Assembly (NCBI GenBank): GCA_043228905.1
Contig: JBHGNT010000016.1
Location: 3,038,001-3,102,000, forward strand
Length of the DNA stretch: 64,000 nucleotides
Source: Azolla caroliniana
Taxonomy: Eukaryota; Plantae; Polypodiophyta
Direction of reading: 5' to 3'
The notes below the pieces were generated by a model. It was not told the origin of the DNA. It saw only the letters and a list, made by a program, of their open reading frames with translations, and ran no database searches. Both the position numbers and the translations under genes were made by a program. Below, in pieces: positions 1 to 64,000 of the stretch; the stretch's first letter is position 1; every line of letters begins with the position of its first letter.

Positions 1-220
1 ACCTAGATATGAAGAAGGAGAAGAAGGAGAAGAAGAAGAAGAAGAAGGTGATGGTGATGATAATGCAGATGGATTCGTGTAAGGGAAATTGTTGAGTTTC
101 TTGATGTGTAGATTTTACTACCCTATATGTAGTATAACGCAGCATTGACGAAGATTCGATACCACTCCCTTCGTTAGATATCTTTTTTATTATTACCTAA
201 GCTACCCATTGACACAACAT

Positions 221-222
<2 letters not shown>

Positions 223-259
<37 letters not shown>
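223..259. repeat. (AC)n microsatellite
   Basis: Perfect AC dinucleotide run; it explains the THTHTH ORF at 219. Confidence 0.95.
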
Positions 260-264
<5 letters not shown>

Positions 265-454
265 AGCTTCAAGATACGGTTATCAACGATGACTCCACCC
301 AAGGTAGACTAGATTTAGAATGTTTTGTAAGAGAACACGAAATATGCGTGGGATTCAGAAATCACCATTGGTCAAGACATAGAGATAATTCAAAGTCATC
401 ATGCATCAATGTTGTGTTGAGGTCAAGGTCTAACATCAAGAATGATTGACTGAT

Positions 455-478
455 TGTGTGTGTGTGTGTGTGTGTGTG
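455..478. repeat. (TG)12 microsatellite
   Basis: Perfect TG run. Confidence 0.95.
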
Positions 479-479
479 G

Positions 480-1079
480 AGAATGTATGTGGAAGCCACT
501 TATAGTTGGTTTTTCAAAATCTAGTTGATTGGCGGTTGGTGAATCACCAACTTCCCCACTTCAAATTGTAGCATTGGAAGATATTCAAAATTAGCATCCA
601 AAATGTATCGCAAAGCTTTTCAAACATTCGAATTTTGAGTATGAATAACCAAAGTACCAAATGCCATGATTTTTTGCTTGGATAGGAGAGGCTAATTTCC
701 TAGAAATGTATCTGTACATTGTAAACAACTTAGATGTAAACGTGATATGAATAGTATTGAAGCTTGAAATATTTGTGTGGCTGCCAATGGCATCCGATAT
801 CGAGCCTCAAAATCAAGTCTTTGGCCATCACGATGGTAAATGGTTCATTAAGAAAACATAATGTGATAAAAGCTCTTGAATTTGATTAAAATGTTTCATT
901 AGTTTGATATAATTGGATGTGGCAATTTTTTTTTGCTATGTGCGATTTATTTTTTTTAACATGTTCCGGTTAACATTATTACTCGTAGGAAAGTGGCCGG
1001 TTAAAATTTTTAATTTCCAGTTAGGATCATAAGTAGCAGGAAAAATTCCGGTAGGGTCTAGAAACTTTGCCCAACACTG
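480..1079 (+). mobile_element. possible degenerate hAT-like DNA transposon right end
   Basis: Ends in CAACACTG (reverse complement CAGTGTTG, a hAT-like terminus). Decayed translations such as ITKVPN and VSVHCKQLR weakly recall the hAT dimerisation domain. No partner TIR in the window. Confidence 0.3.
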
Positions 1080-1105
1080 GGTATATATAACTTATGTATC
1101 TATGT

Positions 1106-1824
1106 TGTCATGAAGTTACATGCGTGCATGTGAAATCCATTGGGGACTTGAACTAGAGACAATGGAAATGCCGAGCTCTCGATGATAGAGTTCCTGATGA
1201 TGTCAATATTTCTCAAAGAGTACAAACCACTTAGATTTCTAGTATGAGTGTAAGTTTGTTTTCATGTGCATATAATATTAATTATGTAAGTATTTATATA
1301 TCCGAATATGTTGTGATTTTATTTGTGTGTGTGGGTAAGTGTGCGAGCTCAATTGCATGGATGTATATGTATTTGTCGATGTGAATAATGAAATGTGAAT
1401 GTGCAAGAGTAGATGTAAATGTATTTTCGTTTTTCTTTTTATTTATATGGGAAGTAAATTTTTTTATTATAAATATGTTTGAATTAGTGTACTGTGTGAG
1501 TAGGCAAAAGTATGTTTATATAGCATGCTTTGGATACATGCATGCTCGCCACCTCATAGGCACGCATGCTCGCGATTTGTCATTCATGCAAGCATGCCAC
1601 TTGGCATTCATACAAGCATGACACTTGGTAATCATGCGTTAGCCTATGCGGTGGTAACGTTTGACACTATTAGATATATTTCTTCATGATCTAATATAAG
1701 AATTTACAATTTAATAAATGTAATATGATGTATCCTAGTGGTTGAAGCTACACATTATCTTTGACGAGGTCATGGGTTTGAATCCTTATCACAAGTCTTG
1801 GAGTTTTGGTATATGTTCATGACA
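1106..1824 (-). mobile_element. old LTR remnant of the Trp-primed Gypsy clade
   Basis: Starts TGTCATGAAGTTACATGCGTGCATGTGAAATCC, similar to the U5 ends at 24853, 39167 and the reverse complement of 2660-2698. Contains a CATGC-rich block and a tRNA-like A/B box (1731-1788). Candidate end TTCATGACA at 1824; right TSD does not match. Confidence 0.55.
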
Positions 1825-2269
1825 GTTATGGGGAGAGAAAAGAACGCGTGAAAGTGTTGAATTCTGGAGAGAGCAAATGTTGTGAATCAAGAGGGTCTGC
1901 GACATCAATTATGACAAGAGGTGACATGGTCGTCGATCGTTGAGACGTTGCACCGAAACTCAAGGATATCCCCCTTGACGCTCTGATTGTGAACTGGTCT
2001 TCACCGTTTACTTCTTTTTCATGAAATTTTAGGGCTCTTAGTTCTTATGTTATTTTCTGAAAAATTACCACCATTGTAATCTTTTATCTTGAAAACTAGT
2101 AATCCTTGCTTTTCATATAGGGATTTTCTTTCTTAATCTAGCATTTCTGGACTTAATATTATGAAATCCATTTGTAATGTTATGTTCTTTGGGCTAGTCA
2201 TGTGTTTCATTCTTAACCTCGAGCGTTAATCGTTGCTCAATTTGTTGTTTTACCTTTGACTCTACATTT

Positions 2270-2860
2270 CCTTCAACTTTGCCCTATCATCGACTTTGCC
2301 TTTCTTTAGACTCTCCATTTCCTTCGACTTTGCCCTACCTTTAAATATGCATTACTGTCGAATCTGCCTTACCTCCGACTTTACATTACCTTGAACTCTA
2401 CCTACCTTGGACTCTACATCCCCTTCAACTCTGTAGAGCCTTCAACTTTGACGAGCCTTCGACTGTGACTTACGTTCGACTTTGTAGAGCCCTTGACTCT
2501 AACGATCCTTTGAGTCTGATGAGCTTTCTACTCTAACTTACCTTCAACTCTGCCTTTCCTTTTACTCTAAAGAGCCTTCGAGTCTGACGAGAATTTGACT
2601 CTCAATAGCTTTTGAGTCACCTAATGTTCCATCCTCTCTTATTCAACTCCTAGGTGGTCCCGCTCGGATTTCACACGCATGCGTGTAACTTTGTGACATA
2701 AATTTGGTGAACATGATGTGAATAGAGGGGTAGGGGAGGATGGTTGGTGAATTGAATGTACGCATGCGTGTAACTTTGTGACATAAATTTGGTGAACTCG
2801 ATGTGAATAGAGGGGTAAGGGAGGATGGTTGGTGAATTGAATAACAATTTTGCTTGAGTG
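2270..2860 (+). mobile_element. LTR 3' end plus degenerate tRNA-Trp PBS, duplicated in tandem (85 bp period), preceded by decayed ~20 bp CTTCGACT repeats
   Basis: LTR end TTTGTGACA at 2698 and 2783, each followed by TGGTGAACATGATGTGA (2705) or TGGTGAACTCGATGTGA (2790), which are decayed versions of the PBS TGGTGAACCCGACGTGA. Confidence 0.7.
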
Positions 2861-3025
2861 ATGACCATGATGATGGATGCACGCTTCATGAGAGAGACAA
2901 CACAACATGCCTTAACAAGGCCATTAAAAAGATTGTGCATGCAAATGTTTGCTTCGATGGGAAAGATATGACCTAATACCTTGAGACCTACAAAACTGAA
3001 ATGTGAACAATGGATATTCCTATGG

Positions 3026-5250
3026 CTCTTGACATGACCATGTTATAATCGAGTGTTATGTGTTAACCACACATCTAGCATATAATCATGTATATACTTC
3101 CTCATTGTAGGTTTTAGCTAGCATCATGTGCATAATTTCTCCCTTGTATTATTAACACTTGGCACATGCATGCGTACCTATTGCCTACATGCTCTATTGT
3201 ATCACATGCGTGCAACAAGTATGCATGGCACTTAGTATAAATAGTTGAGTTCACCTTGAAGGAATTCAAGGTGAACAACGCCAGTCATGGACATATCAAT
3301 CTAGTATTCTCATTTCGCCCAATCTTGTCTCCTTAATCTTCATCTCTATCTTTATGCTCTTGTGTCATTCCGTCATCGCTCTGTCGTAGCCTCATCATCC
3401 GTGCTCCGTCTTAGTCCGTACTTGGTGTGTCCGTGACAATTTGTTCACCTTCCAACTAGAAGCATCACCCGTCTCCATCATCGACCTTGCTTCTAGAGTT
3501 ACCATCGTCACCGTACCATCATCAACATCGCTTCATTTCCTATCTTCCTCGCCATTTCTATCTCCTAGTTTCTTCTCATCATTTTCATTGCCTTTTAGTT
3601 TCTCCTCATCATTGTCTCTATTTTTTAGTTTCTTTCCCGTTCGTGTTCGTGTTCCAGTTCCCGGTGAGGGCCGCACAAGGCCGCTCATTCCCGTTGGTGT
3701 TCGTGTTCTAGTTCTCACTCCCGTTGGTGTTCGTGTTCCAGTTCCCAGTGAGGTCCGCACAAGGCCGCTCACTCCTGTTGGTGTTCGTGTTCAAGTTCTT
3801 GGTGAGGGACGCATGGTCGCTCACGCCCGTTCGTGTTCGAGTTCTGTGTGAGGGCCACATGGTCACTCACTCCCGTTCGTGTTCCAGTGTCCGGTGAGGA
3901 CCGCACATGGTCGCTCACTCCCATTGGTGTTCATGTTCGAGTTCCTAGTGAGGGCCGTTTGTTCACTCATGCATGTTCCTGTTCGAGTTTCCGATGAGGG
4001 CCGCATGGTCTCTCACTCTTGTTCGTGTTCTTGTTCCCGGTGAGGGCTGCATGCTCGCTTACTCCCGTTCATGTTCTAGTCTCAGGTGAGGACCGCACAT
4101 GGTCACTCACTCCCGTTCATGTTCTAGTCTCAAGTGAGGACCGCACATGGTCACTCACTCCCGTTGGTGTTCGTGTTCGAGTGAGGGCCGCATGGTTGCT
4201 CACACCCGTTCGTGTTCCTGTTCCCGGTGAGGGCCGCACATGACCGCTCACTCCCGTTCGTGTTCATGTTCCCGGTGAGGGCCGCATGGTCGCTCACTTC
4301 CGTTCGTGTTCTAGTCTCCGGTGAGGACCACACACCGTCGCTCACTCCAACTATTGTTCGTGTTCTAGATCCCGGTGAGGACCGACATGGTCGCTCATGC
4401 TCATTGTTGTTCATGTTCCAATTCCTGGTGAGGACAACACATGGTCGATTAATCCCGTTCGTGTTCCATTTCTCGGTGAGGACAACATGGTTGCTCACGC
4501 CTGTTGGTGTTTGTGTTCCAACTCTCAGCGAGGACCGTTCCAGTTCCCGGCAAGGACCTCACATGGTTACTCATGCCCCTTGGTGTTCATGCTCCCCGTG
4601 AGGACCGCACATGGTTGCTCACACCCGTTGATATTTGTGTTCCAGTTCTAGACGAGGACCACACATGGTCGCTCATGCCCGTTGGTGTAAAATACCTCGT
4701 CTTGTGGAAAGGTTACTCCTTGTCTAGGATTTACAAAATACTTTGGAGGTGATCTAAGATTTTCATTAACAATATCCCCTTAAGCCGACAAACGATCTGG
4801 GAAGGCATCGTTGAAGGGGGGATAATGTCAAGATTCGACTCTTGCATGACCATGTTATAATCGTGTGTTATGTGTTAACCACACATCTAGCATATAATCA
4901 TGTATATACTTCCTCATTGTAGGTTTTAGCTAGCATCATGTGCATAATTTCTCCCTTGTATTATTAACACTTGGCACATGCATGCGTACCTATTGCCTAC
5001 ATGCTTTATTGTATCACATGCGTGCAACAAGTATGCATGACACTTAGTATAAATAGTTGAGTTCACCTTGAAGGAATTCAAGGTGAACAACGCCAGTCAT
5101 GGACATATCAAACTAGTATTCTCATTTCGCCCAATCTTGTCTCCTTAATCTTCATCTCTATCTTTATGCTCTTGTGTCATTCCGTCATCGCTCCATTGTA
5201 GCCTCATCATCCGTGCTCCGTCTTAGTCCGTACTTGGTGTGTCCGTGACA
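3026..5250 (+). mobile_element. non-autonomous LTR element (TRIM/LARD-like) with a tandem-repeat internal region
   Basis: Near-identical direct repeats at 3026-3438 (first ~14 bp missing) and 4826-5250 (TGTCA...TGACA). PPT TGAAGGGGGGATAA precedes the 3' LTR. No gag or pol motifs inside. Confidence 0.85.
3637..4690. repeat. tandem array of about 20 imperfect 45-60 bp units
   Basis: Unit GGTGAGGRCCGCACATGGTCGCTCACTCCCGTT(GGTGTT)CGTGTTCCAGTTCC repeated head to tail. Confidence 0.9.
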
Positions 5251-6057
5251 GTGAGTTGTCAAGTTTTGCTAGGGTTGTAGCTTCAAACCTCCATTCTCAC
5301 TTCTTAGATATATAAGAAGGAAGCCCGGATTGGGTCACTTTTAAATGAACCTTACTTCAGGAATATGGCTTCAATGATTCATCCTGAATGACGAAGAAGG
5401 ATCTAATGGATTGGCTAAGCAAAATGAGCAGTCGTCCAATGCCCTTAGTATGGATTATGTGAGATATGGAATGCCATATGATGCTAGCAAATTGCATCAA
5501 AAACTGAAGCTTCAAGGAGTGTCTCTGAATGCGATAACAATTTTTATTATTTTGGGATTTCAACATTTGCAATGGTGTAGAAGCCATTGAAAAGGCCAAG
5601 CATTCTGTACTCATCTTGTAAATAGAGGGATATGCAATATTCATTGTGATAATGTACTATTTTGTATAGTGACTCTGGCCATTTTAATTATAATACCAAT
5701 GGAGGATATTTTTATGGGAAAAAAAACTCCAAAAATGAACCCTTCCTCCTTTTATAGGAAAATCAAGGGGAGGGGCGCCTTATTTGCATTGAATTACAAA
5801 CATCCAGTTCTCAATATTTAAAGTGCGAAAAGAATATCATCAAAGGCAACTATTCTAGAATCGAACTTTGCACCTCTTACAACAATTTAATGATTCTAAT
5901 AATATTTTTATATTTTCATATGTATAAATAATATCTTAACTCTCTCTCTTTCTCCTTTGCCCTTTTTCTCACATGTCACATGTTTTCTCTCTCACGTTTT
6001 CTCCCACACCTTCACACTAGTCCTTTGCCCTTCTTCACCCGCAAATCTCATGTTTGG

Positions 6058-6505
6058 CATGCCACATCACAACACTCCAAAATGATAGCATTAAATCGTC
6101 AACCTCAAGAGCTTTAGAGCTTTGAGTCTCTACCCCGTTCACCCGTGTTTCTCATGCTCGGCATGCCACATCACGACAACACTCCAAAATGATAGCTTTA
6201 AATTGTCAACCTCAAGAGCTTTAGAGCTTGGAGTCTCTACCTTTTTAGATGAGACATTAGTTCCCTTCGATTTTTAGATGAAAAGATTGGAGGCATGGAA
6301 CTTGATGAAAAGATTGGAGGCATGAACTTGAAGTGTGGACCATGTGTAGCATGCGGCCTTCCCGTGGGGGAATTTAAGTTATCTATACAACTCCTAGTAC
6401 AAATCAGTCCATGCTTTTGAGAATCTATGCTACACCTTCCCATGGGGGAATTTAAGTTATTTACACACCTCCTAGTACAAATCAGTCCATGCTTTTGAGA
6501 ATCTA
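6058..6505. repeat. three adjacent tandem duplications upstream of the BAHD gene
   Basis: 6058-6134 vs 6162-6241; GATGAAAAGATTGGAGGCATG x2 (6277-6330); 6358-6428 vs 6436-6505. Confidence 0.85.
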
Positions 6506-6587
6506 AAAAGGGTCAACATGAGACAATGTGATCATAACCTCATGTTTAATTCCCTAATGTAATGTTCCATGTCACCTTGAGCCCAAC

Positions 6588-8246
6588 ATGAGTTCTTGTC
6601 CTCCTCCTCCTATTGTGATCGAAAAGTCCACAACAATCATCCCGGCCTCGCCTTCCACAAAACGCCACCTATTCCTTTCGTCACTTGACATACATTGGCG
6701 AGAGGTACATTACAACAAGAGAATCCTCTTCTACCCCAACATTATCACCACCACCGGTTGCCACGATGCCACCGAGACATTGAAGACGAGCCTCTCGGCC
6801 ATGCTCGTCCACTACTACCCATGGGCGGGACGTTTAGCCCTAGATCCCCAAGGCCGTCTTATCATTGATTGCAATGATGTGGGTGTCGAATTCGTGGAGG
6901 CCTCGGTTGACTTTCAAATGAGCGAGATTAACCGAGAAGGCTTCCCGATGATGCCCCTCTACGAGAGCCTTTGCCGACCAGTGGATCACACTGGGGATTG
7001 CCTCTACACGAGCCCTCTACTCTCCATCCAGGTACACACGTGAAATGACATCTAATAATGTCAATATTATTTATAGCATCATGAGATCTCATAAACCAAA
7101 TGTATTTGATTGACATGATTGAATGTGAATTTTAGACCTCATAAACCAAATGTATTTGACATGATTGAATGTGAATTTTCCATCTCATAAACCAAATCTA
7201 TTTGATTGACATGATTGAATGTGAATTTTAGATCTCATAAACCAAATGGATTTGACATGATTAAATGTGAGATTAAGCAGGTGACCCGGTTTTCGAACGG
7301 GGGGATATCATTAGGACTATCGCATAGCCACGTTGTGGCGGACGGGAAGTCGTTGTGGGATTTCATGGTGGCATGGGGGGAGTGTGCAAGGGGCAATGTC
7401 GGCACGACGATGCCCCCGATTCACGAGAGAGAGAGGCTAGCACTCACTGGGCCTCCGTCCAAAGATGTAGCGAAGCGATACACGGCAAAGCTGCAGAGGA
7501 ATCACGATCGATTCATGGAGAATGGTGGCAGTGATCATGTAAAACTTCCGAAGCCGCCACCGATGGAGACGGGGCTAATTCAATGCATGTTTGTTCTGCC
7601 CGCATCATCGATCAAGAAGCTGAAAGCAGAGGCAGGAGGGAGCTACACTACCTACGAGGTCTTGTGTGCCCACTTCTGGCGACAATTGACCCAGGCTAGG
7701 CTATCTCCTCCAGACACCAAGGTAAGGTTCATGGTGATGGCCAACCTTAGGGCCAAGATGGAGCCGCCATTGCCCCCTTCCTACTTCGGTAATGTCCTGG
7801 ATAACACCTCATCCGATGCGCGTGCGACCGATGTCCTGGCCGAGGGCCTCGGCCACACGGCCCGACGTATCCACGAGGCTGTCCTCATGTGTACACCCGA
7901 CTCCCTCGTGGCCAACATTCATTGGCTCGAGCTCCACGGGAACAGCTCCGCAGACGCACGCAAGGACTGGGCTGAGTTCCAGATGGCGGGCGCTGCGAGC
8001 TCCCCGAGGTTCCCTGTGTACCAAGTTGAATTCGGGTGGGGCCGTCCCGCGGCTGTCCGATCGGCCAAAGTCCCGGGCGATGGAGAGATGGTTCTTTTCG
8101 GGGGCCACGAAGGCTCCTCGGGCCTGGGTGTTGGGGATATAGAGATATGTGTAGCCCTTCCATCTCATGTCATGGAAAGGCTCCTCAATGACCCCACTTT
8201 CTTGGCCAAACCCGTGTCTAACCCCTTCCACTACTACAAGAAGTAA
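6588..8246 (+). CDS. BAHD-family acyl-CoA acyltransferase, 2 exons (6588-7031, 7281-8246), about 469 aa
   Basis: YYPWAGRL and IDCNDVGVEFVEA motifs in exon 1. Phase-0 GT-AG intron after the conserved Q (LLSIQ|VTRF). Catalytic HXXXD (HVVAD), YFGN, and DFGWG variant EFGWG. AATAAA at about 8393. Confidence 0.93.
7083..7270. repeat. intronic ~50 bp tandem repeat (about 4 units)
   Basis: AGATCTCATAAACCAAATGTATTTGA(TTGA)CATGATTGAATGTGAATTTT repeated up to the acceptor site. Confidence 0.9.
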
Positions 8247-8439
8247 GAAGTAGTAGTGGTAACGGCGAATAATGTTACAAGGCATTGCCTTGCATCCTCC
8301 GACCTTGTGTGTTACCTAATGTTGGAGGGTTTCAAAAACTTTCGTGTATTTTGTCTACTCCTAGGCATTTTCTTAATGCTGGAAGGATTTTAAATAAAGT
8401 GCTCTCCTTCTCTCCATAATTGTATTTTATTGCGTATAC

Positions 8440-9870
8440 TTTTTTTTTTCCTTCAAAGATTTTTTTCTATAGTATTAAAACATCGAGAAAGTACAAGTAA
8501 AAGTTATGTGCCCGTAGGCTTACAACGTAATGTATGTACACCTAAACTTGTACATACAAAAACAACTTATATAGGGTATTGAGCCTTAAACGATACATTA
8601 ACATGTTGGTTTTATATCAAGAAAGGGTCCATGGAAGATGATAATTCCATTGAGGTCTTTGGTTTGTCATTACAAAGAGAGGCACCTTCCTCCATAAGTG
8701 AAGAAGCTTCATCCTTCTTTTATGAATATTTTCTGGAGAACCAGACATGTTATCATACTGCCCACGAACTACTGTCAACAATGTTTCCCATATCTCAAGC
8801 AATACCTCTGGAATGCCAAGCTTTGCGGCATCGTAAAGTCGATTGCATCTACATTTCCATAATACCCATAATGTTATCGTTGTCACAGTTTTCCAGATCT
8901 AGACAGATCACATCTGCTTTCGAGGTTGCTTAAACGGACTAACTGATATCAATCTTCTGTTATATGCCGCCATGGCCTCTTGTATATCATTTGCCTCATA
9001 CAACATCAGGCTGGAGTGTAATATTCCCCACACCGTTGCTCCCCATGAGAACAAGCAACCAACATTGATTGTTAGGAATAAAGAATGAACTTTATTCTAT
9101 ACTTGCTGATCCAAGGGACAAGACTAGAGGGCATGCTTAGTAGTCTCCGGCGTTGCATAGCAAAATCCACATTGCCTGAGATTATGTGCTACATTCCCTT
9201 TTAACGTCTGGCCAACTGGTAATGCAACATGCACTAATAGCCATCTAAAAAGAATAAATTTAGAAGGCCCCTTGAAAGACCATATCCATCTCCAATATGT
9301 TTTCAACTACAACGTTGAAACACCCTAGTTAGTCCAATGTTTTTGTGCTGCTGGCGCCATTACATTCATAGACCTTAGTAATGACCTTCTTAGCTTTGCT
9401 GAATACTGTAAAAGGGAACCTTTATGATATGTTCCCCCAAGGAATATGTCCAGAACCAACCCCTCAGATCCCATAGTAGTCTTGCAACAGGTTCTTTTGC
9501 ATACAACCACATCATATCACACATATGAGCAATAGAAGGATAAGGATCTAGCAACCACTTCTTTCCCATTTTTGCAATCACTCTGACTGGTGCATTCCGC
9601 ATATGCTAAAAGTAGCTGCAATCAAAAGCATGAGGCTGCATTCTATTGTTATCAAGAACCTCAAAATGAGATATGCACCCATTAGGTGAGATACCCTTGA
9701 CAACCAACAATATATCATTTATGAAGCATCCAAACCAAAAATGCTCCTGTATGGGTTCGAAAGTCACCGCTAATGAGGAATATGAAGCTGAAATGGCAGC
9801 CATCATTATCTTGGCTCCATGAAGAGTTTGTAGATGCGCAAGTCGATCTACTTGTGGCATCTGTCTTTAA
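8440..9870 (-). mobile_element. 5'-truncated L1-like LINE (ORF2 C-terminal part, degenerate)
   Basis: Minus-strand fragments WRWIWSFKGPSKFILFRWLLVH...CGFCYATPETTKHAL (zf-RVT-like) and ITLWVLWKCRCNRLY. T10 run at 8440-8449 is the candidate poly(A) tail. Confidence 0.75.
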
Positions 9871-10893
9871 GGCCTAGATTGAGATAAAAGAACAAAACAA
9901 TTTGCATACTTTGATTTTGCTAGTCCCCAATACCTTCGATATTGAAAGAGCTATATCAAAATGTCGAGAAGGAATTCTCTACTCCATACAAATACACATA
10001 CAAGCCCAAATGCAAAACTCCATATAACACAAAACACGTTCGTGTTTAGACGTGGAAGGATCGTGCATTCCACTTTTAGATTCCCTTTGTAGTCACACAA
10101 TTTTAGCCTGTTGTGAAATCGGACGTACACCAGTATCACATGATCAACCAAACATGGTGAATTTATTGATTTATTAATCTGATGCATCTCTATACCTAGA
10201 GAACATGCTATTTATTGGAGAAAATATAAATGTATGAGATTTATTTTTGCAATGTTTACAAATTTAGGTTGGGGTTTACCACGCATTCATTTGATACAAA
10301 TTAATTATTTGAGGAAAGCATTAACAAACAGGGATTCCATTTTCGTGAGATGTAAAATGCAGAGGTTTACAATGGTTAAACTTTCCAAGAGAGGTGTATA
10401 TGCTATTTGAGAAATTGATATTTACATATTATTGAATACAATACATTGCAATTAATCCTTAGTAAAGATCATTAGGATATAATACCAAATGTATATGTTC
10501 ATGACAACACATGAAAATTAGAAGTAGAAAGCATACTAATAACTATTAGTTTACATGACATTAGACATAAAAGAATATACCCAAAACATATATGACAATT
10601 ATTAAGGCATAGGCAGTGCTAAATTTTTGGGTGCCAAAATAGGGACAACACTCCAGTAGTAACGTTGAAGCATGTATTAAAATTTTCATTTGATTGTGTA
10701 CACATAAACACTAAATCAAGAAGTTAAACACATATATACAAATGGCGTACTAATAATCTATACAGAGCACACATTGATAACCCTCCATACATCTAGTCCA
10801 GACAACCATCAACCATAGAAACATGATTGTTGTATAATCCCCTCCAATAAAGCAAATACTCCCCAATATCTACCAATGCCTCCTTTAGTCCCA

Positions 10894-11760
10894 CTATAAG
10901 TTTTGGACGTGCATCTTATGTGGTTCTCTGATCTCCAAAGGACGACATCCTGTATTCTCATTCAGAGGGGGGCGATGGATATGGGTTATCGGAAGGTTAA
11001 AAACTTGCCCCTTACGTACAAGATTTCTATGGATGATGTCCTGTCTTATTTTATTTTGTTCTGATGACAACACACCAGATGCAAGCTCTACTCCTAGTGT
11101 AGATCGAGCCTCATCATCTTTTGTTGAACTCGATGACTCAGAATCTGACATTTTGGTCACCTTCTTTTCTTGAGGCCTGGACTACACAACATATTTCTTT
11201 ATTGGTGCTTTAACAGGTGATAAAGAGGCTGCCTTCAAATTAACATGGCCTTGAATGTTTGGCCTCAATGTTGTTATCAGGTTGGTACTTGTCTCAATAG
11301 CATTCCGGAAGGATTCTGGCCCGCATGAATCCTTCAACAAGTAATCTTCGAAGACAGTCATCTTACGGACTCCTTTTGTACAGTTGACTAACACAACCAA
11401 ATTACTTGAGTCCACGTCTTCATAGTCAAGCCACAAAATTTTGCCATAGCTAAATGACCGATCTTGGGCAAGCATCCCACGTCCAGCTAGTCTGGAAACT
11501 AAGAGTACTACCTTCTTTTTCGAGTTGACATATTGCAATGCCCACTTGTGTCCAATTAAGTCTCTGTCCAGCTGGTCTTCACCTCCTCCAATCGTGACAG
11601 ATGACTTCTGACTAACTTCGCCAGACAGCTGCCTCACGATTTCATCCTCAAACACGAGTTTCTTTCCCTTTTGCGGATACGTGACAACAGGGATCTTTGT
11701 TGTCTCTGGTGGAAAGCTTTGATACTTAATCCGAATTTTTTTGAGTGGCCTCTCCTCCAT
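10894..11760 (-). pseudogene. second (accessory) ORF of the Sola-like element, function unknown
   Basis: ORFs 11760-11182 and 11160-10894 share one frame, separated by a single TAG. A splice-acceptor-like TAG lies just upstream. Divergent from the transposase. Confidence 0.55.
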
Positions 11761-12429
11761 AGGATCAGTCGACCTACATGAAATAATAGAACAGTGAACC
11801 TAAACCTACATTATCTCAAATGATAATGTATTGTAAGATGGTAAGGTTTGGAAAATGAGAATTCAAAAAATAGCTTGGCCTCATTAAGCTCTTGCCTAAC
11901 AACTTGTGTAAGGGACCTACTTAAAGGGTGTAGTAATAAGGTCAAAAACCTAGTAAGAGGCACTGGAAAGGGAGCTCAAATAATGGAATAGTGAAACCTA
12001 AATCCTCCTAACTGGCAATGGTAGTAAGGTAGTAAGGTGGTATGGTAATGTTTTTGCCTCACTTCAGTCTTACAGTATGCACATTCCTAGTAAATGAAGG
12101 TGGTATGGTGTGCCAAAATAGCAATCCAGTAATGTTTTGGCCTCATTTCAGTGTTACAATAAGCACATTCCTAGTAAGTGGTGTAAAGGACTTGTAGGAT
12201 GGGGGAAACAAGGTTAGAAACCTAGGAACTTGATTACAGGGCATGATAAATGTATATCTAACGTCTCTTAGTTCTCTAAACCCTCAAATTACTAGAAATT
12301 TGACATCTCCATCAGTGTCCATATCTCAGGTTGCAGGCCAAATTCTACTATATTTTGACCTTCATTCAGAATTTCTAAACATGTTTTTACTTCTTATTTT
12401 TAGCCTAATGTTTGCTTTCATGTTTTTGA

Positions 12430-13201
12430 TGTCGGATAGTGGCCACCGCCTTTCTATTCAGAAGCTTCCAGTCCGACTCCAATACCCCTCTAGGTATTTC
12501 TGCTCTATCGATTGGCTCGTACAGGTCTTTTACTATAAGAAGGTCTTCCATCTTTATCTTCCAGTGTGCATAGTTTTGAGAGTTTAGAACTATCATACTT
12601 GGGAATCCGCTCACACCTCCTTCCATGCTTGCACCTCAAGCTCTAATGCCAGATTGTTGAGAAATTTATGTGGAATAGATCACAATAAATGAATGAACTA
12701 CGCGCTGAAATACGAATCACAAGAAATGCCAGAAAGACAAGATAAACAGATGTACACAGAGATTTACGTGGAAACCCTAAAACGGGGAAAAACCACGGGT
12801 GAACAGATTTTTCACTATAGTATAGTGGATATACAATACAGAGATGATTACAACACTCTGTCGAGTGTATCAACCGCAAAGGGCTCTTCGCGTTTGCTGT
12901 TACACACACAACTATGGCGCAACTCTCACTTCTCTCTCTCTCACTCCCTATCGTTTTGTTTCTACTGTTTTGCACACACATAAAGTTTGCCCTAGTTGTA
13001 TATATACTTACACAACTTTATGGCTATTTACATACGTAGCCTTCATGGGGCGCACACTTAGACTATTTACAAGTATAGTCACCCGAGTTGGCTAATTACT
13101 TCCACTGTCGGCTTTCCGAATAGTCGGATCTTCCCTGTCATCGACTGTCGGCTTTTCGATCAATCGTTTCTTCCTCCCACTAGAGGGACATATTCCCAAC
13201 A
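12430..13201 (-). mobile_element. truncated Copia element: 5' LTR (12655-13201), Met-tRNA PBS, gag start
   Basis: LTR TGTTGG...TCAACA on the minus strand, PBS TGGCATTAGAGC (12651-12640), gag N-terminus LNSQNYAHWKIKMEDLLIVKDLYEPI. Confidence 0.85.
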
Positions 13202-13410
13202 GTATCGAGTTTTGGCATTAGGAGCCTCAACTCGATATGGCGTATCGAGTTGGGGATCACAACTCGATATGGCGTATCGAGTTCTAGCGTTAGGAGTCTC
13301 AACTCGATACGGCGTATCAAGTTGGGGGTCACAACTCGGTACGACATATCGACTTTTGGCGTTAGGACCCTCAACTCGATACAACGTATCGAGTTATGGC
13401 ATTAGGAGCT
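13202..13410. repeat. array of palindromic 25-mers with alternating linkers (72 bp higher-order unit)
   Basis: CAACTCGATAYGGCGTATCGAGTT repeated about 5.5 times; linkers alternate TGGCRTTAGGAGYC and GGGGRTCA. Confidence 0.9.
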
Positions 13411-13429
13411 AAATAAGAGCTTGATATTG

Positions 13430-14398
13430 CGCACAGAGACAATGACAGAGAAGGAGAAGACGTGTCTACCTCATCTTAAACGTCTTCCTAAAGATGTCAA
13501 CAATGATTGTCTCATGCAGATGCACTTTGTGGGTTTTTTAGCATATAATGGAAGTGTTAAGCCTCATGTCTTCGTTACCTACCCAAATGTCCACAATGAC
13601 CCTAATTTAACAGTCATTGTGATTCAAAAAGTTTTTATGCCTTGGGGCAGTCTTTGTCGCCGGCTTTATATATTCAAATTGACAATACTGCTTGTGAAAA
13701 CAAAAATTCTACGGTCTTTGGTCATCTAAGTATGTTGGTGAACCAAGGAATTTTAAGGAAAGTGAAAGCTAACTTTCTATTGGTTGGTCACACACATGAC
13801 CATATCGATTAGATGTTCAGTAACTTCTCTAGGCAATTATCATGATATCATGGTTTCACGTTACCTAAGTTGTTCGACATCATTCGTGATGCATATACGC
13901 CACGCCCAATTGTGGAACACTTGAAGGAAATATATGATTTCAAGAGATACATCTCAGATGGTTGAGAGTGAAATGCCAAAGTGTTAACGCCATTAAATAA
14001 TATAAGTTTCAACCACATATTCTTAATAATAATAAAATGATCATAGTGGTTGTACATTATTATATGCAACGCAATATTCATCCTCCCCCAAATGGGAGCC
14101 TGAAGGCGGGTGTCAATTTCTACTTCATATGCCTTCTACTTTTGTTTATGGTGTAGGACAAATGTCGATTGAGACTAAAAAAGTGGTCACCAATGTACTA
14201 GGTCATAATCAAAATGATGTTTGGATGCAATCACTACAAGACAAACGCAAGCACATTGATAATGCGAAGAAGTATGTTGGGGAACAAGACACGTTATGTT
14301 GGGATGTGTTCTTTATAGATCAAGAACAAATTGTTGACAATTGTGTCCTTGGTACTTGGACCGTGCAAATCCCCTTCACATGGAATATACAACAGTGT
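13430..14398 (+). pseudogene. Sola1-like DDD transposase catalytic region (frameshifts and stops)
   Basis: Translation of 13654-13845: LYIQIDNTACENKNSTVFGHLSMLV...NFLLVGHTHDHID*MFSNFSRQL. N-terminal part missing. Confidence 0.8.
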
Positions 14399-14867
14399 CG
14401 TCATGAAGATCCGTCACTACGCGCAGATCGTGAGGCGGAACCGCCGGGGTTCTGAACCGGAAGGATTCAAAGTCGGTACAAGCTTTGGCGCAAGCTTTGG
14501 CGAGAAAGTACTTAAGATAGATTGGGAAAGAGAGAAGTTGACATTAAACGATTGAGAGAGATTGATTGAACTTTTATCTTTGGATTTAAGAAACAAGTTA
14601 TACGATCAATTTCAGAACGAATTTCTTCCTCTTAATTTCATAACAAAAAAAAACGCGTTTTTTCTCCTCCCCCTTCCTTCTTTTATAGATGCTCTCATGC
14701 ATATGATGCATGTGAGGGTACAAGACATGCATAAAATGCATGCTTGCCATTTGGTGCTTATGTATTACATGTGGTGCATGATAACCATGTCACTCATTTT
14801 AACTCTCATGTATGAGAATTTACACATAAAAGTACAATGATAGAAATATAAATTCAACTAAATGGCA

Positions 14868-14924
14868 TGGCTTAATGGTAAGCCAATTGACTCTTAACTC
14901 GGAGGTGCAAGGTTTGAATCCTTA
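14868..14924 (+). promoter_or_regulatory. tRNA-like Pol III type-2 promoter (A box + B box) in the LTR of element A; second copy at 25318-25374
   Basis: TGGCTTAATGGTAAG-N19-GAGGTGCAAGGTTTGAATCCTTA, with a D-arm GCTT/AAGC, a CTCTTAA loop and a T-arm. Confidence 0.65.
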
Positions 14925-17900
14925 CTTGCCCTCTTTGTATATGTATACATGTATATATATTTATATATTTATTTATCTAGTCACCGGACACCGGTTCGTC
15001 GGATGCTGTCGGTTACCGGTGCCTCGCCGGATGCAGTCGCTGGATTGCCGTCGGATGCCGGTGTCTCATTGGTGTCGGATGCCACCGGATCACCGGCTCC
15101 ATCGTCGGTCCGGTTTTGGTTGGCCAAAACCCTTTACGAGTAGTTAGCCCACCTCCACTCTTAGTTCAAGTTACCTTGAACTCTCTATGCTCCACACATA
15201 AACACAAAGATAATATCTTTTGCTCTACCTTATATATGATGAGAGCCGTATTTGTCGTGCTTATGTGGGATATCCCACAATTTTATCTTTTCCTTTCACA
15301 AACTTTATACCCTCATATCTTGACATTTAGTTGTCCGTTTCTCGTGTAATAAAGTGCATTCGAAACCTCCATCATTTTGTACTTAGATATTAAATTTATT
15401 TAAAATGTTATCTTCACAATTATTGTATTATGTGATTCATACTCGATTTTGTACGTTTTATGGGATTTTCACACTATTGCCGAAAATCTTCATGACATCC
15501 ACCCCCACCAAACCGCACGTCCTCCGGTACGTGCCAAGAAGAGAGAAAGTGAGATTTCGGCTATGGTGATCAATTAGATTCCTCTATGTCTTCATTTACA
15601 TCCGCCCTATTATGTTCATCGTCGAGGTGATCGAGGTCAGGATCCTTGTCTTGTCTTTTCTTGAAAATCTTTAGTCTTTTTCCCGCAATGGGTACGGCCA
15701 ACCTTGATCCGTCTAGTTCCACAAGGTGGTATGTGGCATTATTGTTGGCACTTGTCACCACATACGGCCCGAACCATCTTCTTGCGAACTTCCTTGTTGC
15801 ATTGTGTTGATTGTCAAGGGTGCTATCGTAAACCAAAACCCAATCCCCTTCTTCAATCTTCTTGGGACGAAGTCGATGCGTGTTGTCGAACCGAACTTTG
15901 TTCTTTACTCGGGTTGCCTCCATCATCTTTCGCGTTTTTTCTAAATCTTCAGGTCTTCTTTCAAGTTGCCTTATCCGCGCCGCTAATAACTCTTCTCGGC
16001 TCATCTCGTTCTCCCACGATATCGCTACCCATGAGGCGATCGTCCTTTCGATGGGCATAATCGGCTTTTGTCCATACATAAGCTCCGTCGGCATATACCC
16101 TGTCACTGAGCTATGTGTCATTCTATCGGCCCACAAGGCATAGGGTAATAATTGTGGCCAATTCCCGACTCGACCGTTGCATGCCCTTACGATGGCTTTA
16201 ACGATAGGTTCATGCCCTCGCTCAATCTTCCCATTCGCTTACGGATTGTAGGCAGTCGTGAGGGAGAGCTTCACGCCTAGTCTTTCAAAGAGCTCTGTCG
16301 CTTCATGCGCATCCAACTCCCCTCGGTCGGCCACTATCTTCCCTACACATCCATATCGGCAAACAACCTCTTCAAGCAGAAATTTGCAAACGGTTGAAGT
16401 CGTCTTATTTGTCAAGGCTCGTCCTTCCACTTGATTTGTCAAGTCTTCCCTTGCCAGCGCTAAGTACTTCATTTGTCCCACTCCCATTGGCATCGAGACC
16501 AGATCCACCATCCATTTGAAGTGTATGGTGAGTGGGTATGTCGGCTGTAACTCATCACGATGACGTATATTTGAATATATTTGGCAAGTTTTGCATGTGG
16601 ACACGAAATGGAGTACATCTTTGTACATGCTTGGCCACCAGTACTTCTCCTTCAACTTTTCGAACGTCGTCCATGTTCCTCTATGACCTGCCCAAGCACT
16701 CTCGTGGAATTCGGTCATCAACATCTCTTGCTCTTCTTCCTTTACCACCACTCAATGTGGTATTCTTGTCCTTCTTTTTGGATGTCGCCAAAGGAATCCT
16801 CCCTTCAAGAAGTATCGGTAAGCTTTCTTTCGGATTTGTAGGGCCTCCTCCTTTGTCAACGAAGCATCTGTCGTCAATGTTCTTAGGAATCTACCGATGA
16901 GTAATCACTCTCCTTCGTACTCGTTCTCGTTGAAGGCGTGGAGGGTTTGCGTGTCCTGGTCTTCCGCCGACAATCGAGCCATCTTGAAGAAGTCGAGGGC
17001 GACATCTTCATCTTCCGAAACCATGTTACTTCCATTTGAAAATCTTGCCCTCGACAGCATGTCAGCCATGGCGTTCTTCTTCCCTGCAATGTGATGGATC
17101 TCTGGGTTTAAAGACTTGATGTAGGCGATCCACCTTAGCATAGCAAGATCTAGGGTCACACATCCCGAGACCATTCCGAGAATTGGGAGACAATCTGTCT
17201 CTATTATCACTTCTGACCCGATCAGGTAATCTTTGTCCGTCTTCACTTCCGACACAATACCCCAAAGTTCCCACTTGACTTGGGCATATCTTTGTTGCCG
17301 TTCGCTGAGAATCTTTGCTCCGAACCGGACAACATATCGCACATTATCTTCACCTTCTTGATTGATGACCCACCCGATTCCGGTTGGGCTCGTATCTACG
17401 GTCACGTTGTCGTGCCTTTCGGCTCCGGATCGTTTGCGTGAGTCGGGTGGGAACCGCCGAGGTTTTGGACTAGGAGAAAGAAGAATATGAGATGAGGCTA
17501 GTAATGAATAGATTATTAGAAAGAGAGATAGAAATCTCGTGAATCCCACGAGTGTATTGTATTCGATTAATCAATATTTAGATAAGAATATGTATTTAGA
17601 TTGAAAGAAAGATATAAGAAACTTGTGAATCCCACAAGTATAGATTATATTATTTTCGTGAATCCCACGATTATATTAATCGGTTGGTGTTTTCGGAAAT
17701 ATATCCAATTTCCAAATATTTCACACACTATTACATTGTGCTCCCCATCCTTATGTAGTGATGAGTAAGTCTTAGTAATCCATGCTTTTTCTCTAACTAT
17801 AGACCCCATGCTTTTCCTATAGATAGACTATATGCTTTATCTAAAGTGATCATGCTTTTTTCTAACTTGTGCGTTTTTTATCATGTACGCTAGATGTGTA

Positions 17901-18000
17901 TGTGTAGCTTTTTCTTTTGTTATGCGTTTTTCTAATGTTTATCCTAGCGTGAATTTACCTTTCTATGTGGGACATCTATGCTTTAACACTAATGAAATGC

Positions 18001-18056
18001 TAGTGTAATGGTAAGACATTACATTATTAACAAGGAGGTGCAAGGTTCGAATCTTG
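18001..18056 (+). promoter_or_regulatory. tRNA-like A/B box cassette in the LTR of element B; second copy at 20803-20858
   Basis: TAGTGTAATGGTAAG-N19-GAGGTGCAAGGTTCGAATCTTG; consensus B box GGTTCGAATC. Confidence 0.7.
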
Positions 18057-18155
18057 CCCTATGCATGTTCCATTTATTTTGCTATTTTCTTCTATTTCTT
18101 CATTTTTTATTGAATCTAATACTATATACGTTTTTCACGTAGTGTACAAAATACA

Positions 18156-20171
18156 CTACGACACTCGCCCCCTCCAAACCCGCACATCCTCCGGTATGTG
18201 CCGAAGTTGTTGGTGTTTGTTAGTCTCCTCCGTCCGGTCTCTACCCGATTGGTTTCGTTGCCGGCTCGTAGTACCCTCGACTTCTCTTGTTATGTTGACT
18301 TTGTCTCTCCATTTGGAGCACATCCATTCTTTCCACCCGAACCATTGTCGACATCCGATCCACCATAGTCTTCGTTCGCTTTTTGCATGGCCCGCTTGGT
18401 CCTTGTCATCCGCGGTAGTATCTTTTCTTGCCCTCTTTCTTTTCTTCATCAATCTCGACTTCTTTTCGGATTTTCGGTTTAGTCGGATTAGCTTACTTCC
18501 GATTCGGTCTCGTTGGATCGTCTTTCGTTTAGTTCGGCTTCCTTTCCGATTTGTATTCGGTCGATCCGGACTCGGTTGATCGGTTTTTACCGATTCAGTG
18601 CTCTTTCGGGTCGGTTTCTTTTCTTTTCTTTTCGTTCGGATTTGCTTTCTTTTCTTCGTTTTCACCTGCCTTGTCCGGTTCGACTTTCGGCACTTCTTTC
18701 CGTTGTTCGCCACGTAGGTCCTCCGATATGTGCTCGTTGTTCGGTCCTCGTGTGGTTGTAATGCATGCTTCTTTTCTCGCCGTAGCGCGTGCTTCTTTAT
18801 TTGCCATAACACGTGTTTCTTTATTCGCCGTAGAGCGTGCTCTGTATTACGCGCTTCTCCCGTCGTAGACCCGACCTCCGCATTGTCGCACTTTCTTTTA
18901 GATTGGAATTTCGGATGGATCATTTTCCATCCGAACTGACTTCCGACTTTACCTTCCTCGCCGCCATCTCCCGTCTCTCCGGTCTCACGTTGGTTCTCGG
19001 ACACAACCGCCGAAGTCTCTAGATATTGTTGGCATGAATCCTCGGTATTACCTTCTTTCGTAGTTTCACCCTTAGCATTCTTCTCGGCTATCTCTTCATC
19101 GTATTCGTCGGCTTCGACATTCGTTTTCTCTCCGCCACCTTCCGTCTCTTCGGTCTCACGTTGCCTTTTGATCGCAACCGCCGGAGTCTCTGGAATCAGT
19201 GGTGGGGAAGTCTCGATATGGCAATCCGCCATTGATTCGTCCATAGCCACCTCCGATTCGATTTCGTCTTTTGTGGCTACCTCCTTAATCAAGTCCTCCT
19301 TGCTCTCTTTCACTGCATCAATTATGCTTACCCCTTTTTCACCCAATGTTTCGGACACTTGTATTCTGAAATCTTCTTCTACACTTGGGTTATCGGCCTT
19401 ATCCTTCATCGTTGTTCTTTCGCAAGACAAGAGGGTAGCTTGTTTTACACCCTCTTCTGTCGCACCATCATGTTGTATTTCGGCCTTCATATCGGCTCCA
19501 TCGTTTGTCTTCAATCGACCATCCTTCATCGGCCATGTCGTTGACAAGATTCTCATCTTCCTCTCATCATGTCTCCGGCATACCCTTTGGACTTCGGCCC
19601 AATTTTCGGTAAGACCATTCGTACCGTCATCGTCTTCGAGTTCGATCCCGATGTCCATCCTTTCTTTTCGATCGATCGATTTTACGAACATTAGGACTTT
19701 ATCCTCCCCCACCAATCGTTGTTCCCGCTCCGAGAGTTGAGCAAGACGATGCTCGAACTCTAGGAATGCTTGTGTTGCACTTCGGTGGGTCTTCTCCGAT
19801 GCCACCCATTCGTCGAATTTTCGCCGATCTTGTCCCTTTGATCTCTTGTAATCATATGCCTCTCGTAAAGCTTCTTCGAATGACCCCCATGTCGAGTTTT
19901 GTTGCCGTATCTTGTGGATTCTCTCTTGTAGCTCATCCGTGGCCACCCGATTGAAGGATGTCACTTGCAATCCTTCCGGTATCCCACATCGTATCATCTC
20001 CGCCTTGTAGTCACGTAGATAGCGTGACACATCGTTTCCGTTGAATTGTCCGTTTCGTTGTACGAGCCGCTTTACTGCCCCCGTGATCTCCGACATCACT
20101 CGTTGTTCTTGTAGCATCCGCTCGAACATCATCATCATCGTTTTGCTCATTGCCTCTTGTTGATTCTCCAT
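18156..20171 (-). CDS. Gag-derived 671 aa protein with acidic and basic low-complexity tail and a C-terminal Trp/Arg motif
   Basis: Open ORF filling the whole internal region from ATG 20171. N-terminus aligns with element A Gag (FNGNDVSRYLRDY vs FDGRNVTKFLDAY). No zinc knuckle or protease. Confidence 0.8.
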   Translation of the reverse strand: MENQQEAMSKTMMMMFERMLQEQRVMSEITGAVKRLVQRNGQFNGNDVSRYLRDYKAEMIRCGIPEGLQVTSFNRVATDELQERIHKIRQQNSTWGSFEEALREAYDYKRSKGQDRRKFDEWVASEKTHRSATQAFLEFEHRLAQLSEREQRLVGEDKVLMFVKSIDRKERMDIGIELEDDDGTNGLTENWAEVQRVCRRHDERKMRILSTTWPMKDGRLKTNDGADMKAEIQHDGATEEGVKQATLLSCERTTMKDKADNPSVEEDFRIQVSETLGEKGVSIIDAVKESKEDLIKEVATKDEIESEVAMDESMADCHIETSPPLIPETPAVAIKRQRETEETEGGGEKTNVEADEYDEEIAEKNAKGETTKEGNTEDSCQQYLETSAVVSENQRETGETGDGGEEGKVGSQFGWKMIHPKFQSKRKCDNAEVGSTTGEARNTEHALRRIKKHVLWQIKKHALRREKKHALQPHEDRTTSTYRRTYVANNGKKCRKSNRTRQVKTKKRKQIRTKRKEKKPTRKSTESVKTDQPSPDRPNTNRKGSRTKRKTIQRDRIGSKLIRLNRKSEKKSRLMKKRKRARKDTTADDKDQAGHAKSERRLWWIGCRQWFGWKEWMCSKWRDKVNITREVEGTTSRQRNQSGRDRTEETNKHQQLRHIPEDVRVWRGRVS

Positions 20172-22586
20172 CTCCTTGCCACCCGCCTTCACGTCGGGTT
20201 CACCAACTGTGTCGTGCCTTTCGGCTCCGGATCGTTTGCGTGAGTCGGGTGGGAACCGCCGAGGTTTTGGACTAGGAGAAAGAAGAATATGAGATGAGGC
20301 TAGTAATGAATAGATTATTAGAAAGAGAGATAGAAATCTCGTGAATCCCACGAGTGTATTGTATTCGATTAATCAATATTTAGATAAGAATATTTATTTA
20401 GATTGAAAGAAAGATATAAGAAACTTGTGAATCCCACAAGTATAGATTATATTATTTTCGTGAATCCCACGATTATATTAATCGGTTGGTGTTTTCGGAA
20501 ATATATCCAATTTCCAAATATTTCACACACTATTACATTGTGCTCCCCATCCTTATGTAGTGATGAGTAAGTCTTAGTAATCCATGCTTTTTCTCTAACT
20601 ATAGACCCCATGCTTTTCCTATAGATAGACTATATGCTTTATCTAAAGTGATCATGCTTTTTTCTAACTTGTGCGTTTTTTATCATGTACGCTAGATGTG
20701 TATGTGTAGCTTTTTCTTTTGTTATGCGTTTTTCTAATGTTTATCCTAGCGTGAATTTACCTTTCTATGTGGGACATCTATGCTTTAACACTAATGAAAT
20801 GCTAGTGTAATGGTAAGACATTACATTATTAACAAGGAGGTGCAAGGTTCGAATCTTGCCCTATGCATGTTCCATTTATTTTGCTATTTTCTTCTATTTC
20901 TTCATTTTTTATTGAATCTAATACTATATACGTTTTTCACGTAGTGTACAAAATACACTACGACAACGTAAATTGGTTTCCCTTTGGTATAGTTGGCCTT
21001 ACTTACTGCCGGAGCTTCAAGAAGCAGTTTCTTTAATCTTCGCATCGCATTTGTGTGCTCATCTCGCCATTCGAACTTCATTCTTTTCTTTAGTAGTCCA
21101 TATAACGGTTCGGCGACATGAGCGTAGTGAGGAATCCATATATGATAAAACACGCACGCTCCAAGGAACCTTCGAACCTCCGTTTGGTTTTCGCATTCTT
21201 CTTTCATGTCTTGGATTGCATTCACTTTGGATGGCGAGGGATTCCGGCCGTATGCTCCACACAAGTGACCTACCACCAAGATCTCCGGTTGCCCGAATGC
21301 GGATTTTTCTCCCGAAAATGTCAAATTCGCATCTTCGAGCCTTTGAAGCACCTTCTCGCAATCTTTCATATGATCCGCAACGAACTTTCTACAACCTTCC
21401 TTATCTTTTGATTCATCTTTCTCCTCATCCGAACATCCTTTTATCGGAATATCATCCAAGAATGGCATCGTGATGTCTGGGATGCAATCCTTCAAGACTT
21501 TATTCATGGCATTCACCATATGAGCCACCGAGTTCGTTGCGCCTTGGGGTAAGGTACACATCCGCACAAGTTCGATCGGAGTCCTCATGGTTGTAATGTC
21601 CCGACTGTCGATCGCCAATTGGAATTGGTCATATCCGGAGTACCGCAAACGCTTCGGCAAATTCGTCCATGCTCGGACCGATTCCGGCATTTCGAATTGT
21701 CACCTTGTTGACGGGTTGAAGATCTTGGATGAATTGCAATGATCCATTCTTCTTCTGCACCATGAACCACCTATTGGAATAAGGAGCATTCGACGGTTCT
21801 AGAATTCCGATACTCACCTTCTCCTTTAAGAGCTCGATCAACTTCGGAAGGTGTGCTCTCGGAACCGATATCGGTTTCAAATTCCAAGGCACATGAGGCA
21901 CCGTGAAGATCACCATCGGCTCTATAACCTTTGGGTCGGTGCATCCGATTTCTCATGGGAAGAATGCGAAAGCCTTCCCATGTCTCTCAAGCATATCACG
22001 AAACATTCGCTCCTCTTCAGGGAGAAGGAAATCCTCCTTTCCAACTCGTAGCTTCCCCTTCGTCTCTTTGGTGAAGACATGTCTATCTTCTTCGGATCTC
22101 TTAAGCTTGGATCGTTAGCGACTTCCTTCATCTTTTGCCAGCTATCTTCTGGTAGCGGAACCGCAACTGGCTTGATCTTCTTATCCACCGTTTTATATTT
22201 CATGTTGATGTCAGCTTCCTTCATCGAGATGCCACGACGGTATTCATCGATGATAGCGTACATGTTGACGGAGTTAACCGAAATCACGCATTGGTTGTGA
22301 AGATAGCTCAAGTCCACGACGTCCTCGATTTCACCGATGGTGTCGTTAAATGAGGTTTCTTCCATAATATGAGTCACGAACTCTCCTTCTTCTATTATGT
22401 TTTCTTCTTTCAGCATCTTCTCGAATTCTTGTATCCGGTGCTTGTGCTTCTTGTCGGGTAGTACTAGTTTACATGCGCCACTAGGTGTGACACATGTTGC
22501 TTCTCCTCGCAATCCACACACTCTTCTTTCTTGTGGGGTCTTGTGATTGCTCAGACTATTTGTACCCCATGCTTCAATAGTCCGCT

Positions 22587-24785
22587 CTAAAAATCCAAGG
22601 ATTCACCTCCGAGACTATCTCGATTCCTTTCATGATTGGCTCGCACCGTTAGGAATTGGACCAATCTTTGGTTGTCAAGACTCTTTATTCGTGTGAAGGC
22701 TGATCCATTATCGAACACTTTGGTCTCCATCCGAGATGATGTGATATAAGGTTGCCCTAGGATGACAGGATGCAACGTCGATTCTTGTACGAAGAAGTGT
22801 TGATCCATCTCCACATCCCCGATTGTGACTTTGATATTGGGACAAGCTCCGTACAAGTCCTCCGTAGACTTTGTTGCCGCGCGAATATTCCATCCGTGGT
22901 TTGTATTGATTGGCCATCTTCCTTTTTTGTAGAAGTTGGTTGACATGAGGTTGATCTCCGAGCCGTGGTCGATCAAGGCTACCACGGTCTCTTTCTTCTC
23001 CCCGATCTTCACCGGCGTCTCCGTTGTCGCTCGTGCCCAATGAGGTCGAGTATAGTGGATGTCCACCATATCTTCATCGACTTCGTCTCTTGCCATCGTT
23101 ATGGCATTCGTTTTTTCTTTTTGCTGCTTCTCTTCTTCCTCATCCGATTGTTGTCTCTTTCTCTTTACAAGGTCCACAATCGTGTCATGGAACTCCTTCT
23201 TCGTAATGCCAAGCAATTCCCTCAAGGACAAAGTTACGTGGCTATCAAGAACTCGTTCTTCGAGAATCTTCTTTAGGTCCGTCATCTGCTCTATGTCCGA
23301 CCTTAGCTTATAGGTAGGTATAGTCCTTGTCCTCCAAGCGGGGTCTTCGACACCAACCTTCACGGGCCGAACCGTTTCTTCAACTCGTATGCTCGGCTCC
23401 CCTTTTCGGCTTGATTCTCGTTCCTCCGTTTGTAAAGGTCGACTCGTCTCCGCATCGTCCTTCTTTTTCGCGTTCCTTGTTTCATATCTTTTTTATGGGC
23501 CTTGCTCTTCTATTCTCTTTCTCTTTTCTTCGACGAACACCTCGTGGTTGTCGCACATCACCTCTGCGAGTATGGTGTTGTCATCCACCGGATCCGACCA
23601 CCCGGTTATGCTTTGCACGCTTCGGTCCGCAAGCTCTACCTCGTTCGATGTGACTTTTCCCTTCTTCTCATATTCGAGAACGGAAGTCCAAAACTTTGCT
23701 CCCGCTCTAGCAGCTTCTGTCTTGTCTTTCCCGACTCTTATTCCGGCCGACGCAGCATAGTGCATCGCATCCACATGAGTCGCATCGGCATCCTCCATAG
23801 ATTTCTTCATTCCTCCTCTTCCGAAATTCACCCGTAGGGGTCTTCTAGTCTCGCTTGAGCAGATCATGTTGTCCTCTATGTATACGATATTTTGTCGAAT
23901 CGCCTCTCGAAGGCTCGCACAATCCCTTCTCATGTGGTCCATGCTATCGCACCACACGCATCTAAAGGGTTCTTTTCCTTTAGGGCCCCAACGATTCATG
24001 TTGGCTAGCGTGACCTTCTCGAACTTCTTCGCTAGCTCTTCAATGATGTCGTCATCAATCTTCTTTTCTTCCATGTTACTTTGACTTGGCGGCTCAGCTA
24101 CTTTCGGCGGTCTTGCTTTCTCCGTGGTAGTCGATCCCGTCAAGTCGATGTCATCAACCCATTGGCGACGCTTGTCGAGCCTATTGCATGCCCACTTCAC
24201 CGCGATCCAGTCCGCTACGAGCCCATTTGCTTGGGTATCATCTTCGAGAAGAGTCCCCAACTCCCGTCTATCCTTTGTGTCCACGGCCTTCAAGAAGTAC
24301 AAAGTCTTATCCTCTTCAAGCAACACTTGGTCCGTATTGGGGAGACGACTAAACATCTGGTCAAATTCGTCGTACACCCTCGAGATGCTCATCTTCTTAT
24401 TCTTCTTCTCTATCCACTTCATCAGGGCATGTCGAGTCATCCTCGTTGAGTCTTCAGTCACAAACTCCGCTAGTATCGTTTTCTCGAACTCGAACCATGT
24501 TGTCTTACCTTCTTGAAGCTCGATGACGCGTATTTGGATGTTGTTGGCGACAACTCTCTTGAAGCTTACGATTTGACGTGCCTCGGACACGTCCCTCTGA
24601 TTCATCTCCCTTCTATATGCATCAAGGAACTTCGTAACATTCCTTCCATCGAATTGGCCCTCGAGCTCTACGACACGATCGACAGCCTTCTCCACGCTCG
24701 CGTCGTTGTCCCGAGATCTCATCATTTGCTCGACGATTAACATCATCCTTTCGAGCTCTCCCGCTTGGTTGCTTGAGGACGCCAT
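22587..24785 (-). pseudogene. element A gag-protease (one frameshift near 23490)
   Basis: Zinc knuckle CVWCDSMDHMRRDC; aspartic protease motif ALIDHGSEINLM; ends ESLDF*. Confidence 0.9.
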
Positions 24786-25918
24786 CTCCAAGTATTAATC
24801 TTGACTTGATCCTTCCTACCGCCTCTTTCACGTCGGGTTCACCACTTAATTATGTCATGAAGATCCGTCACTACGCGCGGATCGTGAGGCAGAACCGCCG
24901 GGGTTCTGAACCGGAAGGATTCAAAGTCGGTACAAGCTTTGGCGCAAGCTTTGGCGAGAAAGTACTTAGGATAGATTGGGAAAGAGACAATTTGAGATTA
25001 AACGATTGAGAGAGATTGATTGAACTTTTATCTTTGGATTTAAGAAACAAGTTACACGATCAATTTGATAACGAATTTCTTCCTCTTAATTTCATAACAA
25101 AAAAAAACGCGTTTTTTTTCCTCCCCCTTCTTTTATAGATGCTCTCATGCATATGATGCATGTAAGGGTACAAGACATGCATAAAATGCATGCTTGCCAT
25201 TTGGCGCTTATGTATTACATGTGGTGCATGATAACCATGTCACTCATTTTAGCTCTCATGTATGAGAATTTACACATAAAAGTACAATGATAGAAATATA
25301 AATTCAACTAAATGGCATGGCTTAATGGTAAGCCAATTGACTCTTAACTTGGAGGTGCAAGGTTTGAATCTTTACTTGCCCTCCTTGTATATGTATATAT
25401 GTATATATATTTATATATTTATTTATCTAGTCACCGGACGCCGGTTCGTCGGATGCCGTCGCCGGTTGCCGCCAGATGTCGTCGGTTACTGGTGCCTCGC
25501 CGTCGCCGGATCACCGGCTCCATCGTCGGTCCGGTTTTGGTTGGCCAAAACCCTTTACGAGTAGCTAGCCCACCTCCACTCTTAGTTCAAGTTACCTTGA
25601 ACTCTCTATGCTCCACACATAAACACAAAGATAATATCTTTTGCTCTACCTTATATATGATGAGAGCCGTATTTGTCGTGCCTATGTGGGATATCTCACA
25701 ATTTTCTCTTTTCCTTTCACAAACTTTATACCCTCATATCTTGGCATTTAGTTGTCTGTTTCTCGTGTAATAAAGTGCATTCGAAACCTCCATCATTTTG
25801 TACTTAGATATTAAATTTATTTAAAATGTTATCTTCACAATTATTGTATTATGTGATTCATACTCGATTTTGTACGTTTTATGGGATTTTCACACTATTG
25901 CCGAAAATCTTCACGACA

Positions 25919-26468
25919 TCGTAATTCTCAGACTTCTCCTCTTGCACCTAATGCGATTAATGATAGCTTGTTCCATCCACCACAAAGGGACATATATGCT
26001 GGACCCAAGCTGACGAAAATAACGGAAACGAGGTGGCAAGGAAACTTGCAAGAATTGAAGGTGGGTATATTAATTGCTACACCTAGTGATGATAATGAGT
26101 TGGGACCTCAATTAGGGATTGGTAAGGTTTTAGATGTGGTGATGCATGAGAACCAAAGCCAAATCCAATCTATAAAGATGCATTGGTACAACACTAGAAG
26201 CAAAAATGCCTTTACTGGCAAGTATGCATTAGAGATGATGGAATGTCCACGGTCAAGGGGGAATAGAAAGAGGAAAAGAAATATTCGTAGCAGTTCATGC
26301 CTAGACATTGGTGACGTAGATATTATTGTTTACGACTTCACACTAACAAAACTTGGACATCTCAGGAAGTCTACAATAGATATCATCAAGGAGAAATTAC
26401 CTATTCTACAAGGGGTCTCAAGTCGAAGGCAAATAAGATCGTCCATAACATGGAATGTCAACATCTAG
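25919..26468 (+). pseudogene. C-terminal continuation of the Sola-like transposase
   Basis: Removing the LTR element restores CAA CAG TGT CGT AAT TCT (QQCRNS) in frame with ORF 14129-14398; continues GIGKVLDV...KMHWY. Confidence 0.7.
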
Positions 26469-27165
26469 TTTTAGATGAAGACAATGCCTTAATAGGTACA
26501 TCCTTAGATGACGAGGAACAATCCGCATTGTATATTAGTTATAGTCGCAACTCTGGATCATGATACAAGTGATTTTTGTAAATGTTGCACTCGTCAATGT
26601 AATTTTGGTATCTATTGTAATAGAGTGTCGTTTGTAATACTTGAAAGATGTAAAAGTTATGTTTAGAAATATTATTGCTTTGTACAAACATTGTTTGTTA
26701 TAAAATACATTACTTCTTGACTTCTTAGTGATAGTGAACATTGTACCATTTCGATTATAGCATAATTTTAGCGTTTTTTCAAGTTTACGAAATGATGAAT
26801 TTTTGAGGTTTTCCAATGGTATTTTGAGAACATGTGATACTGGTATCATTATGTTTTGTGAATAGAGTACCTAAACCCCAAAATTAGAAGGAATATTCCT
26901 TATCGTTCCATTTTTGCGCGATCCTTCCACTTCTGAACGCGAACGTGTTACAACTACACAACCATTTATTGGACATAAAATTTCACACACTTATTTGTAA
27001 ATACACTTACACATTCTAGTTGTACAATCAAACCACGCTACAACTTGAAGAAGACCAATGCAGGGACCACCAAACAACCATTGTATGCGACCCTTTGTTA
27101 ACATAGCCATCTACCTTGTAATGTTCTGAATTGGTTTAGACGTGCTTATTAGGGGGCTATCATAC

Positions 27166-30100
27166 TGTAATATCTAAGTCGTCGACTTTATTGGACTGAC
27201 CTAATGTGTGTCATAGGGTACCCCGCACATGATTGGTCAGGTAGATGTCATTACATGGCCTAGGTCCTATAAATTGGGGAGACTCTCCTTGGTTAAGGGG
27301 GACCCCATGAGTGGTTCAGACGAAGCTCTCCATAGATCATTAACGTTAATGGGTGGATTATAGGGATGATTATACAGTTGATTAAAAGGATGATAATATA
27401 ATTATATGGATAAGATCATCATCATTTATCAATCGATACGAAGGAGAGAGATAAGAGAAGAAATCAATGTTGAGAGGGATCATGAGTATGAGATGGATGG
27501 GAGGAATAAGGCTATGATGAGTGAATAGATCATCATTATTGGGATGACCATCATCACTATTTTGTTAGTACAATGATTCTCAAGAGGAATATTGGGATGA
27601 TGAGTGAAGAGATCATCATTATTTGGATGATCATCATCATCTTTTGGTTAGTACAGACTATAGTGATTCTCAAGGAAGTTGCCTACTATCCCCACTGACT
27701 TCCAAAAAGGGGATGTTTATCTCTAAAATCTAAACTAGAAAATTTTCATAACTAAAAAAGGAGAATTTCCTAGTTTGGAAGCATTCAAGAAAGTAACCTT
27801 AGAGAGTTGGTCACCGACTAGTACTCACCGACTTCTTAAAAGGGAAGGTATTGCTCCTAATGTCTAATTTAGAAATTCCTATAGATAAAAAAGGGATAAA
27901 TGCCTAAATTGGACATATCTAGGGGGAATGTTTTTTAAATTCCTATAGATAAAAAAGGGATAAATGCCTAAATTGGATATATCTAGGGGGAATGTTTTTT
28001 ACTCGCCGACTTAAGAAAATTGGGTATATAAGTATTCCCACTCTCTCATTATCTATCACTCTTCAGTTACTCATCTAAATCCTAAAGTCTTTTATAATAC
28101 ACTTTAGTACTTTAGACTTTAGTATACTTATTTCTTTCCTCTCTCAATTCTCCTTATTTCTTTCCTCCTCTCGTAATTCCGCACATCACACATCTCCCAA
28201 TCATCATAGTTTTTCGACACATCCCACATCTCCCACCCGTCAAGGTCATCCAATTTCTCCTATACGAGATGAGGACAACCGACCAATATCTCCGGTTCGT
28301 GACAAGGATATTAACGATGATATCAAATTTGTCACGAGGGATGATTTCCGCAAAATGCAAGATGATATTGTCAAGTCAATGACAATGGTCACAACTGCGT
28401 TTTCCTCCAAACTTGAAGGGCTTCTTGATGCCAATAGGCATCAATTTGAAATGAAAACCTTCAACAACAAATTTTGGAGTTAAAGGCACATGCTTCCACA
28501 TCAAGCAATACGAAGAAAGCTTCATTTACTCCTCAATAGTTCTCAGGAAGGGATAAGCAATGCAACCACGAGTTTGTGAGCAGTTGGATAAACCGATGGA
28601 ATGCTCACTTTCGCCTCGAGAATATTGAGAATGTCTCTATAAAGATCGATATGGCGGTTCATGAGATGATCGGTGCTGCAAACTCATGGTGGGAGCGGTT
28701 GGATAGAAAACCAGGAACGTGGGAGGCATTTGAAAAGACTCTCAGGATGGAATTTGTCCGTTCCAAGACAACTTCTTAAGTGATACAAGATATGTGTCAC
28801 TTGTCAGATAAGGGCAGGACTATTGACCAATTCAATCAGTATTTCCTCAAGTTAATAACAAAGCATGGACTTTTGTCGGCATCTAATGAGGAAATATAGA
28901 TAGGATTATATATTAATAGTTTTCATAATAAAGATTTTCATTATAAGATCCATACTCATCAACCCAAGACCTTGGGAGAAGCGATGGAACGTGCCCGCAT
29001 TCTGTTTGACACAAAACCTCGTTACCAACTAAAAGAGTCAGAAGGAGAAAGCGACAAACGTAGATACCAACCTTCTCTGATAGGTCAAGGCGACAATGCG
29101 AAAAGACGGGTAATAATCTGCAACTTTTGTAAGAAGCTTGGGCATAAAGCCAACGAGTGTAGGTGGAGAAAGAAGAGTGGTAACTCCAACAATCTGCAAA
29201 GAAAGCCATCAACTTCCAATAATCCAAGTATGTTCTTGAATTATTTGAATTCCGTTAGTTCTATTGCATTACAAAAAAATATTCTCGGACCACACGATTT
29301 ACTTAAAACTTATGGGACTATCCACAATCAAAGTGTAACTATACTATTTGACTATGGTAGCACTCATAATTTTCTTGACTCTAATATGGTTCAGATATTA
29401 CGAATAAAAACAACCAAAAGTGACCCCGACTACAAAGTCCTTATTGCGGGAGGCCATGTCCAAAGGCATTCATTAATTGCACATGGTGTACCCCTAATAA
29501 TAAATAACTACATTGAAAAGTTGACTTTTCATGTAATGCATTTATGAACGGTAGATGTAGTTCTTCGTTACATATGGTTTTATAATAGACATAGTCTTTA
29601 TATCGATTTGCCAAATCATACTATTTCTTTTGAAGGAAATAACAACCAACAAGTTTTTATTCATGGGATTGTGATAAACAATTTAATGTCTGTTAATCAT
29701 CTTTATGCTTATGATCAAAACGTCGATGCACAATTTTATGCATGTATATTAGAGCCCAATGATCCTCCGTATCAATTTGTAGATAAGAGTTCATTGGACA
29801 ATTTTGAGAAAGATGCTCTACGTGACATCTTGTTGAATTTTAAGGAGATATTCCCGGATAAGTTACCTCAAGGACTACCTCCTTCTCGGCCTATAGATCA
29901 TAAGATAAACTTGGTTCCATGCGCTAAACCTGTGAGCATAACCCCATATCGGTTGAGTTGAACCGAAGAGGATGAAATTGCCCGACAAATCAAGGAATAC
30001 TTGAGGATGGGACACATCCGGTACAGTAAATCGCCATGGGGAGCTCCTGTCATCTTAGCCAAGAAGAAGGATGGAACATGGCGAATGCATGTGAATTACA

Positions 30101-32644
30101 AAAGTTTGAATAAACTCACCATTCGCAATTCCTACCCTTTGCCTCGTTATGATGACTTGATAGATAGACTCCAAAGTGCAAGATATTTTACTAAGATAGA
30201 CTTGTGCACTGGCTATCATCAGATCAGGGTTTCGGAAGAAGATGTTTCCAAAACAACTTTCTGAACTCGTTATGGTCATTATGAGTTTCGGGTTCTACCA
30301 TTTGGGTTAACCGATGCTCCAGCCACATTCTAGCAATTGATGAATGATATATTCAGAGATCAACTTGGTGATATCATGGTATATAGTAATACATTTGAGG
30401 ATCATATGCGTCATGTCTGAATAGTTTTGGACAATCTTCATGAATACAAGCTATTTCCCAAACTAGCTAACTGTGATTTCTTTCAAAAGGAGATTACGTA
30501 TCTTGGACACCACATATCTAGGTCGGGTGTGTCTTTTGATAAATCTAAGATGGAAGCAGTATTAAATTGGTCACAGCCTTCAAATGTTAAGGAGCTACGA
30601 TCTTTCTTAGGATTTGTTGGATTCCTAAGAATATCTCTTCAAAACTATTCATCCTACGCTACACCTACGGACCTATTGAAGGGTATTACAAGAAAGTCCA
30701 CTAAACCTATTGAGTGGAATGTCTCTCTTGAAGAAACCTTCAATAAATTGAAGTCATTAATTGTGAATGCACCTACTTTACCTATATCTGATCCAAATCA
30801 AACATTCGAAGTTGAGACGGATGCAAGTGATTATGCTATTGGGGCTGCATTATTTCAAATTGGGGGACCGATTGCTTTTGAAAGCAAAAAATTGGATTCG
30901 GCCCAAAGAAATTACTCGGTTCAAGAAAAAGAATTATTTGCTATTATTTACGCCTTAAAGAAATGGCGACATTATTTATATGGTAGTAAATTTACTGTTT
31001 TAACAGATCACAAATCCTTGCAATACTTCCTCTCTCAAAAGAATTTTGAGGGTCAAAAGGCAAGATGGACAGAGTTGATGCAAGACTTTGATTTCGAAAT
31101 TAGATATGGAAAAGGGGATTTGAATTCCGTTGTCGATGCCCTGAGTCGTATTCCAGAAATTAATGCCCTAAGTTTCGTGGAATTTAATGACGACTTATAT
31201 GATTTGATCCGGGGTAAACAAAAATACCTTGATGACAGAACATTTTCGAAGTTCTGGAAGAGAGCTTAAACAGGTATTGACGTCGATCATGGAACCACTT
31301 CTACCTCGAAGAACCTTTACTATGTTGCAAATGGGTTATTGTACCGCAATAGTAAGGACATCAAGAATAAAATTTTGTATGAGTGTCATGATGCCCCTTC
31401 TGATGGACATCTAGGTGTGCAATGAACATTAGCTTTGATTAAAGCTAGGTTTTTCTGGCCAAAAATGAAACCTGAGGTAGAGTCCTATGTCATTCGTTGT
31501 CCACAATGTCAGGTCATTAAGGCTGAGCGACAGAAAAAAACTGGCTTATTGCAACCTCTCGATATTCTAGCTGAAAACTGGCAAAGTATATCCATGGATT
31601 TCATAGTTGGATTACCTCGTTCCGTTGAGGGAAATAATGCCATTTGGGTGATTGTTGATCGTCTTACCAAAATGGCAAGATTCATTCCAACAAAATCCAC
31701 AATTACCGCAAAGCAATTGGCTATTAAGTTTATTAAACATCTTTATAGCTTATATGATCTACCGATGGAGATTGTAAGTGATCGAGACTCCAAGTTTACA
31801 AGTACATTTTGGTCAGAAGTTATGAAGAAACTACAAACAACCTTGAGTCGCAGTTCTTTTGATCATCCTTAGTTAGATGGGCAGACTGAGAGAGTGAATC
31901 AGATATTAGAGGATATGTTGAGAGCATATGTAGCGCAAAAACCCTCATTATGTGAGACTTACCTTCCTATGGTGGAATTTGCCTACAACAGCACTAAGCA
32001 TATCAACAAAATACAGTCCGTTCATGTTGATGTATGGTTATACGCCACGTCCTCCTATTGATGTTTCGTTTGATTCGCATACTTTGGATAGTACAAAGTA
32101 TTTTCTGTCTGATATGCTTGAAGCACGTAAATTGGTAGAAGAAAGCCTTAAGATGGCACAGGACAAAAATGTCTTTTCTGCGAATCATGAAAGAAAACCG
32201 AGGGAATTTCACGTAGGACAACAAGTTTTTCTATGGGTTCCTAAGGACTCAACAACATTGAGAACATGACCGTGTGCAAAATTAGCTCCAAGGTATTGTG
32301 GACCATATAAAGTTTTAAAACGTATAGATCCCAATGCTTATCGTTTGGATTTGCCTTCCAATCTGATGGTTCATCCCATATTCCACATGAGTCGATTAAA
32401 GGAGGCGATTGGTTATGATGATAATTTTTTAACACCGTCTAATTTATCAACATTAGAGGATGATCACTTTGCTCCACATGAACCTGAGAAAATCCTCGAC
32501 CATAGGTCTAGAAACCTAAGGTCAAAAGTTGTTCATCGCTATAACGTTAAGTGGAAGGATAGATTGGAAGAAGACAACACATGGGAAACTGAAGAGACAT
32601 TACGCAAACATTTTCTTAACTTCCCATTGCAAGAGTGCAATTAA
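27166..32644 (+). mobile_element. decayed Ty3/Gypsy chromovirus, 3' LTR absent, 5' boundary uncertain
   Basis: Gag knuckle CNFCKKLGHKANEC, protease LFDYGSTHNF, RT SPWGAPV and KIDL, RNase H ETDASDYAIGA, integrase SMDFIVGLP and SDRD, chromodomain EPEKILDHR...VKWKD...NTWE. Many stops. Confidence 0.9.
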
Positions 32645-32660
32645 ACGTTTTCTTAACATT

Positions 32661-35600
32661 TTCATGATTAAGATATTATGACACTATAGGACTTTAGGAA
32701 GTAAAAGACATAAAGGCCAACACAAAGATCCTCACTAATGTTCATACACATTAGAAAGAAAGGCCCCTTTTGGAGAGGTAAGCGTTATGGCAATCCCACT
32801 AAGTAAATTCCAAGTAATCACAATGTTATAAATTTGTTAATATCAACACAAGATGGTGAACAAAATTTAAGGAGAAGAAATAGTTGAACTTTATCCACAC
32901 AAATGCAATTTCATCATGAAGAACTTTAAGGAGACTTAAGCTATTTCTCCACCAAAGCTTTTGCAAGAAATCTCTAGGTATTCCTACATTTACTACTGTC
33001 ATCGTTGTATAGAAGTTTTAGTAGATACACATCCAAGGTATAGCATTACAAGGTTTTATAGTGATTATAATTATCCTTCAAGCAATTTCATGTGTAAAAG
33101 AACCACTCAACATATACATATTACATCCAAAAGGTGAACTTATGGAAATATGTAGATAATTCAAACCTAGGCAATTATATGTTTGGCAGGACCAATTGAG
33201 ATATGGCATATTAATCTGAAAGGTAAAGTTGTGGAGGGTGTAGATACATGTCAAAAACAAAGAGCCTAGAAGTGATGTAGCAAGTTAACAATCTTGGGAG
33301 TGCCTTTTCTAGGATACATTTCTAGGTTCAACTTAGATTCCACAACCAATACCTATGTAACCAGAAGAAATTGCACTTACATAGTTTTAAAAAACTATAA
33401 GAAATAATAAATGTATATGATGTATTCCATACCTTAGGATTTGAGCAACACAAAAAAGATCTGGCTGAAAGCTATCTTCTTTCAGCATTTGTACAACACT
33501 CCTCAGGGCCTGCATACAAACAGTCAACATATCATCAAGTATCTAGTACAGAACTATCATCCATTTCCATATGCATCTACACAAATTTCTAAACTGTGAT
33601 GGAAAATTTTATATTAAATATCAATATGTGCAAAAATACCATTTTTGATTATGCGCACAAAGTTGACAAGCTAGGCTCCCCATGGGCCATATCTTGATCT
33701 ATGATGTCATTAATCTCTTTCAGAACAAAACAAAAGATATATGCGTTCATCCAAATGGAGGTACTACATGATTGCATTTTTTATGAAAATTGTCTTGATC
33801 CATTAACTCGATTTTGTCAATTTCAATGATTCCAAACCATGGTGGACGATGATTAAAAGTCACAATAGATATCAACATACACTTACAGAAGTATTTTTGA
33901 GGTCTGCACATGCATGATATACCGTCAAGCGCCGATCAACAATATTTGCACGGCTGGGTACAAAATCAATGTTGGGCAAACCATAAATATACTCGTCAGT
34001 CTCATCAATTATATCCCCTCCATCTCGTCCACCTCCAAACATGTCTAGACCAGACCAGCTTCTTGCCTGCCTTAGTATATCAAGGATCTTTGAAGGATAA
34101 AAACTATGTGAGAAGTCAGATACAGTGAGCCTCATCAATAGGAACAGCAACTCAACACGCTTAGTATCTAACCTTATCAAATGTGTCTTTTTTCTTCACT
34201 TGTTGATTTTTCTCTGTTGCTATGAGTGCAGCATAGCAATACTTGTTTAGCGCAAGTCCAAATTCTATAATCCTTTGCACAACTCTTGCCCTGAAAACTT
34301 AGGAACAATTGTTCTTTATGCATATGTAATGGTAGTTATTCCTGAACAAACTTCTATATACTCACACTTCTTTTGGCAAACATACTGCCCTACATGCTCC
34401 TAGAAGTGTTGTTAATGTTTTCAATTTTGGACGCAAGCCAAAATGCAACATCTCCTCTACAACCTTAGCAGACAAAGATAATAAAGTTGCTTTTTATTCT
34501 GAATAAATAAAAGGTTGAGGTGAGCCCATGCCACATACACACACTCTACAAATAAAGCCATGAAACTCAACTCTTCTCGCAATTTGAGCAAAAATCGTAC
34601 ATTATTGCAAAATATTTAACGAGAACATCCAGGATCTATCATAGATGGAGTAAACATCTTGGTCAAAACATTCCCATTGATGTAGAATATTTAAGTCAAT
34701 CAACTTACCTTCCATGTTAAGCTTTAAATACTATTCAAAAATGGAAAATGCTTAACAAGAATTTCCTGGATCTATCATAGATGTAAAGACTCACATCTTG
34801 GCCAAATTAATGACCCACTACTCAGATATGTACTAGCAAATTTCCTTGGGAATTGGACTTTAATGACCCGATATATCTGGAATGATTTATTTCTCATTAC
34901 ATTGGATGCATTCGTATAAGTTTCCTGGACATAACTCTCTTTCGTTCTGCCAGATGCAAAATGAAATTCCAAATGAGATGTCAGTATCTGGGAATGAAAA
35001 GACTCAATAAAATTAAGTTTACAGCGTAATGGCAATGAACAGCTACACCATGTAAAGGATGAACCTAAAAAGCACGGCGTTGTTGGCAGCATCTACCACA
35101 TGTTGCAATCAAGCAATTGAATGTCAAATCCTAAAAAAACATTTACATTTTATATTCATTGTACAAACCTCATCCTCAATTATTCTACTACGTCTAAAAT
35201 TTTATAAAAGTTTGATTCTGAAACCAACTCCATAAAATCTCGTCTATTACCAAATGCCCATTAAAACCATTATGAATCCATAAACTTACATCAGGGATAT
35301 AGCCCATGCATTTCATCTCATTGTAAAAGTAAAAGGCGTCCTGTAGACGGCCACCTTTCATACATCCAACAAAGAGTGGTGCAAATGTATCTGAAATTGG
35401 TTGAATGCCATCAAGGATCATGTTGTCATAAACATCACGCAACAAAAATGGCCTACAAAAGCATGTGATTATGTATCATGTGAGACAGATACATTTGATG
35501 GATCACTGCTATCACAAAAGCCATGAAGAAGAATCAACGGTCAGAAATACCTGTTGAAATTATTTAGATTGTACAAAACATCGACATATTGATTTACATC

Positions 35601-36000
35601 TCTTGCATAATTTCTTCTTTCATAATCAGCTAAAACTACAGACGAATAAAATTGCACTCTTCCTACGCTTCCAGTACACTGATATAGATTCGTACCACCT
35701 ACTAAACATTCACAAGTATAAGCATCTACCATTTGGAATTCCAAAATGAGCAATTAATATGATATAAGTATCAGATTTCACCACTTCAAACATGTTGCAA
35801 AACAGCATAAACCAGCATAGCATGCCTCTTAATAAGTAGGAGAATTCTTTAATTCATTTGACAACCCATCTTACACTAATTCTATATCAAGGAGCTCTGA
35901 TAATGATATAAATATGGTTGTTCAAACAACCATACATAGTACTGTATATGAACATGGATGTTAGACAACCCATGAGTTGTGTTGTAGATTTATGCAGATT
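32661..36000. repeat. segmental duplication, copy 1 (copy 2 at 50260-53713)
   Basis: Collinear, high-identity match including introns. Copy 1 lacks about 105 bp of intron and 12 bp of exon. Confidence 0.95.
33433..35637 (-). pseudogene. internal exons of a mitochondrial P-type PPR gene (truncated duplicate)
   Basis: Exons RRNYARDVNQY, LLRDVYDNMILDGIQP...MKCMGYIPD and ILDILRQARSW...YHACADL (4-aa deletion). No first exon; 3' side abuts the chromovirus. Confidence 0.75.
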
Positions 36001-36242
36001 AAAATTGAAAATGTTTTAAGTATAAGAGGTAACATTGTAATCCTTAGTGCCATCATCTATGAATTTAATGCTCATTAACATCCTTATATTCACAACTCAA
36101 GAAATGTAGACAATATTAATAAATAGTTTTGATAAATCCACAACTCCTAAAATGTAGACGATATTGATAAACTGTTAAACTTTGACGTGAACATTAATAT
36201 ATCAATTTGAACATATCACATATTAGTTATTAGGGTATCCAG

Positions 36243-36752
36243 TGTCACGGACACACCAACCCTAGACTACGACAAAGCACAGATGACGAGGCTATGATTG
36301 ATAAGGTTACGAACATGGAACTAAACGTGATGAGGCTAGAAACTCTGGAAGTTGGGAGCGATGAGATGAGGAACTTAAGACGCTATGAACAATACAAGAG
36401 CATAAAGACAAAGATATAAATCAAGGAGAGAAGATGGGGCTTAGATTGATGTGTCAATGACTGGCCTTGAATTCCTTGAAAGGGACTAAGGAGGTTACAA
36501 GTATTTATAGTGCGAGTTGAAGTATATGTGTTAGAATATTCTTGAGAATATTTGGTAGAATATTCTAGAACTCTCTAGAACCTTCTAGTTCTAGAACTTT
36601 TTAAAAACTCCTACAACTTGAAATAGATAGTAATAATATACTAAGATAAATATGACTATGTATTTGGATGTGTTGGTTAGAACATAACACTTGACTATAT
36701 ACAAGAGGTGATGAGTTCGAATCTTGACATGACTATTGTCAGGTCCATGACA
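36243..36752 (-). mobile_element. solo LTR related to the 3026-5250 element
   Basis: TGTCA...TGACA termini with 5-bp TSD TCCAG (36238-36242 and 36753-36757). Begins with the reverse complement of the 5250 LTR end (TGTCACGGACACACCAA). tRNA-like box at 36665-36726. Confidence 0.88.
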
Positions 36753-37388
36753 TCCAGAATGCTCTCCTCTTCTTCCTTTCAAGAACTCCCCTCAAAATTT
36801 GTGTAGTATCTACTCCACATAGGCTAGCAATGATAGGGTCCTCAAATAGCTCGTCGACAAAATGATCAATAAGCTCCCTAGGTTCACCACCTAATGGAGA
36901 AATAAGTTCATGGGATGCAGATTGAAAATGTTAAGGCTTTAATCCTCATGTTAATAAATCTCACTTGTTGATCATCTTTTTTAAGTGCAACAGTATTTCT
37001 GAATAGCTTCAATGCAGATGCAGATGCAGTACACATTAACAATTTAAAATGAAGATTGTTTTAGCTAAACATAAACTATATTGATTTCTAAAGGCATAGC
37101 AAACAAAGTTATATTAATTTACATGAGTCGGAGAACAAATCTAGTATCCAATCTCCTTCATTGGAGAACATTTCAAATGACAAATATCAATATTAAGTAG
37201 AATGTATTGATGACAAAATCAAAATTCTCAATGTAAGATAAAAATTCCTTAATAAGCAAGGTTTTCTATCCCATGGCAATGAGATCTCAAGGCCTATCCT
37301 ATAGAGTATCCTAAGTGTTAGGAAACAGGTCCCTCCGGATGAGAAGTGAGAAGAGCAGTGTTGATGAGAAACTCGGCCGAGGCCAAAT

Positions 37389-37610
37389 CCGGATGAGGAG
37401 TACCCGGCTACGAAAGACCCGGTGAGAACCGGATGAGGAGTACCTGACTACGGAAGACCCAGTGAGAACCGGATGAGGAGTACCCGGCTACGAAAGACCC
37501 GGTGAGAACCGGATGAGGAGCACCCGGCTACGGAAGACCTGGTGAGAACCGGATGAGGAGTACCCGGCAAGAGCCGGATGGTGAAGGCCCGGTGAGAAGT
37601 GCTCACCGGA
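37389..37610. repeat. 40 bp tandem repeat (about 5 copies) in the Copia U3
   Basis: CCGGATGAGGAGTACCCGGCTACGRAAGACCCGGTGAGAA at 37389, 37429, 37469, 37509 and 37549. Confidence 0.92.
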
Positions 37611-39166
37611 TGAAGGGACATATTCGTAAATATGTTTCCTGAGAGGCCATCGGGGCTATAATTGTAAATAGCCGAAAAGTCATATTAGTATAAATATGAC
37701 TTAGGGCAAACTTAATGTGTAGTAGTTGTCATTCTTGTTGGCGCAAGATTAGAGCGCAACAGTGTACAGAGAGAGAGAGAGAGAGACGAAGATTTCGTAT
37801 CTCTATTGTAACCGCCGCTTGTGGCGAAGACAGTGAACAAGAGGTCGTTGCCTCTGTGTTCATCTATTGTATATTGTTACATAGTGATAGTTTGTAGTCT
37901 GTGGGCTGTCGTGGTTTTTCCCTAGTTTGGGTTTTCCACGTTAACATCCTGTGTACTCTTCTCTTCACTGTGTCGTGCATTCATTCCCCATTTTTCTGTG
38001 TTTTATGATTCTAAGCTCGGTTGAGGCCAAGCGTTGTTCATCAGAGCGTGTAGTTCTTGTCAAAGTGGTATCAGAGTGAAACGACACAGAAAATGGGAGG
38101 CATGTTCAAGCTCACCGGCTCCAACTATTCGGTGTGGAAGTCGAAGATGAGGGACATGCTCGTGGTTAAAGATCTTTGGTTGCCGGTTCAGTTCGGGGAC
38201 AAGAGGCCGGACAAAATCGACTCCGCACATGAAGACAACGGCGTACATACGGTGCTTCATCGACATGAGTCTATACAACAACTTCAATGAAGAGAGCAAG
38301 GCTCATGAGCTCTGGGAGAAGATCGACATTATGTTTCAAAACAAAAATGTTGTTAATCAGGTTTTGGTATTTCGGAAGCTAGTAAGCCTCCGGTACCAAG
38401 ATGGCTCCAGCATGGCGGAGCACATGAATGCCTTCCAGGGGCTGATCCACCAAGCAACATCATTGGAAGTACCTCTTGCCGATGAGGTACTAGCACTACT
38501 CCTGCTCGGTTCCCTCTCAGATAGCTGGGAGACGTTGATTGTCACCTTGGGCAACGCCGGGCCGGAAGGGAAACGGTTATCCCTAGCAAGAGTGAAGTCA
38601 AGCTTGCTAGATGAGGAGGCGCGTCGGAAAGATAAGGATACGAGCTCCGACTCCAAAGCGCTTCTTACCGAATCGGAATGCGGAAGACAAAGGAATCGTA
38701 GTCCCCAGAACCGGGAAAAGTCGGGGACACGGTCAAAATCAAGGGGGAGGCCTACTTGCTTCTATTGCAGCAAGCCGGGACACTTCCAGAAGAACTGTCG
38801 GCACTTCTGAAAAGACAAGGAAACCGACAGTACCGATTCGACGCGGACACCGGACCGGAATGGTAAAGACCGGAGGGGGCCGGACCGGAAGGGAACGACA
38901 GCAATCGCGGCAAGTGAAGAAGAGTTGATGCTCATCACCGAGGAGAGTGAGCTAAACCTTGCCTGTGACGAGATGACCTGGGTGGTCGACTCCGGAGCGT
39001 CGTTCCACCTCACCCCGGACCAGAAATGCTTCTCATCCTACTCAGTCGGTGATCACGGCTGTGTCCAGATGGGGAATGAAGGTACATGCCGAATTGTCGG
39101 CATAGGAGACGTGTGGTTGACAACACCAACCGGATGCAAGCTGCTGCTGAAGGATGTCCGACACGT

Positions 39167-42100
39167 TGTCGCGTTGTTACGCGCGTGCGTGGAGAAGGGC
39201 GGAACCACGGGGGTCTTGGACTAAGGAGAAGGGGAGAAGGAATAGGACTTCGGAATGGAGCTTAGCACAAGAAGAGAAAGAACGAACAAGAGGAAGATGG
39301 AGGCCAAATGCTCAACAAGATATATTAGAACCGAACACCGATTACAAAATGGCGGCCGCGTAGGCCGCACCAAACGGCTATGATAAACCCGAAACCCTAA
39401 TCCGACGAAGAAGAAAAGAAACCCTAACTAAGGAACCCTAAACGAAATGGTATACCTCACTCACACTCCAAAATAAGGCAACCCCCACAATGGTGCTCTT
39501 CCTCTCCCTTTATAGCACAAGGAGGGAAGACCGTTACATAAAGGTGCTACAAAATATCCCCTTTCAATCAATGGGGATATTTCCCTTGATTTTAGGGGAG
39601 GTGGGAAGGATGGGTCTTAACTCCCACCTCTACACGAACTACTATGTACCTATCTCTCTCTCTCACGTGGATGTGCGCGCAAAAGCACATCACCTCTACA
39701 CTTTACAAATCCTAAGGTGCATTTCTAGCACCATACTTATCACTATCGATAAATAGAAATACAACATGGTGATGTGCAACGTTGCACATCGCGGGTTTGC
39801 TTGCTTCGCTCGGTTTTCCGCCTATGGACGAAAATCTTCACGACATCCGCCCCCACCTAACCGCACATCCACCGGTATGTGCCAAAAGGGGAACAAAACG
39901 CGAGATTTTCGGCCAAGGCGGCCAACCGAGCCCTTGACAACCTCGTGGGCTTGCCCGGCTTAGTCTTCCACTTCGAGCAAGTCCACCCCGTCCACACGAA
40001 CCACCGTCGCCTTCCGGCCCACCATCTCCGCCGAATGGTCTCGAACCGTTGGCTCCATCCGATCCGCCACACTTGACGACGTTCGCCGAGTCGTGGCCTC
40101 CACCCGATCCGCCACGTCCACCGTGTTTCCTCGAACCACCGTCTACATCCGGACCGCCGTTTCCGATGCCCGCGCTTTCTTCCCCGATCGGTCCTCCCGA
40201 ACGCCGTTGCCGACCCTTTGTCCGCCTCGCATATCCTCCGGATCCGCCTTTTTCGCGCCGCGCACCACGTCGTGCCGACTCTTCTCGCTCCGCGCTTGCC
40301 TTCCGTAGGCTTTCCCCGTACGTCGGTGTCGTCCTCCGAATGCGTGCTCGTGCTTCGGTCCTTCGATGACCCCATCACGCATTTTTCGCCTTCCCTTTGC
40401 TTGCCGTGCTCTCTCGCCGTAGAGCATACCATCGTTCCCGCGCTCGTTGCTTGGCCCTCATGCGGCCGCATTGCACGTTTCGCATTCCGCTCCTCTTCGC
40501 GTACCCTTTCGGAAAGGTACCTTTCTTCCCCGATCTCCGTTTCGCTCGGAGGAACACCCTCTTGGCCCTCTTGGCCTGCTCGACCGCACACATCCTTCGT
40601 GATGTCGTGTTCGTTCCTTTGGGCGCATACATCTTCGTTCACCGCGACCTCCCGTATGCCTCTCTCGGTGCCTTCATCCGTTGTGGCCTTCGTCCCCTCG
40701 CCGCCACCGTCCGCCACTCTTGGTCTCACGTCGGCACTCGCGCCGATCGCCGGAGTCTCTATAGCCGGTGTGGAGGATCCCTCTCGGGTCTTATCTTCGT
40801 GGCCGCCGGTCTTAGCCTCTCCGTAGGCCACCTCTTCCCACCAATCTTCCCTAGCATCGTGCCGGGTCTCGTCGTCGCCGCCTTCCTCCTCGTATTCGCC
40901 TCTCGAAGGCGTGATCCGACCGTCATCTTCGGTCGCTCGATGTGGCTCCTTCGTAGGCATGCTTGTGTCTTGGCCCTCCATCGGCCGTATTGCATGCATC
41001 TCGTCTCGCTCTTCCGCCGTAGACCCGACCTCCGTGTCGGTCTTCTCCTCCTTTGTCGCCGTAGCCCGTTCCGACACGGGCTCGCCGTCTTGGACCCACC
41101 CGTCCACCATCTCGTACCGGATATCCGTTCCGGTAACCTCGTACGCTCCGGCCTCCGACTCCTCGCCGCCACCCGCCGTCTCTCCGGTCTTATGTTGATC
41201 CGCAACCGCCGTAGTCTCTAGAGTGGGTATGGAGGGCCTCGTTTGTTTCCGTTTTTCCCCCGAACCATGGTCGTCGTGCCCGGTTAGCCTCCATCTCGCG
41301 CTTACCGGCTCCCATCGTAAACGTAACCGTAACCGTAACCGTAACCGGCCAATCGGTCTTGCCGGCTTCCTTCGGTTTGGGCCCGGTTCGCCGGCCCTTA
41401 CTCTCTTCTTCTTCCGTGCCGTATTCCGGTAGGGTCGGTTCCCGACTCTCTCCTCGTTTCCGCTCCGGTCCTCTCCGTCGGACCCACCGTATACGCCCAT
41501 TCCGGGCCCCGCATACTCGTCTTCGTATGCGCTCTCTCCGGGCCTCACCTCCTCACGGTCACCGCCCATCTCTCCGGTCTCACGTTGGCATTCGAGCACA
41601 ACCGCCGAAGTCTCCGGCCCCGGTGTCAAGGGGTCTTGCCTCCGTCCGCTCCAATCTTCCTTCTCGTTTCCATTGCACGCCTTGCCGCCGTCACCTCCCG
41701 TCGCACTAAGCCTCATGCCGGCCCTCGGGCCGGCCATTGGAGCCTCTAGGATTGGTGTGGGTAAGGACCCGGCACCGCCGCTTGTTGTCTCCGTAGCCGC
41801 TTTCGTTCGGACGTCGTCCGCGGCTCCCCCATCTCCGATTCCGTAAGCCTCTAGTATGCTTGCCACCACCTCTTCTTCGCCGTTCTCCGCGTCATTTTGT
41901 TTGCCCGCCTTGCCGCCACCACCGCCCGTCGTTCTAGGTCTCGTGCCGGCACTCGGGCCGACCGCCGAAGCCTCTAGGGCCGGTGTGTGGAAGGTCGCGG
42001 CACCACCGCTCGCCTCCTCTCCGCTCGATGTTTTGGGCCGCCGTGCCCCGAATCTTCCGCCCACTTTCGAAGTGGCGCTCTCCGCTTTGTAGTCACCGGC

Positions 42101-44840
42101 CTCATCCTTGGCCGTCCATTCGCCGCAAGACGAGAGGGTCGCTCGCTCCGCACCCTCTCCCATGTCGTCGTCGTTTCGGTTGCCCGCCTTGCCGCCGCCA
42201 CCGTCCGTCACTCTAGGCCTCTCGCCGGCTCTCGGGCCGGGTGCCGGAGTCTCTAGGACCGGTGTGTGGAAGGTCGCGACACCACCACTCCTCTCGTCCG
42301 TAGCCACCTCCATTCGGACATCGTCGTCCGTGGCTACCCCGTCTTCGGTTTCGCAAGCATCGAGTATGCTTGCCGCCGCCTCTTCTTCGCCGGTCTCGTC
42401 CTCATCTCGGTTGTCCGCCTTGCCGCCGCCACCGTCCGTAGCTCTAGGTCTCGTGCCGGCACTCGGGCCGACCGCCGAAGCCTCTAGGGCCGGTGTGTGG
42501 AAGGTCGCGACACCATCGCTCGTTTCGTCTTCCTCCTCCATTTCGCAAGCCTCGAGTATGCTCGCGAAATCCTCGTAGAACGTTTCGGGCAACCGCGTCC
42601 CGAAACTTCCGCCCACTCTCGAAGTGGCGTCCATCGCTCCGTAGATATCGGCCTCGTCCATGGCCGTTCTTTTTCCCCGAGATGAGACGGTCGCTTGCTC
42701 CGCACCTTCTCTCGTGTCGACGCCGTGGTCGCCCGCCTTGCCACCGCCACCGCCTTTCACCATAGGTCTTACGCGGGCACTCGGGCCGGCCGCCGTGATC
42801 TCTAGGAATGACGCGTGTAAGGTCGCGGGACCGCCGCTCGTCGATGTATAGTCCGTGGCCACCTCCGCTCGGACGTCGTTGTCCGTGGCTACCCCGCCTC
42901 CGTATATGCAAGCATCGGTTATGCTTGCCGCCGCCTCTTCCGCGGTCTTCTTACCGTTGTCTCGGTTGCCCACCTTGCCGCCGCCACCGTTCTTTTCCCT
43001 CGGTCTCACGCGGGCGCTCGGGCCGGCCGCCGGGGTCTCTTGAACCGGCGCGTGGAAGGTTGCGGTACCGCCGCTTGTCTCCTCCGTACTCGATGATTCG
43101 GGCCACCATGTCCCGAATCCGCCATGTCCGCTCGAATCGGCGATTGCCGCCTCACCGTCCCCGACCTCGTCCTCGGTCGTTCTTTCCCCCCATGTCGAGA
43201 GGGCGGCTCGCTCCGCACCCTCTCCCGTGGTACCGATGTACCATTCTCTTTCGGCCTCCGCATGGGCCCCGTCCTCCATGTGTGAGGAAGCTCCTTCCTC
43301 CGCGTCCTCCGATCCGCTCGGGCCCGACCCCGCAATAAGCCATTCTTCGGCTTCGATTTTCGCCATTACGAGCCCGCACGCCTCCCGTATTAGCGCTTGT
43401 AGGTCGAGCCCCTCCAAACCGGTTCACGATGAGCTCTCGTCCGGCGGCATGGCGTAGTCGGTCGTCGCTCTCTCTTCTCCCCCGCTCGCGGGCCGTGTTG
43501 TGGCCGACCGCCTCGCCTCATGTTGCCGACACACCCATTCCACTTCGGGCCACTCCTCGGTGAGACCATGCGCCCCATAATCGTCTTGAAGCTCGAACAT
43601 GATGTCCATCCTCTCCTCATGATGGACCGTCTCCAAAAATAGGAGGACTTTGTCCGCCCCCACCGTTCTTCGTTCCCACTCCGAGAGTTGAGAGAAACGA
43701 CGCTCGAACTCTCGGAATGCCTCTATTGCGCTCCGATGGCGCCTCGCCGACGCCATCCACCGATCGAACTCTCGCCGACCTCTTACCTCCGATTCCGCGC
43801 ACCCGTATGCCTCCATTAGAGCCCCTTCAAAGGACTCCCACGATTCGTGAGCTTCTTGGAGCTCCTTGACCTCCTCGTACTTTGATGCGGCCGCCGCTCG
43901 ACGAAAGAACTCTAGCCTCGTCGCTTCGTCCACGCCCATCCCCGTCATTTCCGCATCGTAGGCTCTCAAAAATTTTGGGACCTCCTTCCCATCGAACCGG
44001 CCGACTAGACGGACCACCCTTTCGACCGCTTGTTGAGCCGCCTCTCGCCTCGCCCTCTTCCGTCCGGCGTCCATCACGATCTTTGTCATCATCTCCTCGA
44101 AGTCGAAGCCTTCTTCCATCTCTTTCTCCCTTGCCGCCCTTCACGTCGGGTTCACCAAAGATGTCGCGTTGTTACGCGCGTGCGTGGAGAAGGGCGGAAC
44201 CACGGGGGTCTTGGACTAAGGAGAAGGGGAGAAGGAATAGGACTTCGGAATGGAGCTTAGCACAAGAAGAGAAAGAACGAACAAGAGGAAGATGGAGGCC
44301 AAATGCTCAACAAGATATATTAGAACCGAACACCGATTACAAAATGGCGGCCGCGTAGGCCGCACCAAACGGCTATGATAAACCCGAAACCCTAATCCGA
44401 CGAAGAAGAAAAGAAACCCTAACTAAGGAACCCTAAACGAAATGGTATACCTCACTCACACTCCAAAATAAGGCAACCCCCACAATGGTGCTCTTCCTCT
44501 CCCTTTATAGCACAAGGAGGGAAGACCGTTACATAAAGGTGCTACAAAATATCCCCTTTCAATCAATGGGGATATTTCCCTTGATTTTAGGGGAGGTGGG
44601 AAGGATGGGTCTTAACTCCCACCTCTACACGAACTACTATGTACCTATCTCTCTCTCTCACGTGGATGTGCGCGCAAAAGCACATCACCTCTACACTTTA
44701 CAAATCCTAAGGTGCATTTCTAGCACCATACTTATCACTATCGATAAATAGAAATACAACATGGTGATGTGCAACGTTGCACATCGCGGGTTTGCTTGCT
44801 TCGCTCGGTTTTCCGCCTATGGACGAAAATCTTCACGACA
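39167..44840 (-). mobile_element. pol-less LTR element C (Trp-primed clade), very young
   Basis: 679 bp LTRs at 39167-39845 and 44162-44840, apparently identical. TSD ACGT on both sides; removal restores Copia DVRH|VPEV. Trp PBS at 44140-44157. Confidence 0.95.
39857..44119 (-). CDS. Gag-derived frame of about 1420 codons (one in-frame TGA at 43426-43424) with internal peptide repeats and a C-terminal Trp/Arg motif
   Basis: The 231 aa and 1186 aa ORFs are in the same frame. Gag-like FDGKEVPKFLRAY. At least 6 ATFHTPxLExxAxGP...GGGGK repeats. Near the end: RRRWWAGRRRWFVWTGWTCSKWK. Confidence 0.7.
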
Positions 44841-46985
44841 ACGTTCCGGAGGTTCGTCTGAACCTGATATCAACCGATCGGCTAGATGATGAAGGCTACA
44901 GGATAGCATCCGGAACAATGTTATGAAGTTCAGCAAAGGGAGCCTGATTGTGGCTCGGGCCCGGAAGGTAAACACATTGTACCTGATGAATGCCCAGTTA
45001 TGCCCGGAAGAAGTGAACGTGGCATCCGACATTGCCGGTGAGTTGTGGCACAAGAGGCTGTGTCACATGAGCGAGAAGGGGATGAAGAGGCTTGCAGACG
45101 ACAACCTCATTCCAGTGAAGAACGTGCACTTGGAGAAGTGCACTGATTGTCTGGCCGGTAAACAAAACCGGACCTCCTTCCGATCGAGGCCACCGATGAG
45201 ACGTAATGCACCACTGGAGTTGGTGCATACTGATGTATGTCAAGTGGACACGAAGTCACATGCCGGATCGTAGTACTTCGTGATGTTCATAGATGACCAC
45301 AACCAAAAGCTGTGGGCCACACCGTTGAAGACGAAGGATCAGGTGTTATCTGTCTTCAAAGAGCTCCACGCGAGAGTGGAAAGAGAACCTAACCGGAAGC
45401 TGAAGGCGGTTCGAGTAGATAACGGAGGTGAATACCAAGGGCAGTTCGAGGAGTATTGTCGCTCAAAAGGAATCCGGCTCGAATTTACCATGCCGAAGAC
45501 GCCGGAACTAAACGGGTTGGCCGAGAGGATGAACCGGACCATAATGGAGAGGGTCTGGAGTATGCTAGCGCGTGCAAAACTACCCAAGAAGTTTTGGGCC
45601 GAGGCACTGTCGACGGCGACATATGTGATAAACAGATCACCCTCAGTGCCCTTGGATGGAGAGACACCGCAGAAGGTGTGGACCGGTAAGGAAGTTTTCT
45701 ACCGGCATCTGAAGGTGTTCGGGTGTCTCGCGTACGTGCATGTTGCTAAGGACCAGAGAGGAAAGTTGGATCCAAAGACCCGGCCATGCATATTCCTCGG
45801 TTACGGCGACGATGAGTTCGGCTACCGAGTGTGGGACTTGGTCGACAAGAAGGTATTCCGGAGTCAAGATATTATCCTCATGGAGGACAAGACACTCGCC
45901 GACTGGGAGTCGGAGAAGAAGATAATGAACTCCGACTCGACCGGTAAGGATCGATTCTACGATGAGCAGACCCAACCGGCAAGAGACCGGTTAGCACTCG
46001 AGGAACTAGCCGGTTACGGTGAGGATACCGAACTGGCAGAAGAAGAAGTAGAGGAAGCTGAAACCGGAACCGGCCAAGACCCTTAATCGGATTCGGATGA
46101 AGAGAAAATGGAGGAGCCGGTTACCGAAGCCCAAAGACGGAGATATCCTCTCAGAGAGAGAAGGGCCCCCCAGAGATTTCCGGATGCAGAGCATGTGCTG
46201 CTAACCGATGAGGGGGAGCCAGAGAGGTTCGAAGAAGCGAAGGATGACACCCATAGCCGCAAATGGTTAAGTTCCATGCAGGATGAGATGGATTCCCTGC
46301 ATGAGAACCATACGTACGAATTGGTGGAGTTGCCGAAAGGAAAGCGGGCACTCCGAAACAAGTGGGTGTACAAGTTGAAACCGGGAGATGCTGGCAAACC
46401 CCCGAGATACAAAGCCAGGATCGTGGTGAAGGGGTTCCAGCAGAAGAAGGGCGTGGACTTCGACGAGATATTTGCCCCAGAAGTAAAGATGACCTCCATC
46501 CAGACGGTGCTGAGTATTGCGGCAAGCATGGACCTCGAGGTAGAGCAGTTGGACATCAAGACGGCATTCCTTCACAGTGACCTCGAAGAGGAGATCTACA
46601 TGCAGCAACCGGAAGGATTCGTGGAGAAAGGGAAGGAGCACCTGGTATGCCGGTTGAAGAAGAGTCTGTACGGACTGAAGCAAGCTCCCCGACAATGGTA
46701 TCGGAAGTTCGACTCCTTCATGACCGATCAAGGGTACCACAAGACGCAAGCCGATCACTGCGTGTTTGTGAAGAAGTTCAAAGGAGGCGACTTCTTGATA
46801 CTCCTTCTGTACGTGGATGACATGTTGATTGTCAGACGGGACCAAGTCAGAATACAGATGCTGAAGAAGGCTCTCAACCGAACTTTCGCAATGAAAGACT
46901 TGGGCCCAGCAAGACAGATGTTGGGGATGCATATCATCCGAAACCGGCCAACGAAGCAATTGTGGTTGTCACAAGAGAAGTACGT

Positions 46986-47644
46986 TGTCGTGAGGAAAAC
47001 CGTCCCCGTGCGCAAAGTGTGTGTGAACCGGCCTTGCACGTGGGCACGCCCCTGTTGTATAGTAGATAGGTGGGCACAAAGTCAAACCCTAGGTAGCAAT
47101 ATTCCATAGGGAGAATCGAGGAGTGTCTCTGTCCGAAAGGACAGAGAATTAATGTGATGTATACGGGTGAAAACGGTCTCCCTCCTTGAGCTATAAAAGA
47201 GAGGGAGACGGGGGAGAGAGAGGTATCGCGCGCGAGAGGGGACGAAGTGCTGTCGGACTGGGACCGAGCACTTCTCTGTCATTCTCCGTAGCTTTCTTGT
47301 GCGCAGGTTCTTGAGAGGTTGATTCTGCTCCGTGGAACGCCCGTGTGCTTCCGGCAAAGTCTTCATCTCGCACCCCTGCGCGCGTGGGTGGTCAGGCGTC
47401 GATATCCATCTAGCAGGCCTGATCGGTTGTAACCGTTCGCGTCGTCTGCATACTTATTTTATATACATACACTGGTGTTCTTATACTCTATTCCCCGTTC
47501 AACTCGTGTCTCTTGTGTCATTGGACCGCGTTCCCGTGCGCTTCTTTGTCTATACGTGTGTGAGCGTGTCTCTCTCTCTGTCCCTTCTCTCACCTATTCC
47601 TCGGTCCAAGACCTCAGTGGTCCCGCCTTGTTCTCCACGCACGC
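46986..47644 (+). mobile_element. LTR of element D (same clade), interrupted near its U5 end
   Basis: Starts TGTCGTGAGG after ACGT. TATA (CTATAAAAG) at about 47191. U5 motif GTCCAAGACC...CCGCC...CTCCACGCACGC. Confidence 0.8.
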
Positions 47645-48220
47645 TGTCGAGATATTACGCAAGTGCGTGTGGAATCGAGGCGGGACCGCGGGGGTCTCGA
47701 ACCAAAGAGCAAGCGAGGGAGGAGAAAGAGAGAGAGAACCGGCTACGGAGGACCGGGGATACACAGGGACACGGCCCTTCAGCACGGAGAACGCGAACAG
47801 ACACCGACACAGACAGATGCGAATGACTTAATATGTATATTAAGAAAATGGCTAACACTACTACAACCCTCGATGGGGCACAGGTTGGTTACAACCGAAC
47901 AGGCCGGCGAACAGATGCCGACGCCTGTTCACTTCGACGCTCAAAGGGGCTGCCGGAAGCACTCGGGCGTTCCTCGAAACAGCGCGAGCCTCCTCGGAAC
48001 CCTGCACAGAAAAGCTATGGAGCTCAGGAAGGAAGGAAACAGAGAGAGAGAAGCGTCCAGAAACGGTCCGACAGCACTTCGTCCTCTCCCCGCGAGATCC
48101 CTGCAACAGCTCTTTCCCGCTCCTTATATAGGCCGACGAGCAGGCCGTCGTGTCAGCTTTATTCCCTGTCCCTTTTGGACAGGGATCCGCTCCGTTTTTC
48201 ACGCATCCGCGTAGTTACGC
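47645..48220 (-). mobile_element. LTR of element E, inserted in the LTR of D and interrupted by F
   Basis: Starts TGTCGAGATATTACGC...GGCGGGACCGCGGGGGTCTCGAACC after ACGC. Inverted similarity to D (GACGAAGTGCTGTCGGAC). Confidence 0.75.
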
Positions 48221-49650
48221 TATCGCGAAGATTCGCGCGTGCGTGTGCTACTCGAGCGACCACCGGGGTCTTGGACTGGGGAGGACGTTCGCAGAATTAT
48301 CGATGCTAGATGACGATCAATGTAAGATTAGATGAAATTGGTTTACTTGAGAAGGAGAAAAATTGTACACTTGAGAAGTAGAAAAACATGAAGAAGATAA
48401 AGACAAATATAATTATATTGATGATAGTGGTGTTGGTGATATCACATATTGAGCCCCCCTTACACAAGCCCAACTAGAGGCTTTTATAGGTCTTTCCATG
48501 CTCGTGACATGCACAAAACCATGGGCTAAAACCATGGTTTTGTGCACACGGTTTTGCTTATGTCATGCACAAACCATGGGTTTAAAACCATGGTTTTGTG
48601 CACATGGTTTTCTATGGTTGTTTCGTCTATAATTTGTATATGAAAAGGAAATACATATAATCTACACTATATGATAGTTGTCCTAGTGGTAAGGCAATTA
48701 TCTTGTATGTTAGAGGTGCAAGGTTCAATCCTTGCTTGCACCCCTCTGTATGAACTCAAGTGCCAGTAGGCTAGGTTTATTTGCTAAGTGCATGTGCAAT
48801 GTTGCACATCCTTGGTTTATTCATCTCACTCGGTTTCACACCGTAGCCGAAAATCGTCACGACATCCACCCCCACCAAACCCGCACATCCTCCGGTATGT
48901 GCCGAGAAAGGTGAAGAGGTAAGATCTTTGGCAACGGCGATCAACCGAGTTCCTCTGCACGCTCGTCGTCCTCGTCTTCCACTTCGAGTATGCGCAATCT
49001 TTCCAACCGAACCACCGTAGCCACCCGATCCACCATATCCGGCGCTCACACCTTCTTCCCCGATCGGTTGTAGTAGATCTACCGAACGATGTCGTCGATA
49101 CGACCGCTCTTCCTTCGTCCACCGCGCGTGTCCTTCGATTGGACTCCTGGCCACTCCTCACGCTCACCGTCTTCAACTGGGTATTGTAGATCGTTCGTGT
49201 CGATCTCCGATTAGGCCGGGTTTGCCCTTGTCCGGATCGGTCTCCACCGATCGCTTCTTGGCTTGGTTGGCCTTCGTCTGCATTCACATTTCCCCGAGTC
49301 GGGCTCGACCGATTGATTCTGGCTGGGTCGGCACCCTTTTGGATCGGAATCGTCCGATCGATTTTCGCCGAATCAGGTTTCGGCCGGGTCGGCCCCGGTC
49401 GATCGGCTCCCATGTGGATCTTCCTTCGTTCGGGTCGGAATCCCGGCCGGATCGTCTTCCGGTTCAACCGGTTCTCGACTCTTCCTTCCTTCCCGCATGC
49501 AACCTCTCCATCGAACTCAACCGCAGCTTCATCCTTGGCCTCCACGTCGGCCATATCCTTCCCTCCGTGTATGCTCGCCTCGGGCCATATTGTCTCCTCT
49601 TCGCCACCTCCTTTATCTTCGGTCTTATGTCGACACACGGTCTCGACTGC
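48221..49650 (-). mobile_element. element F: 3' LTR (48221-48864) and 3' internal region running into the gap
   Basis: LTR ends TCACGACA, followed by the PPT complement TCCACCCCC. ORF 49638-48826 contains RRIWWIGWLRWFGWKDCAYSKWK. tRNA-like box at 48679-48734. Preceded by ACGC. Confidence 0.85.
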
Positions 49651-49750
49651 NNNNNNNNNNNNNNNNNNNNNNNNNNNNNNNNNNNNNNNNNNNNNNNNNN
49701 NNNNNNNNNNNNNNNNNNNNNNNNNNNNNNNNNNNNNNNNNNNNNNNNNN
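49651..49750. other. assembly gap (100 N)
   Basis: Run of N. Confidence 1.
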
Positions 49751-50104
49751 AACGTTTATTTAATTTAATGGTTTAATTAATGTTTTTTTGTTGATTTAAT
49801 TCATCTAACTTAAATGCTTATTTAATTAATGTACTCAGTTTATTTAGTTTTTTAATGAGTTTGACTTAAATATTTAGGTTTAAATTTTTTATTAAACGGT
49901 TCGGTTTGGTTTTAACTTTTCCCGAAACGGTTTTAGTTTATATGGTTTGGTTTACATTTTCTTAAATGGTTTGGTTTAAATGGCTGGAGAGTTCATAAGC
50001 AATTTGGTTTGGTTTTTGTTTTATATAAATGGTTCGGTTCAGTTCAGTTCAGTTTCAAGGCAAAGATTTCGACCCGAACCAAAACTGAACCGGGCCCATT
50101 CCTA
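49751..50104. mobile_element. end of a hAT-like non-autonomous DNA element
   Basis: Dense GGTTCGG/GGTTTGG subterminal motifs; terminus reads TAGGAATGGGCCCGGTTC on the minus strand. Confidence 0.55.
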
Positions 50105-51030
50105 ATTATAGCCTCGAGTTGGAAACAAAAAATGATGAGACAAATATATGCTAGTTAGCATCCTGCTGATGATTTTCAAAAAATTAAGAGACTACATGCA
50201 TAATGCAATAATGCTAGATAATAAAGGCTCTGAAATTGTTTTCTTCAAGGTCTACACAATTCATGATTAAGATACTATGACATTATAGGACTTTAGGAAG
50301 TAAAAGACATAAAGACCAACACAAAGATCCTCACTAATGTTCATACACATTAGAAAGAAAGGCCCCTTTTGGAGAGGTAAGCGTTATGGCAATCCCACTA
50401 GGTAAATTCCAAGTAATCACAATGTTATAAATTTGTTAATATCAACACAAGATGGTGAACAAAATTTAAGGAGAAGAAATAGCTGAACTTTATCCACACA
50501 AATGCAATTTCATCATGAAGAAGTTTAAGGAGACTTAAGCTATTTCTCCACCAAAGCTTTTGCAAGAAATCTCTAGGCATTCCTACATTTACTATGTCAT
50601 CGTTGTATAGAAGTTTTAGTAGATAGACATCCAAGGTATAGCATTACAAGGTTTTATAGTGATTATAGTTATCCTTCAAGCAATTTCATGTGTAAAAGAA
50701 CCACTCAACATATACATATTACATCCAAAAGGTGAACTGATGGAACTATGTAGATAATTCAAACCTGGGCAATTATATGTTTGGCAGGACCAATTGAGAT
50801 ATGGCATATTAATCTGAAAGGTAAAGTTGTGGAGGGTGTAGATAAATGTCAAAAACAAAGAGCCTAGAAGTGCTGTAGCAAGTTAACAATCTTGGGAGTG
50901 CCTTTTCAAGGATACATTTCTAGGTTCAACTTAGATTCCACAACCAATACCTATGTAACCAGAAGAAATTGCACTTACATAGTTTTAAAAAACTATAAGA
51001 AATAATAAATGTATATGATGTATTCCATAC

Positions 51031-54000
51031 CTTAGGATTTGAGCTACACAAAAAAGATCTGGCTGAAAGCTATCTTCTTTCAGCATTTGTACAACACTCC
51101 TCAGGGCCTGCATACAAACAGTCAACATATCATCAAGTATCTAGTACAGAACTATCATCCATTTCCATATGCATCTACACAAATTTCTAAACTGTGATGG
51201 AAAATTTTATATTAAATATCAATATGTGCAAAAATACCATTTTTATTTATGAGCACAAAGTTGACAAGCTAGGCTCCCCATGGGCCATATCTTGATCTAT
51301 GATGTCATTTATCACTTTATTTTGATTTGTTCTCAAAGACGAGAAAACATTTAAGATATAATCTCTTATTCAGTCTTATAGGCCAGTTTGGCCTCTTAAA
51401 AGACGTTAATATATCTTTCTTTCAGAACAAAACAAAAGATATATGCATTCATCCAAATGGAGGTACTACATGATTGCATTTTTTATGAAAATTGTCTTGA
51501 TCCATTAACTCGATTTTGTCAATTTCAGTGATTCCAAACCATGGTGGACGATGATTAAAAGTCACAATAGATATCAGCATACACTTACAGAAGTATTTTT
51601 GAGGTCTGCACATGCTGAAAGAGCTGCATGATATACCGTCAAGCGCCGATCAACAATATTTGCACGGCCGCGTACAAAATCAATGGTGGGCAAACCATAA
51701 ATATACTCGTCGGTCTCATCAATTATATCCCCTCCATCTCGTCCACCTCCAAACATGTCTAGACCAGACCAACTTCTTGCCTGCCTTAGTATATCAAGGA
51801 TCTTTGAAGGATAAAAACTATGTGAGAAGTCAGATACAGTGAGCCTCATCAATAGGAACAGCAACTCAACACGCTTAGTATCTAACCTTATCAAATGTGT
51901 CATTTTTCTTCACTTGTTGATTTTTCTCTGCTGCTATGAGTGCAGCATAGCAATACTTGTTTAGTGCAAGTCCAGATTCTGTAATCCTTTGCACAACTCC
52001 TGCCCTGAAAACTTAAGAACAATTGTTCTTTATGCATATGTAATGGTAGTTATTCCAGAACAAACATCTATATACTCACGCTTCTTTTGGCAAACCTACT
52101 GCTCCGCATGCTCCTAGAAGTGCTGTTAATGTTTTCAATTTTGGACGCAAGCCAAAATGCAGCATCTCCTCTACAACCTTAGCAGACAAAGATAATAAAG
52201 TTGCTTTTTATTTTGAATAAATAAAAGATTGAGGTGAGCCCATGCCATATACACGCACTCTACAAATAAAGCCATGAAACTCAACTCTTCTCGCAATTTG
52301 AGCAAAAATCATACATTATTGCAAAATATTTAACGAGAACATCCAGGATCTATCATAGATGGAGTAAACATCTTGGTCAAAACATTCCCGTTGCTGTAGA
52401 ATATTTAAGTCAATCAACTTACCTTCCATGTTAAGCTTTAAATACTATTCAAAAATGGAAGATACTTAACAAGAATTTCCTGGATCTATCATAGATGTAA
52501 AGACTCACATCTTGGCCAAATTAATGACCCACTACTCAGATATGTACTAGCAAATTTCCTTGGGAATTGGACTTTAATGACCCGATTTATCTGGAATGAT
52601 TTATTTCTCATTACATTGGATGCATTCGTATAAGTTTCCTGGACATAACTCTCTTTCGTTCTGCCAGATGCAAAATGAAATTCCAAATGAGGTGTCAGTA
52701 TCTCGGAATGAACAGACTCAATAAAAATAAGTTTACAGCGTAATGGCAATGAACAGCTACACCATGTAAAGGATGAACCTGAAAAGCACGGCGCTGTTGG
52801 CGGCATCTACCACATGTTGCAATCAAGCAATTGAATGTCAAATCCTGAAAAAACATTTACATTTTATATTCATTGTACAAACCTCATCCTCAATTATTCT
52901 ACTACGTCTAAAATTTTATAAAAGTTTGATTCTGAAACCAACTCCATAAAATCTCGTCTATTACCAAATGCCCATTAAAACCATTACGAATCCATAAACT
53001 TACATCAGGGATATAGCCCATGCATTTCATCTCATCGTAAAAGTAAAAGGCGTCCTGTAGACGGCCACCTTTCATACATCCAACAAAGAGTGGTGCAAAT
53101 GTATCTGAAATTGGTTGAATGCCATCAAGGATCATGTCGTCATAAACATCGCGCAACAAAAATGGCCTACAGAAGCACGTGATTATGTATCATGTGAGAC
53201 AGATACATTTGATGGATCACTGCTATCACAAAAGCCATGAATAAGAATCAACGGTCAGAAATACCTGTTGAAATTATTTAGATTGTACAAAACATCGACA
53301 TATTGATTTACATCTCTTGCATAATTTCTTCTTTCATAATCAGCTGAAACTACAGACGAATAAAACTGCACTCTTCCAACGCTTCCAGTACACTGATATA
53401 GATCAGTACCACCTACTAAACGTTCACAAGTATAAGCATCTACCATTTGCAATTCCAAAATGAGCAATTAATATGATATAAGTATCAGATTTCACCACTT
53501 CAAACATGTTGCAAAACAGCATAAGCCAGCATAGCATGCCTCTTAATAAGTAGGAGAATTCTTTAATTCATTTGACAACCCATCTTACACTAATTCTATA
53601 TTACAGAGCTCTGATAATGATATAAATATGGCTGCTCAAACAACCATACAGAGTACTGTATATGAACATGGATGTTAGACAGCCCATGAGTTGTGTTGCA
53701 GATTTATGCAGATCAAAAGTCTACAGCACTTTATTGACCATCTTCTGGAATCCAAAATACATCGTGAAACCACTTCTTGAGCTAGAAAATAGTATAATTT
53801 TGTCTGTGATCAAGGAAATGACTCCATTTTGTGCCTCCTACATGGATAGAATCTCTATTTCCGAACCGCCATGGAAAATTAAAGAGTAATAAAACCATTT
53901 GTGCCGACATCTTTCCATTGGATAAGCATTTTACAATCAAATGAAAGACTTTGGAAATTTTCAAAAAAGCAGTGGTGTTCCTTATCTTATATGCATCGCA

Positions 54001-55732
54001 ACCTCATCACTTTCGTATACCCATCGGATGTAGTTATAGTATTCCGCACCCTTATTGGAATTTTATTTTGTTCAGATTGCTACAGAATGTAGAAAAAGCT
54101 TTCTTAGGAGCACTTTTATGTGGCTCTTGCCAGTAAGAACGCTTCGTGTGCCAATGAGTGAAATGTAGAGGCATGTATAAAGACATAGTAATCAAGCATT
54201 ACAAAGACAATGCACATAAAAGAATTTTGCAGAACAAGCATAAGGATGCATAAATGTTATAGTAGACAAGGCAGATTAAGTCAACTGATGAAGAATATGT
54301 GGAGTCAAGAGAAAGACTTCACAATATGTCAAAAACAGAACATGTAGCATGCTTCTGCTGTCATACAACCACTTTACAGTCAGTGCTCAAGGAAAGAATA
54401 ACAAATTTCTATGGGGTTTTATAGGGCATTGTGTTTTTCATCCCTGTAGGAGCTGACTTTTATCAACTTTTCCTGGAATAGTTGCTTTTCCGTACAAAGC
54501 TTTACAGACTCCATTTCACCAACTTACAAGATGCCTGCACCTATGGGATACGTAGTGGTATGGATGACTTCAAGGAGGTTTTACATATGCCATTTCACTT
54601 TCCTATAAGATACATTGCATCTATAAAAGTAGATTAAGTCAAAATATACACATGCACTGCAAGACTATAATATACAATATGCAGATAAACGGTTCGTCCT
54701 GAAACAGCCGCGAGAGAAAGCAAAAATATAAAAAAAACCTTTGGAATGTTTATATGTTAATCTTTCCTGTAGGCATATATACATTCATTGTGGAGAAGCA
54801 AATTTTCATACAAATGCAGTTACACAGAATTGTAGATACATACTATGCCACTATTAATCCTGAGCAAAATTTCCCACATGGTGTTCATGTAGAGGCAACT
54901 AAGAAATGTTTCACTCTCAAATTAGTTTTATGCACAGAAATTTGAGAAATAATTCATTCATAGTAACAAATGCACAGGCAGCTTAAAATGGTATTTATTT
55001 TTGCATAAATTCTATGCCAAGATTGTGAGAATAAATCTCCAATGTGATAAACCAGAGATATCTGACAAACAATATTTCTCCTGCAAGATTTTGATGCATA
55101 GAAATTTGAGAATGAATTTTTATACATTAGTATAGCAATACACGCTGATAAATTCTCGTTTTTTTCTGCATACAGAAAGCTGAGAAGTGCTCTTTCTCTG
55201 CTTAATTTTGTACACGAATTTTTAAAATGGATCAATCCTCACACAGACTAAAGGAAAAGAAACTCACGGCTCAGAAATGAGAAATGTTCCTCCTCTTCAT
55301 AGTTTTATACTTAGAAAATTGGAGAAATAATCCTCGCAGTATAGAGACTTGACAAAGGAACGTTTTTACACAGAAGCTTGAAACAAGAATGCAGCTAACG
55401 GAAGAAAACGCAATTTCTTCCTCTTACTAGTTTAAAAGTACATGAATTGGAGAGAAACCCGTCCTTCAAACGCAGAAATTTTGAGAGAAGGAAACCATCT
55501 TTCCACAGAAGATTGAACAGAAAAGAATCATCCTTACACAGATAAGGGAGGGAGGGAGGGAGATACAACTCCTTATAATACAGAAAAAGCAAGTTCAGAA
55601 ACAATCATAGCACGGTAGTAAATGCAATAGTTGTTTTTTCTCTGCTACATATATTTTACCCGGTGAAGATGAGGAGGAGAATATCAGCGATCCACGTCGT
55701 GCTGCATGTCGGATCAACAGACGAGCTGCCAT
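51031..55732 (-). CDS. mitochondrial P-type PPR protein, multi-exon, 5' two-thirds visible (resembles Arabidopsis At4g35850, from memory)
   Basis: Exon 1 at 55732-55660 reads MAARLLIRHAARRGSLIFSSSSSP (presequence-like). Later GT-AG exons: RRNYARDVNQY, LLRDVYDDMILDGIQP, KILDIL...LTVYHAALSACADLK, ALRSVVQMLKEDSFQPD. 3' exons not seen before the gap. Confidence 0.75.
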
Positions 55733-56769
55733 GAAACCTGCAGTCATTTGTGAACTTCTTCTTCTGTTTCGAGAAACAAAACCTGCAATCTCTGAAACTC
55801 TATCACACAGCAGAGGGAGTGATGCTGCTCGTTCTGCGAGTGTCTTCTAGTTCAAAAAAAACCCAAAGGCTTTTCGATAGGAAAAAAGATGTACATACTG
55901 TCTGTGTCTGTAGTTTCGGAAAATATGAGAGGAAATGCCCCTCTCACAAGAAGTAGCTTTACGCATATTTCCAGATCTACCCTTGACATATCCAAACAAC
56001 CAAAAAGGCTGATTGATGATTTATCGTCTGAATCACAATCATTCGATTCAACAAAAAGAGGCAAATTTTACGCACCCCAATTTTAATCGCCTCACAATTT
56101 TCCTCTACAACAAAGTGCTACTGGTTGTGTATCCATTCGATCGATCATCCGCTAATCTCGTCATGCCTATGAATAATAGCATGACCATGGTCCATAAGAA
56201 AAAGGGCCTTACGCATACGTTCGATTATCGACACCTCTAGAGTTTGCTTTCCATGTGTGACCATTAAACGTCAAATTTGTAGATTTGAACTTCATTAGGT
56301 TTGTTTTCTAGGGCCAAAGCCAACCCCTCTTTCAAGTGGGAATAATTTAGAGATTATGGTCCATGTATCCAAGATATACGAAGCTTAACAATAAATGTAT
56401 ACTCTCCCAACTAAATAAGAGTAGGTAACCATACGAATAAATACATATAGGGCATGGAGGCATGGTGGTGATGCATTGGTCATTATTATATGCTTGATTT
56501 GGAGTTCCCCGCTATGATGAACATGTTATTTACCTAATCTAGTAGGTGCTTCAGTTGAGCCTATATTGGCACCAAGACGTTGGTCCTTGACAAAGAGTTC
56601 ATATTACATACATTGACTCATGATAGACATTTTTCAAGACCAACCCTATCGAGGTATTGGTCCTTGACAAAGAGTTCAAATTAGATTGACTGACAATAGG
56701 CAATTTTTTAGGAACGATCCTATGAGGATGCATATTTGTTTCGTTCCAACACAAATTTTGCTCCATTGG

Positions 56770-57350
56770 AGTTTCGATTTCAGAAACAAATTATTGTCAG
56801 CGTTAACCCCAAAGTTTTATAAAACCATGACCAATAAAGAGACTTGCTCCCCACAGACCGCTACTACAAAAGCAACACCTGAAACACTTACACCATTCTA
56901 TATGTTTCAAAAACACACAATTTTGAGTGACTTCAAAACCAACGACTTGTGAGGCTTCACTCCTTTATATCTTTGGAACCGGGGGAGGTTTTGGGCGCAC
57001 CCCGAGTGTTGGAGTTTTGATTTCAAAAAACAAGTTGTCAATGTGTTAACCCCAGAGTTTTACAAACCCATGAGCAATAAGAGACTCGATCCTCATAGCC
57101 CGCTACTACAAACCAACACCCGAAACACCCACATCGTTCTATATGTTTCAATCATAGTACGTAAAATTCGTGTTCGTCTAGCATAACATTCGATTCCTCA
57201 CGTTGGAAAACGAATGCGAATGCACGTATGGTTCATAGTGTGGTTTCAATATAACACACAAAATTTTAGCGACTTCGTAACCAACTACGTACTTGTGAGG
57301 CTTCACTCGTTATCTCTTTGGAGAGCCCGGAGGAGGTTTTGGGCGCGCCC
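56770..57350. repeat. duplicated blocks in the RPL27a upstream region
   Basis: 56768-56910 resembles 57010-57150; CTTGTGAGGCTTCACTC...GGAGGTTTTGGGCGC at 56946 and 57292. Confidence 0.75.
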
Positions 57351-57367
57351 AAAGTGTGAAACGAGAA

Positions 57368-57376
57368 TTAGGGTTT
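57368..57376 (-). promoter_or_regulatory. telo-box (AAACCCTAA)
   Basis: TTAGGGTTT about 110 bp upstream of the RPL27a ATG, with a second CTAGGGTTT near 57434. Typical of plant ribosomal-protein genes. Confidence 0.65.
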
Positions 57377-57483
57377 TGATTCTTCCATATACACCATTCT
57401 CTTCACTGCCTGCTGCTTCCCTTTCTGCTCTCGCTAGGGTTTCGGCTGCTGGAGGAGACAGCAGCAGCAGCGGCAACACAGAC

Positions 57484-57869
57484 ATGACGACCCGTTTGAA
57501 GAAGAACAGGAAGAAGAGAGGCCATGTGAGTGCCGGCCATGGACGCGTCGGAAAGCACAGGAAGCATCCCGGTGGTCGCGGAAACGCTGGAGGTCTCCAT
57601 CACCATCGGATCTTGTTCGACAAGTTCCATCCTGGTTACTTCGGCAAGGTCGGTATGAGGTATTTCCATAAAACCATGAACAAGTTCCATTGCCCCATCG
57701 TCAACATCGATCGCCTGTACTCTCTCCTCCCTGACTCCGCTAAAGCCTCCCCCGGCGATGGAAAAGCTATCCAGCTCGATGTCACTCAATTCGGTTACTT
57801 CAAGGTCTTAGGTAAAGGTGAAGCTCCCCCTTCCCCTCTCGTCGTCAAGGCCAAATTCTTCTCGAAGCT

Positions 57870-57905
<36 letters not shown>

Positions 57906-57921
57906 CGTTCTCACTGCTTGA
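57484..57921 (+). CDS. RPL27A: 60S ribosomal protein L27a (uL15), 145 aa, intronless CDS
   Basis: [37 protein letters not shown]...[13 protein letters not shown]. Confidence 0.98.
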
Positions 57922-60823
57922 GTAGATCATTGTGTTTCTTTTCTTCTGTCTTATTCTGTTGTTAAAAAAAGGCATTTTGATTTAGTATCTCTGTAAGAAG
58001 ATGACGAAAAACAGTTTTGGATGCTTACTTTTAAACTTAATTCTAGAATCAGTTTATTTCTTGATGTTCGGTTCCTAGGCACGTATTCAAAGCTGTTTGT
58101 GATCTGGTTTCGTTCATTTCTTCGATGCATTATGATGGTTATCTGGATGCCGTGTATGTTGTTTCATGACTTATATTCTTTTCGCAATTGCAGAATTCTT
58201 CTCTTTGATCAAATAACGTTGAATAAAATAAATGTTGAATGTGCATTAATACTTGCACAGTACAGCTGTTTCTCCATCACGAGAGGTGCTCCCTCAGACT
58301 GCTACTGTCTGGACGATCAGGGCCTCTCGTAGACAGTTAGTAAAGGATTCTAATTATTCAGATGCGTGTGGATTGTTTTTGCTGGTGAAGCTGGCACTTT
58401 TACAGTCCACTTGATTAAGTTAGCAAAGGATTCTAATTATTCAGATGTGCGTTTGATGGATCCAAGTGAAGGAAAGGTTGATGTTATGGAATTGAGGTGA
58501 ATCCAAGTCTAGGAAAGACTGTAGATTTTGTGACTTGTGTGAGGGAAAGAACACTAATGGCATGAATTTGTAAGATGAGTATGGTTTTCTGAAGAGGTGC
58601 ATACTGCAGGCCATTGATGGTAGTTATTATCACTGAGTGTGTCACGGGCAGTGTCATTTGGTCATTTGGTCGGCATAGAAACTGCAAACTGTTTTTATAC
58701 TTTTGGTCACCATGGAAACTGCGAAATGTTTTTTCTTTTACTTTTGGTCACCATAGAAAATGCGAAATGGTGTTTTTACTTTCTCTGTGCTAGACTGCCT
58801 TGCATTGAGCAGCCAAGTTTATTTAATGAACTGGCTTTTGCCAGGTCAGTGCTTTGAACTTTCCACGTAGGTGTGTTTTGTTCGGTGGGTTTCCATTGGT
58901 ATTATCACTATGCATTATGGGTTACACAATGTGAAATGCTAAAGTGATTAGTGATCTCTCTTTCACCAAGACCTGGGGGTGTTAATTGAGACAACATAGG
59001 TATCATGCCATCATGTTGGCAAGTTAACGTATAATGCTGTTGTGGATGATTAAGATATCATCAATTTGTGAATTGCATGTGTGGTATTGGTGACATGGTG
59101 ATAGCGCTAATCCACATAATTTTAAATTTGCATCCTCGATGGTGAAGGTCTTATTCATTTTATGTGTTGCATGTTGGCCATGGATAATTTCTCCTCCTAG
59201 ACCTAAGAAGCTAAACTCACTTTCCTTGTTCTTTAATAGGTTGGGTTACATTATGAAAGCAATTTGTTATCACTTGCTTAATCATTAGTGTTATTATATG
59301 TTTAACATTAAACAAATGTGTGATTTATGACCAATCTAGAAATGGTGTGGGTGTGCAAGGTGTCATGACAAGAAATTGAAAGGAGACCATTTCCAACTAC
59401 AATTGATTGGAGATGATGTGGGTGTGAAATGGTATGGTTGTGAGATAAGTGCCATAACATGTGACTAAGCAATCAAAATGTGGGTGTATTATGTCATGTA
59501 GATGTTTAAGATTGAAAAAAGATTGGATCAATGTCAATTGGTTGCATCGTCAATGTGATAGGAGTGGTATGGTGCTAAATGTCCAATGAAGATAATGTAA
59601 AGTGATTGTTTATTAAACATGAAATCTTTAATTGAAGAACTCATGATTATGTGATACCTAGAGTCAAAGACCCAAGACTGATGATGAAATAACTTGATAA
59701 TGTAACTTTAGCAATTACACAATTCATCCAAGGAATTATTAAAAGATAACATGGTTATGTGATGCCTAGATAGGCAAGCATCAAAACTTCTAACTGCATC
59801 AAGACAATGTTTGTACTTTTAAATAGTTAAGCCACCAAAGTACCCCAAATCAAAACATGATCATTCAGCAAATATCATAGCCATAAATTCTACAACTAGT
59901 CTAATGTTAATCTTAAAATGGTTGGTTTGCACTTTGTTTTGAAGTGTTCATTGTTCTGAATTAACATTCGTTTCTTTTGATAGTGGATCACTCACACTCA
60001 TGCAAAAGATGAATATCCTTCATCTTCGTTACACTTCTAAATAAATTGTAATGTAGTTGTACATTACCAAACTACTATGCTTTTGAAGACATCCATTATA
60101 GGTTAACTTAGAGCTTTACTATTACGCTTAACTTCTTATGAGAAAATCTCAAGTGCATGATTCAAAACATATAGATAATAGTTTCAATACACAATCTCTT
60201 GAGCATATTACTACACCAATCAATAAAAGGTTTCAATGCATGTATAGATCTCAGGAAAATATGAGATGACGACAATGAATCCAGACACTAGAATGCCATT
60301 TTTCGCCCCATACATACAAATTTAGCTGGCAAGAGCACATTACCCATTAGGGTTTTTTTCACAAATTTGGCTGGTAAAAGTGCGTTACGCATCCAATTGT
60401 CCTCAATCATTGTTGGTAAAAACACACTGTATACATATGGTTTTCGGTATACAGAGCCGCTAAATATAGACACACATGTGCCCTAAGAGAACATATGTGG
60501 TGTTAAGGCCAAAATTTGTGTCATTTTTTTGAGTGAAAACTGATTTTCTTTTTTTTGAGTGACAGTGAACGATTTAACTTCTTCTATGTGCACTCCTTCA
60601 GCAGTTGTTGGGTTGCTAAACAAGAAGCAAGGCATTTCAATATGTTCTGTAACATACCTACGGAAATCCTTATGTTTGTGTAGAGATAAAAGATGTAATT
60701 TCAGATGGAATGGGTAATGGCGACAGTACTTGGTAAACCTCAGATGATCGGTGCCTTCAGGCAGTTTCAATGGAGAATGTGGTATGCATCCTCTGACAGA
60801 GAAAGACAACCATCGTAGCATAC

Positions 60824-62383
60824 ATGAATGCCCATTCTTGTGCACTGAAGAGTGTTGCAACATCTTTGAAGGGTATATGTAAACCTGACGACACAGGATG
60901 GATAACAAACTTGGTAGCCCTTGTGGACCCTTGCACTAACCTTATGTCCGTCGACAACTGCTTATGCATTCCATATGAATGCAAGAACTGGAGGGATGCA
61001 GATATTTCGAAACAAATGCATTCATGTACACGCGACAACAGGTTTGTGGCATCATTGAAGGAAATATATAAATCTCATGATACAGGATGGATAACAAGCT
61101 CGGTAGACCTTGGCGACCCTTGCCATAACCCTGTTTCTGTTGATGACTACTTATGCATTCTTCATGAATGCAAAAACCGAAGGGATGTGGATCTCGCGAA
61201 ACAAGTTCACTCATGTATACACAAGAATGGGCTTGAGACTCATCCTAACATTGGAAACCATCTCATCCCTATGCTTGTTGAGTGTGGAAGTGTTATTGAA
61301 GCTCACCGTGTCTTCGATAGTATGGTTTATCGGAATGTCCATTCATGGACTTCATTAATAATTGGTTATATCCGCAAGGGAGAGTTGATCTGTGCCATTC
61401 AGCTTTATGAAAAAATGCACACTGATCGGGTCGTCCCGAATAGTTATACACTTGTGGCGATACTGAAAGCTTGTATATTGCTAAGAGATTTTCAAAGAGG
61501 ACAAGGGATTCATGCATATATTATGGCGATTGGGGTTGAAACAGAGATTGTTGTAGGAAGTACATTGATTGATATGTATTCCAAGGTTTTCTCATTGCTA
61601 GAGGCTCACAATGTTTGTGATAAGTTGCCAAATAAGAATGTGGTGGCATGGAGTGCATTAATAGCAGGATATGCTGAAAATGATCAAGGGCATCCAGCAT
61701 TGAAGTGTTTCGAGCAAATGCAGGAAGAAGGCGTCCTTCCAAATCCTGTTACGTTCATATTTGCTATCAAAGCATGTGGCCTTGCTGGTGCTATCAATAA
61801 AGGTCGGCATATCCACACACAAATAATATATAGAGGTTTTGAAAGAGAGATCTTTGTTACTAATACCTTGATCAATATGTATTCAAAGAGTGGTTTACTT
61901 CAAGATGCGTATAGTACGTTTGAAAAGTTGCCGATCAAAGATATTGCATCATGGAATGCAATGATACAAGGGTATAGCATGAACCATGATGATGGTAAAC
62001 TAGCATTAGGTTTATTTGACAGTATGCACTTACATGGTGTGAAACCAGATGCCATCACATTTGCATGTGTTCTCAGTGCGTGCGGTCGAGCTAACCTAGT
62101 GGTTAAGGGTAGACAAATATTTAAAATGATGAACGAAGCTCATAGAATTTCACCCATGATGGACCATTTCACTTGTATGGTTGATCTACTAGCTAGAGCA
62201 GGGCAATTGGATGAAGCTGAGAAGCTTCTAGAATCTAGTCCATTTTCACCCCCTAAAGATATGTGGAGAGCTTTGCTTAGTGGTTGCATAAAGTATGCCG
62301 AAATAGGGATAGGACAGCGATGCATATTTCGGCTAGGTCATTTGGCCCCAGAATATCAACAAATATATATAAATGCAACATAA
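60824..62383 (+). CDS. PLS-class PPR protein (organellar RNA-editing factor family), ending within the E region, no DYW
   Basis: P-L-S triplets (NVHSWTSLI, NVVAWSALIAGY, DIASWNAMIQGY), HFTCMVDLLARAG and WRALLSGC. A 62 aa N-terminal segment is duplicated. True start uncertain. Confidence 0.85.
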   Translation: MNAHSCALKSVATSLKGICKPDDTGWITNLVALVDPCTNLMSVDNCLCIPYECKNWRDADISKQMHSCTRDNRFVASLKEIYKSHDTGWITSSVDLGDPCHNPVSVDDYLCILHECKNRRDVDLAKQVHSCIHKNGLETHPNIGNHLIPMLVECGSVIEAHRVFDSMVYRNVHSWTSLIIGYIRKGELICAIQLYEKMHTDRVVPNSYTLVAILKACILLRDFQRGQGIHAYIMAIGVETEIVVGSTLIDMYSKVFSLLEAHNVCDKLPNKNVVAWSALIAGYAENDQGHPALKCFEQMQEEGVLPNPVTFIFAIKACGLAGAINKGRHIHTQIIYRGFEREIFVTNTLINMYSKSGLLQDAYSTFEKLPIKDIASWNAMIQGYSMNHDDGKLALGLFDSMHLHGVKPDAITFACVLSACGRANLVVKGRQIFKMMNEAHRISPMMDHFTCMVDLLARAGQLDEAEKLLESSPFSPPKDMWRALLSGCIKYAEIGIGQRCIFRLGHLAPEYQQIYINAT

Positions 62384-64000
62384 CACTCTTTAAAAAAGTT
62401 CTTGAATAACTCATTCCAAAAGTTCTTGATCAGTTCTTCTCATTTATGGTGAAGTCCTTTGATTTTTGCATGGATAAAAAATACGCCCAAGGAACAGCAT
62501 TGTCTTGGTAAGCATTATCTGCGTGCCAGTATGGATCCAGGTGTGTCTCTTATAAAGAAAAGAGAGACTGACAAGACATTCTCAAGAACATTCTCGTCAG
62601 AAGAGTTGCTTGTGTGGCGAAGTGGTTCTGGTATGTGCATAGAAAAGAGAGGCACAATTATGAAGTGCTCAAATTTGTACTTTTCTACATGCGATTTTGA
62701 CGAGGATTCCAGAAGATAGGCTCAAGAAAAGGGTCATCACAAAAATCATTGATTGTCTATTAGATGGATGCAGTGTGTGGGATATAATGCCTGATAAAAG
62801 TATCACCATTGATACTTGTGTGGCAAACAGATGCAGTGCATGAGATATGAGACAAACAGAAAGTGCTAAAACGGCGCAAATTTTTACATGATATTAATTA
62901 CTGTCTTTGATTTTGGATGCATATTACAAGATATGCCCAAGAAAGACATCATCGCAAAAGTGTTACGTCTGTGTCAAAAGCATGCAATTTGTGGGATACG
63001 TGATGAAGTTCTAAACTTTTCAGCTTTTGTCATGAGTTTTGATAAGGAATCTATGTCGTTTTTGCATGAATTAACGTTATATGCTGAAGAAAAATATGCT
63101 GGGAAAACATTGCTCATGTGTCTAGTGGATGCATTGTCTTGCTAGGCATGAAAATGAAATGCTATAATGCAACTTTTACATGAAATTTTGACGAGGGGAG
63201 GCTTTGACTTTTTTGCATGAATCATAAGACATACCCAAGAAAGGCATCATCATAAAAAGCCTTGCTTGTCTCAAAAGGATGCAATGTGGATATGGATGCC
63301 TGATTATGAACTGCCAACATTTGTACAGTTTTTACAGCACATGAAAAACATTAATCCCATTTCTCGATATGAATCTATGACTTGAAAAACATTAATCCCA
63401 TTGCAAAGCACACGTTTTAACATATGCCAACATGTTTATATATATTGAACTCTTGAATTCCAGTAAGGCAATCTAGTGAATTTATGACAAATAATATGGG
63501 GATTGTCCGAAGTCTCTTATATGATGTGTAAAGGCAGTGTGTTCATAGATTGTGTTGTAGCATGTACAATCTTGTTTGCTGCCATATAAAACAAAAGACC
63601 GGTGTGAAATGCAACCTATGAAGTCGATCACCTTGTGCTACAATATTGAGCACATCTTAATACATGCACCATGTGGAGACAAGCAATATTATATAATTTT
63701 TGTACAATTTAATAGCAACTAATTTTGAAAATGTGATGACAACTAATTTTGATTCCTAAAATTGAATATGCTTGGAATGACAATCTCATTTACCAAAGTG
63801 ATTTGTCAACAATATTACAAAGTCTAGAATGCACAACAAAGTCATTTATCCACAGAATTTGAAGCACATTGAGGATGCATACAAGGTGTTAATATTCATA
63901 GCTTTGTTCAATAAATGTGTTTGGATACATAATTAAGTAGAGTGAAAACTCAATACACTCATGTCTAAATTACTATTACACATAAGAAATAGTCGATCAT

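Follow-up and report, generated by a model that had tools for sequence, protein, structure and literature searches.

It has long been asked how a young LTR element can remain transcribable when it is embedded in nested, silenced repeats. The question is raised in a particular form by a window of 64,000 nucleotides from Azolla caroliniana (the whole stretch of DNA analysed here), in which LTRs of several Gypsy families carry a tRNA-like A box and B box in front of a TATA box. What is this unit, and what could it do for the LTR? As a candidate element of 53 nt it comes with natural controls, namely sister families in which it is antisense, sense, doubled or lacking.

The cassettes in the window

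Element A (14399..25918, minus strand) is a Phygy-like Gypsy element of about 8 kb, not counting element B nested within it, with LTRs at 14399-15497 and 24853-25918, a primer site at 24829-24844, the target duplication TCGT (left end damaged) and RT, RNase H and integrase regions interrupted by stops; its family has a very high copy number. The 3' LTR contains a cassette (14868..14920, plus strand) that covers tRNA positions 8-61, is antisense to the element and lies 180 nt from the TATA box (14680..14688, minus strand), by its sequence the putative Pol II promoter. Position 56 of its B box is T. The 5' LTR has its own copy (25318..25370, plus strand).

Element B (17408..20965, minus strand; 3.6 kb) is a gag-only element nested inside the RNase H of element A. 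Its frame has 738 codons, its LTRs (17408-18163 and 20210-20965) are identical and its target duplication is ACGT. Its 3' LTR cassette (18001..18053, plus strand) has a full B box, a four-T run about 22 nt downstream and, 10 nt upstream, an AACACT motif common to the B clade; the 5' LTR cassette (20803..20855, plus strand) is identical. Of element F only the 3' LTR (48221..48864, minus strand) is seen, the remainder being lost at the N gap 49651-49750; its cassette (48679..48731, plus strand) is one base short in the T loop and lies 190 nt from a TATA box.

Looser cassettes are found in a decayed LTR at about 1105-1823 (1731..1785, plus strand; antisense to a TATA box near 1523), close to the U3 end of a family C solo LTR at 36243-36752 (36666..36724, plus strand) and at the extreme U3 end of the 3' LTR (4826-5250) of the non-coding, approximately 2.2-kb element C (4829..4889, minus strand). 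The solo LTR is flanked by a 5-bp target duplication, TCCAG, and family C therefore probably has another mobiliser. The first-pass annotation had described the cassettes of A, B and F, each with a 19-nt spacer, and these agree letter for letter; the looser ones that it had placed at 1731, 36665 and 4889-4829 are also present. Its estimate that a TATA box lies roughly 160-250 bp from the antisense copies compares with 156-243 nt counted by hand, the TATA box of element B having one mismatch. Its statement that the cassette is always antisense did not hold, since a ninth cassette (5857..5910, minus strand), in a decayed LTR homologous to the related loci L007 and L008, is in sense with its TATA box (5749-5757, same strand). 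In this copy the A box has decayed and the B box is largely retained.

The B-box stretch matched five times in the window and never in 100 shuffles, and so did a spaced pattern of invariant letters, which was taken from these same cassettes; the window cassettes are thus not due to chance. A profile model (R2), trained on the window cassettes and on 18 of 80 related loci, gave with filters off nine window matches at E<1e-6, all inside LTRs, the next best having an E value of 0.27.

The cassette-bearing lineage has a tRNA-Trp primer site and 4-bp NCGN target duplications (ACGT in B and D, TCGT in A). We regard its LTRs as those of Phygy-like Gypsy elements, a placement that comes from target site and homology, not from a tree. 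In NCGN target preference and compact coding region it resembles Phygy, a non-chromovirus Ty3/gypsy lineage, as far as the available text describes it (Neumann et al., 2019; PMC6317226), and likewise in that no chromodomain or extra RNase H was matched by Pfam. Named homologues are Riccia proteins with at most 71% identity. Element D (39167..44840, minus strand), of the same lineage and with the same primer site and an ACGT duplication, serves as internal negative control: the R2 scan with filters off recognised no cassette in its LTRs, and a supposed remnant was rejected because it came from forced alignment only, with no profile match. Nor did the R2 scan of the window find a cassette in element E (46987 onward), a further family of this Gypsy lineage.

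Conservation without a cloverleaf

In an alignment of 16 antisense cassettes, 12 of the 85 columns are invariant and six nearly so. These 18 columns (at least 90% conserved) correspond to tRNA positions 8, 14, 16, 18-21, 33, 43-47, 53-55, 58 and 61; gaps are almost nil, and not one of 32 flank columns is conserved. An A box followed by a B box at tRNA-like spacing is the layout of a type 2 Pol III promoter, where we take the box positions to be those given by tRNA numbering. Across 395 columns of seven aligned LTRs, 42 are invariant, 25 of them within the roughly 60 columns of the cassette, eight at the TATA box and nine over the remaining 325 or so; the expectation that the boxes are better conserved than the surrounding U3 was thus borne out. 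The figures are inflated, because the copies were recovered with profiles built on the very features scored. Variants of at least 2% occurred at none of the 18 conserved but at 6 of the 35 other cassette positions, a weak difference (Fisher p ~0.07, by hand), and contig depth along the A LTR could not rank its parts.

The anticodon arm had been described as diverged. This is correct for the anticodon triplets, which vary freely, and incorrect for positions 33 and 37: by hand count, 15 of the 16 copies have T at the former and 15 a purine at the latter. Cloverleaf pairing is no better than in shuffles (47.4 vs 48.3%), covariation is nil and no consensus fold of the cassettes was found. ARAGORN, run on the window and on 60 of the 80 loci, reported no tRNA, and Rfam gave no tRNA match for the window, for the cassette of A by itself or for 12 loci. 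An intact or functional tRNA gene was rejected on these grounds. Conservation in the register of the boxes together with loss of the cloverleaf points to a signal in the DNA (A box, B box and their spacing), not a tRNA, as the target of selection. The idea that the cassette copies the primer tRNA was also rejected, the likeness to the Trp primer site being limited, by eye, to generic tRNA letters.

Distribution among related loci

Of 80 related metagenome loci, which are redundant and come mainly from one set of assemblies, 26 contain cassettes according to the profile; distances and tallies were counted by hand. Some of these loci have open gag and pol frames, and in L002, L007 and L059 the pol frame is 1174-1181 codons long. 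The cassette is located in an LTR in 25 of the 26 strong loci and is antisense in 15 of these 25. Sense copies in U3 (L006-L008, L011, L062, L077 and L079) belong to two integrase clades. The sense family L007 shares 81-86% integrase identity with the antisense families A, L002 and L003 and with the cassette-free L001 and L013; for the sense family L077 and the antisense L058, L064 and L078 the figure is 80-81%. Within two clades orientation thus varies, whereas the distance to the TATA box is maintained: in both orientations the first copy lies about 145-260 nt before it (hand counts), with L056 (about 360 nt) as the exception, and eight copies cluster at 155-165 nt. Carriers retain the TATA box downstream of the cassette.

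An LTR may contain one to three cassettes, two in some families, and copies in R/U5 occur in L066, L067 and L076 and weakly in L002. Two sequence types can be distinguished. The integrases of carrier families are only about 67-74% identical; the boxes are invariant and the flanks beyond alignment. At least ten related LTRs that are readable from PPT to TATA box carry no cassette, among the cassette-free relatives being the closely related L001, and L022, a copy of the A family, has its B box deleted. Because of these at least ten LTRs we conclude that the cassette is dispensable, an optional site of the LTR. Viral contigs searched by integrase and by pattern gave no match.

Function proposed for the cassette

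We put at about even the chance that the cassette, as a unit of A and B box derived from a tRNA, acts as a DNA site, probably for TFIIIC/Pol III, and helps to hold the neighbouring Pol II promoter of the LTR open. It may descend from a tRNA or from the head of a tRNA-SINE, by more than one capture or by exchange of modules between LTRs. TFIIIC would bind the cassette DNA, and the putative effect would be a barrier against silencing or a positioning of nucleosomes. Because the A box is gone from an old copy in the window, selection would act on the lineage of elements. A short Pol III transcript, should there be one, would be a side effect or a tool and would not serve as template for replication. 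If TFIIIC were bound, a family of very high copy number would also scatter TFIIIC sites through the host genome.

A more specific proposal, which we make tentatively, is that autonomous plant Gypsy elements repeatedly captured a tRNA promoter about one nucleosome before the TATA box, where it would serve as an orientation-independent TFIIIC/Pol III anti-silencing barrier. In favour of a DNA site in general is a tDNA barrier of fission yeast, which requires TFIIIC and Pol III and works in either orientation, according to the part of that report available (PMC2040200).

Several observations count against a DNA site. The T at position 56 in A and the B-box deletion in L022 are two, the dispensability of the cassette is a third, and the R/U5 copies make a barrier before the promoter less sensible. 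The exact spacing, T33, purine 37 and a GAGGT stretch are, to our knowledge, not among the requirements of TFIIIC and hint at a constraint at the RNA level.

The cassette might accordingly be a small Pol III gene for a tRNA-like two-hairpin RNA of 90-120 nt, used as decoy, source of small RNA or packaged cofactor, in the manner of the Pol III cassettes of foamy virus LTRs. Besides the retained T33 and purine 37, the B clade speaks for such a gene with a full unit of invariant AACACT upstream, boxes, conserved 3' arm and T-rich tract. By hand count, 9 of the 16 antisense copies have at least four T no more than 40 nt from the B box. Of 20 cassettes, 7 beat shuffled folding at z <= -2, and most of these form two hairpins. 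For an extended T-arm hairpin, 74.6% of cells pair, vs 70.5% in shuffles (14/500), and L030 shows one clear double change; this T-arm structure, however, was derived from the very sequences scored. The other 13 cassettes miss z <= -2 and the hairpin registers differ, a nearby terminator is absent in A, F, L002 and L030, and the anticodon triplets are unconstrained. A slipped D hairpin, rejected as a shared structure, pairs no better than shuffles (56.5 vs 55.1%). We consider a gene of this kind doubtful. That antisense RNA is the purpose of a fixed, outward-facing cassette, as had been suggested at first beside an insulator and a nucleosome-free region, is unsupported, because both orientations are found.

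Alternatively, heads of tRNA-SINEs or captured tRNAs may have entered AT-rich U3 repeatedly and been amplified with the LTRs as passengers; the seeming conservation of the boxes would then follow from their presence in every head of this kind. Several acquisitions would agree with the two orientations, the tandem and R/U5 copies and the two sequence types. The passenger reading also has in its favour the absence from many relatives, the probably different mobiliser of family C with its 5-bp duplication, and weak cassettes beyond recognisable Phygy LTRs in L021 (12016-12082, E 2.6e-5) and L016 (3206-3257, E 0.36). At five cassettes inspected closely, neither own target duplications nor tails were seen, and these do not resemble a free SINE. 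Mere passengers would also hardly be confined to LTRs, as are 9 of 9 strong window matches and 25 of 26 strong loci, nor bunch at 155-165 nt from the TATA box, nor keep invariant boxes across families with such distant integrases and unalignable flanks. We think this origin without function unlikely.

A use of the cassette as Pol III promoter for the element or for short derivatives, the role proposed for Helenus in the available text of Kojima (2024; PMC10886601), would suit the seven sense loci and is very improbable, with most LTR loci antisense, elements of 3.5-8 kb that contain T runs, six T immediately behind the B box of L077 and a TATA box still downstream in carriers.

Comparison with known systems

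The cassette has precedents of several kinds, each described here from the part of the paper available. Like the tDNA/B-box barriers of fission yeast it has A and B boxes and no fixed orientation; those barriers are genes of the host, located at the borders of centromeres and tested by mutation, whereas the present unit is a degenerate copy in a mobile element, known from sequence (PMC2040200). Like the miRNA cassettes in foamy virus LTRs it is an A/B-box Pol III unit in an autonomous retroelement transcribed by Pol II. The foamy virus hairpins are proven by experiment, and the present unit, read from DNA alone, differs by tRNA spacing and loop letters and has no common precursor fold (PMC3993851).

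In the open literature we found no description of coding Gypsy LTRs with such a unit, Repbase and subscription papers being outside the scope. The available text on Phygy does not mention an LTR cassette (PMC6317226), and a term search of the available parts of PMC7466625 (on P. patens transposable elements), PMC12885004 and PMC13570524 gave nothing on one; the supplementary tables of Kojima (Table S1) and Neumann may bear on novelty and on the primer type of the lineage.

The first-pass annotation had named Cassandra as precedent. Cassandra and Ajax do have Pol III promoter boxes within their LTRs, yet these are 5S-derived (type 1), belong to miniature elements and are the element's own promoter (PMC10886601, available part). 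The closest known system is Helenus (TRIMp3), which had been overlooked. In the available text (Kojima, 2024; PMC10886601) both its LTRs contain tRNA-derived sequence with conservation focused on boxes A and B, no functional tRNA and several origins, as in the present case. Helenus is non-coding and 311-1263 bp long and its boxes are proposed to transcribe the element, whereas the present carriers are gag-only or gag-pol elements of 3.5-8 kb with the unit in either orientation upstream of a kept TATA box. The same text remarks that "not a few LTRs" resemble tRNA, in a study limited to TRIMs of less than 1000 bp. It argues that Pol II is obligatory for autonomous partners and that LTR sequence of this kind is unlikely to be shared by them (PMC10886601). 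The Azolla elements extend tRNA-derived LTR boxes from miniature to coding elements, in which by this published argument the boxes would not be needed.

Conservation of the cassette

The five strict cassettes in A (14868, 25318), B (18001, 20803) and F (48679) are present in the window exactly as the first-pass annotation had written them, and its three looser ones (1731, 36665 and 4889-4829) were also found. The B-box stretch has five window matches with at most three mismatches, versus none in 100 shuffles. One of the five (5857-5876, minus strand) belongs to a copy absent from that annotation (5857-5910); it has a decayed A box and lies in sense orientation within an LTR alignable to those of the metagenome loci L007 and L008, which contradicts the claim that the cassette is always antisense. 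The annotation had also proposed a check with tRNA finders; ARAGORN and Rfam called no tRNA gene in the window.

In a nearly gap-free alignment of 16 antisense cassettes in tRNA register, picked like the LTR set below for carrying the cassette, which favours conservation, 12 columns show no variation and another six are at least 90% conserved, as against 0 of 32 flank columns; the A and B boxes and their spacing are thus better kept than the flanking U3, as claimed. The conserved columns are, in tRNA numbering, 8, 14, 16, 18-21, 33, 43-47, 53-55, 58 and 61. The anticodon triplet is variable, cloverleaf pairing is not above the shuffled level (47.4% versus 48.3%) and RNAalifold found no common fold. 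By hand count, seven LTRs aligned from TATA box through cassette have 42 invariant columns (25 in the cassette, 8 at the TATA box, 9 elsewhere). The way both sets were picked does not, however, account for the decay of flanks and stems beside persisting boxes and spacing.

In DNA contigs of the A family from two runs, variants at 2% or more occur at 6 of 35 free versus 0 of 18 conserved positions, a weak difference (p ~0.07), and the upstream flank is likewise little variable. In several of these contigs the exact match starts at the A box, with different A-rich flanks before it. At position 14894 most copies have C, giving the triplet CCT (CTT in the window). Together with the likeness of the L059, L063 and L043 T arms to the tRNA 3' half in L075, this makes an arginine tRNA plausible as the source. 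The half in L075 (1157-1210) is well kept, ends in CCA and directly precedes an apparent LTR of another lineage.

Host elements

The window is land-plant DNA, as judged from BAHD transferase, ribosomal L27A and PPR genes. Elements A, B, D, E and F are one Gypsy lineage because they share a polypurine tract, 4-bp target duplications centred on CG and a primer site, presumably that of tRNA-Trp, which was found in A, B and D. Element A contains reverse transcriptase, RNase H and integrase, with stops; among named proteins, its integrase has homologues in liverwort (Riccia) and, in one case, in a fern, and metagenome proteins reach 92% identity. According to Neumann et al. (PMC6317226), the NCGN target preference is peculiar to Phygy.

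B (17408-20965; nested in A) and D (39167-44840) are recent, non-autonomous members with gag only, identical LTRs and internal repeats; B has relatives that carry integrase, L058 and L064, and these share its cassette. Family C is non-coding and has a solo LTR with a 5-bp duplication, and was therefore probably mobilised by another partner; the ~2.2-kb, non-coding element C at 3033-5250 harbors an internal array, its units 46-54 nt long, and has no recognised primer site. Two related family E LTRs stand head to head inside a Copia element (46987-48220; inverted repeats I5 and I6), neither with a cassette. No cassette match lies near the LTRs of a decayed Gypsy element of a different type (28600-32640, chromodomain-like end by eye) or of the Copia element from 37316 onward. 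A host segment is duplicated (32661-36100 and 50260-53700, ~98% identity).

Distribution and orientation among relatives

The relatives are the best 80 of 244 loci on metagenome contigs, fetched by integrase alignment. A profile built from six window cassettes only matched 12 of the 80 (E <= 1e-3); a second, whose 28 training cassettes were partly taken from 18 of the 80 loci, matched 26 (E <= 1e-4), nine of them outside the training set and three of these near-copies of training families, counts not to be taken as frequencies because many loci are short or redundant. Read by hand (L006 and L073 by likeness to L008 and L072), placement is antisense in U3 in 15 loci, sense in U3 in seven, sense in R/U5 in three and outside a recognisable LTR of the lineage in one; none of the 26 is in coding DNA. 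L059 and L063 have two or three cassettes in tandem, L002 and L015 a weak second copy, in sense, behind the TATA box, and that of L051 is cut off at the contig end. Open pol frames are found in the carriers L002, L007 and L059, contigs that may merge many copies.

With filters off, a search across 23 of the remaining loci turned up no cassette in their own LTRs; at least ten of the 23 are readable from polypurine tract to TATA box, L001 being one of them, whose integrase is 82% identical to that of A. As judged from sequence, the cassette is real and lineage-wide yet optional; its function we infer. A free SINE-like source is possible: L021 (12016-12082) and L016 (3206-3257) have weak cassette-like stretches that lie in no recognisable LTR of the lineage. 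In a nested A-family LTR (L022 1958-2016) a deletion took out the B box.

By pairwise integrase identity, not by tree, the sense family L007 groups with A, L001-L003 and L013 (81-86%) and the sense family L077 with L058, L064 and L078 (80-81%). Sense copies L008 and L077 have one extra base behind GG and a variable loop other than that of most antisense copies. This suggests that capture happened more than once or that modules were exchanged.

From A-box start to TATA box, hand counts gave 155-165 nt in eight copies, 179-260 nt in most other antisense copies and ~145-216 nt in sense copies. The interval from cassette to TATA box, about one nucleosome long, is in many families rich in short ATGCAT/CATG palindromes (window 14690-14830; L002 7040-7180; L015 990-1130). 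In the A clade, the outer part of U3 has tandem repeats, GC-rich or of CCGAAAT type, whose length varies greatly (window 14985-15115; L003 900-1250; L035 1200-2050); they are present also in L001 (6100-6250) despite its lack of a cassette.

Possible function

TFIIIC is the known reader of A and B boxes. We would place about half of our confidence in the cassette being a DNA element bound by protein and read as boxes plus spacing, with TFIIIC as candidate reader; any binding, transcription or benefit is an inference. It is preferred over an element promoter or a fixed antisense RNA because boxes and spacing are kept, direction is indifferent, the distance to a retained Pol II TATA box is narrow, and the unit is sometimes doubled and sometimes lost. 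In fission yeast, a tDNA barrier acts independently of its orientation (PMC2040200).

That an RNA product is what matters is rather unlikely. Folding z is <= -2 in 7 of 20 cassettes, as two hairpins in differing registers, and in the B clade a T tract and, upstream, an AACACT motif have been retained; the extended T hairpin has a small pairing excess, the slipped D hairpin none. Four-T runs follow within 40 nt in 9 of 16 cassettes, but A and F are without one, and no single RNA structure is shared by every cassette. From the foldable cassettes, the B-clade signals and the T runs, transcription is plausible in some clades. Somewhat less probable still is a mere passenger. An alternative promoter for the element, whose own TATA box is retained, is very improbable.

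Comparison with known systems

Foamy viruses likewise have Pol III cassettes within a Pol II element's LTR, but theirs make miRNAs (PMC3993851). The papers searched, in their main texts, describe no such unit in coding Gypsy LTRs. Helenus (PMC10886601) has the same kind of tRNA-derived sequence in its LTRs but is miniature and non-coding, unlike the carriers with open pol frames. tRNA-derived LTR boxes are thus already known from Helenus; their occurrence in coding Gypsy LTRs is, on the literature searched, new.

Follow-up and report, generated by a model that had tools for sequence, protein, structure and literature searches.

Young pol-less LTR elements of Azolla caroliniana encode Gag-derived capsid parts and a conserved Trp/Arg C-terminal motif

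The genome of Azolla caroliniana contains hundreds of young LTR elements without pol, whose Gag-derived protein ends in a Trp/Arg motif that is evidently under protein-level selection. The window analyzed here is a stretch of 64,000 nt (contig JBHGNT010000016.1, positions 3,038,001 to 3,102,000), and the evidence base is this one genome. Elements B, C, and F of the window share an architecture in which a two-lobed capsid is followed by a long spacer, a basic stretch, and then the motif. Because the motif is kept while capsid parts are swapped or lost, we tentatively read the single protein, at somewhat less than an even chance, as a putative cis-acting adaptor that would anchor its own RNA at helper assembly sites behind interchangeable capsid parts. 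Plant gag-only retrotransposons are common and are usually taken as deletion remnants.

Element B is a pol-less LTR element of 3558 bp (17408..20965(-)), inserted between RT and RNase H of its host, element A, and flanked by the target site duplication (TSD) ACGT (17404-17407 and 20966-20969). Element A (14399..25920(-)) is a decayed autonomous Phygy-type element coding for Gag with a zinc knuckle, protease, RT, RNase H, and integrase, with a tRNA-Trp primer site at 24827-24844. The LTRs of B (5' LTR, 20210..20965(-); 3' LTR, 17408-18163(-)) differ by 1 mismatch in 756 nt. The primer-binding site (20188..20205(-)) is complementary to the 3' end of the host tRNA-Trp, and a polypurine tract (18164..18176(-)) adjoins the 3' LTR. 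The ORF (18156..20171(-)) has the 671 aa claimed for it in an earlier reading made from the letters alone (the sequence-only reading). A long helix precedes the capsid N-lobe (aa 38-108; 19848..20060(-)), which is followed by the C-lobe (aa 111-208; 19548..19841(-)), an acidic spacer of low hydrophobicity (about aa 209-440; 18852..19547(-)), a Lys/Arg-rich stretch with a net charge of about +48 (about aa 441-590; 18402..18851(-)), and the Trp/Arg motif of 24 codons (18306..18377(-)).

Element C (5674 bp; 39167..44840(-)) is inserted in a Ty1/copia element with the TSD ACGT. Its LTRs of 679 nt each (39167-39845 and 44162-44840) are identical, which bears out the near-identity of LTRs described for B and C, and its tRNA-Trp primer site lies at 44140-44157. 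The roughly 1420 codons attributed to C correspond to 1421 codon positions, but in the window copy codon 231 is followed by a TGA, which the sequence-only reading did not mention and which gives a capsid part of 231 aa (43424..44119(-)) and 1188 open codons in the Gag frame for the spacer, basic stretch, and motif (39857..43423(-)). Among 18 other C copies, picked mostly for long frames, 16 are open for 1197-1489 aa. The motif of C (39965..40036(-)) is accompanied by partial extra copies at 40055-40075 and 40100-40120. Element F, described as partial, is so in the window, where the 3' part of its ORF (48826..49650(-)), the motif (48976..49047(-)), and the 3' LTR (48221..48864(-), outer end approximate) are present; the cause is a 100-N assembly gap (49651-49750), and the element itself is complete on contig C123 (99.9% match, 662 aa). 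B measures 3.56 kb, F about 3.5 kb, and the related E less than 4 kb; C measures 5.67 kb.

B, C, and F have about 55 to more than 130 close copies each, many of them intact. TSDs were found in 13/14 resolved copies of B, 16/17 of C, 16/19 of F, and 14/16 of E, with median LTR identities of 99.8-99.9%, supporting the recent, non-autonomous movement proposed earlier. All 64 matching TSDs in B, C, C2, E, F, and family H have the form NCGN. From the 4-bp NCGN TSD and the tRNA-Trp primer site, B, C, and F are probably Phygy-type Ty3/gypsy elements. Expression is only hinted at: C-family contigs are present in one spliced, RNA-type run (strand not given), cover of B is almost nil in run X3 and none in X4, and no RNA run was listed as containing B. 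The motif region of P0013 is 100% identical in this genome, and all evidence may come from one species.

Each of B, C, and F has a single Gag ORF without pol enzymes. None of them gave any Pfam match, and the zinc knuckle, present in A and H, is lost, in line with the sequence-only reading. The interiors of the helpers A, H, K, and M are filled by gag-pol. The capsid fold expected of the Gag region was recovered, the N-lobe matching the Arc N-lobe with Z 9.5-9.8 (rmsd 1.6-1.8) and the C-lobe matching PEG10 with Z 8.0 and Ty1 p22 with Z 7.1 (rmsd 3.0, 86 aligned), at fold-match identities of 7-14%; Foldseek alone gave no match with E <0.1. This region had been regarded as the N-terminal Gag region of A, to which it is homologous but only about 31% identical.

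The two lobes of B have different relatives. Its N-lobe is 72% identical to H Gag and 28-38% to C/D/F, and its C-lobe 56-71% identical to C/D/F and 34-40% to autonomous Gags, and the resemblance changes from H to F near aa 100, in the linker between the lobes. The C-lobe supports monophyly of the satellites (99), and the N-lobe rejects it (p-AU 0.023; the test set excluded the frameshifted row N_L106). The last 50 nt of the B 5' LTR together with the spacer are 98% identical to H, and the last 60 nt at the polypurine tract are 88% identical to it. These similarities indicate that B captured the N-lobe of H through recombination at the lobe linker; the termini of H were captured along with the N-lobe in both B and E. 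Between the N-lobes of E and H, 37 of 78 changes fall at third positions. Element A, earlier taken as the partner of B, was rejected as its helper since B matches H at the termini and N-lobe; the helper is likely family H. No helper with an N-lobe of the C/D/F type was found among the 28 autonomous starts sampled or the 5 database matches listed. The N-lobes of C, D, and F are at most 36/88 identical to those 28 starts, which means that lobe identity cannot serve as a general rule of docking.

The motif stands behind several capsid arrangements. C, F, and P0018 have the full satellite capsid, and B the N-lobe of H joined to a satellite C-lobe. E has the N-lobe only (85 full matches, 64 with frames of at least 500 aa), and 15 of its 18 resolved copies reach the motif. 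J has the C-lobe only; 7 of 13 copies examined start in this way, and 2 are open for 475 aa. In J', the motif follows an A-related capsid. Family D is older and has no motif (150/150 scored matches).

The tail frame is open to an extent not expected by chance: it has 0 stops, the remaining sense frames have 16-29, and the lowest count among shuffles was 12-21. Shared stop codons number 4 versus 21.9 expected, a depletion inflated by the choice of copies, some of which were picked for long frames. Shared indels are in frame in 7/8 cases within the ORF, 7/37 in the LTRs, and 3/8 after the motif; the reading frame is held as far as the motif and is free beyond it. ETxAV/RETGE repeats of the spacer are common to B, C, E, and F in frame, and the spacer sequence is nearly unconstrained (tail omega about 0.7-0.9). 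The purifying selection suggested earlier is supported for the motif in its Trp frame and hardly for the tail. The motif versions of B, C, and F all read as quoted before, and the seven synonymous codon pairs between B and F are all real. Between these two, 13/21 changes in the motif are at third positions (p ~0.009), and 7 synonymous codons were observed versus 2.9 expected (p 0.009); C and L036 differ by 4/4 synonymous codons (p 0.007). Over the motif block, 17/29 changes are at third positions, compared with about one third in the tail blocks. The synonymous test was not significant for B-C (p 0.38) and F-C (p 0.52), and B and L013 differ by 5 changed codons with 0 synonymous; motif limits were drawn by eye.

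Full-length motifs contain 5-10 Trp per 24 aa. The motif is the top 18-mer of each protein on an interface scale (score 6-15), and its hydrophobic moment is low. Pfam, solved-structure, and Atlas searches returned nothing for it, blanks that are no sign of novelty. An origin as an integrase remnant was rejected: the likeness of a shifted frame to the H integrase tail was seen by eye, and a profile built from 8 integrase ends reached no more than 1.6 bits on the frames of the satellites, versus 5.1 in 240 shuffled controls. DNA similarity is confined to the 50-160 nt that directly precede the LTR. The motif may have a very old integrase origin.

In plants, long 3'-UTRs trigger decay. The frame could accordingly be kept for the RNA, since an ORF that runs to the 3' LTR would escape such decay; the Trp motif would arise incidentally from a conserved G-rich cis element close to the polypurine tract. 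Such a role would suit a tail with these omega values and its stops purged, the ORFs of B, C, E, and F, which mostly end about 90 nt or less from the LTR edge in any frame, and the distance of 102-267 nt between motif and LTR. We consider it unlikely, as the third-position and synonymous excess is limited to the Trp frame, RNA folding of the motif gave no signal (z +2.0 to -1.2), motif DNA is absent from the autonomous helpers, J has gained further TGG codons, and D, whose ORF is followed by about 1.8-2.4 kb of non-coding sequence, spread nevertheless.

The motif might instead be a candidate Argonaute hook of a protein that counters silencing by small RNAs, both of the element and of its helper. 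GW occurs in a low-complexity tail, at a first site in 10/15 motif rows and a second in 6/15 (two rows out of register), an extra FGW lies upstream in B and E, and D ends in a GW-containing stretch. Known Argonaute hooks are rich in Gly, Ser, and Asp, whereas the context here is rich in Arg and aromatic residues. Moreover, neither GW site is fixed, the first is lost in the most expanded B type, the cores of C, C2, and P0113 lack both, and the retained capsid lobes are left unexplained. This role is improbable, even though viral suppressors are reported to use WG/GW motifs (PMC2904775).

The spacing of five Trp, fixed across B, C, E, F, and J, would suit a site that specifically binds RT or integrase of the helper, or nuclear-pore proteins, and the basic runs resemble nuclear import signals, the function this explanation gives to the basic stretch. 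However, a single motif would need to fit helpers that differ by 25-40% at their integrase ends, and copies with a duplicated or truncated motif are tolerated (P0003 and P0014 stop within it), making such a site quite improbable. A further explanation, which we find very unlikely, makes the proteins inhibitors of the p22 type that would poison the particles of the helper and so limit or out-compete it. The one-lobe variants E and J, the p22-like C-lobe, the bulky tails, which could disturb a lattice, and the block of particle assembly by p22 (PMC8458377) would fit it. Against it, the expanding elements themselves require helper enzymes, the motif is left unexplained, and H is as young as they are and no less abundant (150 or more near-identical copies, which also speaks against the helper restriction suggested earlier).

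Under the adaptor reading, RT and integrase would be supplied in trans by autonomous families (H for B and E), and the basic stretch would replace the lost zinc knuckle and bind RNA. The Trp-dense motif may sit at a membrane interface or in an RNA-protein granule, and the capsid lobe may enter the helper lattice as a minority subunit. The benefit would be a packaging advantage rather than a strict need. Nucleation of Ty1 assembly sites at the ER (PMC3945221) is in favor; the spread of D without the motif, the low hydrophobic moment, the motifs cut short in P0003 and P0014, and the mobility of Mini-Ty1 elements without any protein of their own (PMC4974528) count against it. We hold as doubtful the wider proposal that a portable spacer-basic-Trp module is the real gene of a long-lived satellite clade, with lobes as docking adaptors from active helpers and a Trp anchor redirecting helper assembly onto satellite RNA. 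The variants that occur naturally differ in which parts they have (both lobes, only one or the other, swapped lobes, with or without motif) and single out the 24-residue motif as the apparently selected piece, so that short peptides and tagged proteins would allow a direct test of what a Gag-only protein does. If the adaptor reading is true, non-autonomous LTR elements can encode their own hijacking machinery and switch helpers by recombination at a capsid domain border.

The published literature searched, with subscription journals largely outside it, holds no description of the spacer-basic-Trp module. New here are the lobe capture from H by B, the N-lobe-only E, the C-lobe-only J, and the A-related capsid of J'. 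TR-GAG elements (Chaparro et al. 2015, PMC4350172; Kirov et al. 2021, PMC8704663) resemble B, C, and F in LTRs, primer site, polypurine tract, one Gag ORF without pol, and recent transposition with a trans helper. Coffee TR-GAG1 keeps the zinc knuckle, which this clade has lost, and Arabidopsis TR-GAG is highly similar to its autonomous partner, whereas B, C, and F form an old independent clade. This clade further differs by an extension of 250-1200 aa ending in the apparently selected Trp motif and by swapped or lost capsid lobes; B, F, and E fall within the TR-GAG length limit of <4 kb and C lies beyond it. The Phygy clade (Neumann et al. 2019, PMC6317226) has the same 4-bp NCGN TSD and tRNA-Trp primer site; its available description, from Physcomitrella, lists no extra ORFs and does not mention non-autonomous Gag-tail satellites. 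Ty1 p22/p18 (PMC8458377, PMC4599808) is a partial Gag of one capsid domain with a related fold, like the C-lobe-only J, but p22 arises from an internal transcript of the autonomous element that it inhibits, whereas each satellite is an LTR element in its own right, has its own TSD or primer site, and encodes a long tail. The two-lobed Arc/Ty3 capsid (PMC6525542) has the same fold as the satellites at low identity, and the motif has no solved relative. Sugar beet has non-autonomous LTR elements of a modular kind (PMC13570524), whose LTRs and interiors are likewise reshuffled by template switching and many of whose families have no traceable partner; those described carry patchy domain remnants, in contrast to the conserved novel coding module here. 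If the proposed Trp anchor is real, a satellite clade bearing it would be a eukaryotic counterpart of capsid-hijacking phage satellites.

Four features are constant across the motif-bearing satellite families of the 523-Mb plant genome: at least one capsid lobe, a spacer that is free to vary, a basic stretch, and the 24-codon motif, a Trp-dense end that stays in frame. These satellite findings rest on one genome and are known from sequence and models. An AlphaFold2 model of residues 1-208 of element B (pLDDT 87) contains a long first helix and two helical lobes, with a low-confidence linker at 108-112. Foldseek ranked Arc, HIV CA, copia, PNMA2 and Ty3 capsids at the top for this region, all with E >0.1. 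In a second structural comparison, residues 38-108 matched the N-lobe of Arc (Z 9.5-9.8, rmsd 1.6-1.8 over 64-68 residues) and residues ~111-208 matched PEG10 (Z 8.0) and Ty1 p22 (Z 7.1), values that are modest for helical folds, with matches that agree among themselves. The Atlas neighbours of the satellite capsid are Retrotrans_gag. The capsid is followed by an acidic spacer containing shared repeats, then by the basic stretch and the motif; B, C and F lack the zinc knuckle.

In the window (G000:C16:3038001-3102000), B (17408-20965, minus strand) lies between the RT and RNase H regions of A (14399-25920, minus), an autonomous Ty3/gypsy element that has decayed. Satellite C (39167-44840, minus) is inserted within a copia element, and the partial satellite F (~48221-49650, minus) is interrupted by an assembly gap. 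The description of B, C and F in the sequence-only reading stands overall, but the window copy of C has a TGA after codon 231, and a complete F (662 aa, 99.9% match) lies on contig C123. C and a K-type LTR adjoining F interrupt the Ty1/copia element (38151-47109 and 47645-48220); the remainder of the nest around F, lost in the gap, is visible on C123. Primer sites of all three satellites are complementary to host tRNA-Trp, and among 74 resolved copies (B, C, C2, E, F, H), the 64 matching target-site duplications are all NCGN. PMC6317226 gives these two traits for the Phygy clade, and B, C and F resemble that clade in carrying them. Matches to the tRNA-Trp 3' end cluster, 16-19 per cluster, at G000:C8:17.80-17.82 Mb and C16:4.99-5.11 Mb; three loci examined outside these clusters are tRNA-Trp genes. 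The window also contains host genes for a transferase-family protein (6558-8246), ribosomal protein L27A (57187-57921) and a PPR protein (60797-62383), a 46/94-bp tandem array (3635-4688), and a 203-codon frame just outside the 5' LTR of A (25857-26468) that had no match in a Pfam search. A 3.3-kb duplication (97-98%) occupies 32661-36004 and 50260-53718, the latter copy overlapping a spliced minus-strand transcript with joints at 51106-55660 (sequencing run X3).

Copy counts, based on 150 scored candidates per search, are lower bounds, tandem and haplotype copies included: for B, at least 133 matches with an identity of 97% or higher, 85 of which lie in frames 700 aa or longer; and, judged by eye, at least ~70 close and ~80 older matches for C, and at least ~55 for F besides at least ~90 that belong to a sister type. 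The LTR pairs have a median identity of 99.8-99.9%. B copies are arranged head to tail in groups of 4-6 at G000:C18:6696204-6710468, C16:15407422-15416696 and C17:11941658-11950204, and shared LTRs were seen at L012.

Selection was assessed from variants common to at least 2 copies against a spectrum-aware expectation, in 17, 18 and 22 copies, some chosen for long frames. For Gag, omega was 0.41-0.55; for the spacer it was 0.69-0.86 (singly not significant) and for the basic stretch 0.76-2.2. Stop codons numbered 4 against 21.9 expected, in copies partly chosen for long frames. Shared indels were in frame in 7/8 cases within the ORF, 7/37 in the LTRs and 3/8 downstream of the motif, and past the motif the ORF ends in all three frames among subfamilies. 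From omega, stops, indels and ORF ends, we infer that the frame matters as far as the motif and the spacer sequence barely. Purifying selection on the motif, proposed earlier, is borne out between B and F (3, 5 and 13 differing sites by codon position; 7 synonymous codons versus 2.9 expected, p 0.009) and between C and genome copy L036 (4/4 synonymous, p 0.007), but the B-C and F-C pairs gave no significant synonymous excess and B versus copy L013 showed the opposite trend to B versus F. No codon-position bias like that of the motif was found in the tail blocks of the B-F alignment. The motif tested negative both as an integrase remnant and as an RNA structure.

Additional lineages were obtained from database proteins and further genome searches. 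In quick trees of the lobes, with one frameshifted row left out, 15 satellite rows fell on one side of a C-lobe branch and 11 autonomous rows on the other (support 99); in the N-lobe tree, B and satellite family E clustered with H, an autonomous family, and monophyly of the satellites was rejected (p-AU 0.023). B changes from H-like to F-like near residue 100, the lobe linker. B and H share 98% identity at the U5 end and primer region, and over the first 324 nt the identity of copy L015 with H is 95%. The termini of C and D resemble K/N/O-type helpers, and those of F are mixed; no helper carrying a C/D/F-type N-lobe was found among the autonomous starts sampled. Family H (L081-L086) is a very young autonomous family with at least 150 matches at 98% or more, whose gag-protease and pol frames differ and overlap by ~120 nt.

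Family E, similar in age to B and with its own target-site duplications, has only an H-type N-lobe, followed by tail and motif. Family J begins at the C-lobe, 41 nt downstream of the point where the primer site starts, and 10 of the 24 residues of its motif are Trp; in older J' copies, an A-related capsid (~50% identical to A) is fused to the same tail, and J' copy L182 keeps capsid and tail in one frame broken by stops only. Family D has the satellite capsid and a shorter ORF without the motif. This sister satellite family (L117-L136; at least 150 matches, LTRs mostly 91-98% alike) has a recurrent 479-aa ORF ending in a different aromatic/basic stretch with GW, then ~2 kb of repeat-rich non-coding DNA. 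Search matches point to more motif-bearing families, among them the P0014/P0015 type and one with recurrent 774-787 aa frames. None of the motif-clade matches found was assignable to another species, and the motif region of database protein P0013 is present in the host genome at 100%.

No RNA data set listing the B sequence was found. Splicing at joints and very deep cover of ribosomal-protein sequences show that run X3 behaves as RNA; its contigs span the C interior at ~98% identity and depth 5-22, and B is almost without cover. Since neighbouring copia pieces have a depth similar to that of C and the contigs carry no strand information, this is only a weak hint of C expression.

Mini-Ty1 elements move with helper proteins in trans alone (PMC4974528), so an aid in competition is the best reading of the satellite ORF. 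The reading we tentatively favour is that its protein is a cis-acting adaptor: the basic stretch would hold the element's own RNA, the Trp motif would sit at a membrane interface or in a granule, and a capsid lobe would join the helper lattice. Ty1 assembly sites nucleate at the ER (PMC3945221), which is an analogy for the satellites, not evidence. In Ty3, N-lobes form capsomers and C-lobes link them (PMC6525542), which makes it unlikely that a protein with a single lobe could form a shell by itself. Behind the adaptor reading comes frame keeping at the RNA level, which seems unlikely, followed by the motif as an Argonaute hook, which we consider improbable. Binding of the motif to an enzyme or the nuclear pore is more doubtful still, and inhibition of the p22 kind is the least probable.

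Module shuffling among non-autonomous elements is already known (PMC13570524), and the literature searched yielded no description of a C-terminal Trp module that is under selection and recurs behind swapped or halved capsids. As TR-GAG elements are defined (PMC4350172, PMC8704663), the satellites work like them, but C exceeds the size limit.
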